Shown here: positions 1-14,223 of the stretch, piece by piece
Numbering within the stretch: the first letter of the stretch is position 1
How the letters are laid out: the number at the start of each line of letters is the position of its first letter
Source: a virus
Reading direction: 5' to 3' (one strand)
Length of the DNA stretch: 14,223 nucleotides
Virus genome (UHGV): UHGV-0138819
Program-made: the position numbers and the translations under genes
The notes under the pieces: model-generated
What the model was told of the DNA's origin: nothing
What the model saw: the letters and a program-made list of their open reading frames with translations, nothing else
Databases searched by the model: none

Positions 1-90
1 ACGGAACACATCGTTCACCAGGGGGATGAGCTAAAACGTGAAGAAGATCTGGATGTCGTTCTGAAGGTGCTGGATTCATATATCAAATAA
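1..90 (+). CDS. rcnR: 3' end of rcnR (Ni/Co-responsive repressor, CsoR/RcnR family), partial
   Basis: Frame 1 reads TEHIVHQGDELKREEDLDVVLKVLDSYIK then TAA at 88-90, which matches my recollection of the E. coli RcnR C-terminus. rcnR lies directly upstream of thiM in E. coli K-12. Start codon is outside the window. Confidence 0.8.
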   Translation, partial: TEHIVHQGDELKREEDLDVVLKVLDSYIK

Positions 91-187
91 TTTATTAACG
101 CTATTGTAAAACTGCCGTTTTTCCTCGTTTACAACGGGTGCGCTGGACATTACCATCCTCCTCTGCGATTTATCATCGCAACCAAAC

Positions 188-258
188 GACTCGGGGTGCC
201 CTTCTGCGTGAAGGCTGAGAAATACCCGTATCACCTGATCTGGATAATGCCAGCGTAG
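188..258 (+). repeat. attL: native 5' portion of the thiM TPP riboswitch aptamer; left copy of the 71-bp imperfect direct repeat
   Basis: 188-258 equals 13557-13627 except at 206, 207 and 232. The left copy carries the bases I recall for the canonical E. coli thi-box (CUUCUGCGUGAAGG, GUAUCACC). Homology ends abruptly after 258. Confidence 0.8.
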
Positions 259-319
259 TCTTGGCGATTATCCAAGATATAAATCAAAGACTTGCACGGT
301 TTTTTCTCTTCATTTTGTT

Positions 320-1702
320 ATGTTGTCACTCAGAGAGACAAACAAAATGGCACACACACCGATCAATCACACCATCATCCGTAACGGGATCTACTACGTC
401 AGCTTTCGCCTGTCGGGTCATAAATATTTCCGTCGGTCGTTAGAGACAGATAGCCACAGCCACGCGCAACTCTTGATGTCATTTGCATCTCCAGCCATTC
501 CATTAGTCAAACGTGGAACCATTCACCCGGATCAGTTTGGTCAACGTCTTTCTGATTTCAGCAACCGCTTAAAGCAACAGAATGAACACTGGCTGGTTCA
601 ACAATTTCTCAGTGATGAACGGCGCAATCTTCAGCCGATAGTTGTTCAGGAATACCGGGAGACTGTTACACCTTCAGAAGATGAGGAAGAACAAACTGAA
701 GCACAGTCAAAGGATGTGTTAACACTGGCTGGCGCTTGGAATATGTACAAAAAGGAGAAAGCCCAAAACTGGACGAAGGCAATTTCACAGGCCAATGAGC
801 GCTTTATGGAAGTCATGTTCATTGTCCTCGGTGCATCAACAGACGTAACGACGATAACCAAGCAGGACATCAAGCAGGTGATGGAAGTTGTTGAAAACTT
901 ACCAAAGCGTGTTGTACAGCCTTATCGGTCGATGACGGTTCAGCAACTGATCGAGTGTGATGATGTGCCACCTGAAGATTTGGTTGGCGCTGAGTCTATC
1001 CACAAGCATTTGAAGATTTACAAATCGCTCTTCAAAACCTTCCTGACTGATAATAAAGATATTCTGGAGAAGTCTCCGACAGATGGAGTAGTCGCCGCAC
1101 CGTCAAAAGCGAGGTTTGGTGCATACAGTGCGGCAGAAATGAGAAAGTTTGTGGGGTGGGCGCTCAAGCAGCCTGATGGCTGGCAGAAATGGATCACCTT
1201 GTTGTTGGCGTATACGGGAGCCAGAAGAGGGGAGATCGCCAAGCTGGAGAAATCACAGATCAAATTTGATGAAGATAGCCAGCGGCACTATCTCCTGATA
1301 GCGGAAGGAGGGCAGGGGAAAACCGAGAATGCTACAAGGCAGGTGGCTATCCATCCCAAACTGATCGAGTGGGGTTTTCTTGATTTTGTAAACCGCCAAT
1401 GGAAAGAGAAAATCTTCTCGCCTGTGTCAGGTAAGAACATGCCAAAAATCGGCAAAGTCTTGGCTGATGTCCGTGATCAGCTTGGTATTCCGTACCTTGA
1501 TGATTATGGGCAGCGGCGATTAGTGCATAGTTTCCGGCATACCATGATTTCAACCTGTTTAGCTGGTTGGGTTGGGAACTTAGCGCACTTGCAACAGGTG
1601 GTTGGGCACGAGAAAAGCGGGTCAGGGATCACTCGGCGCTATCTTCATACGTTCCCGCTTTCCACTGTTTGTTATGTGATTGATGGCTTGGGTTGGTTGT
1701 AG
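320..1702 (+). CDS. int: Tyrosine site-specific integrase
   Basis: 460-aa ORF. C-terminal catalytic motifs are visible: TGARRGE (Arg), HSFRHT (His-x-x-Arg), VGHE, RRYLH (Tyr nucleophile). Alternative start at ATG 347 with a purine-rich AGAGAG upstream. Confidence 0.85.
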   Translation: MLSLRETNKMAHTPINHTIIRNGIYYVSFRLSGHKYFRRSLETDSHSHAQLLMSFASPAIPLVKRGTIHPDQFGQRLSDFSNRLKQQNEHWLVQQFLSDERRNLQPIVVQEYRETVTPSEDEEEQTEAQSKDVLTLAGAWNMYKKEKAQNWTKAISQANERFMEVMFIVLGASTDVTTITKQDIKQVMEVVENLPKRVVQPYRSMTVQQLIECDDVPPEDLVGAESIHKHLKIYKSLFKTFLTDNKDILEKSPTDGVVAAPSKARFGAYSAAEMRKFVGWALKQPDGWQKWITLLLAYTGARRGEIAKLEKSQIKFDEDSQRHYLLIAEGGQGKTENATRQVAIHPKLIEWGFLDFVNRQWKEKIFSPVSGKNMPKIGKVLADVRDQLGIPYLDDYGQRRLVHSFRHTMISTCLAGWVGNLAHLQQVVGHEKSGSGITRRYLHTFPLSTVCYVIDGLGWL

Positions 1703-1755
1703 AAGCAGAGTGATGGTTAAGTGTGAAGTGTATCAAAAAATCAGTAAGATTCGTC

Positions 1756-1785
1756 TTGAAAGTACATTTTGGATAACCATATAAA
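1756..1785 (+). promoter_or_regulatory. Candidate sigma70 promoter for the cargo genes (TTGAAA, 18-bp spacer, TATAAA)
   Basis: -35 TTGAAA at 1756-1761 and -10 TATAAA at 1780-1785, about 35 bp upstream of the ATG at 1820. Sequence-only prediction. Confidence 0.3.
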
Positions 1786-1819
1786 GCTTAAGTTAATTCC
1801 AACCAGATGAGGATGAGTA

Positions 1820-2077
1820 ATGGCAAGATGTACAGATCAGCACCGCTATTGGGATTTTTTCGAACACTTACCCGACGACCAAGGTGGTATTGGCAGACAT
1901 AAATGTTGCGGTTGTGCTTACGAAAAAGGTTATCAAGCAGGATTAATACGATCCGAAATTTTGAACATTGATCTTGATTCCTTACATGAAAGCCAAGCAG
2001 GCACTGTCCGTCATAAGAGTCCACATGCAGCCTATGCTCAAGGATATTTAGATGGTATTACAGCATCTTATCGGTAA
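1820..2077 (+). CDS. Hypothetical small Cys/His-rich protein (85 aa)
   Basis: ORF with AGGA 6 nt upstream of the ATG. Contains HKCCGC and two AYxxGY repeats. No family recognised. Confidence 0.45.
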   Translation: MARCTDQHRYWDFFEHLPDDQGGIGRHKCCGCAYEKGYQAGLIRSEILNIDLDSLHESQAGTVRHKSPHAAYAQGYLDGITASYR

Positions 2078-2109
2078 TAGCCGCCTAAAAGACAGGAGAT
2101 ACGCTATTT

Positions 2110-2541
2110 ATGTCTGGAATGTTAGCAAGCACAGCGGCCGCTGTAGGAATAATTGATAAAGCTGTAGGAATTGCAAAGAAACTTGCTGATGATGGCGGTG
2201 AACTCGATAAGGCGACGCTTAAACTTGAGCTTGCAAACCTCATGACAGAGCTTGCCAGTGTTAAAATGGAAGTTATCACCACCCAGGCGCTACTTTTTGA
2301 AGCGGAACAGAAGAACAAGCAACTTGAAAACCAATTGAAAGATAAGGAATCATTTGTTTTCAATGCCCCTCTTTATTGGAAAAATGGTGACCAAGTTCCG
2401 TTTTGCCCAAAATGTTATGAGGGTGAAGATAAGAAAGTTCATTTACGCTTAATTGTTCACAATGGTACACCGCAACTAGGACTTCCTCCTGAAAACAAAT
2501 GGGCGTGTATGCATTGTCGTTTTTCGCACTCGAACATTTAG
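2110..2541 (+). CDS. Hypothetical protein, N-terminal coiled coil plus C-terminal Cys4 zinc-ribbon-like motif (143 aa)
   Basis: AGGAGA 10 nt upstream of the ATG. C-terminus has CPKC ...(~30 aa)... CMHC. Heptad-like N-terminal segment. Confidence 0.55.
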   Translation: MSGMLASTAAAVGIIDKAVGIAKKLADDGGELDKATLKLELANLMTELASVKMEVITTQALLFEAEQKNKQLENQLKDKESFVFNAPLYWKNGDQVPFCPKCYEGEDKKVHLRLIVHNGTPQLGLPPENKWACMHCRFSHSNI

Positions 2542-2549
2542 TAAATCAA

Positions 2550-2759
2550 TCATTTTTCGTTTTCAGAAGAGTTAAACGTCTTAGAATAGGGGCAGGATTG
2601 AGAGCGAGTCATCAGGGTAAACAGGTAAACGCTGTTTTCGTAAGTGCAAAGCCTCTTCCCGCCCTGCAACTCCTGTTCGTCGGGGTTGCTCATGGTGATT
2701 TTGCTTGCCGCAGCATTAAAAGCCAGCAACATACCGCAAATCAACAGAATACCTCTCAT
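2550..2759 (-). CDS. Hypothetical small secreted protein (69 aa) with N-terminal signal peptide
   Basis: Strong SD (AAGGGGGAGA) just upstream of the ATG on the minus strand. N-terminus MRGILLICGMLLAFNAAAS looks like a signal peptide. Convergent with the 2110-2541 gene. Confidence 0.5.
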   Translation of the reverse strand: MRGILLICGMLLAFNAAASKITMSNPDEQELQGGKRLCTYENSVYLFTLMTRSQSCPYSKTFNSSENEK

Positions 2760-2831
2760 ATCTCCCCCTTGAATGAACTGCCCTCTTCAATGCTAAATTG
2801 CATCCATCGTTCAACGATTATAGTAACAAAG

Positions 2832-2872
2832 TTGATCAATTTTACCGATCGATTTCGTAATTTCGATCGATT
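2832..2872. promoter_or_regulatory. Three GATC sites and two copies of CGATCGATT in the divergent intergenic region
   Basis: GATC at 2834-2837, 2847-2850 and 2865-2868. CGATCGATT at 2846-2854 and 2864-2872. Lies between the minus-strand gene start (2759) and the plus-strand gene start (~2928). Confidence 0.35.
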
Positions 2873-2927
2873 AAAATAATTAAAAATGTTAAGGCACATG
2901 TCGATGGTGTACTTAATCTATTCATCT

Positions 2928-3692
2928 ATGGAGGCTGTTTTGAAAAAGATTCTTGCATTACCTCTTATGTTCTTTTCCTTCTCGTCCTTCTCTGAAGGCG
3001 TTTCGTCTACAGATGTACAACCATACCCTGAGTACCTGGCGGCCTATGTAAAAACGTTGATTGCTGCTGGATGTGAAGAAACATTGAAAGGCGGTTCTGA
3101 GGACGTATTGATCAAACGGGCAACGGAGGGAATGAAGAAGGGCACGACGGGTTACGATAATGTACACAATGCTATCGTGTTGGGGGCTGGTTTCGGTAAT
3201 GGACTGAAGGAAAAAGGAAAACTTATCACAAAAGAAAAAATCGCGATTGATAGTTGTGGTGGTGCAGCGGCCTATACCATGATGCAAAAAGAATTTATAA
3301 AAACGGTCGTTGCTAGTATGACTAATCCGGAACAATCGCAGGTTGCCGATAGTAAACCCAAAGTGCCAGCTTCTGATGATGCAATTTACCGTACAAAAGC
3401 ACTAGCTCTGGCTGAACTTTATAAAGCTAACGAGGTTGCAGCCGATGACAAAATTGGTGGTCGTAAGGTGGAAGTAACCGGAACTGTACAGGACATAACA
3501 AAAAATTTCACGGATGATGTAGTTCTTAAACTTGAAAGCGGTAATCGCTTCATGCCAGTCAGTCTGAGTATGTCTGATTCAGAAAAGGCGAAAGCGTCGA
3601 AATTGGAAAAGGGCCAGAAGATCACCGTGACTTGCGAAAAGATGCAGTTTTTCATCGGTGCACCGTCTGGCGGAAACTGCACCTTTAACTAA
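2928..3692 (+). CDS. Hypothetical secreted protein (~255 aa) with signal peptide and a possible OB-fold-like C-terminal domain
   Basis: Long ORF ending TAA 3690-3692. N-terminus MEAVLKKILALPLMFFSFSSFSEG looks like a signal peptide. Start ambiguous: ATG 2886, 2898, 2928, or TTG 2940 preceded by GGAGG at 2930-2934. The OB-fold resemblance is my guess. Confidence 0.6.
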   Translation: MEAVLKKILALPLMFFSFSSFSEGVSSTDVQPYPEYLAAYVKTLIAAGCEETLKGGSEDVLIKRATEGMKKGTTGYDNVHNAIVLGAGFGNGLKEKGKLITKEKIAIDSCGGAAAYTMMQKEFIKTVVASMTNPEQSQVADSKPKVPASDDAIYRTKALALAELYKANEVAADDKIGGRKVEVTGTVQDITKNFTDDVVLKLESGNRFMPVSLSMSDSEKAKASKLEKGQKITVTCEKMQFFIGAPSGGNCTFN

Positions 3693-3706
3693 TCTGTCAT
3701 ACGGTC

Positions 3707-3727
3707 TGCCGGGTAAAATTCCCGGCA
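3707..3727 (+). other. Hairpin just downstream of the cargo CDS (7-bp stem TGCCGGG/CCCGGCA, 7-nt loop), no U-tract
   Basis: Inverted repeat seen directly. Not followed by a T-run, so terminator function is uncertain. Confidence 0.3.
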
Positions 3728-4986
3728 ACTCATCTACCCCACCTCATGGATGTCCCTGCTATTTGACGATCCAGCTTACATGCTCTTGCTGAAAATATCT
3801 TACGGCTCTCTGGGCCAGGTGCCTGACGTGACAGACGATCCCTCAATAATTTCTTATCTTCTTGCTGAAATATCGCAGAGCCGACAGGCCCAGTAACGTA
3901 TTTCACCACTTCATCCCGTAGAGCATCACAGCAGGGAAAACTTGCCGCAATAGGGCATTCTACTGTTCGTTTTCTGGTCTATTTAACATAATGGTTCTTA
4001 TAAGTACTTGACTGGAATGGTCAGGTATTACTTTTCGGAACGTTGACGCGAAGCTGGGTACACAACAGCGATTTCACCAACAGAAGGAAAGCATTCAGGA
4101 GGATTCGAGGTGAGTTCTCTTGTTCAAGGATTTTGGATGAGTTTGCCTGGTCACCACACAATTTCAGGTTTCAGACCTTTGAGGCTGCCAGTGTGTCAAA
4201 CGCCATAAAAGCACTTTTTTCTGTTTACCAGCAGACACAAAGCCACTACACCGACGTTACCACAACGGGCTGAAGGTCTGCCATCACCTGGTGATATTCA
4301 CGAGCCTGACCGCCACTGTTTCGTACCATTTCCCAAAACAATGTAAACAGCCAACCCACCAATCCCTTCTACGCTCCACCAGAAGCGCTACAGTGCGTTA
4401 TCCCCCCAGATGTAAACTGACGTACCGATAATCCACGACATCCCACAGCGCGATACAGGAACCACCAGAGGACATCTGTTTTAGTTTTAATGTGTCTTTT
4501 TTATTTTTTGTAAAAAGATGGTTCAGAAAGTGGGTTGTGTTTAGCACCCATTCAATTGGCGGATTCGCCTAGGCCGCGCCATTACTGGCTTCGCTGCATG
4601 CACCACACCATAACGCCCATAGGTACAAACTTGTGATTTGTACGTTTAGTGACCACTTTAGCATGATTAACTACGGATTATAGGCTATTTGAGGTGTATT
4701 TAATCTACTTTGTTCGCAGGATAGCCAATGATAAAGATCATCCACCAAATTTTCACAGAAAACTAGTATAGGGTTGCCAATCTTCAGCCAGCGCGGAGAA
4801 TGGTCGGTATTTTCAGATGAAAGCGGGGGAGGGAGATGATCAATTCTCGGAGCGGATCAGGTGCCTGGACCGCCTCAGGTGTTGCCGTCGATTGTGCCAT
4901 TGAAGCATGACGCGGACATATCAAACCAGAAGTTTTCATCGGTACGTTGGTCGCTTGGATGACTTGGAAAATTCTCACCCGGTGAT

Positions 4987-5075
4987 ACCTGCACGATTTT
5001 CGTGTACCCACCCCCTCGATTTTCGAGCACCTACCTGCACGATTTTCGAGTAGGGGGTAGTCGATTTTCGAGCAC
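4987..5075. repeat. Iteron-like array: four CGATTTTCG-centred repeats at 22-23 bp spacing, followed by an AT-rich tract; candidate replication origin or protein-binding array
   Basis: CGATTTTCG at 4994, 5017, 5040 and 5062. ACCTGCACGATTTTCG is exact at 4987-5002 and 5033-5048. CGATTTTCGAGCAC is exact at 5017-5030 and 5062-5075. AATAATAATAAATAACAAT follows at 5076-5094. Confidence 0.55.
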
Positions 5076-5649
5076 AATAATAATAAATAACAATCTCCAT
5101 AAAAGAACTGATAAGAAAAGTACCTCCAGGTCGAGAGCACGGAATGACGGTTGGTCATTCTGTTAGTTTTAATAGTGATGCTTCTGCATCGCTCCGCTCT
5201 GCAATGGCTGGTCAGCCACTTCAGATATGTTTGTGGTAAGAAGCTCACCTTTGCTGACGTGAAACAGCCGCGCCATCTCGTGACCTTCTAACCCTCGTTA
5301 ACACATCGCTACGCTCTGTGACTCGGGTAACCCGACAGGCTACGCCAGAGAGCTACGCTCTCACTCTGTGTGGAAGCTGCGAACTTGTTCGCCATATGTG
5401 GATCGGAGCACGGCGGAGAGGACTGCTTTGCATCTGTCCGGTTCACTCCGGGGCGGCGCGGGTTGTCTAACTGACTTCCTCAGCGCCTCTCTACGGCGTT
5501 TAAATGGTGTGGGTAACACGATGGTACTGCTATAACGACGAGTCCCCGCAGAACGCGTCACAGAACGATCTAGCACTATTGACAAAGATTTTTTAAACTT
5601 GTAATGTTATGGTGATTATTATGCATTATAAAATGCTACATGATAATGA

Positions 5650-5678
5650 TTGCTATTTACAAACAAATCTGATACAAT
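5650..5678 (+). promoter_or_regulatory. Candidate sigma70 promoter for the 5824-10406 operon (TTGCTA, 17-bp spacer, TACAAT)
   Basis: -35 TTGCTA at 5650-5655 and -10 TACAAT at 5673-5678 in an AT-rich region about 145 bp upstream of the first operon ATG. Confidence 0.4.
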
Positions 5679-5823
5679 AGATTTTAGTAGGGTAATGATT
5701 TACCTACGAATCCTCGAATAATTCTGCCGTCATCACGACATTCCTTGTCAACCTCACGGCAATACAAAATGGGTTACAAATAGAACCTCCGCGAATAATT
5801 CTTTTAACAGAACGGAGAACCCA

Positions 5824-6270
5824 ATGAATAAACCAAAATCCCAACGTCTCGACCTGACCACTATGACAGGCGAGCAGATCGCTGATCTCATCCTGAACGG
5901 CAAATACACCAAATCAGCTTTGTGGGCCTTCATTAGTAGAAACGGCGGGGCAGACGCTGTACATGCTCGACTTCCTCAGATCGCCGTCTGCCTGCAAATC
6001 CTGAAGCAGGCGCGGAAGAAAGCGAAGCAGGCACGAGTGGTTAAGACGGTGCTGAAGCCTCTGAGCAATAAATATGCTGAGGGTAATTCCTTAACGCAAA
6101 TCCTGAATCCTGTGTTACAGGGCTACCGCGAGCTATATAGAGAAAAACTGAATCTGGACCTGACACCAGAACAGGTGATCTTGCTCTTGATCGCCACTGA
6201 TGGTGTGGAACGTCTGGAATCCTACGGTTACACCTGTGCGGGTGACTTCCCGACCGCAACCGCAGTCTAA
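5824..6270 (+). CDS. Hypothetical protein (148 aa), first gene of the rightward operon
   Basis: GGAGA 8 nt upstream of the ATG. No family recognised. Confidence 0.6.
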   Translation: MNKPKSQRLDLTTMTGEQIADLILNGKYTKSALWAFISRNGGADAVHARLPQIAVCLQILKQARKKAKQARVVKTVLKPLSNKYAEGNSLTQILNPVLQGYRELYREKLNLDLTPEQVILLLIATDGVERLESYGYTCAGDFPTATAV

Positions 6271-6357
6271 CAACACTGAACAAAACCTGAGCCGGTTCGC
6301 CTTTGGGCGACCACTGGCGGGAGGTCTTTTGTACCTAAAACGAGGAGGACAACTTGA

Positions 6358-6561
6358 ATGAACATCAAATTTCAACAGCACGTTTATCAGGCTCTACTAG
6401 CTGAGGCCAAAAGGCAGGACAAGCCCCTGGCACGGCTCTGTAATGAAATCTTGGAGACTGCCGCGAACATTTTCGACAACACACCAGACATCAAACCAGC
6501 ATTAGCCAGCAAGGCGACACTTTACGGAGAACAGAATGAGCAAACAGAACCGGGACAGTAA
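6358..6561 (+). CDS. Small putative ribbon-helix-helix (Arc/MetJ/CopG-like) DNA-binding protein (67 aa)
   Basis: AGGAGGA upstream of the ATG. N-terminal strand-like MNIKFQQ followed by two predicted helices (QALLAEAKRQ, PLARLCNEILETA). RHH assignment is by pattern only. Confidence 0.55.
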   Translation: MNIKFQQHVYQALLAEAKRQDKPLARLCNEILETAANIFDNTPDIKPALASKATLYGEQNEQTEPGQ

Positions 6562-7282
6562 GGATTTTGTAAAACTTGAATACAGCATTCTCGACCTTAC
6601 CGAGTACAACGGCCTGACCATTAATGGCAACATGAAAATTTTGCTATCTCTGGTTTACAGCTATGACAAAACAGGCAGAACTTATTACGAGTCTGTTGGC
6701 ATGATTGGTAAACGTTGCGGCTGCAAGCCCGAAGCCGTTCGTAATTTCAGGAACAAGCTTCGTGAAGCGGGAATGATCACTTTTGAGGAAGAGCAGGGGA
6801 GAACACACAAAATTTCTCCGGTCGAACTCGATCCATCGTTGATGGTTTTTCTTGACGATCATAATTCCACGCAGGTGAGTAATAGAAAAGTGGAAACCGA
6901 GGAGAGCGGTAAGAATGAGCAGAAACGTGATGTGGAATCTTTCGTGGTGGAACCTGCCGCGCCTGTTGCTGGAAAACCAGACGGCCTACCTGTTGTGGAT
7001 ATTCCTGTCGATGCTGATGTACCTGCCAATGATGATGCGGTGAACGCTTCTGATAGGTATACCGATGAACAATTAGGCACCAAGCTGAGGCGATGGCGCA
7101 ATTGGGGACTGGATGAAGAAGCAAAAGCGTTTTGTCTCTCTCATGGTATCAGCAGCGATGAGGACAGCATGAATCTGTTTATTCAAAATTATCATGTACC
7201 CGCACCGGAGTCAGTAGAACAACAGGTTAACGCCCCAGCAGATGAGCTGCCGCTTGATTATGATGACTCGATCCCTTTCTGA
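6536..7282 (+). CDS. Hypothetical protein (248 aa) with a putative winged-helix DNA-binding segment and acidic C-terminal region; candidate replication initiator or regulator
   Basis: GGAGA 5 nt upstream of the ATG. Overlaps the previous ORF by 26 nt. Segment YESVGMIGKRCGCKPEAVRNFRNKLREAGMI resembles wH/HTH domains. C-terminal half is D/E-rich. Confidence 0.55.
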   Translation: MSKQNRDSKDFVKLEYSILDLTEYNGLTINGNMKILLSLVYSYDKTGRTYYESVGMIGKRCGCKPEAVRNFRNKLREAGMITFEEEQGRTHKISPVELDPSLMVFLDDHNSTQVSNRKVETEESGKNEQKRDVESFVVEPAAPVAGKPDGLPVVDIPVDADVPANDDAVNASDRYTDEQLGTKLRRWRNWGLDEEAKAFCLSHGISSDEDSMNLFIQNYHVPAPESVEQQVNAPADELPLDYDDSIPF

Positions 7283-7296
7283 TACTGGAGGAATAA

Positions 7297-7818
7297 TTGT
7301 GTGATGTTGCCAACAGCCTGACGGCTGAAACCCTTACGGTGCGAAGCACTTTACCAGAGGTAAACAAATCCGGTGCTGACGCCCCTGATTTGTCCCGTTT
7401 TTACAAGGCCCGCTCTCGTGATACCTCGTTGATCGAGACTGCTAAAAAAATGCTCGTTCACGGTTACACCCCAGGCAAAACGGCGCTGCTCCTACGCTTG
7501 CCGTATGACCTGGTAAAAGGCCTTTACGATAACTCGTGGAATCCTCGCTGTCGCAAGATAAGTAATACCAGTCAGTACGCTACTAAGCGAATGGCCCGAA
7601 TGTACTACGAATCCGGCGCAATGCTGGCAAAAATCTGTGCTGACCTTCAACTGCCTCTATTCACTGTGGTAACGCTGCTCAAGCGTGAAGGAATCACTGA
7701 AAAAGAAATGGCATCTCGAATGCCTGTTAGTGATGATCCGTTGTTCATTGAGTACCGGAAGACTATTTCACGCAAGCAGGCAGCGCCCCAACGCCGATCA
7801 CCACGACTGCATTATTAA
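7297..7818 (+). CDS. Hypothetical protein (173 aa), possible tandem HTH-like segments
   Basis: TTG start 5 nt after GGAGG (7287-7291). No family recognised. Confidence 0.5.
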   Translation: MCDVANSLTAETLTVRSTLPEVNKSGADAPDLSRFYKARSRDTSLIETAKKMLVHGYTPGKTALLLRLPYDLVKGLYDNSWNPRCRKISNTSQYATKRMARMYYESGAMLAKICADLQLPLFTVVTLLKREGITEKEMASRMPVSDDPLFIEYRKTISRKQAAPQRRSPRLHY

Positions 7819-7836
7819 TACCCCAGCCGGGGAAAC

Positions 7837-8265
7837 TTGACCCTATTTGAATATTTATCCTTTCTGCCGTTAGCGGTAGCTGTTCTCCAATGGCTTCGTG
7901 ACGGCCTGGACCTCTACAGGAAACATAACAATATGAATAACATTGAAGCAATCCGCGCCAGTATCCGGGAAGCAATGACCGCAGGAACAGACGAACCGGA
8001 AGATCTGAACAAATCCGCTGAAGAAGCATTGGCGGAGGCGGTGCAGAGTTACCTGTCCGCTTCGACTGCAACAGCCAGCGAGCCAGCCCCAAAAAGTGGT
8101 AAAACCATCAAGGAAAAAGGGATCGCTCTGTGCCACCAAGCCCAAGGTTATAGCGCTAATCTGCGTCCGGTAAGTCTCATGATGAAGGCAAGTCTTGATG
8201 AGCTAACACCTGAACAACGCGCCGCGCTTGAGCGTCTGGGTTACGATATCAATCAGGGGGTGTGA
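7837..8265 (+). CDS. Hypothetical protein (142 aa from TTG 7837, or 111 aa from ATG 7933)
   Basis: TTG 7837 preceded by GGGGA. In-frame ATG at 7933 preceded by AGGAAA. Its stop TGA (8263-8265) overlaps the next ATG (8265-8267). Confidence 0.5.
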   Translation: MTLFEYLSFLPLAVAVLQWLRDGLDLYRKHNNMNNIEAIRASIREAMTAGTDEPEDLNKSAEEALAEAVQSYLSASTATASEPAPKSGKTIKEKGIALCHQAQGYSANLRPVSLMMKASLDELTPEQRAALERLGYDINQGV

Positions 8266-10406
8266 TGTCTGGCACAAATAAGATTGTTACCAGCACCGTT
8301 AATGAAATCTCGTGGATCACAGACGATGCCTCATATCAAAAAGCCAAAAAGAAGATTATCTCGCTTAAGGCTGCTCATGAGAAACCAGCTAAAGCGCTTG
8401 AGAAGGCCCAGAAGCGGACCGTCCAGAGTGAAGGCAAAGCAGCACTAGCCGCAGCGAAAGCCCAGACAGCGAAGCTACGCCAGGCTGAACAATTGTCAAA
8501 ACAGCAACAGAAACAAGCTCAGATACAAGCCAAAATGGAACGGGATGCAGTCTCCCACGCTAATAAAATGACCTCATTACAGGCGCGTCAGTTATCCCAG
8601 CAGGAACAGGCCGCACGGCAGAATGCCAGACTAGCAGCGATATCTGACAAGGTGAGACAGGCGAGTCGCTCCCGTGCAATGACCTACAATCCCAACATGC
8701 CTGGAGTTCACTCCGATCCATCTCTGGTGGCACGTCAAAATGCAGCGATGAACCGTGGTCACGGCGCTGTTGCTGCTGACATCGCAGCCACCAAAAAGGC
8801 GATGGCCTTGGAGGAGAAGCGTCAGCGTGAGAAAGAGGCAGGCCTTAAGCGCGAGGTGACTTATTACAACAGTTTGCGCCGTAGCGCTCTGACTCTGGCA
8901 AACGTGAACGGCGCTGACGTTGCAACCCGGTACAAAGCCATCAGTGCAGCAAAAGAGGCACTTAAAGCCCAGAAAGAAGAGCGCTATACGGTTGAAGAGA
9001 CCCGCTTCGAAATGGCTCGTATCACCACCGAATTACGCAAGCAGGCTCGTCTGCAACAGCGTATGACCCGTGAGCAGAAAGCCGCAGGTGTTCGTGCTGG
9101 TCGTGTACGCACAGAAAGCCGTGGTGGTAGAGCTGGTCTTGCAGCTGCTGGTGTTATTGGTGGTGCGTCGTTAGTGGGTAGTATGGGCGTTTCTCGTGTC
9201 GGTCAGACCCTCCAGGGAAGCCTTGAGCGCTCTCGCGATGTGAAAAAACTCCAGCAGTACGGGATCAGCAACCTTGAGTTCGCTGCACTTCAGGATCTCT
9301 CGATGAGCCGTGTTGGTTACTCACTGAGTGCTGACAAGCTGGCTGACCTCAACAAGGACACAACCGAAAAGGCCGGGGAATTGTTAAACACCGGCTCTTT
9401 CAAACGTAACAAGAAAACTGGACAGGTGAATTTCAGCGGCGGTGGCGAGTTCGCAGATATCATCAACAATGTGCTGACCTCCACCAACGGTAACCAGAAG
9501 GTAGCACAGAAGGTGATCGGAGAACTGCAAAAGCTGGATTTTCCGACCTTCATCACTTACCTGAAACAGTTGCAGAAAACTTTCAAATGGACGGACAACC
9601 AGACCCGGCACCTGGCTGAGGCTGTGAATGATGGTTCGGTCTTCCTCGAAGTGTTCAATGATGAGGGGCAGGGACTTATCCAGCGTATGCATCAACTCTC
9701 TTCTGAAGGATGGACCCTATCTGATGCGCAGCAAGCCAACCTCGATAAACTGGCGGCGTTAGGTGCTGAGTACAACCGAGTGCAAACCAGCCTTGCAGAT
9801 CATTTCTCAGCCTCGTTTGTTGAAGGCCTGGGGCAGTACGCTGCCAATACTGAAACTCTACGTCAGAAGATGACTGGACTGATCCCAATTTCCGATGCCC
9901 TCGGCGTTGCCCTTGGTGAGCTAACCACCAACATTCTCTCCTTCTCTGGTCGAGTCGGTGAAGAACTTAAGAAAGGCGCGACATTGCCGGATGCGGTGTA
10001 TACGAGCGTGGTAGATGAATCTGCAAACGGTGCTGCCGATTGGATTAAGGAAAAGACAGGCTTTGATCCACGTAGCATCGGTCAGACGCTTAAGCAGATT
10101 TACCCGTGGCTGGATAGTTCAGCACCGAGCAATATTGGCTCAGGCACGGCGTATAACGATCCAGCGCTAGCGTTGAATGTTCCTAGCCTGAACTATCTGA
10201 CACCCCAGCAACCGACGTTTACGGTTCCGACAATTGACAGCATGACGCTGCGACAGCCGATTCCTGTCAGTGTTACCGGGCAAGCGAACATTAATCAGCA
10301 GATGGATGTGTTTGTCCATGACGATAAGATCGCAGGGCTGGTTGATACCAAGATAAGGGAGAACAACCACGCGCAGAATAACCTCATCCTTGGGATTGCA
10401 GACTAA
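8265..10406 (+). CDS. Large hypothetical protein (~713 aa): Ala/Lys/Gln-rich coiled-coil N-terminal ~300 aa, Gly-rich hydrophobic segment, unrecognised C-terminal region
   Basis: Uninterrupted 2.1 kb ORF with start overlapping the upstream stop (TGATG). Hydrophobic GLAAAGVIGGASLVGSMGV mid-protein. No Walker A, no relaxase HxH motif, no primase zinc-finger pattern seen. Confidence 0.7.
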   Translation: MSGTNKIVTSTVNEISWITDDASYQKAKKKIISLKAAHEKPAKALEKAQKRTVQSEGKAALAAAKAQTAKLRQAEQLSKQQQKQAQIQAKMERDAVSHANKMTSLQARQLSQQEQAARQNARLAAISDKVRQASRSRAMTYNPNMPGVHSDPSLVARQNAAMNRGHGAVAADIAATKKAMALEEKRQREKEAGLKREVTYYNSLRRSALTLANVNGADVATRYKAISAAKEALKAQKEERYTVEETRFEMARITTELRKQARLQQRMTREQKAAGVRAGRVRTESRGGRAGLAAAGVIGGASLVGSMGVSRVGQTLQGSLERSRDVKKLQQYGISNLEFAALQDLSMSRVGYSLSADKLADLNKDTTEKAGELLNTGSFKRNKKTGQVNFSGGGEFADIINNVLTSTNGNQKVAQKVIGELQKLDFPTFITYLKQLQKTFKWTDNQTRHLAEAVNDGSVFLEVFNDEGQGLIQRMHQLSSEGWTLSDAQQANLDKLAALGAEYNRVQTSLADHFSASFVEGLGQYAANTETLRQKMTGLIPISDALGVALGELTTNILSFSGRVGEELKKGATLPDAVYTSVVDESANGAADWIKEKTGFDPRSIGQTLKQIYPWLDSSAPSNIGSGTAYNDPALALNVPSLNYLTPQQPTFTVPTIDSMTLRQPIPVSVTGQANINQQMDVFVHDDKIAGLVDTKIRENNHAQNNLILGIAD

Positions 10407-10440
10407 AATCATCGTTCCGTCGAAAATGGCGCAGCAAATT

Positions 10441-10460
10441 GGCCCACACGAGAGAGGGCC
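10441..10460 (+). terminator. Weak terminator-like hairpin after the 714-aa gene
   Basis: GGCCC (10441-10445) pairs with GGGCC (10456-10460) around a 10-nt loop, followed by a T-rich stretch (GTTATTGTTTTTGTTGTTG). Confidence 0.25.
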
Positions 10461-10490
10461 GTTGAATTCGCCATGTTATTGTTTTTGTTG

Positions 10491-10520
10491 TTGCAAATGA
10501 TAATCATTCGTGTTAAAATA
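10491..10520 (+). promoter_or_regulatory. Fur-box-like palindrome (AATGAT-A-ATCATT) overlapping a candidate sigma70 promoter (TTGCAA, 18-bp spacer, TAAAAT)
   Basis: Perfect 6-1-6 inverted repeat at 10495-10507 inside 10493-10511, about 14/19 match to the Fur consensus GATAATGATAATCATTATC as I recall it. -35 TTGCAA 10491-10496, -10 TAAAAT 10515-10520. Confidence 0.35.
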
Positions 10521-10926
10521 ATATACAAGGTGAATTACAACAGCCAAATGTTTTCCCTTCTCCTTAGGAATCAAAGTGCGCTTTTCCCAGAGCGCCTTTT
10601 CTCATACAGCCAATATTCGCACCCTCTCACGGTAAGGTTAGGCCATTGCCGCTGGCTGTATCAGAAAAGATTTTCTCCGACCTTGGATCGGGGATTTGCC
10701 AAAGCCTTTCATCCTCGGAAGGCCGTCTTGCCAGACGAAAACTGGCATTGAGTGCGGCAGCGAAGATATGAGGTCTCCCGCTGCTGTGCTCCCTCATTCC
10801 TGAAGCGTGACCCGCCGATCATGCTTTCCAAATCTCTCCATCAGAAAATACCATCGTGAAGCTATTAGCAACGCATGTTGCTAACCCGTAAACGGGTGAA
10901 TTTCATCATCTCCGATGATCTACCAA

Positions 10927-10962
10927 CCGGGGCAGGCGTTTTCCTGCCTCCGGCTCTTTTTC
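10927..10962 (+). terminator. Terminator-like hairpin (CCGGGGCAGG / CCTGCC-T-CCGG) followed by CTCTTTTTCT
   Basis: About 10-bp GC-rich stem with one bulge, T-rich tract a few nt downstream. Confidence 0.4.
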
Positions 10963-10984
10963 TGTTGGGAATACAAATAAAAGA

Positions 10985-11010
10985 ATGCCGTCCGATGGAC
11001 GGTATTTTTT
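10985..11010. terminator. Rho-independent terminator, probably bidirectional
   Basis: Stem ATGCCGTCC / GGACGGTAT with loop GAT, then TTTTT on the plus strand. The plus-strand AAATAAAAG just upstream gives a U-rich tract on the minus strand. Confidence 0.6.
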
Positions 11011-11049
11011 CAACACAACCCGGCATATTCGCCGGATTATAAAAATTGC

Positions 11050-11412
11050 ATGGAGATACAACAAAATATGGCATTCGAACATGAAAGCAAAACCCCACAG
11101 GATGTATTGGTTTATACCGATAGCCCGATCTTTCATAAGCGCACCGTGATCTTTGATCTGGCTGCTGATGTGACTTGTGGTGATGTGATTAACCCGACCA
11201 CTGGCGCGGCATACGTTGCAGCCGATGCTGATAACTGTGCTGTAGCTCTGCAAAATCAAATCGCTGGTGATGCCCGTAGCCTGGTCATTTCAGACCGTGG
11301 CTGTGTGTTCAATCCATCTGGTCTGGTTGTAGCGGCTGCTGCAAAAGATGCTGCTTACGCTGCCCTTGTTAAGCAAGGCAACCGCATTGCTGACGCAAAC
11401 ACTGCAATCTAA
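11050..11412 (+). CDS. Putative phage head decoration-like protein (120 aa, or 114 aa from ATG 11068)
   Basis: Small Ala/Gly/Val/Asp-rich protein immediately upstream of a ~340-aa capsid-like ORF, the lambda D-E arrangement. Product call is inference from size, composition and gene order. GGAGA at 11052-11056 fits the 11068 start. Confidence 0.5.
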   Translation: MEIQQNMAFEHESKTPQDVLVYTDSPIFHKRTVIFDLAADVTCGDVINPTTGAAYVAADADNCAVALQNQIAGDARSLVISDRGCVFNPSGLVVAAAAKDAAYAALVKQGNRIADANTAI

Positions 11413-11430
11413 TCAAGGAGTGATAACAAT

Positions 11431-12447
11431 ATGAAATTAAGTGATTTTACTAACCTTTCCGGTCAGTTTGTGAAGCCAAGCGGCGAGGGGTTCCTTCTGT
11501 CCAGCCTGGGGATCTTTACCAGCCGTCCAAGTGATACGCAAATCATCGCGCTCGACACACTGGAAGATGTGCAGCGTGAAGTGACCAAATCTGTTGCCCG
11601 TTATGGTTCTGAAATGTCCGGTCTAAACTTCCCTAAAGCGGCTAACGTGACTGTTCAGGCTCCACTGCATGTCTACAGCTCAACCATCACCAGCCAGGAT
11701 TGGCAGGGGAAACGTCAGCCGGGAACAAATCGCCAGATGACCGCTGAAGATGTAGTTGCTAATCATACCCTGAAGCACTACCTGCAAACCCGCCGTGATG
11801 TTGAATATGCCATGGCGCAGAGCCTGCTTCACAATACTGTAGAGGCGACACACCTTCGTGAAGGTCCTGATCTGAACTGGCAAACCTTCTGGGGTATTAA
11901 CCAGCCGTCTGCTGTGGTGAAAACTGGCATCAGTGCCAACGTTATTACTGAGATGCAGAACGCTGTCACGCTGCTGAAGAAAAATCTGGGTGGCTGGTCT
12001 TCCAGCATCAAGCAGGTTTATCTGCTAGCGAGTCCGAGTCTTTTCACCGCCATTCAAGGCAACCCAACCGCATATCAGGCGGCTCTGTTTGGTGCTACGT
12101 CCCGTGACATCATTTTCCCTGACACTTTGGGCGCATATGATCGATACAACATCGGGCGCGTAACTGTAGTTCAGGTTGACGATCCGCTATACGGCATTGC
12201 AGATGGTGAAGGCTACATGCTGGCGACGTTCTCCAATGTTGTTGAAGGCGACCTTTCACCTTATATGACTTACCAGACTCCGGCGAGCCGTCATGCTGAC
12301 GTTGCTAATGGTCCGGTTTATCCGTCTTACCATTACGTTCTGCGTGATAAGTTCATGAATTATGAGGTGGTCAGCGAGCTATCACAAATTCAGATCCCAA
12401 TGCGTCCAGACTTCGTTTTGAAAATTACGATGGATGACGCGGCGTAA
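11431..12447 (+). CDS. Putative major capsid protein (338 aa), possibly lambda gpE-like
   Basis: AGGAG upstream of the ATG. Length and position after the small decoration-like ORF fit a major capsid protein. Family assignment not verified. Confidence 0.6.
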   Translation: MKLSDFTNLSGQFVKPSGEGFLLSSLGIFTSRPSDTQIIALDTLEDVQREVTKSVARYGSEMSGLNFPKAANVTVQAPLHVYSSTITSQDWQGKRQPGTNRQMTAEDVVANHTLKHYLQTRRDVEYAMAQSLLHNTVEATHLREGPDLNWQTFWGINQPSAVVKTGISANVITEMQNAVTLLKKNLGGWSSSIKQVYLLASPSLFTAIQGNPTAYQAALFGATSRDIIFPDTLGAYDRYNIGRVTVVQVDDPLYGIADGEGYMLATFSNVVEGDLSPYMTYQTPASRHADVANGPVYPSYHYVLRDKFMNYEVVSELSQIQIPMRPDFVLKITMDDAA

Positions 12448-12509
12448 GACAGCGTATTTTGGGGGCGCATTGCCCCCGCTGCAGGCGAGCCAAAGGAAAG
12501 GAGATACAT

Positions 12510-12722
12510 ATGAAATTAGCTTTGATCGGTACTGGCAACATGCCGCTGATGCAGTGGATTCTAGATGGCAAGGGCGATGATGCGATTATCAACATGTCAG
12601 CGTTAGCACGCAGGCTTGAGTGTAGTCGTTCCAGCCTACTTGACCGCATCCATACGCATGGATTCGACAGCGCTATTAGGTACTACCTCAACGAACAGCG
12701 ACAACGAAAACTGAAAACATGA
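12510..12722 (+). CDS. Small HTH-like protein (70 aa); candidate DNA-binding, excisionase or packaging accessory
   Basis: Strong SD (AAGGAAAGGAGA) 6 nt before ATG 12510. The ORF track extends it to 12459, but the SD supports 12510. INMSALARRLECSRSSLLDRI resembles a helix-turn-helix. Confidence 0.55.
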   Translation: MKLALIGTGNMPLMQWILDGKGDDAIINMSALARRLECSRSSLLDRIHTHGFDSAIRYYLNEQRQRKLKT

Positions 12723-12723
12723 G

Positions 12724-12749
12724 AGCCGGGTTAATCCCGGCTTTTTTTA
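12724..12749. terminator. Strong rho-independent terminator shared by convergent genes
   Basis: AGCCGGG-TTAAT-CCCGGCT followed by 7 T (12743-12749), 1 nt after the plus-strand stop. The hairpin overlaps the last codons and stop of the minus-strand CDS. Confidence 0.8.
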
Positions 12750-13366
12750 TGTACTTTGCTGAAGTCAAAAAGATTGTCAAATTTAATGATATCTAATCCA
12801 GAGATAGCGTGATTAACATCTTTCATCATTGCGCCATGTTCATCATAAGCGTTACGTATTGCCATGAATTCTTCTGGTGTTATCTGTGCTTTAAGCAAAG
12901 CCTGCATGATGAGAGTCATCAGTTTTGAGATGGCTATTTGCGTATTACCAGAAGATCGAAGAAGGGCGTTGAATGGCTCCCAGGAAACCTTTTTAATCAG
13001 AACATTATAGTGACTTAACTTGATGAAAGAGCTACCAATGCGAAAGGTATTTTCCGTCATATCTTTCAAGGATTCTTGAATATGATAATAGCTTTCTTCG
13101 TCGGCTTTTTGTCCTGATTTCGCCAGTGTGTCGAGAAAAGTCATAATGCGGTTTAAGTCAAAGCGCATACGATTGTAACGGCTTCTGGTGCTATCAATTT
13201 CTTCTTTAAGAGCGATTGCTGAATCAATTGCCCGCTCCATTTTTCTCGTCTTCACAATCTCCTGAAGTTTAACCCCTCCGAAGATGACGCCGCCAACCAC
13301 ACTCAACGCTGTTACAGCATTCGAAGCGATAGAGATAATGTTATCCCATGCTTGTAAATCCATCAT
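12731..13366 (-). CDS. Hypothetical membrane-anchored protein (211 aa) with one N-terminal transmembrane helix; candidate exclusion or defence gene
   Basis: AAGAGG SD before the ATG on the minus strand. N-terminus IISIASNAVTALSVVGGVIFGGV looks like a TM helix. Appears AT-rich by eye. Convergent with the capsid operon, adjacent to attR. Confidence 0.65.
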   Translation of the reverse strand: MMDLQAWDNIISIASNAVTALSVVGGVIFGGVKLQEIVKTRKMERAIDSAIALKEEIDSTRSRYNRMRFDLNRIMTFLDTLAKSGQKADEESYYHIQESLKDMTENTFRIGSSFIKLSHYNVLIKKVSWEPFNALLRSSGNTQIAISKLMTLIMQALLKAQITPEEFMAIRNAYDEHGAMMKDVNHAISGLDIIKFDNLFDFSKVHKKSRD

Positions 13367-13405
13367 AACCTCTTTTTTTAATGCGGTAGTTGACGACTTA
13401 AGAGC

Positions 13406-13435
13406 ATTCTACATGGCACACATTGTGTCACTCAA
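13406..13435 (-). promoter_or_regulatory. Candidate sigma70 promoter for the 12731-13366 gene (minus strand: TTGAGT, 18-bp spacer, TAGAAT)
   Basis: Reverse complement of 13406-13411 is TAGAAT and of 13430-13435 is TTGAGT, about 35 nt upstream of the minus-strand ATG. Confidence 0.3.
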
Positions 13436-13556
13436 CCTGTCACACATAGACCAAAAGGGCCGCTTTTACCGTTTACAAGACTTCCCGCTGGCATTACTAT
13501 CCTGATCAGGGATTAATGAGGAGCATTAATCGCAAGCTTTTGATTTTATAGTACAT

Positions 13557-13627
13557 GACTCGGGGTGCCCTTCTTTGTGAAGGCTGAGAAATACCCGTAT
13601 TACCTGATCTGGATAATGCCAGCGTAG
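13557..13627 (+). repeat. attR: element-derived riboswitch-like 5' arm plus shared core; right copy of the 71-bp direct repeat
   Basis: Differs from 188-258 at three positions (TT for GC at 13575-13576, T for C at 13601). Canonical host sequence resumes after 13627 (GGAAGTCACGG...). Confidence 0.8.
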
Positions 13628-13681
13628 GGAAGTCACGGACCACCAGGTCATTGCTTCTTCACGTTATGGCAGGAGCAAACT
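13557..13681 (+). promoter_or_regulatory. TPP (thi-box) riboswitch in the thiM 5' leader, hybrid of element-derived 5' aptamer half and host 3' half plus expression platform
   Basis: GGGGTGCCCTTCT..GTGAAGGCTGAGAAATACCCGTAT.ACCTGATCTGGATAATGCCAGCGTAGGGAAGTCACGGACCACCAGGTCATTGCTTCTTCACGTTATGGCAGGAGCAAACTATG matches the E. coli thiM riboswitch as I recall it, apart from three substitutions in the 5' half. Confidence 0.85.
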
Positions 13682-14223
13682 ATGCAAGTCGACCTGCTGA
13701 GTTCAGCGCAATCTGCGCACGCGTTACACCTTTTTCACCAACATTCCCCTCTTGTGCACTGCATGACCAACGATGTGGTGCAAACTTTTACTGCCAATAC
13801 CTTGCTGGCGCTCGGCGCATCGCCAGCGATGGTTATCGAAACCGAAGAGGCCAGTCAGTTTGCGGCTATCGCCAGTGCCTTGTTGATTAACGTTGGCACA
13901 CTGACGCAGCCACGCGCACAGGCGATGCGTGCTGCCGTTGAGCAAGCAAAAAGCTCTCAAACACCCTGGACGCTTGATCCAGTAGCGGTTGGTGCGCTCG
14001 ATTATCGCCGCCATTTTTGTCATGAATTTTTATCTTTTAAACCGGCAGCGATACGTGGTAATGCTTCGGAAATCATGGCATTAGCTGGCGTTGCTAATGG
14101 CGGACGGGGAGTGGATACCACTGACGCCGCAGCTAACGCGATACCCGCTGCACAAACACTGGCACGGGAAACTGGCGCAATCGTCGTGGTCACTGGCGAG
14201 GTGGATTATGTTACCGATGGACA
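13682..14223 (+). CDS. thiM: Hydroxyethylthiazole kinase, 5' part (continues beyond the window)
   Basis: Translation from ATG 13682 reads [60 protein letters not shown]..., matching E. coli ThiM as I recall it. Preceded by the TPP riboswitch. Absent from the ORF track only because there is no in-window stop. Confidence 0.9.

Follow-up and report, generated by a model that had tools for sequence, protein, structure and literature searches.

Ends of the island and the two copies of the aptamer

The window, the whole 14,223-nt stretch of DNA that was analysed, contains a 13.4-kb integrative, satellite-like island, and positions 91–346 are its attL junction in the DNA of the E. coli thiM TPP riboswitch. 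Strain TC24, which is 99.9% identical and annotated by PGAP, served as the reference for rcnR, the int start and thiM. The features at the two ends are:

1–90, plus strand: 3′ end of host rcnR, with the stop codon TAA at 88–90 (from the sequence and the rcnR annotation in TC24)
128–156, plus strand: native thiM promoter, −35 TTTACA at 128–133, 17-nt spacer, −10 TACCAT at 151–156
188–258, plus strand: 5′ three-quarters of the thiM TPP aptamer, contributed by the host and forming the left copy of a 71-nt block of att identity
259–13556: island, whose first base is 259; the last host base at the left end is G258
347–1702, plus strand: int, a tyrosine recombinase of 451 aa (PF00589 and PHROG 1), with the same start called by PGAP in TC24
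13472–13500, plus strand: promoter-like element of the island, TTTACA-17-TACTAT, standing in for the thiM promoter
13551–13647, plus strand: rebuilt complete thiM TPP aptamer, matching Rfam RF00059 at full length with 73.6 bits

The ends of the island carry a direct repeat of 71 nt (188–258 and 13557–13627) in which 68 of the 71 bases are identical, and the uninterrupted site, reconstructed as the empty site and searched at ≥80% coverage, is present in 4728 of 5426 complete E. coli genomes. The K-12-type variants at 206–207 and 232 sit in the left repeat copy, so that the crossover must lie 3′ of 232; host-type polymorphisms in attL and island-type polymorphisms in attR narrow the crossover window to 233–258. 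An earlier note on this DNA had read the left end as the order rcnR stop, thiM promoter, truncated aptamer (to 258) and int, and every one of these sequence statements holds, with the promoter, the 3′-truncated aptamer and int on the same strand; its estimate that int starts some 60–90 nt past the junction is borne out by an ATG at 347, 88 nt after the junction. The int product scores 29.3 bits against PF00589 (cut-off 27.1) and E = 1e-25 against PHROG 1, and its translation contains the catalytic motifs ARRGE, HSFRHT and RRYLH.

This arrangement recurs widely. In all Enterobacterales homologues of int examined (63–95% amino acid identity) the aptamer fragment ends ∼86 nt before int, and the orientation of int and this spacing are invariant across the family. 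At least 28 complete E. coli genomes carry the present int family next to rcnR, a second island type occupies the same thiM site in 147 E. coli genomes, and islands with either of the two int types are found at the thiM site in at least 175 complete E. coli genomes, as well as in many other Enterobacterales genera. A comparison of the island with the phage collection gave no match, and the NCBIfam and Pfam names of its cargo genes were mostly uninformative.

The rebuilt aptamer at attR consists of the island copy (13557–13627) and a host 3′ part from 13628 onwards, followed by the thiM ATG at 13682 (TC24 annotation). The sequence round the promoter-like element at 13472–13500 is homologous to the thiM promoter region but has diverged from it, and by eye every island type has such an element at the equivalent position of the P arm, pointing to the core and int. 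Rfam TPP scores for attR and attL were 73.6 and 53.6 bits here, and 74.9 and 53.6 or 71.2 and 61.3 bits in two other island types. Through the promoter and the 5′ aptamer that the island supplies, integration thus leaves thiMD with a promoter and a full riboswitch at attR, and the truncated aptamer at attL is the leftover of this replacement design. Expression of thiMD can continue only if the island brings a promoter and the greater part of the sensor, and in carrier strains the thiMD promoter is therefore island DNA.

The design resembles that of islands and satellites in tRNA and tmRNA genes (e.g. those with P4-type integrases), which likewise target highly conserved DNA for a structured RNA, carry a partial copy of the target, restore its function and have int adjoining the att site. 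Distant homologues of the present integrase also adjoin a structured RNA: a pattern search found no TPP aptamers next to them, and Rfam found rnpB there instead. In contrast to the tRNA and tmRNA islands, this one does not enter a stable RNA gene but a cis-regulatory riboswitch within an mRNA leader, and it is the 5′ portion together with the promoter that is replaced; hence the intact copy at attR lies far from int, while int is faced by the truncated copy and the native promoter. A literature search for thiM or the TPP riboswitch as an integration site returned nothing relevant in the searchable literature.

Architecture of the attachment site

To judge by its sequence, the segment 259–356 has the layout expected of a P′ arm in a lambda-type attP. 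The elements recognized in and around the core are:

240–276: attL core region, with C arm CTGGATAATGCCAG (240–253), central CGTAGT (254–259) and C′ arm CTTGGCGATTATCCAAG (260–276)
282–294, plus strand: IHF-consensus site in the P′ arm, AATCAAAGACTTG (consensus match only)
324–332, plus strand: putative arm-type Int site P′1, TGTCACTCA, immediately 5′ of the int Shine–Dalgarno sequence (SD)
348–356, plus strand: putative arm-type Int site P′2, TGGCACACA, overlapping int codons 1–4
13414–13422, 13426–13434 and 13438–13446, plus strand: putative P-arm sites with the same arm-type motif at 12-nt spacing
13533–13545, minus strand: IHF-consensus site in the P arm (consensus match only)

The core is built on an inverted repeat, 241–248 against 267–274 (TGGATAAT and ATTATCCA), which is 100% complementary and extends imperfectly to 240–253 and 260–276. 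The sequence TC(C/T)TGGC(G/A)ATTATCC following GCGTAG is kept in most relatives; three of them (L012, L016 and L017) have CCATGGCAATTATTC, and L018 and L019 diverge. As drawn, the overlap region reads CGTAGTC in attP and CGTAGGG in attB, and because of this mismatch at the last two positions the exact cleavage sites are uncertain.

The IHF consensus WATCAANNNNTTR has two matches in the whole window, one on each side of the core, and the one at 282–294 is retained in most relatives when their alignment is inspected by eye. The arm-type motif TGKCACWCA has five matches in the window, all on the plus strand and all in the att arms, where 0.67 would be expected and none of 200 shuffles reached five, a statistic that is optimistic since the motif was defined after the sites had been seen. 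Covariation is the stronger argument for the putative arm sites: across ∼20 related islands the motif changes with the int type and reads TGTCACWCA, GRGACACA or GRGGTACA. In all the island types examined, the ATG and the copy equivalent to P′2 overlap, and P′1 and P′2 together bracket the ribosome-binding site and ATG of int, so that Int bound at these sites may autoregulate its own gene.

These elements are those of lambda attP and attL: an inverted repeat round the crossover, an IHF consensus on both sides (as consensus matches) and a repeated non-core motif, here three times in the P arm and twice in the P′ arm. Unlike in lambda, transcription of the present int proceeds away from the core, and its own start codon is flanked by the P′ arm sites.

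Transcription and translation of int

The thiM promoter at 128–156 is the sole sigma70-like match on the plus strand within positions 1–800, and its sequence is identical in E. coli genomes with an empty site. We know of no response of this promoter to thiamine. In the thiM numbering, codon 9 begins at nt 174 (PMC5499598), which places the ATG at +150 and gives an inferred transcription start at ∼164. TPP acts via the thiM riboswitch, which affects translation as well as Rho-dependent termination within thiM (PMC5499598, PMC1920254); since this control lies in the riboswitch and not in the promoter, any coupling of int to the thiM promoter would be constitutive.

No intrinsic terminator was predicted on the plus strand in 1–800. 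A rut-like stretch, C-rich and G-poor, is likewise absent from the chimeric leader, where the top excess of C over G is 0.05, compared with C 0.31 and G 0.14 in the rut region of thiM; a Rho site in the leader was rejected for lack of a suitable window. On structural grounds it is therefore plausible that transcription reads through from the thiM promoter into int, and transcripts from this constitutive promoter would probably continue into the gene.

What such transcripts would yield may depend on a structure at the start of int:

310–350, plus strand: hairpin of the int initiation region, pairing the AUG (347–349) and enclosing the SD GAGAGA (333–338)

The predicted free energy of this hairpin is −11.1 kcal/mol, and the predicted probability that the AUG is unpaired is 0.0. 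In an alignment of 18 relatives 91.7% of the cells are paired, as against 34–57% with the partners slid, and three pairs show double changes. Of seven island types that were folded, five are predicted to form the hairpin; the L044 type reaches the same structure with a different sequence, and the folds of L018 and L019 differ. Burial of the AUG in a conserved hairpin would probably damp the translation of read-through transcripts, and hence may blunt the effect of read-through from the thiM promoter.

The same hairpin could serve a sharper division of labour. An extended −10-like element, TGnTATGTT, lies at 316–324 and would place a transcription start near 331, and in this arrangement the weak proximal promoter would drive int while transcripts from the thiM promoter, the only ones to include the 5′ arm (310–320) that pairs with the AUG, would thereby be silenced in translation. 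The conservation and covariation of the hairpin and the predicted occlusion of the AUG are consistent with this, and since the −10-like element falls within the 5′ arm, proximal transcripts would be without that arm. The design would be similar to that of IS10 and IS50, in which fold-back inhibition of read-through transcripts gives protection from outside activation: there as here, the 5′ arm lies upstream of the (here candidate) internal start and the 3′ arm contains the start codon, but the present gene encodes an integrase and not a transposase, and its internal promoter is weakly supported. However, the proximal −10 is confined to the type of the window and to L002, L005 and L011, the other types having weaker candidates or none; the loop and 3′ arm of the hairpin also hold the arm-type sites, so that conservation may partly act on the DNA; and the divergent folds of L018 and L019 do not fit. 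We regard such an insulated int as possible but doubtful.

Alternatively, int may exchange promoters on integration: the island copy at 13472–13500 would drive int across attP in the excised circle, and the host thiM promoter would take over after integration, with the corollary that the supply of Int would be continuous and dependent on read-through. In agreement with this, every island type has in its P arm a promoter-like element aimed at the core and int, a search of the P′ arm gave no conserved sigma70 promoter, neither a terminator nor a rut-like stretch separates the thiM promoter from int, and the orientation and spacing of int are unchanged throughout the family. On the other hand, the need to keep thiMD expressed suffices to explain a promoter in the P arm, and long read-through transcripts, with the AUG buried in the conserved hairpin, would be poorly translated. 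We consider this exchange, as an account of int expression, unlikely.

The aptamer remnant at attL and the meaning of the island

We return to our preferred reading, to which we assign a probability of roughly 0.75: a lambda-like attL lies in the riboswitch, the aptamer remnant is inert for int, transcripts probably read through from the thiM promoter and are probably damped in translation by the hairpin, and Int possibly autoregulates its gene. The earlier note had raised another prospect for the remnant, namely that the junction creates an AGUC that could form a shortened P1 and that int might respond to TPP if the chimeric aptamer still folds.

The remnant at 188–258 holds the 5′ strand of P1, P2, P3, P4 minus one pair, and P5; the 3′ strand of P1, J4/1, the last P4 pair and the entire expression platform have moved to the attR side (13628–13681). 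Over 182–278 the remnant scores 53.6 bits, 0.7 bits below the Rfam RF00059 gathering score of 54.3; remnants of the L004 and L044 types score 53.6 and 61.3 bits, respectively. The pyrimidine-sensor arm (P2/P3 with the conserved CUGAGA) is present with the sequence of the native E. coli aptamer and a predicted P2 pair probability of ∼0.7. The pyrophosphate-sensor arm P4/P5 is complete save the last P4 pair, and its predicted probability at equilibrium is ∼0.001. A P1 that closes the three-way junction is missing: the native 3′ strand AGUCA is at 13631–13635, and when the remnant is forced into the covariance-model (CM) alignment two of five P1 pairs are non-canonical. Missing as well is an expression platform that links the ligand state to int, the SD and AUG of int being predicted to be unpaired with the same probability whether the aptamer is enforced or left free.

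GACU at 188–191 and AGUC at 257–260 are found where the earlier note had placed them, but their pairing as a P1 fails: the predicted pair probability is 0, A257 and G258 belong to P4, and the match is not conserved in L012, L016, L017, L018 and L019, which have GTAGCC, GTAGGG or GTAGGT where most relatives have GTAGTC. The small hairpin that it had described (CTTGG, loop CGATTAT, CCAAG) exists, at 260–276 and not at 261–277. As a terminator or regulatory stem it was rejected; it has no U-tract, no terminator was predicted, and the L003, L004 and L012 types do not share it. A 4-nt complement and a 5-bp hairpin are in themselves no more than expected by chance. Both are by-products of the DNA core site, the hairpin lying inside C′.

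Folding of the chimeric leader points the same way, and all statements here on the behaviour of the RNA are thermodynamic predictions at equilibrium. Island bases 260–278 are predicted to pair with aptamer bases 238–255 at a probability of 0.4–1.0 per pair (∼0.99 in the core), and this competitor helix replaces P4/P5 in the predicted ensemble and appears in the minimum-free-energy structure of most relatives. Forcing the aptamer fold costs 13 kcal/mol and leaves the accessibility of the int SD and AUG unaltered. The RNA copy of C′ would thus capture the P4/P5 arm of the remnant, although P4/P5 could form first during cotranscriptional folding, and an aptamer without P1 might conceivably still bind TPP.

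Comparison with the native riboswitch is instructive here. Over the 71 nt at the 5′ end of the aptamer the two are identical, and in the ligand-free native state nt 71–86 pair with nt 108–125 (PMC1920254), so that in both cases the aptamer's 3′ side is paired with sequence further downstream. In contrast to the native leader, attL has no SD, anti-SD or rut site and no 3′ strand for P1, and its competitor is the C′ site of the island, directly adjacent, ∼17 bp long and unlinked to the downstream ribosome-binding site.

From these predictions we infer that the attL remnant is not a working TPP sensor for int. Coupling of int to TPP is left without support, with P1 and the platform gone, a score of 53.6 against 54.3 bits, a competitor helix and no predicted effect on the int start, and thiamine-controlled integrase expression is probably wrong. 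That the leader still folds into a TPP-binding aptamer through the GACU/AGUC P1 and makes int thiamine-responsive is highly improbable. In its favour, the remnant keeps P2, P3, P5, the CUGAGA junction and P4 for the most part, its CM score falls just short of the cut-off and exceeds it in the L044 type, PGAP labels it as a TPP riboswitch in both TC24 and 503025 (strains), and GTAGTC is retained in most relatives. Against it, AGUC takes P4 bases, is predicted not to pair and is altered in five relatives, and the competitor helix dominates the predicted ensemble. Moreover, the folding predicts no structural connection to the SD or AUG of int, the attR side has the whole of the native platform with the anti-SD segment and the rut site, and the DNA core site accounts for the conservation of the junction.

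Our preferred reading, a lambda-like attL whose aptamer remnant is inert for int, makes this locus a clean and widespread case of site-specific integration into a riboswitch. The automatic annotation of the dead remnant at attL as a second TPP riboswitch could mislead riboswitch surveys, and the locus offers a simple natural system for studying how integrases exploit, or are shielded from, host transcription that crosses attL. More tentatively, these islands may form an Enterobacterales family that uses a riboswitch aptamer as its att site and swaps promoters, with the hairpin and the Int sites setting the output of Int. If this is true, the island would donate a thiM-type promoter and a 5′ aptamer to thiMD, and int would inherit the host thiM promoter behind a disabled aptamer; the island would thereby take over the transcription of a host vitamin operon, and would either draw on the host promoter or insulate itself from it.

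Junction layout and the rebuilt riboswitch

The left junction (attL) of the 13.4-kb island (259-13556) has the arrangement claimed in the earlier note, with the host thiM promoter and a cut-down TPP aptamer lying directly upstream of the integrase gene (int). The features of both island ends are as follows.

Attachment-region features of the window
Window start to stop codon at 88-90: 3′ end of rcnR
128-156 (+): thiM promoter, TTTACA(128-133)-17-TACCAT(151-156)
188-258: 5′ part of the thiM TPP aptamer
240-253: aptamer half of the core-type inverted repeat, CTGGATAATGCCAG
260-276: island half of the repeat, CTTGGCGATTATCCAAG, the two lying around CGTAGT
316-324: extended -10-like TGnTATGTT
324-332 and 348-356 (+): putative arm-type motif TGKCACWCA next to int (P′1 and P′2)
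347: ATG of int (451 aa), which begins 88 nt past the junction
13414-13422, 13426-13434 and 13438-13446 (+): the same motif at the other island end
13472-13500: island-borne promoter-like element, TTTACA-17-TACTAT

The thiM promoter was the sole plus-strand sigma70-like promoter found by a promoter scan of 1-800. Because thiM codon 9 starts at nt 174 (PMC5499598), the thiM ATG would be nt +150 of a transcript starting at approximately 164, which agrees with the -10 element at 151-156. A second copy of the aptamer's 5′ part is present at 13557-13627, with 68 of 71 bases identical, and the sole complete TPP aptamer according to Rfam is located there (13551-13647, 73.6 bits), directly upstream of thiM (ATG 13682), whereas the attL copy, at 53.6 bits, fell short of the 54.3 cut-off. 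At the three differing positions of the repeat, attL has the native E. coli variants of uninterrupted sites and attR has those of the island, which places strand exchange 3′ of position 232, within 233-258. Moreover, 13440-13556, at the right end of the island, is homologous to the thiM promoter region but diverged from it; thiMD thus receives from the island both a promoter and three-quarters of the aptamer, counted from its 5′ end. The same logic holds for islands that target tRNA or tmRNA genes, but here insertion is into a riboswitch of an mRNA leader and the element replaces the 5′ part together with the promoter, so that the intact copy forms at attR and the native promoter and truncated aptamer end up facing int. 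No description of the thiM riboswitch as an integration target was found in the searchable literature, which largely excludes subscription journals and is not proof of absence.

With 100-258 joined to 13628-13800 as the query, an uninterrupted empty site was detected in 4728 of 5426 complete E. coli genomes, and the junction of the window with its int family in at least 28. Approximately 700 of the 5426 lack a contiguous reference thiM leader (for example H106, strain 2EC1); many of these match from window position 179 onward only, and some have no second match in the genome, which suggests island remnants or an alternative, possibly island-derived, sequence upstream of the thiM riboswitch in a fair-sized minority of strains. 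In a comparison of the window (13440-13556) with the related loci L006 and L018, the promoter-like segments in the P arms of different island types resemble native thiM promoter regions of differing Enterobacterales; the island arm in L018, for instance, is similar to the Enterobacter host side of L006. Such resemblances suggest an association of each island lineage with one host group, whose thiM leader it either captured or co-evolved with.

Recombination core and aptamer remnant

Bases 259-356 appear to be laid out like the P′ arm of a lambda-type attP. The island half of the core, TC(C/T)TGGC(G/A)ATTATCC, is kept in most relatives in the alignment, and the IHF consensus WATCAANNNNTTR has just two matches in 14.2 kb, at 282-294 (+) and 13533-13545 (-), flanking the core on either side. 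TGKCACWCA has five matches in the window, all on the plus strand, where 0.67 were expected and none of 200 shuffles reached at least five, although this statistic is optimistic because the motif was defined post hoc from sites already seen. A stronger argument for the putative arm sites is their covariation with int type: islands of other int types have GRGACACA or GRGGTACA in its place, and each such type has 2-3 copies in the P arm and two more beside int, the first immediately 5′ of the SD and the second covering the ATG and codons 2-4. By its layout, attL would be mechanistically an ordinary lambda-type attL.

The earlier note had suggested that GACT (188-191) and AGTC (257-260) could pair as a shortened P1, and had pointed to a small hairpin. 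Both tetranucleotides are present, as is the hairpin, at 260-276 rather than 261-277; however, the layout of core, IHF and arm sites assigns AGTC and the hairpin to the recombination core rather than to an RNA device, P1 and hairpin being by-products of that core. The proposed 4-bp P1 takes A257 and G258, both P4 bases, and AGTC is AGCC, AGGG or AGGT in five relatives. In the ViennaRNA ensemble of 163-300, an equilibrium prediction for the ligand-free, full-length segment, this P1 has a probability of 0 and P4/P5 of ∼0.001; a competitor helix of ∼17 bp (238-255 / 260-278) has per-pair probabilities of 0.4-1.0 (∼0.99 in its core), and is part of the MFE structure in most relatives too. Forced CM alignment of the remnant leaves 2 of 5 P1 pairs non-canonical.

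TPP control of int is likewise unsupported within these predictions. On the attR side are the last pair of P4, J4/1, the 3′ strand of P1 and all of the expression platform; natively, this platform is made up of an anti-SD segment and the SD, and of rut and Rho termination sites within thiM (PMC1920254, PMC5499598). Moreover, with P2-P5 enforced, at a cost of 13 kcal/mol, the int SD and AUG are predicted to be neither more nor less accessible. On these folding models, the remnant is most likely inert. In each of the three island types tested, the attL remnant scored 10-21 bits less than its attR partner. RefSeq/PGAP labels the attL remnant a second 'TPP riboswitch' in some carriers (window 182-278; L001 15182-15278; L044, E. 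coli strain 503025, 12220-12315), and an annotated remnant without P1 or platform ahead of an integrase gene is a likely source of false positives for riboswitch surveys.

Host transcription into int

Between ∼164 and 347 no intrinsic terminator was predicted on the plus strand, nor was any C-rich/G-poor window present (top C minus G excess 0.05, versus C 0.31 and G 0.14 in the thiM rut region), so that read-through from the thiM promoter into int is plausible. A predicted hairpin at 310-350 (-11.1 kcal/mol), in which the AUG is paired and the SD enclosed, could limit its effect. Among 18 relatives, 91.7% of cells in this hairpin are paired, versus 34-57% with partners slid, with double changes at three pairs, and an equivalent was predicted in 5 of 7 island types folded, including the L044 type despite its different sequence. 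Because P′1 and P′2 flank the int SD and ATG, bound Int could also repress its own gene. A search of the P′ arm gave no conserved sigma70 promoter; TGnTATGTT lies in the 5′ arm of the hairpin and is found in the island type of the window. If this promoter is real, the fold-back hairpin would be restricted to transcripts from outside. IS10 shields itself against external promoters by fold-back, which a hairpin restricted in this way would resemble, and int may be insulated from outside transcription. Of the original reading, juxtaposition and possible read-through are supported and TPP control is not; the shortened P1 and the small hairpin are put down to the recombination core.

Island family and cargo

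Island genes include the following.

Island-encoded: integrase (int)
2886-3692: Sie-like OB-fold protein
6536-7282: replication-initiator-like HTH protein
8262-10406: tape-measure-like protein, 714 aa
11431-12447: major capsid protein

No portal, terminase or protease was recognised among the island ORFs scanned, and the island had no match in the phage collection; it resembles a phage satellite, and may be one of an unclassified kind. In the identical island of E. coli strain TC24, no CDS is annotated in the stretch equivalent to window 3700-5800 (∼2.1 kb). At 4986-5055, upstream of the replication-initiator-like gene, are three tandem 23-nt repeats (ACCTGCACGATTTTCGTGTACCC-like) that each contain a palindrome; they may represent iterons or an origin.

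Cargo varies among islands at the same E. coli site. In 147 of 5426 complete E. coli genomes, the thiM riboswitch site is occupied by a second island type (7.8 kb; L044 12129-20140), whose integrase (WP_001257775.1) has 435 aa. This type carries an aptamer copy that matches the E. coli aptamer exactly, and its arm, core and promoter layout is that of the window, but its arm motif GGGGTACA differs. In all Enterobacterales homologues examined (63-95% aa identity; Enterobacter, Citrobacter, Klebsiella, Pantoea, Rahnella, Winslowiella, Mangrovibacter, Franconibacter, Lelliottia and Pseudenterobacter) the aptamer fragment is on the int strand and stops ∼86 nt ahead of the gene. Distant homologues (28-38% aa) from marine Gammaproteobacteria (L021-L037) all lie shortly downstream of rnpB on the same strand, where the RNase P RNA is full length (257-341 bits; for example L026 9581-9930, L028 9569-9939 and L029 9484-9824); a second, partial copy in L029 (13050-13252) looks like the other att end. 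There the intact RNA copy adjoins int, and the thiM islands have the opposite polarity. Because close homologues are found at the thiM aptamer and distant ones beside rnpB, the wider integrase family seems to target DNA encoding structured RNAs. Islands of this family, which target a riboswitch and replace its promoter, and the possible shielding of their int genes merit brief experimental attention.

Follow-up and report, generated by a model that had tools for sequence, protein, structure and literature searches.

An integrative island in the thiM TPP riboswitch of Escherichia coli, with genes related to those of rV5/phi92-like phages, probably represents a new type of phage satellite

The window analysed, a 14,223-nt stretch of the virus genome UHGV-0138819, contains an element of 13,369 bp that lies inside the thiM TPP riboswitch of E. 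coli and carries 71-nt direct repeats at both ends (188-258 and 13557-13627; 96% identical, spacing 13,369). In the alignment with the empty rcnR-thiM site of K-12, the transitions between host and element sequence coincided exactly with the ends of the repeats; the left repeat (attL core, 188..258) was the host allele, and the right repeat (attR core, 13557..13627) had variants derived from the element at positions 19-21 and 45 of the core. The element is thus inserted site-specifically within the TPP aptamer, and the crossover falls within core positions 46-71. The attR core falls within a functional, full-length thiM riboswitch (13551-13647) that scored 73.6 bits against RF00059, and the aptamer-like copy at attL, 5' of int (182..278, plus strand; annotated as a riboswitch in RefSeq), scored 53.6 bits, just below the gathering score of 54.3 bits. 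As judged from the sequence, a full riboswitch is rebuilt at attR by tyrosine-integrase integration into the 71-bp thiM aptamer core. The integrative ~13.4-kb element and the 71-bp direct repeats described in an earlier note were therefore confirmed. Its starting position of 233 was shown to be wrong, as this lies inside the attL repeat; the element proper begins at 188 (or 259) and ends at 13556 (or 13627).

The left end was found to encode a tyrosine integrase, as previously read (347..1702, plus strand; an ORF start at 320 is also possible), which matched Pfam Phage_integrase (PF00589, 9.4e-07) and phrog_1 (6.9e-26) and is 83-90% identical to the integrases of other islands at the same att site. 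Adjoining int is a variable cargo slot (1820..3692), the contents of which differ among the members of the family. Here it encodes proteins of 85 aa (phrog_3941) and 143 aa (phrog_1244), a conserved 69-aa protein with a signal peptide (2550-2759, minus strand), and an OB-fold tRNA_anti-like/Sie-like protein (2940-3692), and in the relative L003 the equivalent slot contains an Old-like nuclease. At the right end, a 211-aa accessory protein (12731..13366, minus strand) has homologs in the same position in L013, L018, and L022.

Approximately 2.1 kb of the element is noncoding. One conserved noncoding island (4330..4470), C-rich on the plus strand and bearing two ATGTAAAC[AT]G repeats, showed nucleotide identity of 74-81% even in members whose proteins are only 30-50% identical; its conservation was not frame-specific, and the aligned members gave no consensus RNA fold. 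A putative replication origin (4986..5125) consists of four CGATTTTCG iterons at 23-bp spacing (4986-5078), in agreement with the iterons reported earlier, followed by an AT-rich stretch. Members differ in their iteron sequence, which co-varies with the type of initiator. In the present element, a winged-helix protein (6536..7282, plus strand) resembled replication initiators, matching Pfam HTH_36 (4.6e-4) and PHROG replication-initiator and DnaD-like families (5.6e-6 to 3e-3), and its orthologs carry DUF6945. The previous statement that no replication enzymes are recognisable thus holds for helicase and primase, neither of which was found in the element, but not for initiation, given the initiator-like protein and its matching iteron origin. 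A sigma-70-like promoter (5650..5678, plus strand; TTGCTA-17-TACAAT with TG), identified by consensus match only, lies 5' of the o148 operon. The all-helical orphan core protein o148 (5824..6270, plus strand) occurs in 73 clusters, all from Enterobacterales, and its predicted structure (AF2 pLDDT 78) gave no match in a fold search. Other orphan core proteins are the small o67 (6358..6561, plus strand) and o173 (7297..7818, plus strand), the latter with two HTH-like helical bundles. A further small protein with a possible HTH, o70 (12510..12722, plus strand), is conserved in all members, its ortholog in L009 giving a weak HTH_Mga match (5e-3).

Two consecutive genes, in contrast to these orphans, were traced to phage assembly proteins. 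The 110-aa protein o110 (7933..8265, plus strand), hereafter the mini-scaffold, matches in its C-terminal part the N-terminus of the Vequintavirinae scaffold-position protein, with 76% identity over 38 aa (pairwise E 9e-18) to residues 7-41 of gp4 from E. coli Vequintavirus nomine, which is encoded between the gene for the XkdF protease and those for decoration and capsid. The motif was matched in 321 phage records; the L009 ortholog carries PF26210 (Phage_phiTE_211), and the L003 variant again had its best match in Vequintavirinae. The second gene (8265..10406, plus strand) encodes a protein of 713-714 aa with matches to phage tape-measure proteins, including PHROG tape-measure families. Residues 308-565 share 31% identity (E 5e-31) with gp168 of FBKp34 (Stephanstirmvirinae), a tape-measure protein by genome position, and the N-terminal 217 aa matched the nomine tape-measure protein (E 7e-15). 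This 714-aa protein, formerly described as a coiled-coil protein, is hence a tape-measure homolog, so that one tail gene is present in an element in which none had previously been recognised. The gene occurs in about half of the family members.

The head genes are preceded by a conserved leader of ~520-650 nt, which starts at an extended -10 promoter (10491..10519, plus strand; TTGCAA-17-TGnTAAAAT) with a TGnTAAAAT element invariant in the aligned members. Within the leader, a two-hairpin module (10865..10896, plus strand; TTAGCAAC-GCAT-GTTGCTAA and CCCG-TAAA-CGGG) shows compensatory stem changes, differs in position among members, and has a short 38-bp noncoding match to Seunavirus intergenic DNA (E 4e-4). 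Two tandem intrinsic terminators (10927..11011, plus strand), T1 (10927-10964) and T2 (10986-11011), stand directly 5' of the head genes; their hairpins are kept in all members, with compensatory changes at 3 base pairs. The promoter and both terminators were conserved in 10/10 aligned members, including those devoid of the tape-measure gene, and the Aeromonas members have a similar leader layout. The decoration-like and capsid-like pair suspected earlier was verified by the matches of a gpD-like head decoration protein (11068..11412, plus strand) to Pfam HDPD (6e-4) and of an HK97-type major capsid protein (11431..12447, plus strand) to Phage_cap_E (2.8e-3) and phrog_29 (2.5e-9). Against solved structures, the capsid family profile identified phi92 gp124 (1.8e-25) and the 332-aa capsid protein 9cul (2.5e-21) as the closest relatives.

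Taken together, the four virion-type proteins (capsid, decoration, mini-scaffold, and tape-measure) are, by sequence, all homologous to rV5/phi92-type proteins. In nomine, the family HMMs picked out exactly the scaffold-position (2.7e-15), tape-measure (1.6e-16), and capsid (5.2e-15) proteins. The head modules of rV5, phiTE, and phi92 have the same order (protease), scaffold N-terminal motif, decoration, and capsid, the decoration gene likewise standing directly 5' of the capsid gene and the tape-measure gene lying elsewhere. The phiTE capsid is composed of the capsid protein and a trimeric beta-tulip decoration protein (PMC11972413). Meanwhile, the Vequintavirinae and Stephanstirmvirinae phages are complete, virulent, and 135-150 kb in size, whereas the element is devoid of portal, terminase, neck, and tail genes other than tape-measure; its scaffold is cut down to the N-terminal motif, in contrast to the full scaffold of those phages, and its capsid protein shares no more than 21-24% identity with known phage capsid proteins.

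Searches of the element against Pfam, PHROG, and NCBIfam found no terminase, portal, protease, relaxase, or tail gene besides the tape-measure homolog, and to this extent the earlier list of absences stands. Sheath, tube, and baseplate genes were likewise absent from the element, no small terminase, pac/cos site, excisionase, or repressor was recognised in it, and no cis-acting DNA motif was found to be common to it and nomine. Accordingly, the gene set falls outside the definitions of cf-PICI, PICI, P4, and PICMI, and the mismatch previously noted with P4-like, PICI, cf-PICI, and IME gene sets was upheld. A divergent capsid-forming PICI would account for the integrase, the own capsid and decoration proteins, and the incomplete virion set, and would also build its own capsids and steal tails. 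Indeed, cf-PICIs are likewise enterobacterial islands of ~10-15 kb that encode an HK97-type capsid protein of their own (Alqurainy et al. 2023; de Sousa et al. 2023, PMC10085698), and both they and the element presumably obtain the remaining virion parts from a helper. However, of the 11 core components of the cf-PICI model, in which tail genes are "forbidden" (PMC10085698), the element has just two, integrase and capsid protein; it lacks the TerS, TerL, portal, protease, HNH, head-tail adaptor and connector, AlpA-type regulator, and primase-replicase (Pri-Rep) of cf-PICIs. The element instead possesses a scaffold mimic, an iteron/initiator replicon, and a tape-measure homolog, which is a tail-class gene, and its capsid protein belongs to the rV5/phi92 clade, so that its assignment to the cf-PICIs is very improbable.

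The same ordered core was found, at differing att sites, in enterobacteria of at least eight genera (E. coli, Klebsiella, Raoultella, Silvania, Enterobacter, Cedecea, Pseudocitrobacter, and Pantoea) plus Aeromonas. It comprises five parts: the iteron origin and initiator; o148, o67, o173, and o70; the mini-scaffold; the tape-measure homolog; and the leader with the decoration and capsid genes. The E. coli members occupy two sites, tRNA-Gly and thiM, and one Pseudocitrobacter genome holds two copies. A wider form in Aeromonas encodes int, the HTH_36 initiator, TMP_3, and, after a gap, an XkdF protease, a 98-aa phiTE_211-like protein, decoration, and capsid. Carriage in E. coli is rare (12/5,426 complete genomes), and only 2 contigs in IMG/VR carry the element, both in integrated context. 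It was absent from all of 50,697 phage records (best capsid match 24% identity), the datasets searched contained no encapsidated or excised form, and the family is apparently undescribed, a literature search having found no published description.

These comparisons bear on whether the locus arose by decay or rearrangement of a larger prophage, as the earlier note had alternatively proposed. The few virion genes, the many orphan ORFs, the noncoding DNA, and the damaged state of some relatives (L013, with its capsid gene interrupted by an IS, and L017) would all be in line with decay. In contrast, the compact gene order recurs across the genera even though the integrases differ, the att repeats are intact, and all core genes tested are under purifying selection, with dN/dS values of 0.03-0.10 for capsid, 0.04-0.14 for decoration, 0.12-0.22 for tape-measure, and 0.09-0.24 for o148, o173, and o70. 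The noncoding DNA contains conserved functional-looking sites, namely the co-varying iterons, the invariant promoter, and the terminators, and the rV5/phi92-like phages are virulent and are not known to form prophages. A remnant thus does not fit, and we give this explanation scarcely any weight.

Since the island genes are related to rV5/phi92-like phage genes, we probably have here a phage satellite of a new kind. Specifically, we regard it, with somewhat more confidence than doubt, as a member of an undescribed integrative satellite family of Enterobacterales and Aeromonas that parasitises virulent rV5/phi92-like myoviruses (Vequintavirinae, Stephanstirmvirinae). Virulent helpers are indicated because the capsid protein is of the rV5/phi92 clade. 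The helper-dependent satellite-like family suggested before is the best-supported reading in view of the conservation across genera, the purifying selection, the near-constant size, and the structural homology; packaging by a helper and transfer of the element we infer. Counting against this reading are the resemblance of the element promoters to ordinary sigma-70 promoters, the absence of the element from the phage records, its rarity in E. coli and in IMG/VR, the low capsid identity, the shortness of the Seunavirus match, and the failure to recognise a small terminase, pac/cos site, excisionase, repressor, or cis-acting motif in common with nomine.

In the proposed mechanism, infection by the helper would trigger excision of the element and replication from its own origin, and read-through of the leader terminators would turn on expression of decoration and capsid. 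The element would use its own capsid protein to form small shells for ~13 kb, roughly of T=4 capacity as compared with T=13 of the helper, and the mini-scaffold would bridge them to a conserved part of the helper, be it the portal or the XkdF-type protease; given the capsid identity of 21-24%, fit with the helper portal is an assumption. Helper terminase would then fill the shells, and helper tails would be attached. In members with the tape-measure gene, the element's own protein may serve as the basis of the tails or modify them, and its N-terminus matches a helper region located in the neck; in phiTE, the tape-measure N-terminus is located in the connector (PMC11972413). These assembly steps would probably interfere with helper assembly as well.

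Capsid and decoration proteins could in principle self-assemble, and the head genes have the element's own promoter, so a helper-free protein compartment or gene-transfer-agent-like particle was also considered. Such a particle would lack a portal or terminase for DNA packaging and a cargo-targeting partner, the phage-matched scaffold motif and tape-measure N-terminus make sense only beside phage parts, and the head genes are blocked by default behind two terminators, all of which renders it highly improbable.

Another possibility is an assembly-interference defence island, in which the capsid, decoration, scaffold-mimic, and tape-measure homologs are decoys that poison rV5/phi92-like head and tail assembly and the island spreads unpackaged by other means. 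The mini-scaffold indeed copies a highly conserved helper motif, as a competitive inhibitor would, the tape-measure homolog stands alone among tail genes, relatives carry defence genes in the cargo slot, and the searches described above recognised no packaging function. Defences that block virion or tail assembly are described in the reports on Tab (PMC10884400) and Tai (PMC11364771). On the other hand, the full-length, strongly constrained capsid and decoration proteins exceed the needs of a decoy. Element sizes (13,369, 13,248, ~13,690, and ~12,475 bp where measured) stay within ~12.5-13.7 kb despite different integrases and cargo, which suggests a packaging limit. Furthermore, capsid identity of ~80-96% between members of different genera points to recent horizontal spread, yet no conjugation gene is present. 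We thus consider pure defence unlikely; since known satellites both interfere with the helper and are packaged, it overlaps with the satellite reading.

As a satellite of a virulent ~125-150 kb myovirus with a related head module, the family would resemble PLE of Vibrio cholerae, a satellite of ICP1, and the scaffold N-terminal motif was also matched in 82 Vibrio phage records. Both encode a replication initiator and would use small capsids, whereas PLE has neither capsid protein nor tape-measure gene and remodels the ICP1 coat protein via the external scaffold TcaP; no recognisable sequence relationship between the two was found. The Streptomyces satellites MiniFlayer and Mulch are described as having their own encapsidation machinery and needing a helper for other functions, one of them with a virulent-type lifestyle (PMC10690885); they inhabit a different host phylum, and no sequence relationship to the element was found. 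P4-like satellites are likewise enterobacterial, integrative, and ~11-13 kb in size, with a variable defence/cargo hotspot and a head decoration function (P4 Psu). The element, however, has no homologs of sid, psu, delta, epsilon, the alpha primase-helicase, or AlpA, and P4 depends on the temperate helper P2, uses a cos site, and has no capsid or tape-measure gene. In SaPI1, the small satellite protein CpmB has a short terminal segment in common with the internal scaffold of phage 80alpha. The mini-scaffold follows a similar logic in the absence of sequence homology, its common segment being the N-terminus of the scaffold, unlike that of CpmB; moreover, CpmB and P4 Sid reshape the coat protein of the helper, whereas the element brings its own.

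The element is bounded by 71-nt direct repeats (188-258 and 13557-13627), which are 96% identical and have a spacing of 13,369 bp. When both junctions were aligned with the empty K-12 site, the left repeat proved to be exactly the host allele, the right repeat carried 3 or 4 element-derived substitutions at core positions 19-21 and 45, and the host sequence restarted immediately outside each repeat. These junctions bore out the 71-bp repeats and the insertion in the thiM TPP riboswitch described in the earlier note, and the insertion is a classical site-specific one with the crossover within core positions 46-71. Like a satellite, the element was thus found to be an integrated mobile element with att sites and its own integrase, the latter, also claimed in that note, being recognised by Pfam (9.4e-07) and by phrog_1 (6.9e-26).

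The 71-nt core is located within the thiM TPP aptamer. At attR the riboswitch is restored to full length (RF00059, 73.6 bits), and a near-complete copy of the aptamer (53.6 bits versus a threshold of 54.3) stands at attL, directly upstream of the integrase gene, which makes for an unusual att choice in that the riboswitch is both entered and repaired. Rfam at permissive threshold returned the two TPP copies and nothing else, and a tRNA search of the window returned none. The attL aptamer is flanked by the host thiM promoter region on one side and by the start of the integrase gene on the other (182-346), and the attL junction CGTAG|TC recreates AGTC, a candidate 3' strand of P1; when integrated, the element might therefore express its integrase from the thiM promoter and in response to thiamine pyrophosphate. 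Meanwhile, a related Logan contig of 12,500 nt (L010, SRR21534169_227) starts and stops within the att core, its termini overlapping by 25 nt. It could be a circular attP form or a collapsed assembly-graph repeat; either fits, and the contig was kept out of the evidence.

Following the integrase are about 2 kb of cargo (two PHROG families of unknown function, a small minus-strand signal-peptide protein and an OB-fold "Sie-like" protein), a 2.1-kb noncoding stretch, and a co-oriented block in the order o148, o67, initiator-like protein, o173, o110, 714-aa protein, a 660-nt gap, gpD-like decoration protein, capsid protein and o70. The decoration-like/capsid-like pair recognised earlier was recovered by profile searches (Pfam HDPD 6e-4 for the former; Pfam Phage_cap_E 2.8e-3 and phrog_29 2.5e-9 for the latter). 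Searches of all ORFs against Pfam, PHROGs and NCBIfam found no portal, terminase, protease, primase/helicase, relaxase, sheath, tube or baseplate gene. The first five of these had rightly been listed as missing in the earlier note, which erred in adding any tail gene to that list, the 714-aa protein being a tape-measure homolog. As in a satellite, a complete virion and packaging gene set is therefore lacking in these three databases. TerS and TerL had no match in any ORF, o173 giving only generic HTH fold matches; no pac site, excisionase, repressor or LexA box was recognised in the element. The four orphan core proteins o148, o67, o173 and o70 had no match in Pfam, PHROGs, NCBIfam or PADLOC, and structure prediction with a fold search gave no function for o148 and o173. 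A conjugatively mobilised island was rejected, no relaxase or oriT having been recognised.

In the 714-aa protein (gene 8265-10406), residues 308-565 matched gp168 of Klebsiella phage FBKp34 (Stephanstirmvirinae) at 31% identity (E 5e-31); the gp168 gene lies 3' of the sheath, tube and two chaperone-sized genes and 5' of the baseplate genes. In addition, the N-terminal 217 residues of the 714-aa protein aligned to the N-terminus of the annotated tape-measure protein (gp16) of phage nomine (E 7e-15), and the tape-measure family HMM picked out the same nomine protein at 1.6e-16; the 714-aa protein is accordingly a tape-measure homolog. Its gene stands alone between the gene for the 110-aa mini-scaffold o110 (7933-8265) and the leader, with no chaperone, tube, sheath or baseplate gene alongside. 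The capsid protein (gene 11431-12447) was only 21-24% identical to any phage capsid protein, and its family profile matched solved structures over the full length, phi92 gp124 first (1.8e-25) and then the 332-aa 9cul (2.5e-21), which assigns it as a putative Phage_cap_E/HK97-type major capsid protein. An encapsulin- or GTA-like particle was also considered and rejected.

As for o110, its residues 58-95 aligned with nomine gp4 (residues 7-41) at 76% identity (pairwise E 9e-18). The motif found matches in 321 phage records, and among the matches listed all were 135-149-kb myoviruses; the o110 variant of the E. coli H8 member matched the same phage group. The gp4 gene follows that of an XkdF-type prohead protease (Pfam S78_2, 8.7e-18) and precedes the decoration and capsid genes, and so occupies the scaffold position. 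Single-sequence and profile PDB searches with the tape-measure homolog and o110 yielded nothing useful. On sequence grounds, the structural genes point to the rV5/phi92-like myoviruses (Vequintavirinae and Stephanstirmvirinae), to whose proteins four virion-type proteins of the element are homologous. In phiTE, a member of the Vequintavirinae, the T=13 capsid consists of the capsid protein and a trimeric beta-tulip decoration protein, and the N-terminus of the tape-measure protein is situated in the connector (PMC11972413). Vequintavirus records label gp4 (326 aa; 3294-4693 in the nomine records) "head stabilization/decoration protein"; it is probably misnamed, being in the scaffold position right after the XkdF-type protease gp3. 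Phages of Escherichia, Vibrio, Campylobacter, Klebsiella and Aeromonas conserve its N-terminal motif, which is about 40 aa long.

Profile searches of the ORFs also upheld the mismatch with the P4-like, PICI and cf-PICI gene sets that had been noticed from the sequence. Pfam and PHROGs gave no match to psu, sid, delta, alpha, epsilon or alpA of the P4-like satellites, and out of the PICI genes int, alpA, pri-rep, terS and capsid-morphogenesis gene only int is present. The PLE-specific core comprises a RepA_N initiator, TcaP, NixI and others, and no PLE protein was indicated by Pfam or PHROG matches. The SatelliteFinder model of cf-PICI has 11 core components and forbids tail genes (PMC10085698). 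The element offers 2 of the 11 together with one forbidden tail gene, the tape-measure homolog; its own capsid protein does fit. The AlpA-type regulator and primase-replicase of cf-PICI are absent, the element having only the winged-helix initiator-like protein. According to the abstract of PMC10803314, PICMI are minimal islands without capsid-remodelling genes. Measured against that description, PICMI was rejected for an element of 13.4 kb with capsid, decoration and tape-measure genes, in which no TerS was recognised.

Functionally, the closest systems are cf-PICI, with their own capsid and stolen tails (tail theft by the element being inferred), and PLE, with a virulent myovirus helper and small capsids (both proposed for the element); the mini-scaffold is reminiscent of SaPI CpmB. 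Two features are without counterpart in described satellite families, namely the stand-alone tape-measure gene and the scaffold-terminus mimic paired with a satellite-owned capsid. Full-text searches turned up no paper that describes the family or DUF6945 and none on a satellite of Vequintavirinae; likewise, no satellite of virulent rV5-like/phi92-like phages was met with in the literature searched. The element probably represents a new family of phage satellites, unusual in its gene set and with a virulent helper.

The whole element was present in 2 of 5,426 complete E. coli genomes, AREA_C483 and TC24, the window (the rcnR-thiM locus of E. coli) being 100% identical to both. In other E. coli strains the core (3977-12748) was about 91% identical and lay at a tRNA-Gly gene; the integrase there is a different one, located at the other end, and the bounding 23-nt repeats are 13,248 bp apart. 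E. coli H8 has, at the same thiM site as the window, a far more divergent member of about 13.7 kb. Protein and genome scans revealed further members in Klebsiella, Raoultella, Silvania, Enterobacter, Cedecea, Pseudocitrobacter and Pantoea, and the orphans o148 (73 clusters) and o173 (42 clusters) extended the range to Citrobacter, Cronobacter and Rahnella. Across members the modules are mosaic and the gene order constant. The capsid and decoration proteins are 85-99% identical between most members; for the other core proteins the range is 30-90%. A second type of capsid protein, with an identity of only 26%, occurs in the H8 member.

The earlier note had offered a decayed prophage remnant as the alternative to a satellite. 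Pairwise dN/dS values were 0.03-0.10 for the capsid protein, 0.04-0.14 for the decoration protein, 0.12-0.22 for the 714-aa protein and 0.09-0.24 for o148, o173 and o70. Because of these values (0.03-0.24 overall), the intact att sites and the narrow range of element sizes (~12.5-13.7 kb), a decaying remnant was ruled out. The satellite idea of the same note was supported, and sharpened, by the rV5/phi92-type structural homologs, the family spread and the purifying selection. True decay was seen elsewhere in the family, in one member (L013, 3631-5581; L014) where an IS3-family insertion cuts the capsid gene to 233 aa, versus the intact element of the window. Pseudocitrobacter vendiensis carries two members in one genome (L020 and L021), which differ in their iterons and initiator types.

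The ancestry of the gene set is settled by islands of about 11.5 kb in Aeromonas. Their genes run int, initiator (HTH_36/DUF6945) and TMP_3 (8.2e-7); beyond a 500-nt gap they continue with an XkdF protease (3.4e-11), a 98-aa protein that shares the scaffold-N-terminal motif, a gene in the decoration position and the capsid gene (Phage_cap_E 7.9e-28). This set is an rV5-like head module in which the scaffold was trimmed to its N-terminal motif and a tape-measure gene was added, with no other virion gene. The presence of the tape-measure gene in Aeromonas implies that this gene is old in the family; its absence from about half of the enterobacterial members is a loss. In the enterobacterial branch, the protease has been lost and the mini-scaffold gene relocated upstream of the tape-measure gene.

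The iterons noted earlier are a set of four CGATTTTCG repeats spaced at 23 bp (4986-5078), with an AT-rich run after them. All members have a repeat array at the same relative position, and the repeat sequence varies. As assessed in 11 members, the window and the related loci L002 and L016 have a common repeat and the same N-terminus of the initiator-like protein (248 aa, winged-helix, HTH_36 type), the H8 member (L003) and L021 have a different common repeat, TCATCGGTAA, and a different DUF6945-type initiator, and further repeat types occur in other members. Such co-variation of repeats and initiator is what marks an iteron origin that has an initiator of its own, and the tandem repeats, the adjoining AT-rich stretch and the matching putative DNA-binding initiator would together make up an iteron-type replicon. 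Since no helicase or primase is encoded, the replisome must presumably be that of the host or the helper.

The 2.1-kb noncoding region showed no DNA similarity to any phage record. Within it, a conserved stretch (island A, 4330-4470) is C-rich on the plus strand, with two ATGTAAAC[AT]G repeats inside it and a T-rich run after it, and is 74-81% conserved in members whose proteins are only 30-50% identical. RNAalifold gave no consensus structure for island A; it may serve as a binding site for a protein, or as a pac-like or rut-like site. The nomine genome was also scanned for the motifs of the iterons, island A and the hairpins, as well as for short DNA matches of any kind, with nothing above chance.

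The gap between the tape-measure and decoration genes was aligned from ten members, including ones without the tape-measure gene, and the same layout was found in all. A terminator hairpin after the upstream operon is followed by an extended -10 promoter (invariant TGnTAAAAT with a TTGCAA-like -35; 10491-10519), a leader of ~520 nt with conserved blocks, and tandem intrinsic terminators T1 (10927-10964) and T2 (10986-11011), both of which occur in all members with some base pairs compensated; after T2 come a ribosome-binding site and the decoration gene (11068-11412). At the corresponding place, the gap in Aeromonas carries a promoter-like site and a single strong terminator. The simplest reading of this arrangement would be lambda-like late control, in which a short transcript is made constitutively and read-through occurs only with an antiterminator; the leader could instead be a regulatory RNA.

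In all ten aligned members, the layout also includes a two-hairpin module of 32 nt (10865-10896 in the window), made of an 8-bp stem with a variable loop and then CCCG-TAAA-CGGG. A 38-bp noncoding match (E 4e-4) links this module to intergenic DNA of two Salmonella Seunavirus phages. It occurs in related loci such as L005 and L006 (3007-3038) and L002 (14936-14967) and in the leaders of both P. vendiensis members; its leader position varies by member, and its stem shows compensatory changes. In its behaviour, the module resembles a small mobile structured element or a protein/RNA-binding site.

In the proposed mechanism, an rV5/phi92-type helper would trigger excision and replication of the element, and read-through of the leader would allow expression of the decoration and capsid proteins. 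The element's capsid protein would form small shells (roughly T=4) suited to ~13 kb, as against ~140 kb in the T=13 head of the helper, and the mini-scaffold would couple these shells to a conserved helper part. Because its motif is 76% conserved versus 21% for the capsid and is common to very diverse phages, the portal or the protease is a likelier partner for it than is the coat protein. The tape-measure protein of the element, whose N-terminus matches the helper neck region, would go into helper tails, and the helper's terminase and tails would finish the particle.

That the element is a helper-dependent satellite in general we regard as likely; the whole statement, with the rV5/phi92-type group as helper, is put forward with confidence a little above even. 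More tentatively, the family may be the first of satellites of large virulent rV5/phi92-like myoviruses, spanning Enterobacterales and Aeromonas, with its own small shells, a 110-aa scaffold-mimic adaptor, tape-measure substitution and terminator-gated head genes; in this novel strategy, the adaptor would let the shells nucleate or mature on helper parts. None of 50,697 phage records contained the element, and it was all but missing from IMG/VR; neither source yielded an encapsidated copy, and no excised or replicating form was observed. A pure assembly-interference island is a live rival to the helper-dependent satellite, albeit an unlikely one. The rV5-like and phi92-like phages are widely used in phage therapy and biocontrol of E. 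coli, Salmonella and Klebsiella. If the satellite reading is true, the chromosomal island would be a new natural resistance and interference factor against these phages, a new horizontal-transfer route for its defence cargo, and a compact model for joining a foreign coat protein to the portal, protease and tail of another virus.

Regarding that cargo, a 69-aa signal-peptide protein (2550-2759, minus strand) at the cargo/noncoding boundary is kept in most members and showed weak family-HMM similarity (E 6e-3) to a small membrane protein encoded beside the nomine lysin gene. In the H8 member, the slot for cargo beside int is taken up by an Old-like ATP-dependent nuclease (3314-4762; PADLOC 5.5e-46), which suggests a defence hotspot like those in P4-like satellites. 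Furthermore, E. coli A11 (NZ_CP028763) carries at the same thiM att site a different island of ~10.6 kb (1688-12332), whose integrase is 90% identical and which has the 85-aa and OB-fold cargo genes in common with the window, without the capsid or tape-measure core; the integrase and cargo module is swapped between unrelated islands.

Follow-up and report, generated by a model that had tools for sequence, protein, structure and literature searches.

A probable anti-phage hotspot with a Rip1-family gene beside the integrase of a satellite-like island in the Escherichia coli thiM riboswitch

Positions 1756-3692 of the UHGV virus genome UHGV-0138819 (14,223 nucleotides, the whole stretch being called the window) are probably an integrase-proximal anti-phage hotspot, a mosaic that holds a Rip1-family protein (ORF2), a predicted exported protein (ORF4), a second candidate for export (ORF3) and a small Cys/His protein (ORF1). 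The slot is a mosaic of separately mobile small units and no single four-gene system, and the finding is of the expected kind, with no new system type. An earlier sequence-only reading had proposed a cargo module of four genes, none of which resembled a known system. Its cargo slot was supported, the content being swapped among related elements, of which some carry validated defence systems. The single module was given up, since ORF1, ORF2 and the ORF3/ORF4 pair occur independently elsewhere. The lack of resemblance is outdated: ORF2 is placed in the Rip1 superfamily, and ORF4 has a C-terminal domain with matches to PF12869 and to a PHROG annotated as Sie-like. The features are collected in Table 1.

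Table 1. Features of the slot and its surroundings (positions of the window).
Feature	Positions	Strand	Support or remark
Left island end (attL), a copy of the thiM TPP riboswitch	182..278	+	Rfam RF00059, PGAP riboswitch
Tyrosine integrase int, 451 aa per PGAP	347..1702	+	PF00589 9e-7, phrog_1 7e-26
ORF1, 85-aa conserved Cys/His protein	1820..2077	+	phrog_3941 9e-25
ORF2, 143 aa, Rip1 superfamily	2110..2541	+	phrog_1244 2.6e-7, full length
ORF3, 69 aa, predicted secreted	2550..2759	-	phrog_4641 3e-9
AT-rich divergent ORF3/ORF4 intergenic region, presumed promoters	2760..2939		35% GC
ORF4, 250 aa, predicted secreted two-domain protein	2940..3692	+	PF12869 8e-16, phrog_8545 5e-22
Right boundary of the variable slot	3981..3987		homology breakpoint common to several relatives
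Conserved backbone stretch without annotated gene, outside the cargo	3981..5823		~90% identity in 12 other E. coli genomes

The content of the window is E. coli chromosome, in which a 13.4-kb satellite-like island sits in the thiM TPP riboswitch. Two E. coli chromosomes match the window at 100% identity, and the gene order in both is rcnR, riboswitch, island, riboswitch and thiM; in about 5,400 E. coli genomes the site is empty and rcnR is directly joined to one riboswitch and thiM. The attL copy scored 53.6 bits with RF00059, slightly below the gathering score of 54.3, and PGAP also annotates it as a riboswitch. The Rfam scan of the entire window gave nothing beyond both copies of the TPP riboswitch. 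For the int ORF, an alternative start is possible at position 320. The island encodes lambda gpD-like and gpE-like capsid proteins, and no terminase or portal was detectable in it. The same integrase and slot were also found joined to unrelated backbones. The backbone stretch on the right carries four iteron-like repeats with a spacing of ~23 bp (4986-5075) and is probably an origin or regulatory region.

The four ORFs proposed earlier all exist, and one coordinate had to be changed: ORF4 most likely starts at the TTG codon at 2940 (the PGAP call, with GGAGG at 2930-2934) and not at the ATG at 2928, most of its homologues beginning at the equivalent MKKI. PGAP annotates the four ORFs in the two identical E. 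coli chromosomes; ORF3 lies on the minus strand and is convergent with ORF2. Homologues of each gene are numerous (40-87% identity) with intact frames, and the pairwise dN/dS values of 0.08-0.23 across the four ORFs (0.08 for ORF1 and 0.13 for ORF3) indicate purifying selection, so that the four ORFs are genuine protein-coding genes and not chance ORFs. The AT-richness noticed by eye is real but modest, the GC content of 1756-3692 being 42.0% compared with 47.9% in int, 50.0% in the core (5824-12722) and 47.3% over the entire element. The position between int and an ORF-free region was also found as described, with int on the left and no PGAP ORF in 3693-5823 on the right. Profile searches revealed no likeness to housekeeping or structural phage proteins for any of the four genes, PADLOC 2.0 gave no matches with the four proteins, and nothing was found in a literature search by WP accessions.

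In the comparison with related elements, seven or more distinct contents of the slot were found, either at thiM or in sister satellites. Homology breaks at 2078/2110, at 2441 inside ORF2, where a recombination breakpoint is found, and at 3981-3987. At this right edge, homology to one variant (L021) stops at 3987 and is followed by PD-Lambda-3, the A and B genes of which lie immediately right of ORF4 (2e-100 and 1e-179). From 3981 onwards the sequence is homologous to a small island (L009/L011) and to satellites that occupy other att sites. PD-T7-4/RAZR is located exactly between ORF1 and ORF2 homologues in another relative (L060; 5e-91) and in the slot of a satellite (L074; 6e-102). Behind related integrases at the same att site the cargo is different again: Hachiman genes (DUF1837 and helicase) and a GmrSD-domain protein, both identified by their annotation, and a type IV REase (mREase_IV 1e-23). 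RmrTA adjoins an ORF3/ORF4 pair (RmrT/RmrA 1e-57 and 4e-144). The slot of the relatives thus holds varied validated defence systems, which supports its reading as a cargo and defence hotspot. Immune systems borne by PICIs are a known kind of satellite defence cargo. The slot resembles the defence hotspots of P2/P4 phages and satellites (Rousset et al. 2022, cited in PMC9519451) in being a short variable region with conserved flanks at a fixed place beside the integrase or att, in holding small defence systems that differ from one copy of the element to another and in having a GC content lower than the core. It differs in its carrier, an element that inserts into a riboswitch and belongs neither to the P4-like satellites nor to the classical PICIs. 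If confirmed, the integrase slot of the thiM riboswitch could be a compact bait locus for further systems.

The left part of the slot can also be read as accessory to the integrase, ORF1 and ORF2 being then an excisionase/RDF or a regulator of excision and not cargo. This reading arises because the block formed by int, ORF1 and the N-terminal half of ORF2 is conserved between otherwise different thiM islands: L009/L011 is a small island of another make and host background, in which int, ORF1 and ORF2 up to codon 110 run collinearly with 88-89% nucleotide identity and everything rightward differs. Moreover, ORF1 is small and probably metal-binding, and it lies behind the integrase in E. coli A11 too. 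We nevertheless consider an accessory role very improbable. ORF1 homologues are found with no adjacent integrase in a P22-like phage, in the P2 A-Q hotspot, beside ApeA-like and PDC-M18 genes and in an ICE; ORF2 homologues, likewise without integrases, lie beside DarTG, PAAR toxins and AbiJ-like genes; ORF2 falls into the Rip1 family; and neither ORF1 nor ORF2 gave an HTH or Xis family with Pfam and NCBIfam. ORF1 as an excisionase/RDF was also rejected as a candidate in itself, with no HTH/winged-helix Xis family in Pfam, NCBIfam or PHROGs and homologues far from integrases.

Profile comparisons place ORF2 in the Rip1 (ring interacting pore 1) superfamily. The divergent enterobacterial branch to which it belongs is large (1,232 representative clusters at E<=1e-3). 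A coliphage protein (L006:3980-4549) matches phrog_1244 at 6e-40 and the Rip1 chain of the PDB, 9oox_L, at 8.5e-48, and it shares 27% identity with ORF2 over 98% of ORF2 (E 3e-4). A broadened profile (A5) made of ORF2 and 107 representatives, with this coliphage protein left out, was compared with the PDB sequences. The top match was 9oox_L (E 9.7e-9, positions 7-133 to 11-156), with all four cysteines in register; generic zinc fingers followed four orders of magnitude behind. The same PHROG was matched by 107 of the 108 members of A5, and hhalign of the ORF2 family with the Rip1 sequence gave an E value of 2.7e-5 at a probability of 74%. The relationship is remote, as HMMER with ORF2 alone or with a narrow profile (A4) gave no Rip1 match in the PDB.

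The AF2 model of ORF2 (pLDDT 81.6) comprises helices 2-26 and 31-80 and a beta-rich Zn ribbon (82-141), which corresponds to an Ala/Gly-rich N-terminal helix with a long helix (1-80) followed by a C-terminal CxxC...CxxC zinc ribbon. Four invariant cysteines (C99, C102, C133 and C136) are aligned with those of Rip1. Compared with homologues, the N-terminal half is near-invariant (82-88% identity) and the C-terminal four-Cys ribbon hypervariable (36-43%); together with the breakpoint at 2441, this fits an effector part that is kept constant and a sensor part that diversifies. The Foldseek search of the model in the PDB listed non-significant helical hairpins only and not 9oox, which is perhaps missing from the structure library, or the monomer model is perhaps unlike the assembled form. 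The failure of Foldseek and of the narrow searches and the ~27% identity to true Rip1 homologues would also be compatible with a generic protein made of a coiled coil and a zinc ribbon, in which the Rip1 match is convergent or compositional and no ring-triggered pore is formed. Such a protein is unlikely, however, since the broadened profile puts Rip1 first over the full length with the cysteines in register, the PHROG is that of the Rip1 homologue, and the length, the domain order and the mobile-element context match those of Rip1. The hydrophobic moment of ORF2 residues 3-26 is 0.26 with a shuffle mean of 0.16, and 13% of the shuffles reach this value, so that the amphipathicity is not significant; that of Rip1 residues 4-30 is 0.35, which is reached by 0.8% of the shuffles.

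As a Rip1-superfamily member, ORF2 resembles Rip1 in being a single small protein (143 aa, and 164 aa for Rip1), and in its Ala/Gly-rich helical N-terminal half and four-Cys C-terminal domain. It is likewise carried by a mobile element and has no obligate partner gene. In 21 loci, the upstream partner of ORF2 homologues was variously ORF1, RAZR, an AbiJ-like gene, a 177-aa protein, secreted proteins or none. ORF2 differs from Rip1 by the shorter and hypervariable insert between the CxxC knuckles and by its place beside the integrase of a satellite-like island, Rip1 being located between prophage terminase genes. By analogy with the Rip1 mechanism (Patel et al. 2026, in the summary given in PMC13434031), ORF2 would combine sensor and effector in a single polypeptide. 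Its variable zinc ribbon would recognise a late protein of the phage that forms rings (small terminase or portal). Some 12 copies would gather around the ring, and their conserved N-terminal helices would then open a pore in the inner membrane and abort the infection. A satellite that carries a sensor of terminase or portal rings would have to spare its own helper phage. If confirmed, the assignment extends the recent Rip1 mechanism to a large divergent enterobacterial branch on satellite-like islands.

The second ring sensor met in this slot, RAZR/PD-T7-4, is a ring-activated zinc-finger RNase that acts alone from its own promoter (PMC13017515, PMC9519451), and PD-T7-4 homologues often adjoin an integrase (Vassallo et al.). 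It occupies exactly the same slot in relatives: Enterobacter chinensis has it between ORF1 and ORF2 homologues, Klebsiella, Buttiauxella and Phytobacter have it upstream of Rip1-like genes, and a sister satellite carries it too. As proposed for ORF2, it is a single-protein zinc-finger sensor of ring-shaped phage proteins. In contrast, PADLOC and Pfam detected the DUF4145/HEPN domain in none of the four proteins of the window, the RAZR gene being present in relatives only. The repeated presence of Rip1-like genes beside RAZR hints, if confirmed, that one class of phage structures is sensed in layers.

ORF1 is probably a Zn-binding protein, with H8, R9, H27, C29, C32, R64 and H65 as invariant residues. 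Its homologues (290 clusters, 65-87% identity) extend from Enterobacterales to Vibrio, Pseudoalteromonas and Methylophaga, and their neighbours include RM, RmrA, RT and PD-Lambda-2; one homologue lies upstream of PDC-M18AB and another adjoins an ApeA-like gene. The ORF1 profile gave nothing significant with the PDB sequences. In the hotspots it is mostly the first gene before a variable defence gene. ORF1 would be either a stand-alone defence gene or moron, or a regulator, the leader of the cassette located behind it. As a leader, it may precede interchangeable single-gene ring sensors and other defence genes and control or potentiate them; alternatively, it may be a minimal protein that defends on its own and is conserved throughout the Gammaproteobacteria. 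We tentatively raise the possibility, with a confidence well short of an even chance, that ORF1 founds a new class of small Cys/His leaders, that ORF3 and ORF4 form an unrecognised periplasmic two-protein exclusion system, or both. The conservation of ORF1 is unusually high for a defence gene, and the acaB context equally suits a regulator or an anti-defence gene.

ORF1 could accordingly be an anti-defence gene or a transcription regulator of mobile elements and not a defence effector, its place before varied defence genes reflecting the control of those genes or the protection of the element. The 65-75% identity across gammaproteobacterial orders fits a conserved target or DNA motif, ORF1 is the first gene before a Rip1-like gene, RAZR, a 313-aa Zn-finger protein and PDC-M18AB, and a homologue adjoins acaB in a conjugative element. 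On the other hand, no DNA-binding fold or known anti-defence family was detected in ORF1. In the immunity region of the P22-like phage the homologue lies downstream of cI and is co-oriented with it, a classic spot of defence morons expressed by lysogens; in the P2 A-Q hotspot it stands alone, with no downstream partner to be regulated; and RAZR, as said, works alone. A regulatory or anti-defence role in place of a defence function is a possibility that we consider the less probable outcome, though a substantial one.

Other candidates for ORF1 were rejected. A ribosome modulation factor is not compatible with scores of 16.6 bits for Pfam RMF (cut-off 27.9) and 17.8 for NCBIfam (cut-off 40), nor with an hhalign probability of 5.7% over 13 residues, the sole shared motif being A-x-x-x-G-Y-x-x-G. 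An obligate pair with ORF2 was discarded, as a Rip1-like neighbour was found in 0 of 80 viral ORF1 loci and ORF1 lay upstream in merely 1 of 18 genomic ORF2 loci. The idea of ORF1 and ORF3 as an ancestral convergent pair flanking the cassette was dropped as well, with no ORF3-like ORF near ORF1 beyond the thiM-type islands.

On the right side of the slot, ORF3 has a hydrophobic N-terminus (putative signal peptide) and two conserved cysteines in the mature part. ORF4 comprises a putative signal peptide, a helical N-terminal domain (31-128, with Cys45 and Cys106), a linker and an OB fold (149-249, with Cys232 and Cys247); read from the sequence, its N-terminus is MKK followed by a hydrophobic core and SFS/E. 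The two Cys pairs are invariant and suggest periplasmic disulfides. The lipoprotein name is not supported, no lipobox cysteine being present. In the AF2 model (pLDDT 72.6), the best PDB match of the OB fold is 3f1z, and the BFVD matches are tRNA_anti-like proteins and a protein annotated as a host cell surface-exposed lipoprotein. Foldseek recognised the OB fold alone, the helical domain giving no match in PDB or BFVD. The known PF12869 OB-fold proteins include PDB 3F1Z and the C-terminal domain of C. difficile TcdC (PMC3575817). The match of ORF4 to PF12869 is above the cut-off, and phrog_8545 is labelled superinfection exclusion Sie-like. Sie-like is a PHROG family label only, and the PF12869 proteins are without established function; we know of no exclusion phenotype for any of them. 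ORF4 resembles the Sie-like proteins of temperate phages (PHROG 8545, Ltp-type surface lipoproteins) and the PF12869 proteins by a putative N-terminal export signal and a C-terminal PF12869 OB fold, homologous domains of which occur in prophage repressor operons. It differs by the missing lipobox cysteine and the extra helical domain.

ORF4, possibly with ORF3, would be exported to the periplasm, and ORF4 is most likely a superinfection-exclusion or envelope-level factor, judging from the putative signal peptides, the Cys pairs, the Sie-like match and the placement in repressor operons and defence islands. The two proteins could also be ordinary envelope or fitness proteins (e.g. stress, adhesion or nucleic-acid uptake) or backbone genes unrelated to exclusion, which we regard as somewhat unlikely. 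Like a backbone gene, ORF3 is met again and again at the same right edge of the slot, in several islands and satellites that otherwise differ from one another, PF12869 groups widespread chromosomal putative lipoproteins of solved structure and no known function, and PADLOC gave no match. Conversely, ORF4 is missing from sister satellites that retain ORF3, which makes at least ORF4 cargo. A P2-like Burkholderia phage has an ORF4-type OB domain in its repressor operon, and further domains of this type lie near psu of P4 in Edwardsiella and next to RmrTA. The PHROG of ORF4 is annotated as Sie-like, and many virulent phages carry an ORF3 homologue, the 74 phage records with one being mostly those of large virulent phAPEC8-like phages. 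The scan of viral contigs for ORF4 gave a single locus, and no ORF3 homologue was detectable near ORF4 homologues in this contig and in the Edwardsiella loci examined. If confirmed, ORF1, ORF3 and ORF4 are short, well-conserved hotspot genes and thereby cheap and well-defined candidates for new defence or exclusion functions.

In the region between ORF3 and ORF4, promoter-like matches were found on the minus strand at 2904-2876 and 2866-2839, in a number no higher than expected by chance; the scan for promoters and terminators gave nothing above chance. One variant carries an IS66 inserted in this intergenic region.

The DNA between 1756 and 3692, which the sequence-only reading had taken for a cargo hotspot next to the integrase, is supported as a defence hotspot on a mobile element, with one divergent Rip1-family gene (ORF2) and three candidates (ORF1, ORF3 and ORF4). 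A defence hotspot on a mobile element is an already known kind of feature and is unsurprising to a specialist; interest lies in the three candidates, in the recurrent adjacency of Rip1-like genes and RAZR (PD-T7-4), and in the carrier element, which is unusual.

Over its 14,223 bp, the window shows 100% identity to chromosomal DNA of E. coli AREA_C483 and TC24. PGAP and Rfam annotation gave the order rcnR, TPP riboswitch copy, 13.4-kb insert, intact TPP riboswitch and thiM, and the site is empty in about 5,400 other E. coli with complete genomes. The thiM TPP riboswitch is thus the integration site, duplicated by the island. This riboswitch site is also occupied by several unrelated islands, in E. 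coli, Serratia and further genera. In the insert, whose core was defined as 5824-12722, no terminase or portal was detected beside the capsid-type genes, and for this reason it looks like a phage satellite, with a core gene set that is unusual for such an element. At the attR end, the 211-aa gene has the lowest GC content of the island (39.8%) and may occupy a second cargo position.

Features of the thiM riboswitch island and its borders
Feature	Position	Strand	Remarks
TPP riboswitch copy, rcnR-proximal	182-278		Rfam 53.6 bits, just below gathering threshold (54.3)
Tyrosine integrase (int)	347-1702
ORF1	1820-2077	+	85 aa
ORF2	2110-2541	+	divergent Rip1-family protein
ORF3	2550-2759	-
ORF4	2940-3692	+
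Stretch without annotated genes	between the four genes and the core		2.1 kb
Replication-initiator-like protein	core		HTH_36; PHROG DnaD/O-like
713-aa protein, function unknown	8262-10406		weak tape-measure PHROG matches
Lambda gpD-like head protein	11050-11412
gpE-like major capsid protein	11431-12447
211-aa gene, function unknown	12731-13366	-	attR end of island
TPP riboswitch, intact, thiM-proximal	13551-13647		Rfam 73.6 bits

Comparison of the slot across related elements revealed that its cargo is swapped, RAZR/PD-T7-4, PD-Lambda-3, Hachiman, GmrSD and a type IV restriction enzyme being found in related slots. In sister satellites, which are integrated at other sites and share the core of the island (about 90% identity from 3981 on), the slot holds either a RAZR homologue (6e-102) alongside a membrane protein of 262 aa or a pair of small membrane and zinc-ribbon proteins. 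In a variant island of E. coli GCA_052938395.1 that diverges at 3987, the satellite core is replaced by PD-Lambda-3 A (2e-100) and B (1e-179) together with Mrr-like, STAND-like (1,040 aa) and Pua-like/metallophosphatase genes, and IS66 lies within the ORF3-ORF4 intergenic region. At the same riboswitch site, related integrases are followed by DUF1837 and a helicase (Hachiman), by a GmrSD enzyme, by a type IV HNH restriction enzyme, or by ORF1, a 313-aa zinc-finger protein, ORF3 and ORF4. These differences place the limits of the slot at int (or int-ORF1) on the left and at about 3981-3987 on the right.

All four proposed ORFs are present and annotated as genes by PGAP. Pairwise dN/dS values of 0.08-0.23 indicate that they are real genes, and homologous clusters number from dozens to hundreds per protein. 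Inspection of the sequence showed a Shine-Dalgarno-like sequence 5' of ORF1, ORF2 and ORF3; ORF3 is convergent with ORF2, with a gap of 8 bp. For ORF4, TTG 2940, which is preceded by GGAGG, is the most probable start codon rather than ATG 2928, and most homologues begin at the equivalent MKKI. The region was rightly described as AT-rich, with a modest difference (42.0% GC versus 47.3% for the island and 50.0% for the core), but the four genes do not form a single module. That none of them resembled a known system does not hold for ORF2, a member of the Rip1 family described in 2026; the other three are candidates.

The full length of ORF2 is covered by a match to phrog_1244 (2.6e-7). This family also includes a 189-aa coliphage protein (6e-40) which shares 27% identity with ORF2 across 98% of ORF2 length and is unambiguously a Rip1 homologue (8.5e-48 with PDB 9OOX chain L, ring interacting pore 1). 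The initial profile match to Rip1 was driven by this coliphage protein, and a later profile was built without it. With ORF2 alone and with a narrow family profile, no Rip1 match was found among PDB sequences. A profile search of 1.84 billion representatives yielded 1,232 related clusters; when ORF2 was combined with 107 of them, the top PDB match was Rip1 (E 9.7e-9), in a near full-length alignment with all four cysteines in register; generic zinc fingers trailed by four orders of magnitude. phrog_1244 was matched by 107 of the 108 sequences of this profile, and hhalign of the family with the Rip1 sequence gave E 2.7e-5. Judged by these profile comparisons, ORF2 is a divergent member of the Rip1 family. 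A Foldseek search of its AF2 monomer against the PDB gave no informative match.

According to the summary in PMC13434031, Rip1 is a single prophage-encoded protein, harmless alone, whose C-terminal half binds the phage small terminase or portal ring; 12 copies assemble round the 11-mer small terminase and the N-terminal amphipathic helices form a pore, leading to premature death of the infected cell. In ORF2, the near-invariant N-terminal 80 residues comprise an Ala/Gly-rich helix and a long helix, followed by a C-terminal domain in which C99, C102, C133 and C136 are invariant and a hypervariable loop separates the two CxxC pairs. The AF2 model (pLDDT 81.6) has the same architecture; N-terminal amphipathicity was not significant in the test performed. 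Identity to homologues is 82-88% in the N-half and drops to 36-43% in the C-half. The int-ORF1-ORF2 block has a counterpart in another island (88-89% nucleotide identity), and this homology ends at a recombination breakpoint inside the gene, at 2441 (codon 111), indicating that the zinc-ribbon half has been exchanged by recombination. This pattern fits a conserved effector joined to a diversifying sensor.

In Enterobacter chinensis, a 210-aa gene lies exactly between the ORF1 and ORF2 homologues, in place of the 32-bp spacer of the window, and encodes PD-T7-4 (5e-91). This protein, now named RAZR, is a ring-activated zinc-finger HEPN RNase that acts alone (PMC13017515, PMC9519451), and PD-T7-4 "often overlaps an integrase gene" (Vassallo et al.). 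In Klebsiella oxytoca, Buttiauxella and Phytobacter, RAZR is likewise immediately 5' of a Rip1-like gene; the two genes are adjacent and co-oriented in four genera. Because both are zinc-finger proteins reported as activated by ring-shaped phage proteins, this adjacency may reflect a recurrent pairing.

The conservation of ORF1 is unusually high (65-75% identity from Enterobacterales to Vibrio, Photobacterium, Pseudoalteromonas and Methylophaga). The invariance of H8, R9, H27, C29, C32, R64 and H65 suggests metal binding. No match was found among PDB sequences, and a resemblance to RMF was rejected, the motif being below significance. A P22-like phage carries a homologue just 3' of cI, a P2-like phage has one within its A-Q hotspot, and another neighbours acaB in a conjugative element. 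Further homologues lie immediately 5' of the candidate system PDC-M18AB beside GmrSD in Vibrio, immediately 3' of an ApeA-like gene in Pseudoalteromonas, 5' of RAZR in E. chinensis and 5' of a RAZR-sized gene in a viral contig. Among 87 neighbouring protein clusters from 80 viral contigs, RM enzymes, RmrA, reverse transcriptases, PD-Lambda-2 and PD-T7-4 were found, the last in one cluster, presumed to be this RAZR-sized gene. None of the 87 was Rip1-like. Judged by these contexts, ORF1 is a hotspot gene and not an obligate partner of ORF2; its role could be stand-alone defence, regulation or anti-defence.

The N-termini of ORF3 and ORF4 are basic and then hydrophobic. ORF4 has no lipobox cysteine and possesses two invariant Cys pairs, one per domain, as expected for periplasmic disulfides. 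In its AF2 model (pLDDT 72.6), the N-domain is helical and a disordered linker connects it to a C-terminal OB fold, which matches PF12869 (8e-16), phrog_8545 "superinfection exclusion Sie-like" (5e-22) and PDB 3F1Z; in BFVD, the matches were phage proteins of tRNA_anti-like type and a single "host cell surface-exposed lipoprotein". The Burkholderia P2-like phage Carl1 encodes a homologous OB domain in its immunity-repressor operon, and full-length homologues occur in a P4-like element of Edwardsiella and next to RmrTA in an Enterobacter island. An ORF3-like gene is divergently 5' of the ORF4 homologue in four of six contexts examined. ORF3-like genes also occur without ORF4: they mark the right-hand end of the slot, both in sister satellites and in a GmrSD island, and lie 3' of Rip1-like genes; homologues are common in large virulent phAPEC8-type phages. 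By association alone, our best guess for ORF3 and ORF4 is a role in envelope-level exclusion.

The neighbouring stretch read as ORF-free (3981-5823) is a conserved backbone segment, about 90% identical at other loci of 12 other E. coli genomes, where it is also unannotated; 3981-4380 shows 89-97% identity, and about 78% in a different small island. Four iteron-like repeats at 4986-5075 (consensus TCGATTTTCGAGCAC, spacing about 23 bp) suggest a putative replication origin. They are overlapped by a 154-codon ORF (4784-5248, minus strand) that is open in a relative.

In Serratia (L034-L038), a Rip1-like gene lies between a duplicated TPP riboswitch and thiM, accompanied by a 177-aa partner, a UDG-family gene and DarT-NADAR (DarTG). 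No integrase was found at this thiM locus, which has the look of an island that inserted at the same att site and has since decayed. In one of these loci (L036), the 177-aa gene is paired with a DUF7480 gene instead.

Follow-up and report, generated by a model that had tools for sequence, protein, structure and literature searches.

A predicted periplasmic mini-protein of satellite-like islands in Enterobacterales, with relatives in virulent phages and a possible role in phage exclusion

The small gene and its island

The window (the whole 14,223-nt stretch of DNA analyzed) is 100% identical to the E. coli chromosome of strains AREA_C483 and TC24. On its minus strand lies a small gene of 69 codons plus a stop, which occupies exactly 2550-2759, starts with ATG and encodes MRGILLICGMLLAFNAAASKITMSNPDEQELQGGKRLCTYENSVYLFTLMTRSQSCPYSKTFNSSENEK. 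The first-pass annotation had called a 69-aa ORF on the opposite strand, and the call is sustained by the ORF list, by RefSeq/PGAP, in which the same ORF of E. coli AREA_C483 appears as the 'hypothetical protein' WP_060707037.1, by a match to phrog_4641 and by 161 homologs. Likewise, the strong Shine-Dalgarno sequence that it had described can be read directly as AAGGGGGAG at 2770-2762 (minus strand), 2-4 nt 5' of the ATG, and is kept in the type-A orthologs, which are the closest. The mature part of the protein shows dN/dS values of 0.04-0.19 at a dS of ~0.4-3 when compared with orthologs from Klebsiella, Enterobacter, Citrobacter, Cedecea and others. A plus-strand ORF at 2499-2879, which fully overlaps the small gene, shows no conservation at other loci. 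This comparative evidence marks the ORF at 2550-2759 as a true gene under purifying selection. No intrinsic terminator was seen 3' of it.

The gene is located within an island bounded by 71-bp direct repeats. The left repeat (att; 188-258, plus strand), found by a repeat search at 96% identity, lies in a copy of the thiM TPP riboswitch annotated by PGAP, and its partner at 13557-13627 lies in an Rfam TPP match at 13551-13647, which gives the island a span of 13,369 bp. With rcnR on one side and thiM on the other, the insertion site is the TPP riboswitch that precedes thiM. A tyrosine integrase gene (320-1702, plus strand; PF00589, phrog_1, PGAP) opens the island, and the small gene is found 850 bp away from it with two small genes in between, in agreement with the earlier claim that the two adjoin. 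The other contents include two small conserved proteins, a secreted OB-fold protein, a DnaD/O-like initiator, a 714-aa protein with no Pfam match, a 2.1-kb gene-free stretch and, as recognized by Pfam/PHROG, a lambda-D-like decoration protein (11068-11412) and an E-like major capsid protein (11431-12447). Terminase, portal, tail and lysis genes were not detected by Pfam/PHROG among the island ORFs scanned. Since capsid genes are present without these functions, the island is better described as a satellite-like element than as a prophage. Of the prophage setting assumed earlier, the phage-related element with an integrase stands, but it is a 13.4-kb satellite-like island and not a full prophage.

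The cfPICI core set comprises TerL, portal, head-tail adaptor/connector, TerS, an AlpA-type regulator and a primase-replicase (PMC10085698). The island does possess an integrase together with its own capsid gene, one of the criteria for cfPICI/PICI, but none of TerL, portal, connector, TerS, AlpA-type regulator or primase-replicase was found by Pfam/PHROG among its larger ORFs, and this missing core set rules out a cfPICI identity. As it has no TerL, portal, head-tail connector or PICI TerS, the island fits none of the four described satellite families.

Sister islands share the genes h148 and h173 and those of the 714-aa, decoration and capsid proteins, and they carry the small gene in the same cargo region. 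They are found in other genera at other sites (tRNA-Thr, tRNA-Gly), and the related islands use three different att sites. The neighbors of the small gene differ from one island to the next; among them are GmrSD, DUF4145, DUF4062, resolvases, further small secreted proteins and a small gene resembling tyrosine recombinases. From this comparison of loci, the small gene is dispensable cargo in the variable region of ~13-kb satellite-like islands of Enterobacterales. The arrangement resembles the defense hotspots of phage satellites (P4-like, PICI, cfPICI) in having variable cargo by the integrase of a small integrative island, and in the presence of GmrSD and DUF4145 in sister islands.

Predicted export, mature domain and family

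The signal-peptide assignment is based on comparative evidence over 157 full-length relatives, which bears out the earlier proposal of an N-terminal signal sequence. Codons 1-18 (2706-2759, minus strand) encode the predicted signal peptide MRGILLICGMLLAFNAAA, in which R2 is followed by a hydrophobic stretch I4-F14 (KD up to 3.1) and by A16-A17-A18|S19, with the predicted SPase I cut after the three alanines. The usual Sec/SPase I features are thus all present, i.e. a charged n-region, an h-region of at least 8 residues and small residues at -3/-1. The same features are general in the family: a K or R within the first 6 residues is found in 151 of the 157 relatives, a hydrophobic 9-mer with KD ≥1.8 in 154, Ala at -1 of the conserved mature start in 143 and Ala at -3 in 127. 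Moreover, the N-terminal 19 residues have been swapped between lineages (MRGILLICGMLLAFNAAAS vs MKKILLFVVALLPLAAHAG) over mature parts that are 65-100% identical, and all the swapped N-termini retain a basic n-region, a hydrophobic core and an Ala-x-Ala site. AlphaFold assigns low pLDDT to residues 1-19. By these family-wide rules, the small protein is predicted to be a Sec-exported pre-protein that is cleaved by SPase I after Ala18.

A lipoprotein identity is rejected. The sequence LLIC-G of the small protein fails the lipobox [LVI][ASTVI][GAS]C at -1, Cys8 is part of the hydrophobic core and most relatives have another residue in its place, and a lipobox-like pattern occurs in only 4 of the 157 relatives, while the AXA site is conserved instead. 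With a lipobox absent and an SPase I site present, a free periplasmic product is to be expected rather than a receptor plug anchored in the outer membrane. The first-pass analogy with Cor/Llp-type proteins does not survive this result.

The mature product, S19-K69, is encoded by codons 19-69 (2553-2705, minus strand) and has 51 aa, a mass of 5.9 kDa and a pI of ~6.1 (ProtParam). Cys38 and Cys56 are near-invariant (at least 90% conserved in the alignments), and at least two Cys are present in the mature part of 151 of the 157 full-length relatives. Little or no variation is seen in Tyr40 or in the motif C-P-Y-S/T-K-T-F with its trailing acidic tail, and this extends to the most divergent members. 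Cys38 and Cys56 could form a disulfide in the periplasm, and the mature protein is probably disulfide-bonded. With a shallow alignment, AlphaFold gave one good model out of five, whereas all five models converged (pLDDT 80-82) with a more diverse alignment of 42 sequences, the mature part reaching a pLDDT of 92-95. The mature domain is confidently predicted to be a compact five-stranded beta fold, with strands at 20-24, 27-30, 36-41, 46-51 and 59-63 and a short C-terminal helix. No solved structure matched this predicted fold, and the family profile, when searched against PDB sequences, hit nothing beyond chance (E ≥0.6). The BFVD search returned only uncharacterized members of the family, the best at 27-35% identity and TM 0.56-0.69.

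The only PHROG match at E ≤1 is phrog_4641 (E=2.8e-9), whose function is listed as unknown; it spans residues 6-62 against positions 11-67 of the 68 in the profile. Scans of the small protein against Pfam, NCBIfam and PADLOC gave no match, nor was there a match to the PHROGs annotated as exclusion factor. Nothing relevant emerged from the literature on the accessions, on phrog_4641, on PF12869 with exclusion or on Phapecoctavirus with superinfection. The 161 relatives were recovered from 5.8 billion proteins; nearly all are 69 aa long, and they come from Escherichia, Klebsiella, Enterobacter, Citrobacter, Cronobacter, Leclercia, Kluyvera and others. When 1.84 billion representatives were searched exhaustively with a profile, only 75 clusters emerged, essentially all of them stand-alone proteins of 60-90 aa. 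A 310-aa protein, P0191, contains two repeats resembling the mature domain and offers no functional clue.

The family extends to phages. A tblastn search of 50,697 phage genomes yielded 137 records at 30-40% identity, and the carriers are mostly virulent myoviruses of ~150 kb belonging to the Stephanstirmvirinae (phAPEC8, ESCO5 and others), along with related Klebsiella and Citrobacter phages. In these genomes the homologs occupy a syntenic slot in the replication/recombination region, between an RdgC-like gene and exonuclease/DNA polymerase genes, and have their own promoter of sigma-70 type (TTGACT-17/18-TATTAT/TAATAT) followed by a 5' hairpin. Phage members of phrog_4641, for example phAPEC8 gp142 (YP_007348490), share with the window protein a signal peptide, the motifs G-x-IT-L/M, C-x-Y and C-P-Y-T-K-T-F and an acidic tail, at 30-40% identity. 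They differ in setting, as they lie among the replication genes of ~150-kb virulent genomes whereas an integrated island of 13 kb carries the window copy. The window copy is much closer to a large clade from chromosomal islands (65-100% identity) than to these phage members.

Among 5,426 complete E. coli genomes the gene is present in 76, always as a single chromosomal copy, and a class of ~74% identity accounts for at least 21 genomes among those listed. The copy of this class that was examined (L030), whose island bears GmrSD and is likewise inserted at thiM, is frameshifted and has a decayed promoter. Two intact paralogs occur together in one Klebsiella island. No copy of the family was found in a core genome, and it is confined to mobile elements.

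The divergent promoter region and the OB-fold neighbor

The small gene was also said to have its own promoter region, and this holds in part. A perfect -10 hexamer, TATAAT (2822-2817, minus strand), with a weak -35, GTAAAA, forms the candidate promoter and is kept in six orthologous loci (the window, L025, L006, L019, L016 and L009), but a consensus scan did no better than with shuffled sequence. That scan found two sigma-70-like sites of 9/12 on the minus strand, and 4 sites against 1.5 ± 1.4 in shuffles. The TATAAT promoter was missed by the scanner because its -35 falls short of 4 matches in 6 positions.

Upstream of this hexamer, the divergent promoter region shared with the neighboring gene includes a cassette (2834-2871) with three GATC sites (2834, 2847 and 2865) and a 37-bp site resembling the OxyR consensus (2835-2871). 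The conserved core of the intergenic region, TTTAATCGATCGAAATTAnnAAATCGATCGGTAAAATTGATCAA, holds the three GATC, with the TATAAT on the side of the small gene. The GATC cores are retained in 8 intact loci from several genera, with varying adjacent bases (ATCGATC, ATTGATC, ATAGATC), and all three are gone in two decayed copies, L023 and L030. The 37-mer is the best match in the window to the OxyR consensus (14/20), which is degenerate and AT-rich, and composition-matched random sequence reaches the same score with P ~0.016. Orthologous cassettes score 13-16/20. The regulatory region of K-12 agn43, scored in the same way, also reaches 14/20 and also has three GATC. Clustering of GATC in the window alone is not significant (P ~0.45), which counts against a switch, and hence the regulatory argument rests on conservation across species. 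Type-B alleles, with an MKKILL...AHAG signal peptide, are without the cassette; some are co-transcribed downstream of a small recombinase-like gene, and the others border the 2.1-kb non-coding region.

Known Dam/OxyR switches (agn43/flu of CP4-44, gtr of P22 and mom of Mu) are comparable in that they are located on mobile elements and control exported products. With agn43 the likeness extends to the three GATC, which are spaced 13 + 18 bp here and 19 + 13 bp there. However, the GATC of agn43 lie downstream of the start site, whereas those of the window lie upstream of or over the -35 of two divergent promoters. In addition, the ATCGAT repeats are spaced 18 bp apart here, which is non-canonical and no exact fit to the OxyR consensus. 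Dam-sensitive and possibly phase-variable expression of the cassette-bearing loci is a tentative lead, suggested by motif conservation, that would sooner fail than hold.

The divergent gene (2940-3692, plus strand) encodes a secreted 250-aa protein with a C-terminal tRNA_anti-like OB fold (PF12869, E=7e-16). It matches phrog_8545, 'superinfection exclusion Sie-like' (E=5e-22), a label that comes from database annotation. The small gene and a secreted OB-fold protein of 250-260 aa are divergently adjacent, at 130-180 bp, in seven loci, namely the window, E. coli A11, K. pneumoniae, E. hormaechei, E. sichuanensis, Enterobacillus and one further E. coli locus. The paired allele is indexed in ~1,780 collection blocks for K. 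pneumoniae and in ~750 for E. hormaechei. Both genes are decayed in the Enterobacillus pair, and one E. coli pair has only a remnant of the small gene; when such remnants are counted, the pairing is seen in the window, L002, L020, L023, L025-28, L036 and L038. An obligatory two-gene system is ruled out: the OB-fold neighbor is missing from most loci of the small gene and from all the virulent phages, and hence it is not required.

Candidate functions of the exported protein

The small protein is proposed to be a soluble periplasmic factor that interferes with the entry of competing phages, a possibility with somewhat less than an even chance. Once SPase I has cut the pre-protein after Ala18, a 51-residue soluble protein would be released into the periplasm, where it may act against incoming competitor phages. 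Its target would be a component of the genome-delivery machinery or an envelope protein needed by the competitors, and the result would be a soluble, 'spackle-like' superinfection exclusion, not a masking of receptors in the outer membrane. At loci of the window type, the gene may be transcribed divergently with the secreted OB-fold protein from the shared control region, in which the three conserved Dam (GATC) sites within the OxyR-like site could make expression methylation-sensitive and possibly phase-variable.

This role is favored because relatives sit in satellite cargo next to GmrSD, DUF4145 and DUF4062, because the distant homologs are stand-alone, promoter-equipped genes of virulent phages, and because the divergent neighbor matches a PHROG labeled Sie-like. 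In satellites, the integrase-proximal cargo region is the seat of defense genes, and a periplasmic protein that a virulent phage makes from its own promoter is classically an exclusion or lysis-control factor. The satellite and virulent-phage settings combined favor exclusion over a role in host fitness. Several points stand against it. No sequence or fold similarity links the small protein to any characterized exclusion protein, most loci, like the virulent phages, have no Sie-like neighbor, and association with defense genes is a weak argument. Moreover, about half of the E. coli copies counted are frameshifted pseudogenes (the copy examined being L030), which makes selection patchy, and a satellite has to let its own helper phage in.

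Among known exclusion systems, Imm and Sp of T4 block DNA injection, and Cor inactivates the FhuA receptor (PMC11436027). The small protein resembles Sp (spackle) in its size, a cleavable signal peptide, predicted release into the periplasm, a host-type promoter and an occurrence in virulent phages. There is no sequence or fold similarity between the two; the small protein is predicted to be all-beta, whereas Spackle is a helical protein. Llp of T5 and Cor of phi80/N15, which inactivate FhuA, are likewise small, exported and phage-encoded, but they are lipoproteins anchored by an acylated Cys whereas the small protein has an SPase I site and no lipobox. Judged from profile matches in PHROG, Pfam, NCBIfam and PADLOC, it has no similarity to Cor/Llp.

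A host-benefit 'moron' unrelated to phages would be an alternative, albeit an unlikely one. The protein would then serve envelope physiology, such as stress tolerance, resistance to serum or antimicrobials, or adhesion and colonization, and thereby aid the lysogen. Its export and an expression independent of the replication/capsid module of the island would agree with such a role, as would the many other small secreted proteins in the neighborhood and a promoter cassette reminiscent of agn43 and other phase-variable surface factors. However, the family is also found, with a host-type promoter, in strictly virulent phages, in which a long-term benefit to the host makes little sense, and it is limited to mobile elements with no core-genome copy.

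Another candidate is a periplasmic regulator of lysis or cell-wall hydrolysis. T4-type phages are known to have periplasmic lysis regulators and lysozyme inhibitors, and a small periplasmic protein made by virulent phages would suit this purpose. Such a protein would aid the burst by inhibiting or timing an endolysin, a spanin or a tail lysozyme, or would serve as an antiholin-like sensor of superinfection. This is nonetheless quite improbable: no resemblance to Ivy, PliC/MliC or RI proteins was found, the scanned island ORFs include no lysis genes, and the conserved cleavage site speaks against a membrane-tethered antiholin.

Very doubtful is an orphan immunity protein directed against a toxin acting in the periplasm, i.e. 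a T6SS effector or a bacteriocin. A small periplasmic protein with a predicted disulfide would match this description, and the Cedecea copy (L007) lies between two Hcp genes while a Klebsiella relic copy adjoins a PAAR gene. Such contexts, however, make up only 2 of ~25, the Klebsiella relic consists of a decayed island joined to part of an integrase, the small gene has no cognate effector beside it in the window, and the presence of the family in virulent phages would be hard to explain.

The first-pass model, an outer-membrane lipoprotein that plugs a receptor such as FhuA in the manner of Cor/Llp, is highly improbable, for the similar size, the export, the conserved Cys pair and the location near the integrase of a phage-related element are set against the missing lipobox, a signal-peptide Cys that is not conserved, the conserved AXA site and the absence of matches to exclusion families in PHROG or Pfam. 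Finally, a spurious or non-functional ORF, which the short length, the lack of an assigned function and the many E. coli pseudogene copies could suggest, is refuted for the intact alleles by conservation and can be given next to no weight in view of the strong purifying selection, the 69-aa length kept across genera, the near-invariant motifs and the confident fold.

The exclusion reading may be widened, and in this full form it is distinctly unlikely to hold in every part. The small protein would be the founding characterized member of a new family of ~50-residue soluble periplasmic anti-phage mini-proteins, common to Stephanstirmvirinae and to unclassified capsid-encoding satellites of Enterobacterales, and would be co-expressed in the latter with an OB-fold partner from a phase-variable bidirectional promoter of Dam/OxyR type.

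It was already known that the gene is annotated as hypothetical and that the family is an uncharacterized PHROG. What is new is the assignment of export and cleavage, the exclusion of a lipoprotein model, the distribution over satellites and virulent phages, the pairing with an OB-fold protein and the GATC/OxyR-like cassette. Of the cargo that phages and satellites carry, small exported proteins are understood least, and most of them escape defense-finder pipelines. The present family is compact and strongly conserved, and it occurs in clinically relevant Enterobacterales (widespread in Klebsiella pneumoniae) as well as in lytic phages like those employed in phage therapy. If the GATC/OxyR-like cassette is functional, it would extend epigenetic phase variation to satellite cargo. 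If periplasmic exclusion proves true, the protein would bring a new fold, and perhaps a new target, to the few envelope-level exclusion mechanisms, would affect host-range predictions for therapeutic phages, and would provide an example of one weapon common to satellites and virulent phages.

Relatives of the small gene

Homologues of the small gene, which encodes the 69-aa exported protein (2550-2759, minus strand), occur in virulent phages, and every one of these has a sigma-70 promoter close to the consensus, TTGACT-17-TATTAT with a TG-extended -10 (3933-3985 in phage locus L003 and 3929-3958 in L004). The phAPEC8 homologue additionally has a stable hairpin where the 5' end of its transcript is predicted, directly ahead of the Shine-Dalgarno sequence, and this hairpin could double as a terminator for the gene upstream. 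The sole multi-domain relative seen is a metagenomic protein of 310 aa (P0191), in which two internal repeats resemble the family's mature domain (E=4.8e-4) and follow the pattern K-x-x-C-x-Y-x4-YLFT-x7-C-x-Y-S/T-K-W-F.

Copies within the Enterobacterales range from duplicated to decayed. Two paralogues, both intact, are present in one Klebsiella island (L029), at 6944-7153 and 8001-8210. In the K. pneumoniae locus L025, an ORF adjoining a PAAR gene (10111-10344) is a relic in which the N-terminus of an integrase is fused with the mature portion of a second member of the family; it is evidence that an older island has decayed at this spot. The copy in E. coli KSC1031 (L030, 7001-7212), unannotated and read in translation, is frameshifted and retains neither the TATAAT box nor any of the three GATC sites of the control region; it lies at the thiM site, as in the window, with a GmrSD gene as its neighbour. 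Its match statistics (74% identity, unannotated) recur in at least 20 further E. coli genomes, the frameshift having been read in KSC1031 only and the other genomes of this class having been grouped by those statistics.

Genes and non-coding DNA around the small gene

Two small genes on the plus strand lie between the integrase and the small gene. The first (1820-2077) encodes an 85-aa Cys-rich protein of phrog_3941 (E=9e-25) and adjoins the integrase in other islands too. The second (2110-2541) encodes a 143-aa protein with a coiled coil and a zinc-ribbon-like part (phrog_1244) and converges on the small gene, their stop codons being 8 bp apart; no terminator was found between the two. On the other side, a plus-strand gene (2940-3692) encodes a secreted protein of 250 aa that has a domain containing Cys at its N-terminus and an OB fold (PF12869) at its C-terminus. 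It matches phrog_8545, labelled 'superinfection exclusion Sie-like', and its family of 113 clusters is confined to mobile elements of Enterobacterales. Some sources name this family 'OB-fold putative lipoprotein'; the copy in the window has no lipobox, and no solved homologue was found.

The adjoining 2.1 kb (3693-5823) lack annotated genes, and no ORF there exceeds 154 aa, yet they share 84-92% identity with sister islands at other chromosomal sites. Because all three codon phases share the mismatches evenly (49/58/45 and 34/36/21) and indels are numerous, this stretch is conserved non-coding DNA. No Rfam family was found in it, and an ori or pac region, a large RNA and a regulatory region are candidate roles.

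Insertion site and class of the island

The island (259-13556, 13.4 kb) lies between direct repeats of 71 bp (188-258 and 13557-13627). Its insertion point is inside the thiM TPP riboswitch, 71 bp of which have been duplicated; PGAP annotates a riboswitch at each end, and of the two copies just the thiM-proximal one (13551-13647) passes the Rfam gathering threshold. Sister islands with other cargo (GmrSD) use the same site.

Besides the integrase, the island encodes a DnaD/O-like initiator, a lambda-D-like decoration protein and an E-like major capsid protein (5824-13366). All sister islands have kept the gene of a 714-aa protein (8262-10406, plus strand; 57-82% identity), which has no match in Pfam or NCBIfam and only weak 'tape measure' matches in PHROG, and a homologue of which is named 'chemotaxis protein' in one RefSeq record. 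Terminase, portal, connector, tail and lysis genes were not detectable on the island. It falls outside the definitions of P4-like satellites, PICI, cfPICI and PLE, and may therefore represent an undescribed satellite family.

Follow-up and report, generated by a model that had tools for sequence, protein, structure and literature searches.

The segment at 2835-2880 of the window (the whole stretch of DNA analysed here, 14,223 nt of the virus genome UHGV-0138819) is a candidate operator for the host LysR-type regulator OxyR, built to the design found at mom and agn43. Judged by its sequence, this reading is likely to be right, including the self-perpetuating ON/OFF switching of the cargo that it entails. 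By analogy with the known systems, the operator most likely represses through OxyR and is relieved by Dam methylation, and the island that carries it probably switches two secreted-protein genes on and off epigenetically. The host is E. coli, a species that carries both dam and oxyR.

The window is 100% identical to NZ_CP123310 (strain AREA_C483) and NZ_CP171637 (strain TC24), and the exact window allele is thus present in two complete E. coli genomes from different hosts. It contains an island of 13,369 bp (13.4 kb) that is located between rcnR and thiM in the E. coli chromosome. The features that define the island are as follows.

188-258 and 13557-13627: direct repeats of 71 nt, 96% identical, that bound the island and lie inside the thiM TPP riboswitch aptamer
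347-1702: tyrosine integrase
6536-7282: rep-like HTH protein
11050-11412: lambda gpD-like head-decoration ORF

The island also encodes a major-capsid-like protein and a 714-aa protein with weak tape-measure-like matches. Judged by these integrase, rep-like, tape-measure-like, gpD-like and capsid-like genes, the island is a phage-derived, satellite-like element. A DNA-level match to it was absent among the phage records of the collection. The integrase gene is located directly downstream of one copy of the TPP riboswitch. Both riboswitch copies are annotated as TPP in RefSeq, and Rfam at its gathering threshold reports the thiM-proximal copy only.

The candidate operator is situated between two divergent genes of the island. 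Its predicted half-sites were scored against the OxyR half-site consensus ATAGnTnnnAnCTAT.

2550-2759, minus strand: p69, a 69-aa secreted protein (phrog_4641), annotated in RefSeq, 74 nt from GATC-1
2834-2837: GATC-1, at the left end of predicted OxyR half-site A, overlapping the -35-like TTGATC
2835-2849: predicted OxyR half-site A, ATCAATTTTACCGAT, 7/10 to the consensus
2835-2880: whole predicted OxyR operator, dyad-symmetric about 2857/2858, from the consensus scan, conservation and the inverted repeat
2846-2854 and 2864-2872, plus strand: direct repeats CGATCGATT, exactly two copies, 18 bp apart
2847-2850: GATC-2, at the right end of predicted half-site A, 13 bp after GATC-1
2865-2868: GATC-3, at the start of predicted half-site B, 18 bp after GATC-2
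2866-2880: predicted OxyR half-site B, ATCGATTAAAATAAT, 7/10 to the consensus
2940-3692, plus strand, TTG start: OB-fold exported protein of 250 aa, annotated in RefSeq, 71 nt from GATC-3

An earlier sequence-only reading of this DNA had pointed to three Dam target sites within 35 bp, placed between two divergently transcribed genes for secreted proteins. Both points are borne out. The GATCs begin at 2834, 2847 and 2865, span 35 bp and lie inside the 180-bp spacer of the gene pair; both ORFs are in RefSeq, and both proteins have N-terminal Sec signal peptides that are typical by inspection (MRGILLICGMLLAFNAAAS in p69 and MKKILALPLMFFSFSSFS in the OB-fold protein). In NZ_CP123310 the three GATCs are at 1770084, 1770097 and 1770115. 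The same reading had described the GATCs as embedded in direct repeats, which is correct for GATC-2 and GATC-3 and not for GATC-1. The two copies of CGATCGATT are the GATC-2 and GATC-3 parts of the two predicted half-sites, and GATC-1 is found in TTGATCAAT instead. In addition, an imperfect inverted repeat of 29 nt (2824-2852 and 2863-2891, 72% complementary) is centred at 2857/2858. The window contains a second GATC triplet at 11127, 11148 and 11155 (11127-11158, 32 bp), in the coding region of the gpD-like ORF 11050-11412. The spacing of this triplet is 21/7, unlike the OxyR design.

The two flanking genes belong to little-characterized families. The p69 family comprises 821 protein clusters, all labelled 'hypothetical' and all from Enterobacterales, and the p69 protein itself is recorded on 476 contigs; searches of Pfam, NCBIfam and PADLOC with p69 gave no match. 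The OB-fold protein matches tRNA_anti-like as its sole Pfam family and PHROG 8545, 'superinfection exclusion Sie-like', and its database name is 'OB-fold putative lipoprotein'. Its AlphaFold model (pLDDT 72.6) has an N-terminal helical domain and a C-terminal OB fold. The only structure match of the OB fold is 3f1z, an uncharacterised 'putative nucleic acid-binding lipoprotein' from Klebsiella. Nothing was found for the OB-fold protein in NCBIfam, PADLOC or a PDB sequence search, and a single-sequence search of viral contigs returned no relatives. An envelope or phage-exclusion role for this protein would be a guess from the PHROG label.

The scores and geometry of the half-sites agree with binding by OxyR. 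When the half-sites are offset by 22 bp, 2835 is the top-scoring of ~28,000 window positions, with 14/20 (agn43 scores 14 and mom 13). At an offset of 31/32 bp, 2835-2880 is again the single best site in the window with 14/20 (7+7), and the reference scores are 14/20 (7+7) for mom and 16/20 (8+8) for agn43. A score of 7/10 per half-site is no worse than that of mom, and AT-rich DNA inflates such scores. The canonical centre-to-centre distance between half-sites for reduced OxyR is 32 bp (opvAB paper, PMC4856963). The predicted half-sites A and B are 31 bp apart, centre to centre, and thus at the spacing used by reduced OxyR (31 vs ~32 bp), and they overlap the GATCs. Two 15-bp half-sites at this distance fit a tetramer of reduced OxyR, and a dimer of dimers is consistent with the dyad symmetry about 2857/2858. 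A flanking candidate half-site at 2813-2827 has 5/10 by manual count, and the full-site scan at 2813 gives 12/20. Sequence collections were also scanned with the pattern GATCNNTNNNANCGATCGATN{10,13}GATCG, which already demands the GATCs. In 31 non-redundant family members, the positions downstream of GATC-3 that this pattern leaves free follow ATCGnTnnnAnCtAT, the second OxyR half-site. The pattern did not select for those positions, and their agreement thus counts as independent support for OxyR.

Pattern-based ascertainment is circular for the GATCs themselves, and for this reason a protein-led collection was chosen to follow their conservation. Loci were gathered from metagenome contigs by C-terminal peptide motifs of the OB-fold protein, and the DNA motif was not used. 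These loci are phylogenetically related; they are also the sole set free of GATC-pattern bias. Twenty-two full-length homologs of the OB-fold protein (53-99% amino acid identity) had enough upstream sequence, and in 17 of the 22 the 13/18 trio is exact and lies 51-72 nt before the start. The trio is partial or variant in 4/22 (one GATC mutated, or 14/18 spacing) and absent in 1/22, where the gene follows another gene. A divergent p69 homolog is present in all 22. More distant OB-fold homologs (at most 48% identity) have neither the trio nor p69. Among 20 unique intergenic sequences, GATC-1, GATC-2 and GATC-3 are intact in 18, 19 and 20, respectively. In the same 20 unique loci, the majority fraction is 0.987 for the 12 GATC columns vs 0.535 for the other intergenic columns, and none of 10,000 random sets of 12 columns reached 0.987. 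Conservation is 0.85 in the operator vs 0.46 in the remaining spacer; T6 and A10 of both half-sites are kept, and the n positions vary. In four metagenome contigs (L161, L162, L177 and L178) one GATC is mutated to GATT or TATC, or the 13-bp spacing is now 14. These may be naturally 'locked' alleles.

Candidate promoters overlap the operator on both strands. They were read by consensus from the sequence and the alignments.

2816-2821, minus strand: perfect -10 TATAAT, putatively for p69, 12 nt from GATC-1, without a good -35
2832-2861, plus strand: rightward promoter in the operator, also kept in relatives, with -35 TTGATC (2832-2837), an 18-bp spacer and the -10 at 2856-2861
2849-2877, plus strand: putative alternative rightward promoter, with TCGATT (2849-2854), a 17-bp spacer and TAAAAT (2872-2877)
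2876-2904, minus strand: second leftward promoter-like site, with -35 TCGACA (2904-2899), a 17-bp spacer and -10 AATTAT (2881-2876), 9/12 matches

The -10 at 2856-2861 is TATAAT-like (TAnnnT) in 18/20 relatives and CGTAAT in the window allele, which amounts to loss of the -12T and -11A. The embedded rightward promoter may therefore be weak or relocated in this allele. The TATAAT of the family at this position would place the transcription start near GATC-3. The TAAAAT of the alternative promoter, which is also inside the operator, corresponds to TAAAGT in the closest relatives. On the other strand, the p69 -10 is conserved as GATTATAGTAAC in one subfamily, and its -35 region would fall on GATC-1/GATC-2. 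The second leftward -10 overlaps half-site B, as the -10-like TAGAAT does in agn43 (TAGAAT was read from the sequence and not taken from the literature); transcription from this site would read through the operator. A protein bound on 2835-2880 would be expected to obstruct all four candidate promoters.

The locus probably adds a member to the agn43/mom type of OxyR/Dam switches, and not to the gtr/opvAB or pap type. Repression of agn43 is exerted from one OxyR site, to which OxyR no longer binds once the GATCs are methylated, and mom is likewise under Dam and OxyR control (PMC2909390). In Mu mom, the GATCs at 660, 678 and 691 of L150 are spaced 18/13, and 75 nt separate the last GATC from the com ATG. 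On its minus strand, the window likewise has GATCs spaced 18/13 towards the gene, at 2865, 2847 and 2834, and 74 nt separate the last one from the p69 ATG. Thus p69 occupies the side and the distance from the operator that com occupies at Mu mom, in the same orientation to the nearest gene. The two sequences have the 14-mer AAATCGATCGGTAA in common and equal OxyR consensus scores (14/20), and both are on mobile elements with the operator ahead of an accessory gene. They differ in that the mom operator precedes a weak promoter dependent on the phage activator C, whereas the window has a -10 only 12 nt from the trio and more promoter-like sites inside it. The downstream genes also differ (com/mom vs small secreted proteins), and the window has a further gene, divergent from the first, across the operator. 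When the phage collection was searched by blastn, the only relevant phage match was the upstream region of SfMu mom, with an E-value of 7, which is not significant.

The GATCs in the leader of E. coli K-12 agn43 (flu) are spaced 19/13. When the window is aligned with six related E. coli loci and the reverse-complemented agn43, the invariant positions are GATC..T...A.CGATCGAT....T.AT.T.GATCG.T, and the relative L008 (13/19 spacing) barely differs from agn43 in the core. Like agn43, the window has three GATCs in one OxyR repressor site (predicted in the window) with half-sites 31-32 bp apart, is part of a horizontally acquired island, and has an exported or surface protein putatively under the control of the site; a candidate leftward -10 that overlaps half-site B is a further likeness. 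In contrast to the 18/13 of the window, agn43 has 19/13 spacing and a higher consensus score (16/20), and a single gene with a long leader takes the place of two divergent genes ~70 nt to either side. Its gene product is unrelated to those of the window.

The resemblance to other Dam-dependent systems is more limited. A 13-bp GATC pair brackets an OxyR half-site in gtr (PMC2909390), and by sequence comparison the same pair is found around an OxyR half-site in agn43 and mom. In Salmonella gtr (of P22 and the chromosome) and opvAB, GATCs lie in OxyR half-sites and 13-bp GATC pairs bracket a half-site; like the window locus, these systems are on phages or islands, where they control surface or phage-resistance functions (PMC2909390, PMC4856963). 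They differ in having four GATCs and three or four half-sites, with alternative OxyR positions as activator or repressor. The site in the window has three GATCs only, and the layout with 3-4 half-sites and two GATC pairs is not found there. The sequence-only reading had likened the locus to Dam-dependent switches of the pap and agn43 kind. The comparison with agn43 holds in spacing, alignment, OxyR score and conservation; that with pap, which also is Dam-dependent and has GATCs in a divergent regulatory region, goes no further. In the pap system, ~102 bp separate two GATC boxes that lie in Lrp sites, and PapI and PapB are part of the system as well. In the spacer studied here the GATCs are 13 and 18 bp apart only, with no ~102-bp pair, and no match to a PapI/PapB-like family was found among the window ORFs searched. 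A pap-type Lrp/Dam switch was therefore rejected.

In the mechanism that we propose by analogy, OxyR would bind the unmethylated DNA, hide the three GATCs from Dam and occlude the overlapping divergent promoters, which would be the OFF state. When Dam methylates first after replication, OxyR could not bind and the promoters would be free, which would be the ON state. Each state would perpetuate itself through replication and result in heritable phase variation. GATC-1 and GATC-2 would bracket half-site A, and GATC-3 would open half-site B. The controlled genes would be the OB-fold 'Sie-like' gene on the right and probably also p69 on the left. By this analogy, we are quite confident that 2835-2880 would function as a methylation-sensitive OxyR operator for the promoter or promoters next to it, and we give the heritable phase variation that it may produce somewhat better than an even chance. 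Two things lower the estimate for phase variation: the closest match is mom, which is not known to phase-vary, and the embedded -10 is damaged in this allele.

The same operator could work without heritable ON/OFF states: expression would simply need Dam methylation or be tied transiently to replication and hemimethylation, which is the usual account of Mu mom. Its 18/13 spacing and start-codon distance (74 vs 75 nt) match mom and not agn43, and phase variation of mom expression is not known (PMC2909390). However, agn43 has an essentially identical operator and does phase-vary (PMC2909390). Moreover, Mu mom depends on the phage activator C as well, and neither a site nor a gene for C was noted in passing here; accessory genes in the integrated state are the setting of the bet-hedging agn43, gtr and opvAB. 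We regard an operator without phase variation as unlikely. It is improbable that the cassette is a decaying remnant, functional in its ancestors and inactivated here by the change of the embedded -10 from TATAAT to CGTAAT. The three GATCs, both half-sites and both flanking ORFs are intact, the alternative -10 TAAAAT (2872-2877) and the perfect leftward -10 (2821-2816) are present, and the identical allele in two complete genomes from different hosts and the p69 protein on 476 contigs also speak against decay. What decay would explain is the TAnnnT at 2856-2861 that is kept in 18/20 relatives and not in the window allele, and the loss of one GATC in the relatives L161, L162 and L178.

Another regulator, encoded by the island or the host, might recognise the palindromic TCGATCGA or the ATCGAT repeats, in which case the GATCs would be incidental. 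CGATCGAT is indeed palindromic, with two copies 18 bp apart, and small island proteins (85 aa and 143 aa) are encoded just upstream. We nevertheless consider such a regulator very improbable. The design is found on unrelated elements (Mu-like phages, flu islands and Enterobacterales islands), for two of which OxyR is the known binder; the conserved non-GATC positions T6, A10, C12, A14 and T15 fit the OxyR half-site consensus; and GATC-1 is outside CGATCGAT and yet conserved at exactly 13 bp. A functionless chance cluster of GATCs in AT-rich intergenic DNA was assessed with first-order Markov simulations of the window. GATC triplets within 35 bp occurred at a mean of 0.24 per simulated window, with P = 0.20 for at least one, and the window itself contains the second triplet at 11127-11158. 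Because simulated windows contain at least one triplet 20% of the time, the density of the cluster is weak evidence; the bare cluster is mildly unusual. Its architecture and conservation exceed chance. The exact 13/18 spacing is expected 0.004 times per window, and the trio persists among loci in which column identity of the flanks has fallen to about 50%, which contradicts a chance origin. A chance cluster is thus extremely improbable and was rejected, the density being unremarkable and the architecture and conservation not.

The preferred reading, an OxyR/Dam operator of the mom/agn43 design, is consistent with the distribution of the pattern. With one genome per species, the pattern matched 90 loci. 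About one third of these are in Enterobacterales, in AT-rich intergenic DNA; the remaining species-level matches are in GC-rich or HIP1-type genomes and look like chance. The IMG/VR viral contigs contained 50 matching loci. For the matches in AT-rich context (n=79), the genes on the half-site A side were classed into families. These are Mu-like com/mom (~16 viral contigs), flu, p69 (11 loci with 37-78% amino acid identity, in Escherichia, Dryocola, Franconibacter, Siccibacter, Pectobacterium and Symbiopectobacterium), and others that include a membrane-protein family, UmuD-like proteins, an EAL-like protein and a lipoprotein. Genes across the operator from these include some for OB-fold proteins, family-25 glycosyltransferases and two secreted families, one of 80 aa and one of 225 aa. 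The presence of the design beside unrelated accessory genes across Enterobacterales elements points to a host factor rather than an element-specific one, and a repressor site specific to one element is unlikely for the same reason. The three-GATC design is also found directly upstream of accessory genes in a set of viral and genome contigs (L101, L112, L114, L116, L130; L098, L102; L111, L113, L120, L132). The accessory genes of this set are UmuD-like, family-25 glycosyltransferase-like or of a small lipoprotein family (MKKIITLV..GCSTT), and are further candidates for OxyR/Dam control.

Comparison with related islands suggests that the operator moves together with parts of its neighbours. Two nested segments can be delineated.

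2807-2956: portable regulatory core, ~80% identical to islands that bear a different right-hand gene
2709-3980: swapped-in cargo cassette, absent from the otherwise collinear islands L239 and L003

The cargo cassette contains the p69 signal-peptide codons, the operator, the OB-fold gene and 0.29 kb downstream. Its absence from collinear islands indicates that it is swappable and agrees with the view of the sequence-only reading that these genes are cargo. The regulatory cassette recombines at junctions (2709-2759 and 2940-2956) that lie within the signal-peptide codons of p69 and of the right-hand gene alike. What is exchanged is the mature part of each of the two proteins; the promoter, 5'UTR and signal-peptide start stay together. 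The trio is missing beside the p69 homologs of L003 and L239 and beside those that a protein search returned from 8 viral contigs (L151-L158). It is therefore not an obligatory part of the p69 gene, and the operator is a cassette rather than something intrinsic to p69. Near yhaC in two E. coli genomes (NZ_CP116176 and NZ_CP098211), the p69/trio module is on an island with an extra fliC flagellin, which also carries a 'phase-1 flagellin repressor' and a recombinase. By its gene content, this island therefore has a candidate epigenetic switch and a flagellar phase-variation cassette together.

We tentatively suggest that the ~150-bp core at 2807-2956 is a portable, recombining epigenetic cassette placed ahead of unrelated secreted or envelope genes on Enterobacterales mobile elements, and that it may limit Sie-like expression to a subpopulation; taken as a whole, this possibility is doubtful. 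The cassette would consist of the operator, the divergent promoters and the first signal-peptide codons, and its carriers would be Mu-like phages, satellite-like islands and genomic islands. If this is true, every gene borne by the cassette would receive ready-made OxyR/Dam bet-hedging control. Sie-like expression in part of the population would then balance protection of the host against the element's need for an incoming helper phage.

Accessory genes of many unrelated kinds seem to have one and the same three-GATC operator design ahead of them, and this design appears to be mobile as a cassette. To our knowledge, the experimentally established OxyR/Dam switches are few, namely agn43, mom, gtr and opvAB. 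A 2026 review names only agn43 and gtr as OxyR examples (PMC13076061). Our literature search found no paper describing this locus or the p69/OB-fold module. The window locus and its dozens of relatives suggest that the mom/agn43 three-GATC operator is a widespread module of Enterobacterales mobile elements, where it precedes genes for small secreted proteins, lipoproteins, membrane proteins, glycosyltransferases and UmuD-like proteins. If these loci phase-vary, the cells of a clonal population would differ in much of their accessory-gene expression from prophages, satellites and islands. This would have a bearing on phage resistance, on surface antigenicity and on the interpretation of bulk transcriptomes and methylomes. 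GATC-N9-GATCGAT-N11/12-GATCG in AT-rich DNA could serve as a predictive signature for such loci.

Downstream of the OB-fold gene, 3693-5823 (core 3981-5823) is a 2.1-kb stretch without an annotated gene. An Rfam search of this ORF-free block gave no match. About 1.85 kb of it is kept at ~91% identity in 36 other E. coli chromosomes, where it is also unannotated. Substitutions in 3981-5823 relative to L239 have no 3-base periodicity, and the block thus does not look protein-coding. A GATC cluster of the replication-origin or iteron type was considered for the trio and rejected: it is cargo genes that the trio accompanies, not rep genes, and the iteron-like repeats of the island are elsewhere, at 4986-5075. 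There, four direct repeats at 4993, 5016, 5039 and 5061, spaced 22-23 bp, have the consensus wCGATTTTCGAGyAs. The part of the ORF-free block that contains them is its most conserved (~97%) and precedes the rep-like HTH gene (6536-7282); the repeats are probably the replication origin of the island.

Follow-up and report, generated by a model that had tools for sequence, protein, structure and literature searches.

Satellite P4 is a small element which integrates and depends on a helper. Its non-coding control region is sizeable, its origin is located apart from the initiator gene, its replication operon has a long leader, and a hotspot for cargo adjoins the core. In iteron origins of plasmids and P1 (P1 oriR, F, pSC101), the iterons are accompanied by an A/T-rich unwinding region with short repeats that contain GATC sites, and specificity is tied to the Rep protein. 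Single-strand initiation signals of the G4 type consist of three hairpins which are recognised by primase on single-stranded DNA. In the origin of lambda, four iterons of 18 bp are combined with an AT-rich stretch of 38 bp (PMC3349717). To the right of this A+T region lies an inverted repeat (lambda positions 39162-39189) with 12-nt arms and a 4-nt spacer.

The window analysed here, the complete stretch UHGV-0138819 of 14,223 nt, contains an integrated, capsid-encoding, satellite-like element of about 13.3 kb whose host is E. coli. Our literature search found no description of this element family, which is carried by about 0.7% of complete E. coli genomes. Related elements of about 13 kb, which encode an integrase, a capsid of the lambda E/D type, and a winged helix-turn-helix (wHTH) initiator, were found in at least 13 enterobacterial genera, including Escherichia (E. 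coli), Klebsiella, Enterobacter, Citrobacter, and Pantoea, and all of them keep a similar gap at the same position. We consider it probable that this gap is the non-coding control region of the element and that it combines a lambda-style origin in its centre, operon promoters and a leader at its right end, and a boundary between cargo and core genes, formed by a module termed block B, on its left side. An iteron origin within a control region is ordinary in kind for a small mobile replicon; what had been an unannotated hole of 2.1 kb can now be mapped into an origin, promoters, a leader, and the conserved modules A, B, and D/E.

The element resembles lambda in its E-like capsid and D-like decoration proteins. 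It resembles P4 in its non-coding control region, separate origin, long leader, and cargo next to the core, but homologues of the P4 alpha primase-helicase, sid, delta or psu were not recognised in it, nor was an RNA of the C4/CI type in Rfam. Apart from the initiator and the capsid, the neighbouring proteins of unassigned function gave no informative matches in Pfam, PHROGs, NCBIfam, or PDB sequences.

Extent and coding potential of the gap

The gap (3693-5823) begins with the first base 3' of the stop codon of an OB-fold gene (2886-3692) and ends with the base preceding the ATG of a gene for a 148-aa protein (g148, 5824-6270). The RefSeq chromosome NZ_CP123310, which is 100% identical, has no annotated feature in 3693-5823, and the 38-41 E. 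coli genomes in which homologous DNA was found likewise lack a feature annotated across it. Coding density outside the gap, computed from the annotation table, is about 88%. With the second-largest unannotated stretch measuring 661 nt (10407-11067, just upstream of the capsid genes), the 2.1 kb gap is an outlier. The ORF-free stretch and its coordinates were correctly described in the original prediction.

To assess coding potential, substitutions relative to at least 20 related loci were scored by codon position (chi2). A strong third-position excess was found in seven flanking genes, namely int, a 69-aa minus-strand gene, g148, g67, g173, g714, and MCP (chi2 16-481), rep being the only flanking gene without codon periodicity (chi2 0.4). 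By the same comparison no block of the gap showed such an excess (chi2 <= 3.8), and neither did the ORFs 4043-4273 and 4110-4208 or the minus-strand ORFs 4784-5248 and 5361-5585 (chi2 <= 3.8). The longest ORF of the gap, 4784-5248 on the minus strand (154 aa), overlaps the iterons described below and hence passes through repeats, as had been noted before. Columns containing indels numbered 15-69 in each of the blocks B to F and only 2 in block A.

It had been suggested that the gap holds the decayed remains of a gene. This explanation, which we extend to unannotated genes of small proteins, for example the 32-codon ORF 4110-4208, appears very improbable to us. The absence of credible ribosome-binding sites, also part of the original prediction, needs to be qualified insofar as a canonical AGGAGG is located 6 nt 5' of the GTG at 4110. 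Equivalent slots in other loci hold a real minus-strand gene of about 120 aa or a short Tyr recombinase. However, in locus L013 the GTG start is replaced by GTA, third-position excess occurs nowhere in the gap, and single-base indels are frequent. The three ORFs initially listed (4043-4273, 4784-5248, and 5361-5585) have no Pfam matches, and all six frames match the relatives equally. For the ORF 4784-5248, identity on amino acid level (63.6% with L006 over 4620-5006) falls far short of that on nucleotide level, the aligned DNA segments being 88-96% identical. Furthermore, neither the 123-aa minus-strand protein nor the short Tyr recombinase of other loci has left a tblastn trace in the gap.

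What exceeds chance in the gap is its conservation rather than the absence of ORFs. Alignment with related elements, a check put forward in the original prediction, recovered conserved non-coding blocks without frameshifted gene remnants. On average 6-8.5 related loci align across the blocks B to F, which is similar to the core genes, and the gap blocks are 77-85% identical even in loci whose capsid protein is only about 32% identical. Since most proteins of the element are less conserved than blocks B and D, these blocks probably carry functions.

A packaging site was among the contents originally considered for the gap. The element encodes a capsid and a decoration protein, whereas neither a terminase nor a portal was recognised in it; it must therefore carry a packaging site somewhere. 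Conservation of B and D whatever the initiator type would be in line with part of the gap (B or D/E) being a cos or pac signal for the terminase of a helper phage. We nevertheless regard this location as improbable. Megablast and sensitive blastn searches with the gap, and with the second-type B/C region of L017, gave no match in 50,697 phage genomes, and the best local alignment to lambda cos scored 24 as compared to 24-26 for the rest of the window. A likeness to lambda cos at 5445-5462 (CGGGGCGGCG...CGGGTT) likewise did not exceed background and was dismissed. A site acting as duplex would moreover leave the strand-specific G.U pairing in D and the strand bias of B unexplained, and the 661-nt stretch upstream of the capsid genes is an equally good location. 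In the same DNA searches, the stretch 10380-11080 yielded only a 38-nt chance match. Hence, from the contents initially proposed for the gap (origin, packaging site, non-coding RNAs, decayed gene), the packaging site and the decayed gene were disfavoured, and an origin and conserved non-coding blocks were supported.

Predicted iteron-type origin of replication

Four iterons with the core CGATTTTCG and a period of 22-23 bp (spacings of 23, 23, and 22 nt) are located at 4986-5075 and constitute predicted binding sites of the initiator. The core is present in four exact copies which occur nowhere else in the window. The iterons are followed by a stretch of 78% A+T (5076-5125), presumably the DNA unwinding element. 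Nearly all related loci scanned have 3-4 iterons of locus-specific sequence in the corresponding place, with an A/T stretch after them. At least three tandem repeats of 17-23 bp near two-helical-turn spacing next to an A+T-rich region are characteristic of iteron-type origins.

The presumed iteron-binding protein is a wHTH protein of 248 aa (HTH_36/DUF6945-type) encoded on the plus strand at 6536-7282. Its presumed role as initiator is suggested by weak similarity to replication initiators of the O-like and DnaD-like type in PHROG (E 2.8e-4 to best 5.6e-6) and by co-variation with the iterons. Within rep, the segment 6894-7045 is conserved. Wherever both types are known, all pairs of loci with initiator N-termini at least 65% identical share the same iteron type. 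The initiator N-termini of L017 and L019 are 49.5% identical and their iterons have the core TAAGGTCG in common; the iteron of L018 matches the CCACTGAAG family. This coupling outlasts mosaicism: L008 possesses the initiator and the iterons of L003/L005, its g148 being 88% identical to that of the window as compared to 32% for g148 of L003/L005. The argument for a cognate initiator is thus a comparative one, in that the N-terminal type of the initiator tracks the iteron type. DnaA-box-like sequences, judged by eye, reached only 6-7 of 9 matches.

These findings provide good support for a predicted iteron-type origin, which would mediate initiator-dependent replication, and the inclusion of an origin among the possible cis-acting sites in the original prediction was well chosen. 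According to our model, the wHTH initiator would bind the four iterons, and the adjacent A+T stretch would melt, resulting in origin firing. The assignment provides an immediate starting point for experiments on replication and induction.

The layout corresponds to that of ori-lambda in several respects. Both have four iterons in tandem, spaced by about two helical turns, and an adjacent A+T stretch of about 40-50 bp, followed by an inverted repeat with a centre of 4-5 nt, a place taken in our element by the hairpin H1 (see below), and in both the type of the N-terminal DNA-binding domain of the initiator matches the iteron sequence. In contrast to lambda, where the origin lies within gene O, the origin of the element occupies non-coding DNA about 1.45 kb upstream of the initiator gene and beyond the operon promoters, with 1.46 kb between the iterons and the start codon. 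Sequence similarity to lambda was not found, the O-like assignment of the initiator is weak, and H1 is followed by two further hairpins, H2 and H3, and about 330 nt of conserved GC-rich DNA.

The plasmid and P1 origins share another trait with the element family: the A/T stretch of the relatives contains repeated 8-mers TAAGATCA/TAAGGTCA (TAAGRTCA) with GATC sites. They differ in that a second iteron cluster, which could serve in handcuffing, was not found in the window, and in that PLSDB contained no DNA similar to the gap or to the second-type B/C region of L017 (megablast and sensitive blastn).

Hairpin module adjoining the predicted origin

Block D (5139-5224, plus strand) comprises three consecutive hairpins. 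H1 (5139-5163) lies directly beside the A+T stretch and has a 10-bp stem and a 5-nt loop; at least 6 different stems occur, with compensatory double changes in 6 of 8 pairs. H2 (5173-5192; AGTGATGC/GCATCGCT) has an invariant U.G pair, with U.G in 22/30 sequences, and 91% of its cells are paired. For H3 (5197-5224; CTCTG.AATGGC / GCCA.CTTCAGA) this proportion is 96%. It shows double changes in 3 pairs, and a 3-nt insertion in the window extends its stem. Over 30 distinct sequences, 93.4% of the cells of block D are paired as compared to 33-45% with the partners slid, and double changes affect 10 pairs (41 cells) as compared to 2-4 pairs when slid. None of 500 shuffles reached the observed value on all five measures, and covariation was also seen in an alignment not fitted to the model. 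In the metagenomic copy L045, which has a hybrid H1, two pairs are broken. G.U pairs are frequent and possible on the plus strand only, and the alignment fold is also better on this strand. The D hairpins are thus supported by covariation as strand-specific structures, and the sequence would fit RNA and single-stranded DNA alike.

Block D always adjoins the A/T stretch, irrespective of iteron or leader type. We infer that it is part of the origin or used right at the origin. The role we favour is that of a structure of the displaced plus strand which may aid loading or priming, comparable to the inverted repeat of ori-lambda. By its layout, D can also be likened to G4-type signals: three consecutive hairpins on one strand are located beside an unwinding element, and their pairing is strand-specific and tolerates G.T. 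In contrast to the G4 type, a CTG start site is not universal, CTG being absent after H3 in the window and in L003/L005.

Blocks D2/E (5225-5578, plus strand) form a conserved GC-rich non-coding stretch, again lacking a coding signal. A second unit of a hairpin and CTGTGTGG(T)AAG is present at 5346-5382. At about 5462-5470, TAAC is repeated in a copy number that varies. The D2/E alignment fold showed no strand preference.

Alternatively, D/E, and perhaps A/B, may be genes of structured non-coding RNAs regulating the element, for example by RNA immunity or antitermination acting on the rightward operon as in the case of P4 CI RNA, P1 C4 RNA or HK022 put RNA, the origin being one tenant of the gap. 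Besides the covariation-supported hairpins with G.U pairs on the plus strand only, neat hairpins inserted in B (L022, L023) and E (L009, L017) of relatives, as frequent in structured RNAs, point in this direction. Protein searches of the Pfam/PHROGs type recognised no protein repressor in the window. Furthermore, in the alignments both B and D show CGCTC-like boxes with a hairpin behind them, an arrangement which we take to resemble boxA/boxB. Several results nevertheless make RNA genes an unlikely explanation. The proposed covariance-model scan revealed no relevant family: Rfam 15, including C4/CI antisense RNAs, riboswitches, and group II introns, gave no match at gathering score in the whole window, and even at E<=10 only a chance-level snoRNA match (E 8.6) was obtained over 3600-5900. 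In the promoter scan, neither D nor B was preceded by a conserved promoter. Complements of 10-17 nt in the window had suggested H1 as an antisense element directed at the start of translation of g148 or rep, but in 13 of 13 loci this complementarity was within background, and 9-mer complementarity of all gap blocks to the rest of the element was at chance level. Finally, D tracks the A/T stretch of the origin and not the leader type. With respect to the earlier suggestion of non-coding RNAs, conserved non-coding blocks, with strand-specific hairpins in D, are supported; they may act as RNA, but matched no known RNA family in Rfam.

A related proposal is that D/E and B represent family-specific functional nucleic-acid structures of an undescribed capsid-encoding, satellite-like family. 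These may be new regulatory RNAs, e.g. for RNA-based immunity or antitermination replacing a protein repressor, or, in the case of D, a strand-specific signal of a new type which is built into the iteron origin and acts in single-strand priming or loading. We assign this proposal a rather small chance.

Left part of the gap

The OB-fold cargo gene is followed by a lineage-specific spacer (3693-3980) with a GC hairpin just past the stop codon (3708-3730). Only two E. coli genomes, both about 100% identical, cover 3693-3976. L013 aligns from 3868, its counterpart of 3868-3980 being the region upstream of a leftward cargo gene. A protein remnant was not found in 3693-3980.

Block A (3981-4286, plus strand) is a lineage-specific non-coding module present in a subset of the relatives (L002, L003, L013, and L017), almost invariant at 4060-4145 and devoid of coding periodicity. 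It starts with TTGACT beside an imperfect inverted repeat (4010-4030) and includes a weak promoter-like site on the plus strand (TTGACT-15-TACTTT). In both the MFE and the centroid fold, an 11-bp hairpin (4096-4122) is predicted to sequester the AGGAGG mentioned above.

Block B (4287-4545, plus strand) is a family-wide module found in 21/24 loci, and a coding signal was not detected in it. It contains two direct repeats including TGTAAAC (4342-4348 and 4411-4417) and ends with an A/T palindrome (4492-4517) followed by TGTGTTTAGC. Its most conspicuous property is its composition, C-rich and G-poor, with a C/G ratio of 1.6-2.55 over about 150 nt in 21/21 loci. On the plus strand of the window, 4211-4488 is the sole stretch with C/G>=2 and C>=33% over 150 nt. 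Blocks A and B fold no better than shuffled sequences (z-scores +0.95 and +0.17) and no consensus fold was found for B, which argues against RNA genes in this part of the gap. A C-rich, G-poor and poorly structured region of at least about 80 nt has the composition of a Rho-dependent terminator.

Block B is thus possibly a rut-type Rho-dependent terminator or insulator marking the boundary between variable cargo genes and the conserved core. Its RNA, unstructured and followed by the A/T palindrome and a T-run, would allow Rho to stop rightward transcription from the cargo genes, which may keep the origin and the operon, both silent, free of transcription. The sequence of rut sites normally shows little conservation. 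Since block B is 72-88% identical across genera, the constraint acting on it appears to be more specific than composition. In L005 and L006 a leftward gene is located beside block B, leaving no obvious rightward transcript to terminate. A seemingly covarying hairpin at 4384-4395 was discounted because its registers differ between lineages, and the motif TGTRAAC was not significantly enriched (7 found, 4.1 expected).

Block C (4546-4985) is a variable spacer of mosaic homology between B and the iterons. The minus-strand gene of about 120 aa mentioned above occupies this slot in L003, L005, L007, and L008 and is absent from the window. A promoter-like site is located on the minus strand of the block (-10 TATAAT, 4677-4682; -35 TTAAAT, 4698-4703; 15-nt spacer).

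Predicted promoters and leader of the rightward operon

The right end of the gap contains features which were absent from the original account. Tandem predicted sigma-70 promoters, which are well supported by consensus and conservation, precede the rightward operon encoding g148, g67, rep and, further downstream, the 714-aa gene, Dec, and MCP. P1 (5579-5607, plus strand; TTGACA, 17 nt, TAATGT) scores 13.0, higher than any other site in the 2.4 kb upstream region, and homologues of the form TTGACA-17-TAxxxT with scores of 12-16 were detected in most of the 20 relatives scanned. P2 (5650-5678, plus strand; TTGCTA, 17 nt, TACAAT) has a TG upstream of the -10 element and a score of 12.7; this site is also present in L002, L009, L012, L019, and L025. 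Together with a 5' leader of about 140-210 nt (5608-5823), which has a Shine-Dalgarno sequence GGAG before the ATG at 5824, P1 and P2 would drive the operon.

The leader contains a direct repeat, TCCKCGAATAATTCT, at 5711-5725 and 5788-5802. A pairing of these repeats with block A (4096-4110) in the manner of the P4 seqA/B/C sequences was considered and rejected, the 9-nt complement being at chance level. Block A does not occur together with the long leader across the loci, which differs from what is expected for RNA immunity of the P4 type. The long leader type is common to L002, L008, L009, L017, and L019, and a leader of about 50 nt is found in other loci.

Results and discussion

The gene-free stretch at 3693-5823 is apparently the origin-plus-control region of a family of satellite-like elements, itself apparently undescribed, as literature searches did not find a published description of the family. 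E. coli AREA_C483 (NZ_CP123310) matches the window at 100% identity, and the window carries an element of about 13.3 kb inserted in the thiM leader, with TPP-riboswitch sequence at each end. Its leftmost gene encodes a tyrosine integrase (int, 320-1702) and is followed by a few cargo genes, the last of which encodes an OB-fold protein (2886-3692). Beyond the gene-free stretch lies a rightward operon, whose genes, several named here by product length in amino acids, are in order g148, g67, the gene of a 248-aa wHTH protein (rep, 6536-7282), g173, g142, g714, and the genes of a lambda D-like decoration protein and a lambda E-like major capsid protein (MCP). The 71 nt of riboswitch duplicated by the element (188-258 and 13557-13627, 95.8% identical) belong to riboswitch-bearing end regions at 182-278 and 13551-13647. 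The left copy matches the aptamer over its full length and falls just short of the Rfam cut-off (53.6 bits; cut-off 54.3). The integrase start (320) is located about 42 nt downstream of it, and the integrase thus occupies the usual place of thiM behind the riboswitch.

Among 5,426 complete E. coli genomes, 41 have relatives with the same gene order. Further relatives were found in Enterobacter, Pseudocitrobacter, Kluyvera, Silvania, Pantoea, Winslowiella, Citrobacter, Pseudenterobacter, Rahnella, Biostraticola, Buttiauxella and Klebsiella, and additionally among IMG/VR and metagenome contigs. Integration sites vary between tRNA-Gly, tRNA-Thr and thiM. The window's element and the related loci L002-L026 belong to a family of integrated elements of about 12-13 kb from many enterobacterial genera. 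The family shares an integrase, the wHTH initiator, a 714-aa coiled-coil-like protein and the lambda D-like and E-like capsid proteins, whereas genes for a portal, a terminase or a tail were not recognisable.

Non-coding status and block structure

That this stretch is free of genes, as the original prediction stated, proved to be real. In RefSeq, neither the identical genome nor any of the homologous E. coli loci has a feature between the OB-fold gene and g148, and the longest ORF (154 aa, minus strand) crosses the iterons, the tandem repeats at 4986-5075. Substitutions from blastn alignments to more than 20 related loci were projected onto the window and counted per codon phase. A third-position excess was found in int, a 69-aa minus-strand gene, g148, g67, g173, g714 and the MCP gene (chi2 16-481), rep being the exception among the genes (chi2 0.4). 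No codon-phase signal was detected in blocks A-F, into which we divided the region, or in any candidate ORF (chi2 at most 3.8), and each of blocks B to F contained 15-69 indel columns. In tblastn searches of this stretch with all ORFs of at least 50 aa from all loci, matches were restricted to homologous DNA and occurred in several frames simultaneously; real proteins encoded in the same slot of other loci left no trace. Lack of annotation, of codon periodicity and of protein traces together argue that the region is non-coding and not the ruin of a gene, the latter having been among the original suggestions. The proposed absence of ribosome-binding sites was correct only in part, since at 4096-4112 AGGAGG-N6-GTG makes a perfect start signal for a 32-codon ORF. 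This ORF was rejected as a gene, since it lacks a coding signature and the related locus L013 has GTA at the start; its AGGAGG lies inside an 11-bp hairpin.

The region is a mosaic whose phylogenetic spread differs from block to block. Positions 3693-3980 are specific to the window's lineage. Block A (3981-4286) exists in five variants, with a nearly invariant core at 4060-4145 and a plus-strand hairpin containing three G.U pairs. Block B (4287-4545), the most widespread, was present in 21 of the 24 loci covering the region. Block C (4546-4985) is variable and is replaced by a minus-strand gene of about 120 aa in L003, L005, L007 and L008. The iterons and an A+T stretch are followed by blocks D (about 5130-5320), E (5321-5560) and F (5561-5823). 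Blocks B-F can be aligned in 6-8.5 loci on average, a number equal to that for the core genes. Blocks B, C and D share 77-85% identity with L013, L016 and L017, although the capsid proteins of these loci are only about 32% identical to those of the window. From the end of block B to the first operon gene the distance is 1.0-1.5 kb in every locus.

Putative replication origin

The original interpretation was supported in part. Among the functions that it proposed, an origin was supported by iterons, an A+T stretch and a matching initiator, while neither a packaging site nor a pseudogene found any support in the region. Four repeats of 22-23 bp are located at 4986-5075; their exact core, CGATTTTCG, does not occur elsewhere in the window, and 50 nt with 78% A+T follow directly. 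Nearly all related loci scanned have 3-4 repeats at the equivalent place, each locus with its own sequence (such as TCATCGGTAA, CAAAGTTTGTACAT, GGTGTCTTCT, CCACTGAAGAAAGGTAAG, TTTGTAAGGTCGCC, AAACCATGTCCAGA and GGTAGGGACAACATAGTGTCC), and in relatives the subsequent A/T stretch bears repeated TAAGATCA/TAAGGTCA words. The 248-aa protein shows weak matches to O-like/DnaD-like initiators, and the iteron type tracks the N-terminal type of its homologue. All pairs of initiator N-termini with at least 65% identity and both iteron types known shared the iteron, and L017 and L019, at 49.5%, have a TAAGGTCG core in common. L008 combines the initiator and iterons of L003/L005 with an intervening g148 of another type (88% identity to that of the window, versus 32% in L003/L005). 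Hence, the iteron-initiator match does not just reflect linkage. Based on the iterons, the A+T stretch and this co-variation, we take the 248-aa protein as the putative initiator and 4986-5125 as the putative core origin.

At the sequence level the centre of the region has the composition of a lambda-type iteron origin, and it presumably works like one. The lambda origin comprises four 18-bp iterons and a 38-bp AT-rich stretch (PMC3349717). In the lambda sequence, read directly, an inverted repeat (12-nt arms, 4-nt spacer) follows immediately, giving the same order of parts as in the window. The sole, lambda-specific difference is that the lambda origin lies inside the initiator gene, whereas that of the window is located outside.

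Hairpins of block D

Directly after the A+T stretch, block D contains three plus-strand hairpins, H1 (5139-5163), H2 (5173-5192) and H3 (5197-5224). They were evaluated in a MAFFT alignment of 15 loci and in a model-based alignment of 30 distinct sequences including metagenomic copies, the latter being fitted to the model and therefore favouring structure. Cells were paired in 88.7% (MAFFT) and 93.4% (model-based) of cases, versus about 40% and 33-45% after sliding the partners. Pairs changed on both sides numbered 7 versus 2-6 in slid controls (MAFFT), and 10, comprising 41 cells, versus 2-4 (model-based). Of 500 shuffles, none matched the observed values on three of five measures for MAFFT (5 and 15 on the others) and none on any of the five for the model-based alignment. 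For H1, at least six different stems exist (AATGAC/GTCATT, TTGAAC/GTTCAA, GTGAAC/GTTCAC, TTAAAC/GTTTAA, ATAGAC/GTCTAT and GATGAC/GTCATC). Plus-strand G.U pairs, which are A.C on the opposite strand, are frequent (the two outer H1 pairs, 16-18 of 30 sequences each; H2, 22 of 30), and the alignment folds better on the plus strand (-31.6 versus -22.7). This indicates a strand-specific single-stranded structure, compatible with RNA and with unwound DNA alike.

Each locus has a single copy of block D, which always points in the direction of the operon and always adjoins the A/T stretch, regardless of iteron or leader type. The exception is the metagenomic locus L047, where three model matches (133.7, 69.0 and 28.9 bits) within about 740 nt (6508-7244) show that the hairpin unit can occur as tandem repeats. 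No matches outside the family were found in plasmid collections, phage collections or other E. coli genomes. Three observations incline us towards an origin-associated DNA structure: D keeps a fixed place next to the unwinding element, lambda offers a parallel, and our promoter scan found no conserved promoter upstream of D. Antisense pairing of H1 with the start regions of g148 or rep was excluded by a complementarity test.

Block B and the cargo border

Block B showed neither a codon-phase signal nor a consensus fold, and did not fold more stably than shuffled controls (z +0.95 for the plus and +0.17 for the minus strand). In each of the 21 loci its plus strand is rich in C (32-40%) and poor in G (14-21%) over about 150 nt. 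On the plus strand of the window, C/G of at least 2 together with at least 33% C over 150 nt is reached at 4211-4488 and nowhere else. An A/T palindrome with a T-run forms its right end, and in L007, L018 and L019 its core directly adjoins an intrinsic terminator that belongs to the upstream gene. Its left edge, where left flanks of four different kinds meet, thus marks the border of a variable cargo region. Our best guess is a candidate Rho-dependent terminator, which would exclude rightward cargo transcription from the origin and operon. Against this, no rightward gene adjoins block B in L005 and L006. Moreover, the high conservation of the block, including two TGTAAAC-containing repeats, suggests that there is more to it than such a terminator. 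The chance that something new is hidden in blocks B and D/E is modest.

The genes left of block B (1820-3692 in the window; the same slot in L003, L005, L006 and L013) differ in every locus and encode an OB-fold protein, an ATP-dependent nuclease, an ImmA/IrrE peptidase, a DUF4145 protein or a small membrane protein. Such variety suggests a hotspot for cargo or defence genes, with B as its boundary. A short, 184-aa tyrosine recombinase of FimB/FimE-like size, encoded on the minus strand, replaces block A as the left neighbour of B in L005 (8869-9423) and L006 (8864-9418), separated from B by about 580 nt of non-coding DNA. L022 (about 2950-3005) and L023 carry a 55-nt insertion of three perfect short hairpins inside B.

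Predicted promoters and leader

Block E is conserved and GC-rich without a coding signal. A 'hairpin + CTGTGTGG(T)AAG' unit recurs in it as a second copy, and L003 and L005 appear to have arisen by deletion between this copy and the first. RNAalifold yielded an extended fold with some compensatory pairs, from which no conclusion is drawn because the input sequences were closely related and the two strands fold to the same extent. Insertions of 47-50 nt with GTGAACC...GGTTCAC hairpins are found inside E in L017 and L009, and a TAAC repeat (about 5462-5470) varies from 1 to 4 copies among relatives. Two sites in block F, TTGACA-17-TAATGT (5579-5607) and TTGCTA-17-TACAAT (5650-5678), are the best promoter matches in the entire 2.4 kb upstream of the operon. 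Most of the 20 relatives scanned have equivalent sites with scores of 12-16, sometimes as two or three tandem TTGACA promoters. The leader comprises 140-210 nt in the window type and about 50 nt in other loci.

Other features of the element

A segment inside rep (6894-7045) can be aligned in about 6.5 loci, compared with 1-2 for the remainder of the gene, with 85-90% identity even in L003 and L005 and substitutions by codon phase of 24, 21 and 15, without third-position excess. Possible explanations are a recombination joint or a cis-acting site within rep. In L017 (Citrobacter amalonaticus, 6688-9017) the first 400 or so codons of the 714-aa gene homologue are on the opposite strand from the remainder, indicating an inversion within the gene. 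A second unannotated stretch of 661 nt (10407-11067) lies just ahead of the genes for the decoration and capsid proteins; its only match to phage DNA was a 38-nt chance match, short segments of it are kept in relatives, and it is a possible location of a packaging site.

Follow-up and report, generated by a model that had tools for sequence, protein, structure and literature searches.

Four short repeats beside an AT-rich tract, about 5 kb into a small element that encodes no recognisable replisome protein, raise the question of whether replication starts there and, if so, which protein starts it and with what help. The window (the whole stretch of 14,223 nucleotides analysed here) holds a ~13.4-kb integrative, capsid-encoding element of E. 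coli, sited in the thiM TPP riboswitch and bounded as follows.

188-258, plus strand: attL, the left attachment repeat, duplicating the 5' portion of the aptamer of the TPP riboswitch (alignment)
320-1702, plus strand: tyrosine integrase of the element (Pfam Phage_integrase, E 9.4e-7; PGAP)
13557-13627, plus strand: attR, the right attachment repeat, within an intact TPP riboswitch (13551-13647) that precedes thiM

The two attachment repeats align over 71 bp with 3 mismatches, the riboswitch at 13551-13647 is recognised by Rfam RF00059 (73.6 bits), and in NZ_CP123310 PGAP marks a TPP riboswitch at each end of the element. Besides the integrase there are genes for a lambda-like capsid protein, a tape-measure-like protein and decoration proteins; family scans of the element's proteins found neither a terminase nor a portal. 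The statement in the preliminary description that no primase or helicase is recognisable was borne out by scans with Pfam, PHROGs, NCBIfam and PADLOC of most ORFs of at least 65 aa, which revealed no helicase, primase, polymerase or AAA+ domain. No tRNA was found in the stretch, and Rfam at gathering and permissive thresholds gave no known RNA family in 3600-5900. The DNA of the candidate origin and the 248-aa protein discussed below have no match in 50,697 phage records and 72,556 plasmid records, the gap at 10400-11060 has none in the same number of phage records, and searches of phage and plasmid records identified neither a helper phage nor a cos site.

The repeats and the DNA to their left are arranged as follows.

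4881-4985, no strand: conserved left flank of the candidate origin, left border of an exchangeable repeat cassette
4986-5076, plus strand: iteron array, four direct units of 22-23 bp starting at 4986, 5009, 5032 and 5054

Four CGATTTTCG-centred repeats at 22-23 bp spacing had been described, and they are real. The units occupy 4986-5008, 5009-5031, 5032-5053 and 5054-5076, with the core CGATTTTCG at 4994, 5017, 5040 and 5062 (spacing 23/23/22 bp, all within 4994-5070), and Tandem Repeats Finder gives a period of 23. As an exact 9-mer, CGATTTTCG has four copies in 14,223 bp, all in the array, against an expectation of 0.14; none of 200 dinucleotide-preserving shuffles gave four copies, and the additional matches found with one mismatch are dispersed and at chance level. 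The alternating A-B-A-B pattern that had been claimed is likewise present as an exact pair of TACCTGCACGATTTTCG (17 bp; 4986-5002 and 5032-5048) and an exact pair of TCGATTTTCGAGCAC (15 bp; 5016-5030 and 5061-5075). The two duplications therefore stand, and the 14-16 bp first given for them was slightly short. Absent from that account is that each unit forms a short dyad, TCGA-TTT-TCGA, with the semi-palindromic core (T/A)CGATTTTCG(A/T)G in every unit. With up to one mismatch allowed, no DnaA box (TTATCCACA) occurs in 4700-5300, and no IHF consensus or Dam site (GATC) was found in or next to the array. A 154-aa minus-strand ORF over the array (4784-5248) was rejected as a gene: it has no family match or homologue and no PGAP annotation, and it is broken in one related locus (L014).

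Three further features follow the array on its right.

5077-5122, no strand: AT-rich tract, candidate DNA-unwinding element (duplex stability)
5128-5163, no strand: conserved AGGTCRA box (5128-5134), then a palindrome (5142-5160) (comparison of loci)
5174-5232, no strand: block conserved across repeat types, AGTGATGCTTCTGCATCGCTCCGCTCTGCAATGGCTGGTCAGCCACTTCAGATATG (alignment of 13 loci)

The AT-rich AATAATAATAAATAACAAT reported next to the array is present at 5076-5094, and the tract at 5077-5122 (46 bp, 80% A+T) is the least stable 46-bp duplex segment in all 14.2 kb, with a nearest-neighbour dG of -47.6 kcal/mol against a mean of -62.6 (sd 4.4). In 15 related loci tested the tract adjoining the array is unstable as well (z = 2.2-3.6); relatives' tracts often hold two to four AATAAGATC (Dam GATC) repeats, of which the window tract has none. 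The palindrome at 5142-5160 has a perfect 7-bp stem, GAATGAC-GGTTG-GTCATTC. Counted from the first base of the box, a perfect palindrome with arms of 6-8 bp begins exactly 13 nt on in 10 of 15 loci and at 12-14 nt in two more, while L003 has the palindrome without the box; five palindrome sequences occur among the 15, with both arms altered together. A role for the palindrome as a second specificity site was rejected because, in sequences inspected by eye, its variation follows neither the repeat type nor the 148-aa or 67-aa protein encoded downstream. In the 13-locus alignment of 5174-5232, ATGGCT and the adjacent columns are invariant or nearly so. All specificity types share box, palindrome and block (5128-5232), which are probably a site for a shared factor, for example one for loading or priming.

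This layout is not peculiar to the window. Twenty related loci, drawn from Enterobacterales and viral contigs, have semi-palindromic direct repeats at the same position (three to five per locus, with only two copies in L011), followed by an AT-rich tract, the GGTCRA box and, in most loci, the palindrome; the first operon gene lies roughly 650-1050 bp downstream of the array. The repeats themselves are of 10 different types, with dyads such as ACAAA-G-TTTGT, GTAAC-G-GTTAC, CCACTGAA-GAAAG-TTCAGTGG and GGTCG-CCAGA-CGACC. Conservation of the layout under 10 repeat sequences, and its recurrence in a sister family of plasmids, strengthen the earlier interpretation as iterons beside an unwinding tract. 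The window array is identical in L019 and L040 and differs by one base in L002. Its left flank is 96% identical to that of L003 as far as 5006, beyond which L003 has a different array, and the same flank (4881-4985) also stands before the type-F array of L014.

Downstream of this region lies an operon that includes the candidate initiator gene.

5579-5607, plus strand: candidate promoter of the initiator operon, TTGACA, 17 nt, TAATGT (read from sequence)
5824-6270, plus strand: gene for a 148-aa protein, the first of the operon, between the array and the initiator gene
6358-6561, plus strand: gene for a 67-aa protein, overlapping the start of the initiator gene (ORF list, PGAP)
6536-7282, plus strand: putative initiator, 248 aa (Pfam, PHROGs, AlphaFold2 topology, tail match)
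6599-6820, plus strand: N-terminal winged helix of the putative initiator, residues roughly 22-95 (AlphaFold2, fold and profile matches)
Residues 177-218 of the putative initiator, plus strand: small helical C-terminal domain
7232-7279, plus strand: SSB-like tail of the putative initiator, APADELPLDYDDSIPF (PDB sequence matches)

The site at 5579-5607 is the probable operon promoter; its TTGACAAAG is kept in relatives, and a consensus scan missed it because the -10 hexamer matches at just three of six positions. The 67-aa protein has no family match in Pfam or PHROGs, and the adjacent 173-aa and 142-aa proteins match no helicase-loader family (P-like or DnaC-like). In the 248-aa protein, a conserved acidic/proline-rich linker joins the winged helix to the C-terminal domain. 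AlphaFold2 predicts an H-b-H-H-b-b topology with winged-helix fold matches, and a profile match to PDB 4ro3 has an E-value of 8.7e-11. The fold cannot tell an initiator from a transcription factor, because its matches are generic winged-helix regulators (MarR/ArsR type) and the model is of low confidence (mean pLDDT 54).

The family matches point to replication. The 248-aa protein matches Pfam HTH_36 (E 1.4e-4 to 4.6e-4, under the gathering score for the window protein) and DnaD-like, O-like and replication-initiation families in PHROGs, where its best match is weak (E 5.6e-6); the O-like families are matched at E 2.8e-4 to 3.2e-3 by the window protein and down to 5e-7 by relatives. Nine of the ten protein types tested match phage replication-initiator families, L016 having no PHROGs match. 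The labelled PHROGs matches of the nine are all replication-initiation or DnaD-like (best E 3.2e-9), with the sole exception of a weak SSB match at the tail of L007, and none of the ten proteins has a PHROGs match to a terminase or repressor family. Pfam returned only HTH_36, DUF6945 and weak RepL, DnaD_N and Phage_rep_O matches for family members, Phage_rep_O in one of 13 (E 0.077) and DnaD_N in one (E 0.046); RepA_N (PF06970) had no match at E up to 1 in the 13 members. The protein belongs by neither sequence nor fold to the two-winged-helix Rep proteins of the Rep_3/RepA/RepE/pi type, its model having a single winged helix.

What ties this protein to the array is co-variation. Partitioning the loci by repeat type gives the same groups as partitioning them by the N-terminal 100 residues of the initiator: 190 of 190 pairs are concordant, and none of 100,000 label permutations matched this. 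Repeat types were defined by k-mers repeated within each array; grouping by any shared 8-mer was rejected, since a spacer word had put L041 with L014/L016 in error. Identity across the N-terminal 100 residues is 72-100% between loci with the same repeat and, in the first set of 15 loci, at most 31% between loci with different arrays; L007 and L015, about 70% identical, share one repeated 7-mer directly and are linked via L010 and L013. As a linkage control, the 148-aa gene between array and initiator forms groups that do not track the repeat types, nor do those of the initiator's C-terminal 90 residues. The 148-aa protein of L006 is 88% identical to that of the window, yet L006 has a type-C array; L005 has the C-terminus of L002, yet a type-D array. 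On this comparison of sequences, the repeat cassette and the N-terminal domain appear to be swapped jointly between elements as a specificity module. Identical arrays occur in elements with different integrases and integration sites: at thiM (window), at tRNA-Gly (L002) and at a tRNA gene (L019). L019, a 13,003-bp Logan contig holding a whole element, was considered as a circular form and rejected, because its ends do not overlap and the contig stops in the 3' end of a tRNA.

The preliminary description had left the initiator as either the winged-helix-like 248-aa protein or a helper-encoded factor. The first choice is supported by the co-varying N-terminal 100 residues, the winged helix and the initiator matches of nine of the ten types. 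Of the second, recognition of the repeats is explained without a helper; the later steps do need a helper or the host replisome.

Further evidence comes from outside the immediate family. A sister family, whose capsid protein is 25% identical, exists as free circular plasmids of 13.2-13.7 kb in five E. coli assemblies, one of which has the unit at least twice in tandem. These plasmids have no integrase and no further recognisable replication gene; in a 2.2-kb non-coding gap they carry five 23-bp semi-palindromic repeats and an AT tract, and their winged-helix protein matches the initiator families named above. This distant family shows that an autonomous replicon can have such a layout; for the window element it is an analogy and does not itself show replication. 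When viral contigs were scanned for two CGATTTTCG cores 14 nt apart, unrelated contigs with three to six copies at about 23 bp were found. In each of the four examined, a gene of those initiator families contains the array or lies no more than 80 nt from it; L031, one of the four, has in addition a pair of DnaA boxes and an (AAATT)n tract. BLAST gave no homologue of the window's N-terminal domain encoded near these arrays, and the link is at the level of family profiles only.

We therefore consider it likely that 4986-5232 is the vegetative replication origin of the ~13.4-kb element, its repeats being bound by the 248-aa protein that the element itself encodes. This protein is predicted to have the four semi-palindromic repeats as its binding sites and to recognise them through its N-terminal winged-helix domain. 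With the operon promoter at ~5579 active, the cell would make the 248-aa protein, which would oligomerise on the array and, by binding, strain and open the adjoining unstable tract at 5077-5122. The element is without helicase, primase and polymerase; the rest of the replisome would therefore be supplied by the host or a helper phage.

How the replisome might be brought in is suggested by the end of the protein. The C-terminal tip of E. coli SSB is the docking peptide for PriA, PriC, the DnaG primase and the chi subunit of the clamp loader. The window protein ends ...LPLDYDDSIPF, compared with ...PPMDFDDDIPF in E. coli SSB (DYDDSIPF versus DFDDDIPF): an acidic stretch ending in I-P-F at the extreme C-terminus of a tail that is predicted to be disordered (pLDDT <50). 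Among 102 homologue representatives, 40 end in -PF and 30 in -IPF, across several unrelated C-terminal contexts, and about 60% have other C-termini. In the PDB set the tails match SSB sequences only, by matches that are short and marginal (E 0.02-0.46), and the tail of L007 matches the C-terminal end of an SSB PHROG. Speculatively, the flexible acidic tail may mimic the tip of host SSB, and several tails gathered at the opened origin may recruit helicase-loading and priming factors.

More tentatively, it is possible that the 248-aa protein is a minimal initiator in which mimicry of the SSB tip replaces a loader, within an undescribed lineage of ~13-kb replicons with at least 10 swappable cassettes. 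Iteron-bound copies would then display SSB tips beside the melted tract to PriA/PriC (for DnaB loading), DnaG and chi, and the host replisome would be assembled without DnaA or an element-encoded loader, in a lineage of capsid-encoding replicons living both integrated and as plasmids. Diversification of the cassettes might be driven by incompatibility or by origin-targeting nucleases, as described for PLE and Odn.

Among the other explanations, the one that survives best keeps the origin and its 248-aa protein and makes firing dependent on the replication proteins of a helper phage, the SSB-like tail being irrelevant or otherwise used. The element does look like a satellite, with capsid and decoration proteins, no terminase or portal found, and no helicase, primase or polymerase of its own. 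There is a precedent in the Vibrio satellite PLE, whose RepA also lacks helicase and primase and whose replication needs functions of the helper phage ICP1, on which RepA depends in the proposed model (PMC7145576). However, ordinary genome assemblies show the sister family persisting as free 13-kb circles, with no helper evident in those plasmid records, the tail is a host-type motif, and no helper was identified, initiator and origin DNA being without a match in the phage records searched. We regard dependence on a helper as rather unlikely.

The array could instead be an operator and the 248-aa protein a winged-helix transcription factor for a nearby promoter, with replication starting elsewhere or never. 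Iteron-binding Rep proteins commonly regulate transcription too, the nearest structural matches are MarR/ArsR-type regulators, and the co-variation proves a protein-DNA pairing and not its role. This reading is nonetheless improbable. Nothing promoter-like is closer than ~190 bp to the array, the operon promoter being 500 bp downstream; next to the array there is always an AT tract of exceptional instability, in which Dam sites are often clustered; and the labelled PHROGs matches are initiators, bar the one weak SSB-tail match, and include no repressors. The same core repeat stands in or beside initiator genes of unrelated viral contigs, once together with DnaA boxes, and the plasmid-form relatives must have an origin, for which array and tract are the sole candidate seen.

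Less probable again is a packaging site (pac- or cosB-like), at which the 248-aa protein would act as a small-terminase-like factor for capture by helper capsids. Small terminase subunits do bind repeated sites through N-terminal (winged) helix-turn-helix domains, and the element has capsid genes and no recognisable terminase; against this, none of the family members tested matches a terminase, the labelled matches being to initiators apart from that SSB-tail match, and neither an unwinding tract nor an SSB-like tail has an obvious packaging role. Integrase or excisionase arm-type sites and plasmid-style partition centromeres are also arrays of short direct repeats, but both are scarcely credible here, attL being 4.7 kb and attR 8.5 kb away from the array, identical arrays accompanying different integrases at different chromosomal sites (window, L002, L019), and no ParA- or ParM-type ATPase being encoded according to family scans of the ORFs.

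The preferred reading, an origin bound by the 248-aa protein, supplies a precise candidate origin and initiator for small capsid-encoding elements that are widespread in Enterobacterales and of which we found no description in the literature searched; that search also gave nothing specific on DUF6945, on an SSB-Ct motif in initiators or on a satellite family of such description. The ten matched repeat/protein pairs are a natural data set on how winged-helix domains evolve new DNA specificities, and ready-made orthogonal replicon parts. SSB-tail mimicry, if true, would be a new means, and a very economical one, by which a mobile element captures the host replisome, and would explain how an element without helicase, primase or loader persists as a plasmid.

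Several known systems share parts of this design. Like PICI/SaPI and P4, the element looks like an integrative satellite with its own origin of repeats flanking an AT-rich region; unlike them, it has no helicase or primase domain in the ORFs scanned here, whereas SaPI Rep is a helicase with a separate primase and P4 alpha a primase-helicase fusion (PMC7145576). PLE and this element are both satellite-type elements whose initiator comes without helicase or primase, and the PLE origin also consists of semi-palindromic iterons around an A/T run in a non-coding region; PLE variants carry swapped initiator/origin modules with matched specificity (PMC7145576, PMC8263062). The proteins here differ from PLE RepA in matching DUF6945/HTH_36 and not RepA_N, and PLE depends on ICP1, whereas a host-type SSB tail and free plasmid relatives here point to the host replisome.

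In the lambda origin, four dyad-symmetric iterons stand beside an AT-rich tract, as in the window, and the 248-aa protein is predicted to resemble O in having one domain for DNA binding, at the N-terminus, and one for recruitment, at the C-terminus; it and its relatives also give weak profile matches to O-like families. In lambdoid phages the N-terminal domain of O and the iterons change together (PMC7466680). The lambda origin lies inside the O gene, whereas the array here is non-coding, 1.46 kb upstream of the initiator gene and beyond the operon promoter. The element has no recognised gene for a P-like helicase loader, and its initiator has an SSB-like tail where O has a P-binding C-terminus.

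Iteron-type theta plasmid origins (pPS10, F, P1, R6K, RK2 and pSC101) are served by winged-helix Rep initiators. The element departs from them in that its 248-aa protein has one winged helix and a disordered linker in place of the two-winged-helix fold, matches no Pfam plasmid-Rep family and only weakly RepL and DnaD_N, and is encoded beyond a promoter and two genes that separate it from the origin. The window origin is also without a DnaA box, which is common but not universal in such origins, and the element is integrative and carries capsid genes. What it shares with the iteron plasmids is three to five direct repeats at about 22-23 bp with an adjoining AT-rich unwinding tract, a cognate initiator on the same element that is predicted to bind through a winged helix, and, as we infer here, reliance on host helicase, primase and polymerase; the clusters of Dam GATC sites that many relatives have in the AT tract recall P1 oriR and oriC (PMC4980987). 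The replicon family is apparently undescribed; in kind, its origin appears to be an ordinary iteron origin.

The origin is likely to lie at 4986-5232, with the 248-aa protein as its initiator. The features on which this reading draws are as follows.

Features of the window, in window coordinates
188-258 and 13557-13627: attachment repeats, 71 bp of the TPP riboswitch aptamer, duplicated with 3 mismatches
320-1702: tyrosine integrase, followed by a few small cargo genes
about 3700-5820: stretch without annotated genes (2.1 kb, 16% of the element), which holds the repeats
4986-5076: iteron array, four units of 22-23 bp each, core CGATTTTCG at 4994, 5017, 5040 and 5062
5077-5122: AT tract
5128-5163: box and palindrome
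5174-5232: conserved block
5579-5607: promoter candidate, TTGACA (perfect -35 hexamer), 17 nt, TAATGT, kept in relatives
from 5824, rightward: single operon for proteins of 148 aa (5824-6270), 67 aa (6358-6561), 248 aa (6536-7282), 173 aa and 142 aa, followed by a tape-measure-like protein of 714 aa (8262-10406)
beyond 11049: head genes, a lambda D-like decoration protein and a lambda E-like major capsid protein

With 100% identity, the window matches the E. coli AREA_C483 chromosome at a site between rcnR and thiM, where the integrated element, about 13.4 kb long, is bordered by the 71-bp repeat. The insertion lies inside the riboswitch aptamer ahead of thiM and leaves an intact riboswitch on the thiM side; IHF-consensus sites at 282-294 and 13533-13545 adjoin the two repeats. 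The capsid protein shows only about 24% identity to any phage in the collection. The sole tail gene encodes the 714-aa protein, which matches PHROGs tape-measure families and has a 731-aa homologue for which Pfam TMP_3 is precomputed. The promoter candidate likely serves the operon. The gene for the 67-aa protein overlaps the initiator gene start; most relatives have kept it, and its sequences fall into at least four types. Judged by eye, its product resembles ribbon-helix-helix proteins (one short strand at the N-terminus, then two helices), as in plasmid copy-number regulators.

The exact 9-mer core of the array has no further copies across the 14,223-bp window; four were observed against 0.14 expected, a count reached in none of 200 dinucleotide-preserving shuffles, and the period according to Tandem Repeats Finder is 23. 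Every unit is a small dyad, TCGA-TTT-TCGA. No other 46-bp duplex of the window is as unstable as the adjoining AT tract (80% A+T), whose dG is -47.6 against a mean of -62.6 (sd 4.4). Copy number, period and duplex stability thus confirm the four-repeat array and adjacent AT-rich tract of the preliminary description, and its A-B-A-B arrangement is real as well, because units 1 and 3 have a 17-mer exactly in common, as units 2 and 4 have a 15-mer.

We compared 20 loci from E. coli genomes, Enterobacterales genomes (one per species, located via the capsid protein), a Logan contig and IMG/VR viral contigs; the genera include Enterobacter, Pseudocitrobacter, Citrobacter, Rahnella, Biostraticola and Buttiauxella. 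The relatives are mosaic elements that differ in integration site (tRNA-Gly or tRNA-Thr) and integrase, and all 20 have the non-coding layout upstream of the operon in common. Three to five direct semi-palindromic repeats are followed by an AT-rich tract of about 45-90 bp, which in many relatives contains two to four copies of AATAAGATC (Dam sites); its instability was marked across the 15 loci tested (z = 2.2-3.6). The third part, an AGGTCRA box, is conserved except in three loci; a perfect palindrome with arms of 6-8 bp starts exactly 13 nt after the first base of the box in 10 of the first 15 loci and at 12-14 nt in two more, while locus L003 has the palindrome without the box. Both arms are altered jointly in five palindrome variants (GAATGAC, TTGAAC, GTGAAC, ATAGAC and GATGAC), which do not co-vary with repeat type, nor with either the 148-aa protein or the 67-aa protein; the palindrome may form a hairpin for loading or priming. 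A further block, conserved across all repeat types, completes the layout. Common to all types, the box, palindrome and block probably serve a shared factor.

The repeats themselves fall into ten unrelated sequences among the 20 loci: CGATTTTCG (type A), AAAGTTTGTACATG (B), CATCGGTAAYG (C), GGTGTCTTC (D), CCACTGAAGAAAGGTAAG (E), TAAGGTCGCCAGACGACC (F), AAACCATGTCCAGAAACTG (G), GGTAGGGACAACATAGTGTCC (H), TTAAAAGTCTTT (I) and GGGGTATACCWGTTATAACAG (J). Arrays were grouped by the 7-mers repeated within each, and proteins in the 248-aa slot by at least 50% identity over residues 1-100; the two groupings agreed for 190 of 190 locus pairs, which none of 100,000 label permutations of the 20 loci matched. 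Mere linkage is not the cause, because the groups of the 148-aa gene, which lies between array and initiator gene, cut across the repeat types, as do those of the initiator's C-terminal 90 residues. Locus L006 has a type-C array despite a 148-aa protein 88% identical to that of the window, and locus L005 combines the C-terminus of L002 with the array and N-terminus of L012. Just to the left of its own type-B array, L003 retains one intact type-A unit and an apparent type-H remnant (9087-9135), which mark the border of an exchanged cassette; foreign-unit remnants also stand just left of the resident arrays of L014 (3160-3190) and L015 (5320-5360), and all three look like cassette-exchange scars with break-points at the array's left border. 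Comparison thus shows a pairing between the repeats and the 248-aa protein's N-terminal domain, and we conclude from this co-variation that the domain recognises them.

When IMG/VR was scanned for pairs of CGATTTTCG cores separated by 14 nt, the matches comprised the same element as well as unrelated contigs in which 3-6 copies recur about every 23 bp. The array lies beside or inside an initiator gene in all four contigs examined: within a DnaD-like replication protein gene in L021 and L028, as in lambda; 76 nt upstream of the gene for a winged-helix initiator in L031, where the array is followed by an (AAATT)n tract and two DnaA boxes; and 50 nt downstream of such a gene in L039. This suggests that CGATTTTCG is an iteron core of wide occurrence, read by distantly related members of a single initiator superfamily. 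Arrays with a spacing of about 23 bp and varied palindromic extensions of the core occur in L021, L022/L024, L026-L028, L031, L036, L037 and L039, and the spacers of L022/L024, GGGGGTA/TACCCCC, are the same as in the window.

Five E. coli 'plasmids', including L046 (NZ_CP035869.1) and L047 (NZ_CP043822.1), were found via the capsid protein, at 25% identity, and form a distant sister family. Four of them are circular, with lengths of 13.2-13.7 kb, and the fifth, a 39.6-kb record, holds at least two tandem unit copies (probably three, by its length) and comes from strain RM10740, whose chromosome also bears a 91%-identical relative of the window element. They are non-mobilizable, with tape-measure, neck and baseplate-like genes and without an integrase. 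Neither an integrase nor a recognisable replication gene was found on pE275a_13 (13.7 kb), in which a 2.2-kb non-coding gap contains five 23-bp semi-palindromic repeats and then an AT tract, and whose winged-helix protein matches the same initiator families as the 248-aa protein. Such a layout can therefore belong to an autonomous replicon. It is unlikely, if conceivable, that the origin in the window fires only with a helper. Pfam, PHROGs, NCBIfam and PADLOC found no helicase, primase, polymerase, terminase or portal in the element, in keeping with the earlier remark that no primase or helicase is recognisable.

If the 248-aa protein is the initiator, switching on the operon would lead to its synthesis, and it would bind in oligomeric form to the four dyad repeats; the adjoining AT tract would open, and a host (or helper) helicase and primase would be recruited, conceivably via the SSB-like tails, to start replication of the excised circle. 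The protein's end, ...APADELPLDYDDSIPF (nt 7232-7279), closely resembles that of E. coli SSB, ...APSNEPPMDFDDDIPF. Searched against 177,635 PDB sequences, its last 31 residues matched SSB only, and the tail of the L007 homologue matched SSB and myosin constructs with an SSB tag, at E-values that are marginal because the motif is short. The ending is -PF in 40 of 102 homologue representatives and -IPF in 30, behind several unrelated C-terminal domains. Since PriA, PriC, DnaG, chi and further proteins dock on the tip of E. coli SSB, such a tail could let a loader-less protein bring the replisome to the origin, and we hypothesise by this analogy that it does so. Other homologues end recurrently in GGIIV, GGLNCVNT, AAVALM, TTCDFL/TTCDLLYDL or ALENL, which may dock on other partners.

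The AlphaFold2 model of the protein, of low overall confidence (mean pLDDT 54), predicts a winged helix of classical topology (residues 22-95), a disordered linker, a small helical domain (177-218, pLDDT >80) and a disordered tail. Its Foldseek matches are generic winged-helix regulators, the N-terminal-domain profile best matches 4ro3, a solved 'hypothetical protein' (E 8.7e-11), with regulators next, and Pfam assigns members to HTH_36 or DUF6945. The predicted fold alone cannot prove an initiator, and a purely regulatory operator is one reading of the array, though an improbable one. For nine of ten proteins tested, the functionally labelled PHROGs matches are to replication-initiation, O-like or DnaD-like families (best E 3.2e-9), the only labelled exception being the tail of L007, which matches an SSB family weakly; terminase and repressor families were matched by none of the ten. 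An initiator is the best reading because of these family matches, the adjoining unwinding tract, the independent recurrence and the plasmid sister family; with the co-variation of array and N-terminus, they support the wH-like candidate put forward in the preliminary description. That the array is a packaging site seems very improbable; the 640-bp non-coding gap between tape-measure-like and head genes (10407-11049), without a match in the phage collection, could be one. Integrase arm sites or a partition site deserve hardly any credence: the window and L002/L019 have identical or nearly identical arrays and differ in integrases and integration sites.

Other non-coding stretches are conserved around the origin. 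Among 5,426 complete E. coli genomes, the block at 3981-4545 is conserved in 38, and in 22 of these it is all that matches, at about 84% identity. Its first 200 nt are nearly identical among three variants compared, and its substitutions show no codon periodicity (34/25/36), with indels of 1-2 nt; Rfam found nothing in 3700-5820, and the block may encode a non-coding RNA or have a regulatory role. Between origin and promoter, 5165-5578 (about 400 nt) is G+C-rich, mosaic yet conserved, and non-coding. It contains several hairpins, RNAalifold found nine pairs changed on both sides, and the folding z-scores are -1.8 on the plus strand and -2.6 on the minus strand; the stretch could act as a structured RNA or else belong to the origin or to its control. 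The 248-aa protein has many homologues on Logan/ENA contigs of 13.0-13.8 kb in total, the size of one element, which may reflect assembly breaks at the attachment repeat, or higher copy number or excised forms; the one inspected, L019, ends at a tRNA 3' end and has no terminal overlap.

The origin is of an ordinary kind, iterons plus an unwinding element. Membership of the plasmid two-winged-helix Rep, lambda O module, RepA_N, and SaPI and P4 families was rejected because the defining feature tested was absent in each case, and no description of this element family was found in the literature searched. Functionally closest are lambda ori/O and the RepA/ori module of PLE, the Vibrio cholerae phage satellite; the likeness to PLE includes the exchange of matched initiator/origin modules, which occurs among PLE variants (PMC7145576, PMC8263062). 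What is unusual here is the SSB-like tail, the position of the origin at a distance from its initiator gene and upstream of it, and the set of ten specificity cassettes that are interchangeable.

What the first reader, a model, noticed from the sequence alone, without database searches (positions are those of the whole stretch)
5824..8265. Operon of five small proteins including an RHH-like and a winged-helix-like protein, with no recognisable enzymatic domains
The genes are tightly packed with overlaps at 6536-6561 and 8263-8267, implying translational coupling. The RHH-like 67-aa protein and the wH-like 248-aa protein with an acidic tail are reminiscent of regulator-plus-initiator modules, but none matches a family I can name. 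This block probably holds the element's regulatory and replication logic.
Basis: partly seen in the sequence, partly recalled or inferred. Interest (0 to 1): 0.45.

Follow-up and report, generated by a model that had tools for sequence, protein, structure and literature searches.

The report
Satellite island's replication-plus-capsid operon
The five genes are real and are the front of a longer operon in a 13-kb mobile island of E. coli that looks like an undescribed phage satellite: the first four look like its control and DNA-replication genes, including an origin-binding protein whose tail copies the tip of the host's SSB protein, and the fifth belongs to its capsid-building genes.

Summary
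Five same-strand genes lie at 5824-8265 with the stated overlaps, no enzymatic domain is recognised, and relatives show purifying selection. The operon does not stop at 8265: it is coupled (TGATG) to a 713-aa tape-measure homolog.

The window is a ~13.4-kb island inserted in the thiM TPP riboswitch. It belongs to an Enterobacterales family with an integrase, a capsid protein and a decoration protein, but no recognisable portal, protease or terminase.

- **g2 (67 aa):** ribbon-helix-helix (profile hit to AvtR, E 1.8e-4).
- **g3 (248 aa):** a modular lambda-O/DnaD-like winged-helix initiator. Its N-domain type co-varies without exception with the iteron sequence 1.5 kb upstream across 19 islands, while g1, which lies between them, does not. 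In all 19 the iterons abut an AT-rich stretch.
- **g3 tail (..LDYDDSIPF):** in the whole PDB it matches only SSB C-termini, so recruitment of host SSB partners such as PriA, DnaG or chi is inferred.
- **g1 and g4:** family-specific. g1 is helical; g4 has two helix-turn-helix motifs. Function unresolved.
- **g5:** carries the N-terminal motif of the scaffold-position protein of rV5/phiTE-like myoviruses (76% over 38 aa), so it is morphogenetic rather than regulatory.

The parts
4986..5075 (.). Four iterons spaced 22-23 bp apart, each with a dyad core (CACGA-TTT-TCGTG or CTCGA-TTT-TCGAG). Proposed binding sites of g3 and the specificity part of the origin.
   Evidence: repeat families D1/D2; sequence. 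The iteron class co-varies with the g3 N-domain type in 19 loci.
5076..5125 (.). AT-rich stretch (78% AT) directly after the iterons. Proposed DNA-unwinding element.
   Evidence: In 19 of 19 loci a 50-nt window of 68-84% AT follows the array on the same side. In most relatives it carries (A)ATAAGATC repeats.
5650..5678 (+). Candidate promoter P2 (TTGCTA, 17-nt spacer, TACAAT, with extended -10 TG). A second candidate, P1, is TTGACA, 17-nt spacer, TAATGT at 5579-5607.
   Evidence: scan; sequence; the motif CACTATTGACAAAGATTT is conserved in class-1 relatives. These are consensus matches only.
5711..5802 (+). 5' leader holding the two 11-bp repeats CGAATAATTCT (5714-5724 and 5791-5801). The second repeat lies in the loop of a predicted hairpin that pairs CCUCCG with the g1 Shine-Dalgarno sequence.
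   Evidence: family D4; repeats conserved in L002, L009 and L021; fold, z -2.6. Role unknown.
5824..6270 (+). g1, 148 aa. All-helical protein specific to this family; function unresolved.
6358..6561 (+). g2, 67 aa. Ribbon-helix-helix DNA-binding protein: strand NIKFQ, two helices, then a disordered tail. Its last 26 nt overlap g3.
   Evidence: Alignment A5. The profile hits AvtR (4hv0), a tandem-RHH regulator, at E 1.8e-4. Weak phrog_11622 'transcriptional regulator' hit.
6536..7282 (+). g3, 248 aa. Modular initiator with four parts:
- a winged-helix N-domain (about residues 1-100);
- a conserved acidic, proline-rich linker;
- a small C-domain;
- an SSB-Ct-like tip, ..APADELPLDYDDSIPF.
   Evidence: HTH_36 at E 4.6e-4 and DnaD_N. 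Six replication-initiator PHROGs. Modular alignment A1. Survey of C-terminal tails. The only PDB hits to the tail are SSB C-termini.
7297..7818 (+). g4, 173 aa. Two helix-turn-helix-like three-helix units (residues 43-78 and 93-130), a C-terminal helix, and a conserved basic tail RKQxxPQRRSPRLHY. DNA-binding protein of unknown role.
   Evidence: Alignment A3. AF2 model. Foldseek against PDB and BFVD found nothing significant, only generic HTH proteins. Only 43 representatives among 1.84 billion proteins. Weak Sigma70_r4 hit in a distant homolog.
7837..7932 (+). Conserved hydrophobic micro-ORF (MTLFEYLSFLPLAVAVLQWLRDGLDLYRKHNN). Here it is in frame with g5 and gives the 142-aa form. In most relatives it is a separate, overlapping frame.
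   Evidence: ORFs between g4 and g6 in 16 loci.
7933..8265 (+). g5, 110 aa (RefSeq start). Small morphogenetic protein carrying the N-terminal motif of the phiTE_211 / rV5 gp4-type protein that sits in the scaffold position.
   Evidence: phrog_2970 at E 2.7e-16. PF26210 is precomputed on the 99%-identical L006 product. BLASTP to phage nomine gp4 residues 7-41: 76% identity, E 9e-18. Gene context in phages. 321 phage records carry the motif.
8265..10406 (+). g6, 713 aa. Tape-measure-protein homolog, translationally coupled to g5 and part of the same operon.
   Evidence: Tape-measure PHROGs. TMP_3 (PF20155) at E 1e-23 in the L006 homolog. 31% identity to the tape-measure protein gp168 of Klebsiella phage FBKp34. 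The L020 homolog aligns from residue 1 of that protein.
11068..12447 (+). Context: head decoration protein (11068-11412) and major capsid protein (11431-12447) of the same island.
   Evidence: HDPD and Phage_cap_E, both weak. phrog_29 at E 2.5e-9. RefSeq names it 'major capsid protein'. 21-23% full-length identity to the rV5-like capsid protein.

Best explanation
The five genes are the promoter-proximal part of one long operon (g1-g6, 5824-10406) of a ~13.4-kb integrative element. The element looks like a capsid-gene-bearing phage satellite.

**Replication and control half (g1-g4)**
- g3 is the element's replication initiator. Its winged-helix N-domain is proposed to bind, as dimers, the four dyad-symmetric iterons at 4986-5075. 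These abut an AT-rich unwinding region, an arrangement like the lambda origin.
- Behind a disordered acidic linker, g3 displays a copy of the SSB C-terminal tip (LDYDDSIPF, compared with MDFDDDIPF in SSB).
- I infer that an origin-bound cluster of such tips recruits host proteins that normally dock on SSB (PriA, DnaG, Pol III chi). The element would then need no helicase, primase or loader of its own.
- g2 is a ribbon-helix-helix DNA-binding protein made from the overlapping upstream cistron. This is the same layout as the CopG-RepB regulator-plus-initiator pair, so it most likely sets the level of operon or initiator expression.
- g1 (helical) and g4 (two HTH motifs plus a basic tail) are family-specific. 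Their most likely roles are further DNA-binding or control functions: switching the element on, activating the capsid genes, or redirecting packaging.

**Morphogenetic half (g5, with g6)**
- g5 carries the N-terminal motif of the scaffold-position protein of rV5/phiTE/phi92-like myoviruses, and g6 is a tape-measure homolog.
- g5 is inferred to act as a mini-scaffold, or to connect the island's own capsid protein to helper head-assembly parts.

**Shown:** gene structure, conservation, fold-level assignments, iteron/N-domain co-variation, origin architecture, the SSB-tail match and the scaffold-motif match.

**Inferred:** DNA binding itself, recruitment through the tail, the regulatory role of g2, the roles of g1, g4 and g5, and helper dependence.
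For: **Operon and genes**
- Coordinates, couplings and ribosome-binding sites.
- Conserved synteny in about 20 islands from Enterobacter, Citrobacter, Klebsiella-group, Pantoea, Rahnella and other genera.
- Purifying selection.

**g3 as initiator**
- HTH_36 at E 4.6e-4 and a DnaD_N hit.
- phrog_186 'DnaD-like helicase loader' at 5.6e-6, plus five 'replication initiation / O-like' PHROGs and no terminase PHROG.
- One homolog is named 'Replication protein' by UniRef; other homologs carry PF13730 or PF22182.

**Specificity test across 19 loci**

| Pairs of loci | Number | g3 N-domain identity | g1 identity |
|---|---|---|---|
| Same iteron class | 18 | 67-95% | median 35% |
| Different iteron class | 153 | 9-55% | median 37%, up to 95% |

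g1 lies physically between the iterons and g3, so the match is not simple linkage.

**Origin architecture**
- Four dyad iterons.
- They are followed in 19 of 19 loci, always on the same side, by a 68-84% AT stretch.

**SSB tail**
- The last 29 aa searched against 177,635 PDB sequences return only two hits. Both are SSB proteins, and in the E. coli SSB entry (1eqq/4mz9) the match runs to the last residue.
- 34 of 101 full-length cluster representatives end in an acidic stretch plus IP[FY], and 10 more end in xP[FY]. This tail occurs behind N-domains of at least five unrelated types.
- SSB-Ct (DDDIPF) is the docking motif for DnaG, chi, PriA, ExoI and others (PMC5872125).

**g2**
- Profile hit to the RHH protein AvtR at E 1.8e-4.
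- The 26-nt overlap with g3 is conserved even where the g3 N-domains differ.

**g5 and g6**
- Evidence: - phiTE_212 is the decoration protein (PMC12846349), so phiTE_211 is the gene just upstream of it.
Against: - No binding, replication or expression experiment exists; everything is comparative.
- The window protein itself is below Pfam's gathering score for HTH_36 (20.4 against 25 bits). It does not hit Phage_rep_O or DUF6945.
- A profile search against PDB finds only generic winged-helix regulators at E about 0.1.
- The SSB-like tail is not universal. More than half of the representatives end in other conserved tails (..EEIDAAVALM..DFDMATTCDFL..QKHSGGLNCVNT..EKNFKLQR). The tail is therefore one of several interchangeable modules.
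- The SSB match is short (E 0.19-0.43).
- No operator could be tied to g2. Neither the promoter-region variant nor the 11-bp repeats follow the g2 type.
- g1 and g4 gave nothing in any search.
- g6 is missing in about a third of the islands, so the g5-g6 pairing is not obligatory.
- A second g5 type has no phage match.
- Satellite status and the identity of the helper are untested. IMG/VR gave only 5 loci and no clear virion-derived complete genomes.
Confidence: 0.62

Rival explanations
1. g3 and the repeats form a packaging-recognition pair rather than a replication pair. On this view g3 is a small-terminase-like protein (as lambda Nu1 binds the R sites of cosB) that marks the island's DNA for the helper's large terminase, and its C-terminal tail docks on that terminase.
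For: - Small terminases also have an N-terminal (winged) HTH, bind repeated sites, and use a C-terminal tail to bind a partner (established knowledge of lambda Nu1).
- The island has no recognisable terminase.
- Swapping of the N-domain together with its site, as seen, would be equally expected for packaging-site specificity.
Against: - All six PHROG hits are replication-initiator families, and none is a terminase.
- The array is followed in every locus by an AT-rich stretch typical of an unwinding element.
- The tail matches SSB, a replication hub, and not any terminase-binding motif.
- A UniRef source names a homolog 'Replication protein'.
Confidence: 0.1
2. g2 and g3 are transcription regulators only (repressor or activator, with the iterons as an operator array). 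The element is then copied passively, or by helper or host functions recruited in another way. The SSB-like tail acts as a decoy that titrates host or helper SSB partners, serving interference rather than initiation.
For: - The structural neighbours of the HTH in PDB are transcription regulators (Lrp, GntR/FadR, MarR, ArsR).
- RHH proteins are typically repressors.
- A decoy role for an SSB tip is chemically as plausible as a recruiting role (one search lists the many partners).
Against: - The repeats lie about 750 bp upstream of the operon and 500 bp or more from the candidate promoters, next to an AT-rich block. They do not overlap a promoter.
- HMM affinities are to initiators.
- A mobile element with an integrase and capsid genes but no other replication gene needs an initiator.
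Confidence: 0.12
3. The whole five-gene block is regulatory and replicative, including g5 (for example as a helicase-loading or partition factor).
For: g5 is in the same operon and is tightly packed with g4 and g6.
Against: - g5 shares a 38-aa motif at 76% identity with the N-terminus of the protein encoded between the prohead protease and the decoration and capsid genes in rV5-like and phi92-like phages.
- Its family is Pfam Phage_phiTE_211.
- It is coupled to a tape-measure homolog.
Confidence: 0.05
4. The region is a decaying prophage remnant whose ORFs no longer function.
For: - Nearly all products are annotated 'hypothetical'.
- No portal, protease or terminase is recognised.
- g6 is deleted in several relatives.
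Against: - The same gene order is kept with intact ORFs in about 20 islands of many genera, at three or more different integration sites and with different integrases.
- dN/dS is mostly 0.1-0.45.
- Matched swapping of iterons and N-domains implies continuing selection for function.
- Intact att repeats are present.
Confidence: 0.03

Closest known systems
Phage lambda O protein and the lambda origin (iteron-binding initiator of lambdoid phages)
   Same: - N-terminal winged-helix DNA-binding domain, flexible linker, and a C-terminal partner-binding part.
- Four iterons, each with internal dyad symmetry, followed directly by an AT-rich region.
- N-domain and iterons change together between relatives.
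- PHROG 'replication initiation O-like' hits.
   Different: - No match to Pfam Phage_rep_O.
- The origin lies 1.5 kb upstream of the gene, not inside it.
- There is no P-type helicase loader. Instead the C-terminus ends in an SSB-Ct-like tip or one of several alternative tails.
DnaD-like / HTH_36 (PF13730) and DUF6945 (PF22182) phage and island replication proteins
   Same: The same kind of N-terminal HTH. Several g3 homologs in sister islands carry these domains at Pfam thresholds. phrog_186 'DnaD-like helicase loader' is the best PHROG hit.
   Different: The window's own N-domain (the KQNRDSKDFVKLEY type) scores below the HTH_36 cut-off and does not match DUF6945. It is a further N-domain type on the same chassis.
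CopG-RepB cassette of plasmid pMV158 (a small RHH repressor co-transcribed with the initiator; from established knowledge)
   Same: A ribbon-helix-helix protein of about 45-70 aa is encoded immediately upstream of, and expressed together with, the replication initiator.
   Different: RepB is a rolling-circle HUH nuclease, whereas g3 is an iteron-binding winged-helix protein. No operator for g2 could be identified here, and the cassette sits inside a longer operon.
E. coli SSB C-terminal tip (SSB-Ct, ..PMDFDDDIPF)
   Same: g3 ends ..APADELPLDYDDSIPF and SSB ends ..AAPSNEPPMDFDDDIPF. In E. coli SSB the match runs to the last residue, it is preceded by a disordered linker, and SSBs are the only PDB hits. 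SSB-Ct is a docking motif for PriA, DnaG, chi and ExoI.
   Different: g3 has no OB-fold and is not an ssDNA-binding protein. The tip is attached to a sequence-specific dsDNA-binding domain. The two literature searches I ran on SSB-Ct found no initiator with this tail.
Capsid-forming PICIs (cf-PICIs) and other phage satellites (P4, PICI, PLE)
   Same: A small integrative island (about 13 kb) with an integrase, its own replication module and its own capsid gene, but without a full virion gene set. Accessory genes sit at a variable hot spot.
   Different: No portal, protease, head-tail connector or small terminase of the cf-PICI set was recognised. There is no P4 Sid/Psu/alpha and no PICI AlpA/Pri-Rep. 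Instead the island has a lambda-E/D-type capsid and decoration pair, a scaffold-motif mini-protein and a tape-measure homolog.
phiTE_211 / rV5-like gp4 / FBKp34 gp180 (protein between the prohead protease and the decoration and capsid genes; 'possible scaffold')
   Same: g5 residues 58-95 are 76% identical to residues 7-41 of phage nomine gp4. Pfam PF26210 is precomputed on the near-identical L006 protein. phrog_2970 hits at E 2.7e-16.
   Different: g5 is 110 aa against 326-446 aa, and only the N-terminal motif is shared. A possible second short similarity to the C-terminal end has E 0.07. The long middle part is absent, and no function of the phage protein has been shown.

Membership tests
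Lambda O-type initiator (Pfam Phage_rep_O, PF04492) | Sequence match to the Phage_rep_O N-terminal domain | tested here: not met
   No PF04492 hit at E <= 1. Only PHROG 'O-like' families at 2.8e-4 and 3.2e-3.
Lambda O-type initiator (works-like) | An array of about four dyad-symmetric iterons next to an AT-rich region, with a specificity matched to the initiator's N-domain | tested here: met
   Iterons at 4986-5075 and 78% AT at 5076-5125. Perfect separation of N-domain identity by iteron class in 171 locus pairs.
Lambda O-type initiator (works-like) | Origin located inside the initiator gene, and a partner helicase loader (P) | tested here: not met
   The origin is 1.5 kb upstream of g3. No P, DnaC or helicase homolog was found in the island.
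HTH_36 (PF13730) / DnaD-like | Score at or above the Pfam gathering threshold (25 bits) | tested here: inconclusive
   The window protein scores 20.4 bits, E 4.6e-4. Sister-island homologs carry PF13730 in the precomputed annotation.
DUF6945 (PF22182) | Match to the DUF6945 domain | tested here: not met
   No hit for the window protein. The L003 homolog hits at 2.6e-13. This is a different N-domain type on the same chassis.
Ribbon-helix-helix superfamily (CopG/Arc/MetJ) | N-terminal beta-strand followed by two helices, with detectable similarity to a solved RHH protein | tested here: met
   Alignment A5 shows the pattern. The profile hits AvtR (4hv0) at E 1.8e-4 over residues 1-45. No Pfam RHH family hit, so this holds at superfamily level only. 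The dimeric fold was not modelled.
SSB-Ct-bearing proteins (SSB interactome hub) | Extreme C-terminus with acidic residues followed by I-P-F, behind a disordered linker | tested here: met
   ..LDYDDSIPF. The only PDB hits are SSBs; in E. coli SSB the match reaches the last residue. 34 of 101 representatives carry it.
SSB-Ct-bearing proteins (SSB interactome hub) | Physical binding of the tip to PriA, chi, DnaG, ExoI or similar | not testable with these tools
   Needs peptide-binding assays or genetics.
Phage_phiTE_211 (PF26210) / phrog_2970 | Match to the family model | tested here: met
   phrog_2970 at E 2.7e-16 over profile positions 15-66 of 354. PF26210 is precomputed on the 99%-identical L006 product, but that model is absent from the local Pfam copy. 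The match is partial, covering the N-terminal motif only.
Capsid-forming PICI | Own portal, prohead protease, head-tail connectors and small terminase in addition to the capsid protein | tested here: not met
   None were recognised by Pfam, PHROGs or NCBIfam in any island ORF tested. Only capsid, decoration, scaffold-motif and tape-measure proteins were found.
Phage satellite (general) | Helper-dependent induction, packaging and transfer | not testable with these tools
   Indirect evidence only: the gene content, att repeats, multiple integration sites and structural genes related to rV5/phi92-like phages.

The most novel reading that the evidence does not exclude
The element belongs to an undescribed family of Enterobacterales phage satellites with two unusual features.

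1. Replication: a modular initiator clusters copies of the SSB C-terminal tip at the origin. This would mimic SSB-coated DNA and so capture the host's PriA, primase or clamp-loader machinery without any helicase, primase or loader of its own. The DNA-binding heads and the recruiting tails are both interchangeable.
2. Morphogenesis: the satellite builds its own small capsid from only a capsid protein, a decoration protein and a mini-scaffold that copies the N-terminal motif of the scaffold of large virulent rV5/phiTE/phi92-like myoviruses. That motif points to those phages as its helpers.
Probability: 0.3. Interest if true: 0.78.

Novelty: new variant of a known kind. Interest (0 to 1): 0.58.

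Why it matters
- **Replication.** If the reading is right, the operon shows a minimal way for a mobile element to start replication. An origin-binding head is fused to a short linear motif taken from the host's SSB hub, and both heads and tails are exchangeable. Recruitment of replisome parts through short motifs is known for plasmid initiators (for example clamp-binding motifs), but I found no report of an SSB-tip version. The idea is directly testable with peptides and point mutants.
- **Satellite biology.** The operon also links replication genes to a very reduced head-assembly set. This suggests a satellite family that targets large virulent myoviruses used in phage therapy (rV5-like and phi92-like), where satellites are almost unknown outside the PLE-ICP1 system of Vibrio.
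- **Annotation.** The work gives working names to a set of 'hypothetical proteins' present in 39 of 5,426 complete E. coli genomes and in many other Enterobacterales.

Tried and rejected
- **g4.** Foldseek against PDB (best E 0.46) and BFVD (best E 0.03) returned only generic tandem-HTH proteins. A full HMMER profile search of 1.84 billion representatives returned only 43 family members, with no informative domains. There was no phage match. The idea that g4 is a lambda-P-like loader or a small terminase could be neither supported nor excluded.
- **g3 against PDB.** The profile search found only weak winged-helix regulators.
- **g2 operator.** I tested whether the 11-bp repeats or the promoter variants are the g2 operator. 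They follow the g1/leader class, not the g2 type (L009, L017 and L021 are the informative cases), so no operator was assigned.
- **Noncoding region.** Rfam on the 2.3-kb region 3600-5900 found no family.
- **Standalone episomes.** Some homolog contigs are about 13 kb long. Of the three I checked, none has a terminal overlap; L004 also carries flanking chromosomal genes (thiM/thiD-like) and L006 ends near its integrase. This gives no evidence of circular episomes.
- **Virome evidence.** IMG/VR gave 5 loci, four of them on larger contigs (26-62 kb) and one a 4.7-kb fragment, which is uninformative.
- **Second g5 type.** It has no match in phages.
- **afdb50 fold library.** It was not available.
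- **Literature.** Searches on DUF6945, on satellites with capsid, decoration or tape-measure genes, and on SSB-Ct found no description of this island family or of an SSB-tailed initiator. The library is not exhaustive.

Full report
**1. What the window is**

The region 5700-8400 is 100% identical to two complete E. coli chromosomes (NZ_CP123310 and NZ_CP171637), and parts of it occur in 39 of 5,426 complete genomes. In NZ_CP123310 the window corresponds to a block between rcnR and thiM. The block is bounded by a ~72-nt direct repeat, the 3' part of the thiM TPP riboswitch, at window ~186-257 and ~13576-13647. It is therefore a ~13.4-kb integrated element.

Its genes, in order:
- a tyrosine integrase (320-1702);
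- a few small accessory genes;
- a ~2.1-kb stretch without annotated genes (3700-5820);
- the operon under study;
- a 640-bp gap;
- a lambda-gpD-like decoration gene and a lambda-gpE-type major capsid gene;
- a small gene that is conserved across the related islands, 12459-12722, and a variable gene on the minus strand.

No portal, protease, terminase or tail gene other than a tape-measure homolog was recognised.

**2. The observation**

The five ORFs and both overlaps are exactly as described. Every start has a Shine-Dalgarno-like sequence. Spacings are +87, -26, +14 and +18 nt, then -1 (TGATG) into the next gene. Only one weak terminator-like site lies inside the operon on the + strand. No enzymatic domain was found in four HMM libraries.

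Two corrections:
- The operon continues into a 713-aa gene (8265-10406).
- The fifth ORF is annotated by RefSeq from the ATG at 7933 (110 aa). The 32 codons upstream (7837-7932) encode a hydrophobic peptide that is conserved in relatives. In most of them it is in a different frame from g5, so it behaves as a separate micro-ORF.

**3. A family of islands**

Related islands were collected in four ways: with the g3 protein, with two contig look-ups, with two further E. coli records, and with a genome-wide scan using a capsid-protein alignment. This gave about 20 islands from Enterobacter, Citrobacter, Pseudocitrobacter, Silvania, Pantoea, Winslowiella, Rahnella, Biostraticola, Buttiauxella, Kluyvera and others. 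They are inserted at tRNA-Gly, tRNA-Thr, thiM and other sites, with different integrases.

The shared core is: a small secreted-looking gene on the minus strand; about 2 kb of mostly noncoding DNA with an iteron array; g1 to g5; usually g6; then the decoration gene, the capsid gene and a small HTH-like gene.

Identities range from about 25% to 99% and are mosaic. dN/dS for the five genes is mostly 0.1-0.45. These are real, selected genes.

**4. g3 is the initiator, and the iterons are its sites**

*Sequence affinities.* g3 hits HTH_36 (E 4.6e-4, below the Pfam cut-off) and DnaD_N. It also hits six PHROGs, all annotated as replication initiation, O-like or DnaD-like, the best at 5.6e-6. The PDB profile search found only generic winged-helix regulators.

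*Modular build.* The alignment of homologs shows:
- at least six mutually unrelated N-terminal HTH domains (among them DUF6945 and HTH_36 types);
- a conserved acidic, proline-rich linker (EESGKNEQK..AAPVAGKPDGVPVVDIPVDADVPANDDA);
- variable C-terminal modules.

*The origin.* At 4986-5075, about 750 bp upstream of g1, lie four 22-23-bp-spaced repeats, each with a dyad core (CTCGA-TTT-TCGAG). They are followed at once by 50 nt of 78% AT. Every related island has a repeat array at the equivalent position, but with a different sequence.

*The co-variation test.* I classified the arrays into eight classes and compared them with the first 100 residues of g3.

| Pairs of loci | Number | g3 N-domain identity | g1 identity |
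|---|---|---|---|
| Same iteron class | 18 | 67-95% | median 35% |
| Different iteron class | 153 | 9-55% | median 37%, up to 95% |

The highest values in the 'different' group come from a pair of related sub-types. g1 lies between the array and g3 and shows no such relation. For example, the window's g1 is 88% identical to that of L009, which has other iterons and another N-domain. It is only 33% identical to that of L004, which has the same iterons and the same N-domain type. Recombination has shuffled the intervening gene while the head and its site stayed matched. That is the signature of a specific protein-DNA pair.

*Conserved architecture.* In 19 of 19 loci the array is followed, always on the same side, by a 68-84% AT stretch. 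This often carries (A)ATAAGATC repeats, then a conserved AGGTCAAG box and a hairpin. Variable specificity repeats next to a conserved unwinding-type region is origin architecture, close to that of the lambda origin.

**5. The acidic tail is an SSB tip**

g3 ends ..APADELPLDYDDSIPF. Searching its last 29 residues against all 177,635 distinct PDB sequences returned only two hits, both SSB proteins. In the E. coli SSB entry (..AAPSNEPPMDFDDDIPF) the match runs to the very last residue (E 0.19-0.43, as expected for so short a query).

Among 101 full-length cluster representatives, 34 end in acidic residues plus IP[FY], and 10 more end in xP[FY]. Examples are QWDEKIPF, DEDDPEIPF, DFSGESIPF, YEYDETIPF and EEEDSIPY. 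This tail occurs behind N-domains of at least five unrelated types. The rest carry one of four other conserved tails.

The SSB hexapeptide DDDIPF is the docking site for DnaG, Pol III chi, PriA, ExoI and more than ten other proteins (PMC5872125). My inference, which is not shown, is that g3 dimers on four iterons present a cluster of SSB-like tips beside the unwinding region and thereby recruit host replisome-loading proteins. This would explain why the island has no helicase, primase or loader gene. The other tails would be alternative recruiting modules. The two literature searches I ran on SSB-Ct found no initiator with such a tail.

**6. g2**

The family alignment shows the pattern strand (NIKFQ), helix, turn, helix. 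The profile hits the archaeal-virus regulator AvtR, a tandem ribbon-helix-helix protein, at E 1.8e-4 over residues 1-45. The 26-nt overlap with g3 is kept in islands whose g3 N-domains are unrelated. This fits obligatory co-expression, as in the CopG-RepB cassette.

I could not identify its operator. The 11-bp repeats (CGAATAATTCT at 5714-5724 and 5791-5801) and the promoter-region variants follow the g1/leader class rather than the g2 type.

**7. g1 and g4**

- **g4** has two three-helix HTH-like units, a C-terminal helix and a conserved basic tail.
- Foldseek with the g4 model against PDB and BFVD found only generic tandem-HTH proteins, none significant.
- A full HMMER search of 1.84 billion representatives found 43 g4 relatives, all apparently of the same family. 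One gave a weak Sigma70_r4 signal on the second HTH.

Their roles are unresolved. The candidates are the switch, activation of the capsid genes, and packaging redirection.

**8. g5 and g6 are morphogenetic**

- g5 hits phrog_2970 (E 2.7e-16). The 99%-identical L006 product carries Pfam Phage_phiTE_211.
- tblastn finds its motif in 321 phage records. These include rV5-like Escherichia phages and phages of Erwinia, Klebsiella, Cronobacter, Pectobacterium, Vibrio and Campylobacter.
- In phage nomine the match is 76% identity between g5 residues 58-95 and residues 7-41 of gp4.
- gp4 lies between a small gp3 and the decoration (gp5) and capsid (gp6) genes.
- In Klebsiella phage FBKp34 the equivalent gene follows the XkdF-type protease and is annotated 'possible scaffold'.
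- phiTE_212 is the phiTE decoration protein (PMC12846349), which places phiTE_211 at the same position.
- g6 is a tape-measure homolog. The L006 homolog has TMP_3 at E 1e-23. g6 is 31% identical to the FBKp34 tape-measure protein gp168, and the L020 homolog aligns from residue 1 of that protein.
- The island's capsid protein is 21-23% identical over its full length to the rV5-like capsid protein.

The 3' end of the 'five-gene block' therefore belongs with head and tail assembly. g5 most likely acts as a mini-scaffold or as an adaptor to helper head-assembly parts (inference). g6 is absent from about a third of the islands, and a second g5 type has no phage match.

**9. Comparison and verdict**

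- The g2-g3 pair with the origin works like a lambda-O-type iteron replicon with a CopG-like companion. It is not a member of Phage_rep_O, it has its origin outside the gene, and it lacks a P-type loader.
- The island as a whole resembles a capsid-forming satellite but fails the cf-PICI gene set, and I found no description of it.
- I rate the finding as a new variant of a known kind.

Noticed in passing
window 186-257 and 13576-13647: A ~72-nt direct repeat with 3 mismatches forms the island's ends. It is the 3' part of the thiM TPP riboswitch, so the element integrates into a riboswitch and rebuilds it. Rfam calls a full TPP aptamer only at 13551-13647, although RefSeq annotates both copies.
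   Followed up: partly
window 7837-7932: A conserved micro-ORF for a ~30-aa hydrophobic, single-pass-like peptide followed by basic residues lies between g4 and g5. It is in frame with g5 here and in L006 and L008. It is out of frame and overlaps the g5 start in L002, L004, L009, L010, L012, L014 and L018-L021. Function unknown.
   Followed up: partly
window 4000-5800: The 'noncoding' stretch upstream of the operon is conserved at DNA level in 5-8 of 21 related loci, as well conserved as the coding genes. Peaks are at 4200-4400 and 5200-5400. Apart from the origin, its content is unexplained, and Rfam found no family.
   Followed up: partly
window 5685-5835: The g1 leader is predicted to fold (-31.2 kcal/mol, z -2.6) so that CCUCCG pairs with the g1 Shine-Dalgarno sequence. 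The second 11-bp repeat lies in that loop. The stem sequences recur in class-1 relatives with different loops. This may be translational control of g1.
   Followed up: partly
window 8265-10406; L008, L012, L014, L018, L019, L021, L017: The tape-measure homolog g6 is deleted in six related islands (in L008 only a 65-aa C-terminal stump remains) and is disrupted or inverted in L017. It is therefore dispensable or frequently lost.
   Followed up: partly
window 10406-11050: The 640-bp gap between g6 and the decoration gene holds terminator-like hairpins (10578-10595 and 10929-10950). ORF translations in this gap recur in divergent islands, which suggests a conserved noncoding element or the promoter region of the capsid genes.
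   Followed up: no
window 12731-13366 (minus strand); L004 9287-10186; L003 4002-4637 and 15072-15650: Variable accessory genes sit beside the conserved core. Downstream of the small post-capsid gene there is a 211-aa protein here, an AbiTii-domain protein in L004 and a GNAT acetyltransferase in L003; L003 also carries a DUF4145 protein at its other (tRNA-Thr) end. This looks like the defence or accessory cargo spot typical of satellites. PADLOC gave only a marginal hit for the window protein.
   Followed up: partly
window 2550-2759 (minus strand): A 69-aa protein with a signal-peptide-like N-terminus is conserved in nine related islands, just upstream of the noncoding stretch. It is part of the family core, and its function is unknown.
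   Followed up: no
g3 homologs (P0001-P0108): Besides the SSB-like tip, g3 homologs end in four other conserved tails: ..EEIDAAVALM, ..DFDMATTCDFL, ..QKHSGGLNCVNT or ..GGIIV, and ..EKNFKLQR. These may be alternative docking motifs for other host proteins.
   Followed up: partly

Follow-up and report, generated by a model that had tools for sequence, protein, structure and literature searches.

What does a long coiled-coil protein resembling a phage tape-measure protein (TMP) do in a chromosomal island that contains no other tail gene? The question is raised by the 14,223 nt of UHGV virus genome UHGV-0138819 (the window, i.e., the whole stretch of DNA that was analyzed; its positions are used throughout, and all features lie on the + strand). 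Most of the window is occupied by an island of 13.37 kb (13,369 bp), bounded by 71-nt direct repeats (96% identical, spaced by 13,369 bp) in the thiM riboswitch of E. coli. The left attachment-site repeat (188 to 258) falls inside a duplicated thiM TPP riboswitch (182 to 278) and the right one (13557 to 13627) inside the functional copy (13551 to 13647), both of them recognized by the Rfam TPP model, while rcnR and thiM are the host flanks. A tyrosine integrase is encoded at 320 to 1702 (phrog_1, E=6.9e-26, and RefSeq annotation). The att repeats, the integrase, and the missing virion genes agree with the initial annotation, which had taken the element for a helper-dependent island, and general features of a phage satellite are present: the island is integrated, delimited by attachment sites, equipped with its own integrase, and devoid of the genes required for an autonomous virion.

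The gene under study is, as had been pointed out, the largest of the island (2,142 of 13,369 bp, 16%). It is an uninterrupted ORF running from a GTG at 8262 or an ATG at 8265 to a stop at 10404 to 10406. From the ATG the product is 713 amino acids plus the stop; the length of 714 given before had included the stop codon in the count, and the coordinates (8265 to 10406) stand, being identical to those of the RefSeq CDS WP_016247347.1, for which the NCBI product name is “chemotaxis protein.” The TGA stop of the upstream ORF (8263 to 8265) shares its final A with the first base of the ATG (8265 to 8267), and a GGGGG run is located ca. 6 nt 5′ of the start, so that the translational coupling proposed from the sequence is plausible.

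The composition and the predicted fold are those of a long, mostly alpha-helical protein that includes Gly-rich or hydrophobic stretches, as expected for a TMP. The first 280 residues make up an Ala/Gln/Lys-rich helix (A 19%, Q 14%, and K 13% in residues 1 to 140), and a hydrophobic segment rich in Gly comes next, at residues 283 to 312 (9111 to 9200). Within the Ala/Gln/Lys/Arg-rich part (residues 21 to 273; 8325 to 9083), AlphaFold2 predicts two long helices (21 to 137 and 152 to 273), followed by a disordered Gly-rich linker (280 to 318), a confident helical domain (320 to 490, pLDDT 83 to 91; 9222 to 9734), and a C-terminal helix (682 to 712). The Kyte-Doolittle hydropathy exceeds 1.2 (19-residue window) solely at residues 289 to 312, residues 290 to 330 contain 20% G plus A/L/V/S, and the pattern GxxGxxxGxxxxGxxG is kept in the family consensus. 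Composition, hydropathy, and predicted helices thus bear out the coiled coil and the Gly-rich hydrophobic segment that were noticed initially, as does the lack of any match in Pfam and NCBIfam the statement that no catalytic motif is visible; no other known domain was detected with these two databases either. The domain at 320 to 490 matches no Pfam model and is conserved, with D361, K364, D365, G371, G394, E452, D456, and G482 invariant or nearly so.

This resemblance to TMPs is backed by homology. A profile built from 27 family members matched Phi92_gp134 (PDB 21vq_V) over nearly its whole length with an E value of 4.7e-83, and the TMP of phage phiTE (PDB 9cuy_W) at the N-terminus (E=2e-12). 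Both are proteins with an experimentally established position: phi92 gp134 is a trimeric TMP, of which residues 631 to 656 were resolved inside the baseplate by cryo-EM (PMC13450770), and the phiTE connector map shows density of the TMP near its N-terminus (PMC11972413). The same relationship was recovered through two homology chains, from the target to P0145 (E=1.4e-19) and on to gp134 (E=6e-71), and from the target to P0125 (E=6.7e-55) and on to gp134 (E=5.9e-7). Such intermediates, or the profile, are required, since phmmer with the target alone against the PDB returned only noise and did not reach gp134. The target also matched four PHROG TMP families, and its matches in a fold search of BFVD were TMPs. 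A Foldseek search of the AlphaFold2 model against the PDB gave nothing at E<1, an expected outcome for a flexible helical protein with a pLDDT of 64.

A conserved N-terminal motif, xVxxTxNxVxxxTDxxSYxxAxKxIxxL (residues 4 to 45; 8274 to 8399), in which N13 is nearly invariant, aligns with the N-termini of phi92 gp134 (profile positions 3 to 66) and the phiTE TMP (profile positions 2 to 149). The C-terminal segment (residues 660 to 713; 10242 to 10403) is aligned to the end of gp134 buried in the baseplate hub, the profile alignment extending to gp134 residue 655. In between, the core domain is the region in which the target shares 31% identity over 263 amino acids (E=1e-37) with gp168 of Klebsiella phage FBKp34. 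This protein and its counterpart in phage Mulock, the closest phage homologues of the target, occupy the TMP slot: the order of genes in FBKp34 is sheath, tube, two small genes, the target homologue, and baseplate, and in Mulock the homologue lies directly 3′ of the G/GT chaperones. One sister satellite (L012) has in the same slot a 726-aa protein with a Pfam TMP_3 match (E=2e-22) and N- and C-termini like those of the target. Judged by sequence, then, the product of 8265 to 10406 is a homologue of experimentally located myovirus TMPs and belongs to the phi92 gp134 family, an assignment carried by the family profile, PHROG, the synteny of the phage homologues, and the BFVD folds. With gp134 of the E. 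coli myovirus phi92 (chain V of PDB 21vq; Stephanstirmvirinae) and its relatives in Klebsiella phages (FBKp34 gp168 and KP13-16), it shares the whole architecture of N-terminal motif, long helices, Gly-rich stretch, helical core, and C-terminal hub segment, although it is 54 to 66 amino acids longer (713 versus 659 and 647), its pairwise similarity to gp134 is below phmmer detection, and its gene resides in a 13-kb chromosomal island that lacks genes for tube, sheath, chaperone, and baseplate. To the canonical families TMP_3 (PF20155) and PhageMin_Tail (PF10145) the likeness is in role and overall helical build, the core at residues 320 to 490 having no Pfam match; in the sister-satellite proteins P0171 and P0176, however, a TMP_3 core is combined with target-type N- and C-termini, including the ending NNLILGIAD common to all three.

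The database names (“chemotaxis protein” and “TolA-like cell envelope integrity protein”) would make this a host chemotaxis or cell-envelope protein, an idea to which we assign practically no chance of being right. Besides the names themselves, all that recommends it is the coiled-coil composition, whereas the protein is homologous to phage TMPs, Pfam and NCBIfam yielded neither an MCP-signal, HAMP, or TolA domain nor any other, and the gene occurs in only 38 of 5,426 complete E. coli genomes (ca. 0.7%), as one chromosomal copy each and always inside the island. The chemotaxis label is spurious, and a widespread misannotation is hereby corrected.

The TMP gene is not located between tube or chaperone genes and baseplate genes; its flanks are replication-like and head genes. 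It closes a tightly packed string of genes (p148, p67, a DUF6945/HTH replication-initiator-like protein, and p173; 5824 to 7818) that begins with replication-like genes and is not a recognizable late structural operon. The replication-initiator-like protein (6536 to 7282) matched DnaD/replication-initiator PHROGs (E=5.6e-6) and Pfam HTH_36; DUF6945 is annotated in sister islands, where the synteny of the string is kept. The phage homologues occupy the canonical slot, and this unusual position reflects the satellite context and not the protein. The coupled gene immediately upstream (7837 to 8265) encodes 142 amino acids from a TTG at 7837 or 110 from the annotated ATG at 7933, and its product has 95 homologues, a precomputed Pfam identifier (PF26210), and an invariant motif, KGIALCHxAQGYSANLRPVSLMMK. 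Residues 90 to 127 are 76% identical to residues 7 to 41 of the protein in the scaffold position of the rV5-like phage nomine (326 amino acids, phrog_2970). The 110-aa protein had no match to tail assembly chaperone profiles and no similarity to the FBKp34 genes 5′ of its TMP, and no recognizable chaperone for the island TMP was found. The AlphaFold2 model of the upstream protein was of low confidence (pLDDT 61, pTM 0.20), too poor for a fold search.

Downstream of the TMP gene are the head genes. A lambda gpD-like head decoration protein (11050 to 11412) matched Pfam HDPD at E=6e-4, below the curated cutoff, and its gene always immediately precedes that of the capsid protein, an order also found in rV5-like phages. 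The lambda gpE-like (HK97-fold) major capsid protein (11431 to 12447) matched phrog_29 (E=2.5e-9) and Pfam Phage_cap_E (E=2.8e-3), a match precomputed for the capsid protein of sister islands, and is 24% identical to the capsid proteins of large myoviruses over its full length. No portal, terminase, protease, tube, sheath, baseplate, or lysis gene was detected in the island with PHROG, Pfam, and ORF size; the integrase, the TMP, and the capsid protein are the only ORFs of >270 amino acids, so that neither a portal nor a large terminase could be accommodated. As stated in the initial annotation, no tail gene accompanies the TMP in the window, nor was a decayed Dit-like or other tail gene found in the gap at 10407 to 11049.

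With the TMP gene adjoining head genes and coupled to a protein with a scaffold-type N-terminal motif, in an island without a recognizable scaffold, a role in the head could be imagined, the TMP-like protein serving as scaffold, size determinant, or DNA pilot in a small satellite capsid; ejection proteins too have long coiled coils and a hydrophobic segment. We nevertheless regard such a role as improbable, and the first proposal for this gene, in which it served as scaffold or determined the size of capsids or was “something new,” is not supported, given the homology to located myovirus TMPs. This homology covers the whole length of a tail protein, N-terminal motif and hub-buried C-terminus included, no scaffold or ejection-protein family was matched, the slot is taken in sister islands by a canonical Pfam TMP_3 protein, and two relatives (L009 and L010) have a Dit-like tail gene beside the TMP.

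At least 20 loci share the module p148-p67-DUF6945-p173-p110-TMP-gap-D-like-capsid-p87. In E. coli it is found at no fewer than three sites, with integrases that differ, and counted by locus it extends to eight or more genera of enterobacteria (ca. 14 when protein matches are included); the island was also found in Klebsiella, Enterobacter, Cronobacter, and Citrobacter. Genome contigs were searched with the single target protein as the query, no stretch of the alignment being conserved enough. Island TMP ORFs are intact, with 699 to 723 amino acids and dN/dS values of 0.13 to 0.28 at dS of 1 to 2.8, so the gene is under purifying selection, core domain included. Within the protein, the docking regions at both termini are conserved, while a mosaic middle varies between islands. 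Intergenic promoter and terminator elements are conserved as well. A ca. 2.1-kb ORF-poor noncoding region, also conserved, had no DNA match among phage genomes and hence gave no sign of a cos or pac site common to island and phages. Logan contigs of ca. 13.4 kb were considered as evidence of excision and rejected, as they end at the att repeats; IMG/VR matches sit within contigs of 28 to 62 kb and are uninformative on packaging.

These patterns bear on the possibility that the TMP, decoration, and capsid genes are functionless leftovers of a decayed myovirus prophage. The clear TMP profile match, which had been expected to point to a prophage remnant, was indeed obtained, most structural genes are absent, and one copy (locus L021) is truncated and rearranged. 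The conclusion attached to that match does not follow, however, given the purifying selection and a module that recurs across genera and integration sites beside its own capsid genes. Independent decay would not leave an identical 13-kb residue every time, with the same compact gene set and order in at least 20 loci of eight or more genera and with different integrases and att sites; the ORFs are intact at low dN/dS, promoter and terminator elements persist, and the proposed donors are virulent phages of ca. 140 kb that do not lysogenize. We therefore consider a prophage remnant highly improbable.

Among characterized satellites, the closest parallel in strategy is found in the PLEs of Vibrio cholerae (PLE11, PLE1, and PLE4), whose own TMPs replace that of ICP1 in chimeric tails, as demonstrated by western blot, mass spectrometry, and transduction assays (Mathur, Boyd et al., Nature 2026; PMC12987554). 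By its genes, the island would likewise be a satellite of a large virulent myovirus, bringing its own TMP and stealing the other tail parts. Variant TMP types occur within one satellite family in both cases, and the combination of TMP and baseplate hub in PLE11 is paralleled by the TMP and Dit-like gene of L009 and L010. The likeness is one of strategy only, no relationship in gene content being seen, with PLE proteins compared by description. In contrast to PLEs, which live in Vibrio with ICP1 as the helper and remodel the ICP1 capsid protein, the island has enterobacterial hosts and encodes its own capsid and decoration proteins, and no tail chaperone or Rta-like gene was recognized in it.

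With the cf-PICIs (Alqurainy et al. 2023) it shares the integrative enterobacterial lifestyle, the size range (12 to 19 kb), an HK97-fold capsid protein of its own, and dependence on helper tails; some cf-PICIs carry putative tmp genes (PMC12987554). SatelliteFinder defines a cf-PICI by at least 9 of 11 core components (int, regulator, primase-replicase, terS, terL, HNH, capsid, protease/decoration, portal, adaptor, and connector) and the absence of tail genes (PMC10085698). The island has only the integrase, the capsid, and possibly the decoration component; the other 8 of the 11 (alpA, primase, terS, terL, HNH, portal, head-tail adaptor, and connector) are absent, and it does carry a tail gene. 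The phages to which it is most closely related are virulent myoviruses, another difference from cf-PICIs. The mycobacterial EPIPs (bioRxiv 2025, PMC12822802) are also small satellites with a capsid protein and a TMP, and their particles have tails that differ in length from those of the helper (PMC12822802); they are set apart, by description, as actinobacterial and siphovirus-type elements with a serine integrase, a small terminase, and adaptor and stopper genes. The island fits no defined satellite family, and no description of it was found in the literature on DUF6945 or on satellites of Vequintavirinae/Stephanstirmvirinae.

The nearest relatives of the TMP, the capsid protein, and the upstream scaffold-like motif all belong to the large virulent myoviruses of the rV5, phi92, and phiTE groups. 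On balance, we think it probable that the island is a satellite of rV5/phi92-like virulent myoviruses, and that its phi92 gp134-type TMP replaces that of the helper in chimeric tails. When an rV5-, phiTE-, or phi92-like myovirus (Vequintavirinae/Stephanstirmvirinae) infects the cell, the satellite genes would be expressed, and the helical core within the tube would consist of the satellite TMP, its conserved C-terminus docking in the baseplate hub of the helper and its conserved N-terminus placed at the tube top or connector. Helper tube and sheath would polymerize around it, and the resulting chimeric tails would join heads built by the satellite. After ejection, the core domain may act at the cell envelope together with the Gly-rich hydrophobic segment, as in other TMPs. 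To our knowledge, no characterized satellite combines a capsid shell of its own with a borrowed portal, and this counts against the explanation, as do the failure of the target alone to reach gp134 with phmmer, the lack of a recognizable tail assembly chaperone, and the place of the TMP gene at the end of a string that starts with replication-like genes. The sequence data show the TMP homology, the satellite-like context, a gene under purifying selection, and an island in which no other tail gene was found, while the incorporation of the TMP into helper tails, and any advantage, we infer from the V. cholerae PLEs. The gain for the satellite could be escape from a TMP-directed block, an altered tail length, or the poisoning of helper tails. 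Island TMPs (699 to 723 amino acids) differ in length from those of phi92 (659), FBKp34 (647), and phiTE (811), so that no length-matched helper was found, which also speaks against the explanation.

Poisoning could also be the whole function, with the TMP acting as a decoy whose ends engage the hub and tube of the helper in a dead-end or wrong-length complex, so that helper yield drops and neighboring cells are protected while the island makes no use of those tails. Conserved docking ends with a mosaic middle across islands would suit a decoy, as would the lack of a chaperone or other tail gene for productive assembly, and interference with tail assembly is documented for satellites and defense islands, being reported for the Tai systems (PMC11364771) and for Rta (PMC12987554). 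However, capsid and decoration genes imply particles in need of working tails, the length is held at 699 to 723 amino acids with purifying selection on the entire protein, including the core domain, the satellite TMP of PLEs is used productively, and PADLOC found no defense match for the TMP or the accessory genes. This makes a pure decoy unlikely, if still the most credible of the alternatives to chimeric tails built on the satellite TMP.

More tentatively, and with somewhat less than even confidence, we propose that these islands form an undescribed enterobacterial satellite family living on rV5/phi92-type myoviruses with virions that are hybrid at both ends, their own capsid and decoration proteins being mounted on a stolen portal (possibly via the upstream scaffold-mimic motif) and their own TMP inserted in a stolen contractile tail. 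Control of the take-over would fall to a conserved small RNA, predicted to start near 10526, and to the 2-kb noncoding region; when this candidate RNA was scanned for duplexes with the translation-initiation regions of FBKp34, nomine, and island genes, it scored no better than shuffled controls.

The first demonstration of satellite-encoded TMPs came in 2026 from Vibrio PLEs, in which these proteins account for the ability to block the tails of the helper while still assembling tails for the satellite (PMC12987554). If our explanation is true, this island family extends the strategy to the Enterobacteriaceae and to rV5-, phi92-, and phAPEC8-like virulent phages. Such phages are common in phage therapy cocktails, and the island could reduce their efficacy and transfer DNA between genera. 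It would represent a minimal satellite design, made of capsid, decoration, and tape-measure genes without portal or terminase, which models of the SatelliteFinder type reject because they forbid tail genes. E. coli, Klebsiella, and Enterobacter would then harbor a functional counterpart of the Vibrio PLEs to which current satellite finders are blind.

The DNA of the window is chromosomal and matches E. coli strains AREA_C483 and TC24 with 100% identity. Inserted between rcnR and thiM is an island of 13.37 kb, whose ends are marked by direct repeats of 71 nt (188-258 and 13557-13627, with 96% identity), through which the thiM TPP riboswitch is duplicated. The left riboswitch copy (182-278), now 5' of the integrase gene, scored 53.6 bits against an Rfam gathering score of 54.3, and the right copy (13551-13647), still 5' of thiM, scored 73.6 bits. 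The first gene encodes a tyrosine integrase (320-1702), followed by a few accessory genes, among them one for an OB-fold/Sie-like protein, and then by an ORF-poor stretch. A 69-aa ORF on the minus strand (2550-2759), with a signal peptide and the look of a small secreted protein or lipoprotein, has 72 to 74% identity in islands with other integration sites and different integrases and is a conserved accessory gene. Downstream of the ORF-poor stretch, a tightly packed string encodes p148 and p67 (small island proteins are named by length in amino acids), a DUF6945/HTH replication-initiator-like protein, p173, p110/142, and the 713-aa protein under study (8265-10406, plus strand). The genes 3' of a 640-bp gap encode a decoration protein resembling lambda gpD (Pfam HDPD, E=6e-4, under the curated cut-off), a capsid protein resembling lambda gpE (phrog_29, E=2.5e-9; Phage_cap_E), and, last, the small p87. 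Only the integrase, the 713-aa protein, and the capsid protein exceed 270 aa, which leaves no space for a portal or large terminase. Tube, sheath, baseplate, and lysis genes were not detected in the island, in agreement with the initial annotation, which had seen no tail genes alongside the 713-aa protein.

The ORF encoding this protein is uninterrupted from GTG 8262 or ATG 8265 to the stop codon at 10404-10406, with boundaries that agree with the RefSeq annotation. The length of 714 aa given initially counts the stop codon, since 713 residues are encoded from ATG 8265. The TGA of the upstream ORF (8263-8265) shares its final base with the A of this ATG, and a G-run lies just 5', making the translational coupling proposed earlier plausible. 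Residues 1 to 140 are rich in Ala (19%), Gln (14%), and Lys (13%), and the single strongly hydrophobic 19-residue window falls at 289-312, within a segment with 20% Gly. In an AlphaFold2 model from 26 family members (mean pLDDT of 64), residues 21-137 and 152-273 form long helices, the Gly-rich linker is disordered, residues 320-490 make up a helical domain predicted with confidence (pLDDT 83 to 91), and a helix at the C-terminus spans 682-712. Composition, hydropathy, and model thus match the initial description of an Ala/Lys/Gln-rich helical N-terminal part and a Gly-rich hydrophobic segment.

The protein had no match in Pfam or NCBIfam, and its core domain lies outside all Pfam models. Four PHROG tape-measure families matched different colinear parts of it (E values from 8e-14 to 9e-4). 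By tblastn against phage genomes, only three records were matched: FBKp34, KP13-16, and Mulock. In the first two, Klebsiella myoviruses of the Stephanstirmvirinae, the homologue is a 647-aa protein (31% identity over 263 aa, E=1e-37) encoded after sheath, tube, and two small genes and before baseplate genes, while in Mulock a 43-residue stretch with 63% identity lies within a 638-aa protein directly 3' of the G/GT chaperone pair. Among 1.84 billion representatives searched exhaustively with HMMER, only 59 relatives were recovered, ca. 25 of them full-length (580 to 730 aa, 24 to 33% identity). Against the PDB, the family profile matched nearly the entire length of Phi92_gp134 (21vq_V, E=4.7e-83) and the N-terminal 150 residues of the phiTE tape-measure protein (9cuy_W, E=2e-12). 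The former is a trimeric tape-measure protein (TMP) whose residues 631-656 were resolved in the baseplate by cryo-EM (PMC13450770), and the phiTE connector map shows TMP density proximal to the N-terminus, with the C-terminus as a trimer in the hub (PMC11972413). With the single sequence, phmmer does not reach gp134, and two independent chains do so through TMP relatives, one via P0145 (E=1.4e-19, then E=6e-71) and the other via P0125 (E=6.7e-55, then E=5.9e-7). Foldseek returned mostly tape-measure proteins among predicted viral structures (five with E≤1e-3) and nothing from the PDB, as expected for such a protein. From the PHROG, profile, intermediate-chain, and Foldseek matches, the protein is, as judged by sequence and predicted fold, a tape-measure homologue of the phi92 type and a new member of that family, and the resemblance suspected initially from composition is borne out by the gp134 match. 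Hundreds of identical or near-identical NCBI and UniRef entries are named "chemotaxis protein," to which we give practically no credence as a function; this name and that of the FBKp34 homologue ("TolA-like cell envelope integrity protein") both seem to have arisen as coiled-coil artefacts.

With its gene order kept, the module recurs at two more E. coli sites, one at tRNA-Gly near actS and the other near yagU, accompanied by different integrases. Module loci were also recovered from Citrobacter, Enterobacter, Kluyvera, Buttiauxella, Pseudocitrobacter, Pseudenterobacter, and Dryocola, as well as from metagenomic contigs, with further protein matches from Klebsiella, Cronobacter, and other genera. 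Among 5,426 complete E. coli genomes, 38 have a copy, always single and chromosomal. Initially, a clear tape-measure match had been expected to mean a prophage remnant. The match was found, but the recurrence of the ordered module at several sites and genera, the intact TMP ORFs (699 to 723 aa), and dN/dS values of 0.13 to 0.28 (at dS of 1 to 2.8, between E. coli variants) contradict decay and make a remnant very improbable. Along the gene, TMP identity varies as a mosaic, a sign of recombination and not of decay, and TMP and capsid types reassort independently among islands: relative to the window, TMP and capsid are 82% and 32% identical in one related locus (L013) and 56% and 91% in another (L016). 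In a third (L012), the TMP slot, flanked by the same genes for the small protein p124, the D-like protein, and the capsid, is occupied by a protein of 726 aa that has a canonical Pfam TMP_3 core (E=2e-22) and N- and C-termini in common with our protein. The slot is one for tape measures, with TMP cassettes exchanged within the family. In two more distant relatives, L009 (11961-12584) and L010 (8192-9079), the TMP homologue adjoins a Dit-like tail protein (PF21821, E=3e-22), both genes being 3' of the capsid gene in L009, which suggests that some members replace two tail components.

The coupled upstream protein, p110/142 (7837-8265), carries a near-invariant 24-residue motif (8104-8217), KGIALCHxAQGYSANLRPVSLMMK, predicted as coil by AlphaFold2. 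This motif matches residues 7-41 of a Vequintavirus nomine protein of 326 aa (phrog_2970) with 76% identity. The gene for the nomine protein lies in the scaffold position, after those for the portal and for a protease resembling XkdF (Pfam S78_2, E=8.7e-18) and before the decoration and capsid genes. The 321 phage records with the motif include phages of Escherichia, Klebsiella, Cronobacter, and Erwinia, and also of Vibrio cholerae (presumably ICP1). The motif may be a mimic engaging the helper portal or protease, so that the island capsid protein would assemble on helper parts. Just 5' of p110, a short hydrophobic, transmembrane-like peptide is encoded (7837-7932 in the window, 9994-10194 in the related locus L003, and 8530-8730 in L013), in frame with p110 in the window (from TTG 7837), L015, and L020, and elsewhere as a separate overlapping ORF in another frame.

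In this island, no conserved ORF lies in the ORF-poor stretch (3970-5823, ca. 1.9 to 2.1 kb); a minus-strand ORF of 119 to 123 aa, absent from the window, is present in some sister islands. The DNA of the stretch is 74 to 92% identical in islands from several genera, better conserved than the TMP coding sequence, and had no match in phage genomes; an origin, a packaging site, or a long RNA are candidates. Two 21-nt direct repeats, TACCTGCACGATTTTCG(T/A)GTA (4986-5006 and 5032-5052, 46 nt apart), each holding the palindrome CACGAAAATCGTG, look like iterons or operators. In the gap downstream of the TMP gene, an extended -10 sigma-70 promoter, TTGCAA-N17-TAAAAT (10491-10519), is conserved in 11 of 13 islands, followed by ca. 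50 conserved nucleotides with TACAACAGCCA and the CU-rich, anti-Shine-Dalgarno-like UUCUCCUUA, and then by a hairpin (10578-10595) with a U-run (to 10603) whose stem covaries, with compensatory changes between islands. On these signals, 10491-10612 looks like a candidate small RNA of ca. 80 nt, recalling SviR of the PLEs, the V. cholerae satellites of phage ICP1. It had no match in Rfam, and a crude duplex scan against helper-type and island start regions did no better than shuffles. In the remainder (10612-11049), which is conserved in blocks (GGATTTGCCA, AACTGGCAT, and CTCATTCCT), 4 of 10 sequences have compensatory GC/AU changes in a 5-bp stem, and another terminator-like hairpin (10929-10950) lies ca. 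100 nt 5' of the decoration gene. This part may serve the head genes as a structured leader or attenuator.

For three independent components of the island, the nearest relatives among phages belong to one assemblage of large (ca. 95 to 150 kb) virulent myoviruses. Those of the TMP are phi92, FBKp34, KP13-16, and phiTE. The capsid protein has ca. 24% full-length identity to Klebsiella phages of 140 to 150 kb (one of them, presumably KP13-16, from host KP13) and to phages of ca. 98 kb from Pseudomonas and Pectobacterium, and 21% to the rV5-like nomine. The third component is the coupled upstream protein, through the motif it has in common with nomine. From homology, context, conservation, and selection we infer, with somewhat better than even confidence, a helper-dependent satellite of rV5/phi92-type phages whose TMP would be built into tails otherwise of helper parts, to whatever benefit. 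To our knowledge, a satellite with its own capsid shell and a borrowed portal has no characterised precedent. Further weak points are that no chaperone was recognised in the island, that the TMP gene lies 3' of replication-like genes with no obvious late operon, and that no helper TMP was found to match the island TMP in length. A decoy TMP poisoning helper tails appears unlikely, and recruitment of a TMP-like protein to a head or ejection role considerably more so.

As a system, the island would work like the PLEs, whose TMPs and chaperone, sometimes with a hub protein, replace those of ICP1 in chimeric tails (Mathur, Boyd and colleagues, PMC12987554); PLE11 exploits this replacement by blocking ICP1's TMP with Rta, and putative tmp genes have been noted in other satellites (PMC12987554). 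No gene content in common with the PLEs was seen, and the island additionally encodes capsid and decoration proteins. Mycobacterial EPIP satellites have TMP and capsid genes and tails differing in length from the helper's (2025 preprint, PMC12822802). The island falls outside the SatelliteFinder definition of capsid-forming PICIs (cf-PICIs), which excludes tail genes and asks for 9 or more of 11 core components, terS, terL, HNH, portal, adaptor, and connector among them (PMC10085698). Literature searches found no description of this family, which may overlap with the "cf-PICIs with tmp" (Extended Data Fig. 10, PMC12987554). In the satellite proposed here, the two conserved ends of the TMP, the C-terminus aligning to the hub-buried end of gp134 and the N-terminal motif aligning to the phi92 and phiTE TMP N-termini, would be those that must fit helper components, while the middle, variable between islands, would set length and post-ejection behaviour.
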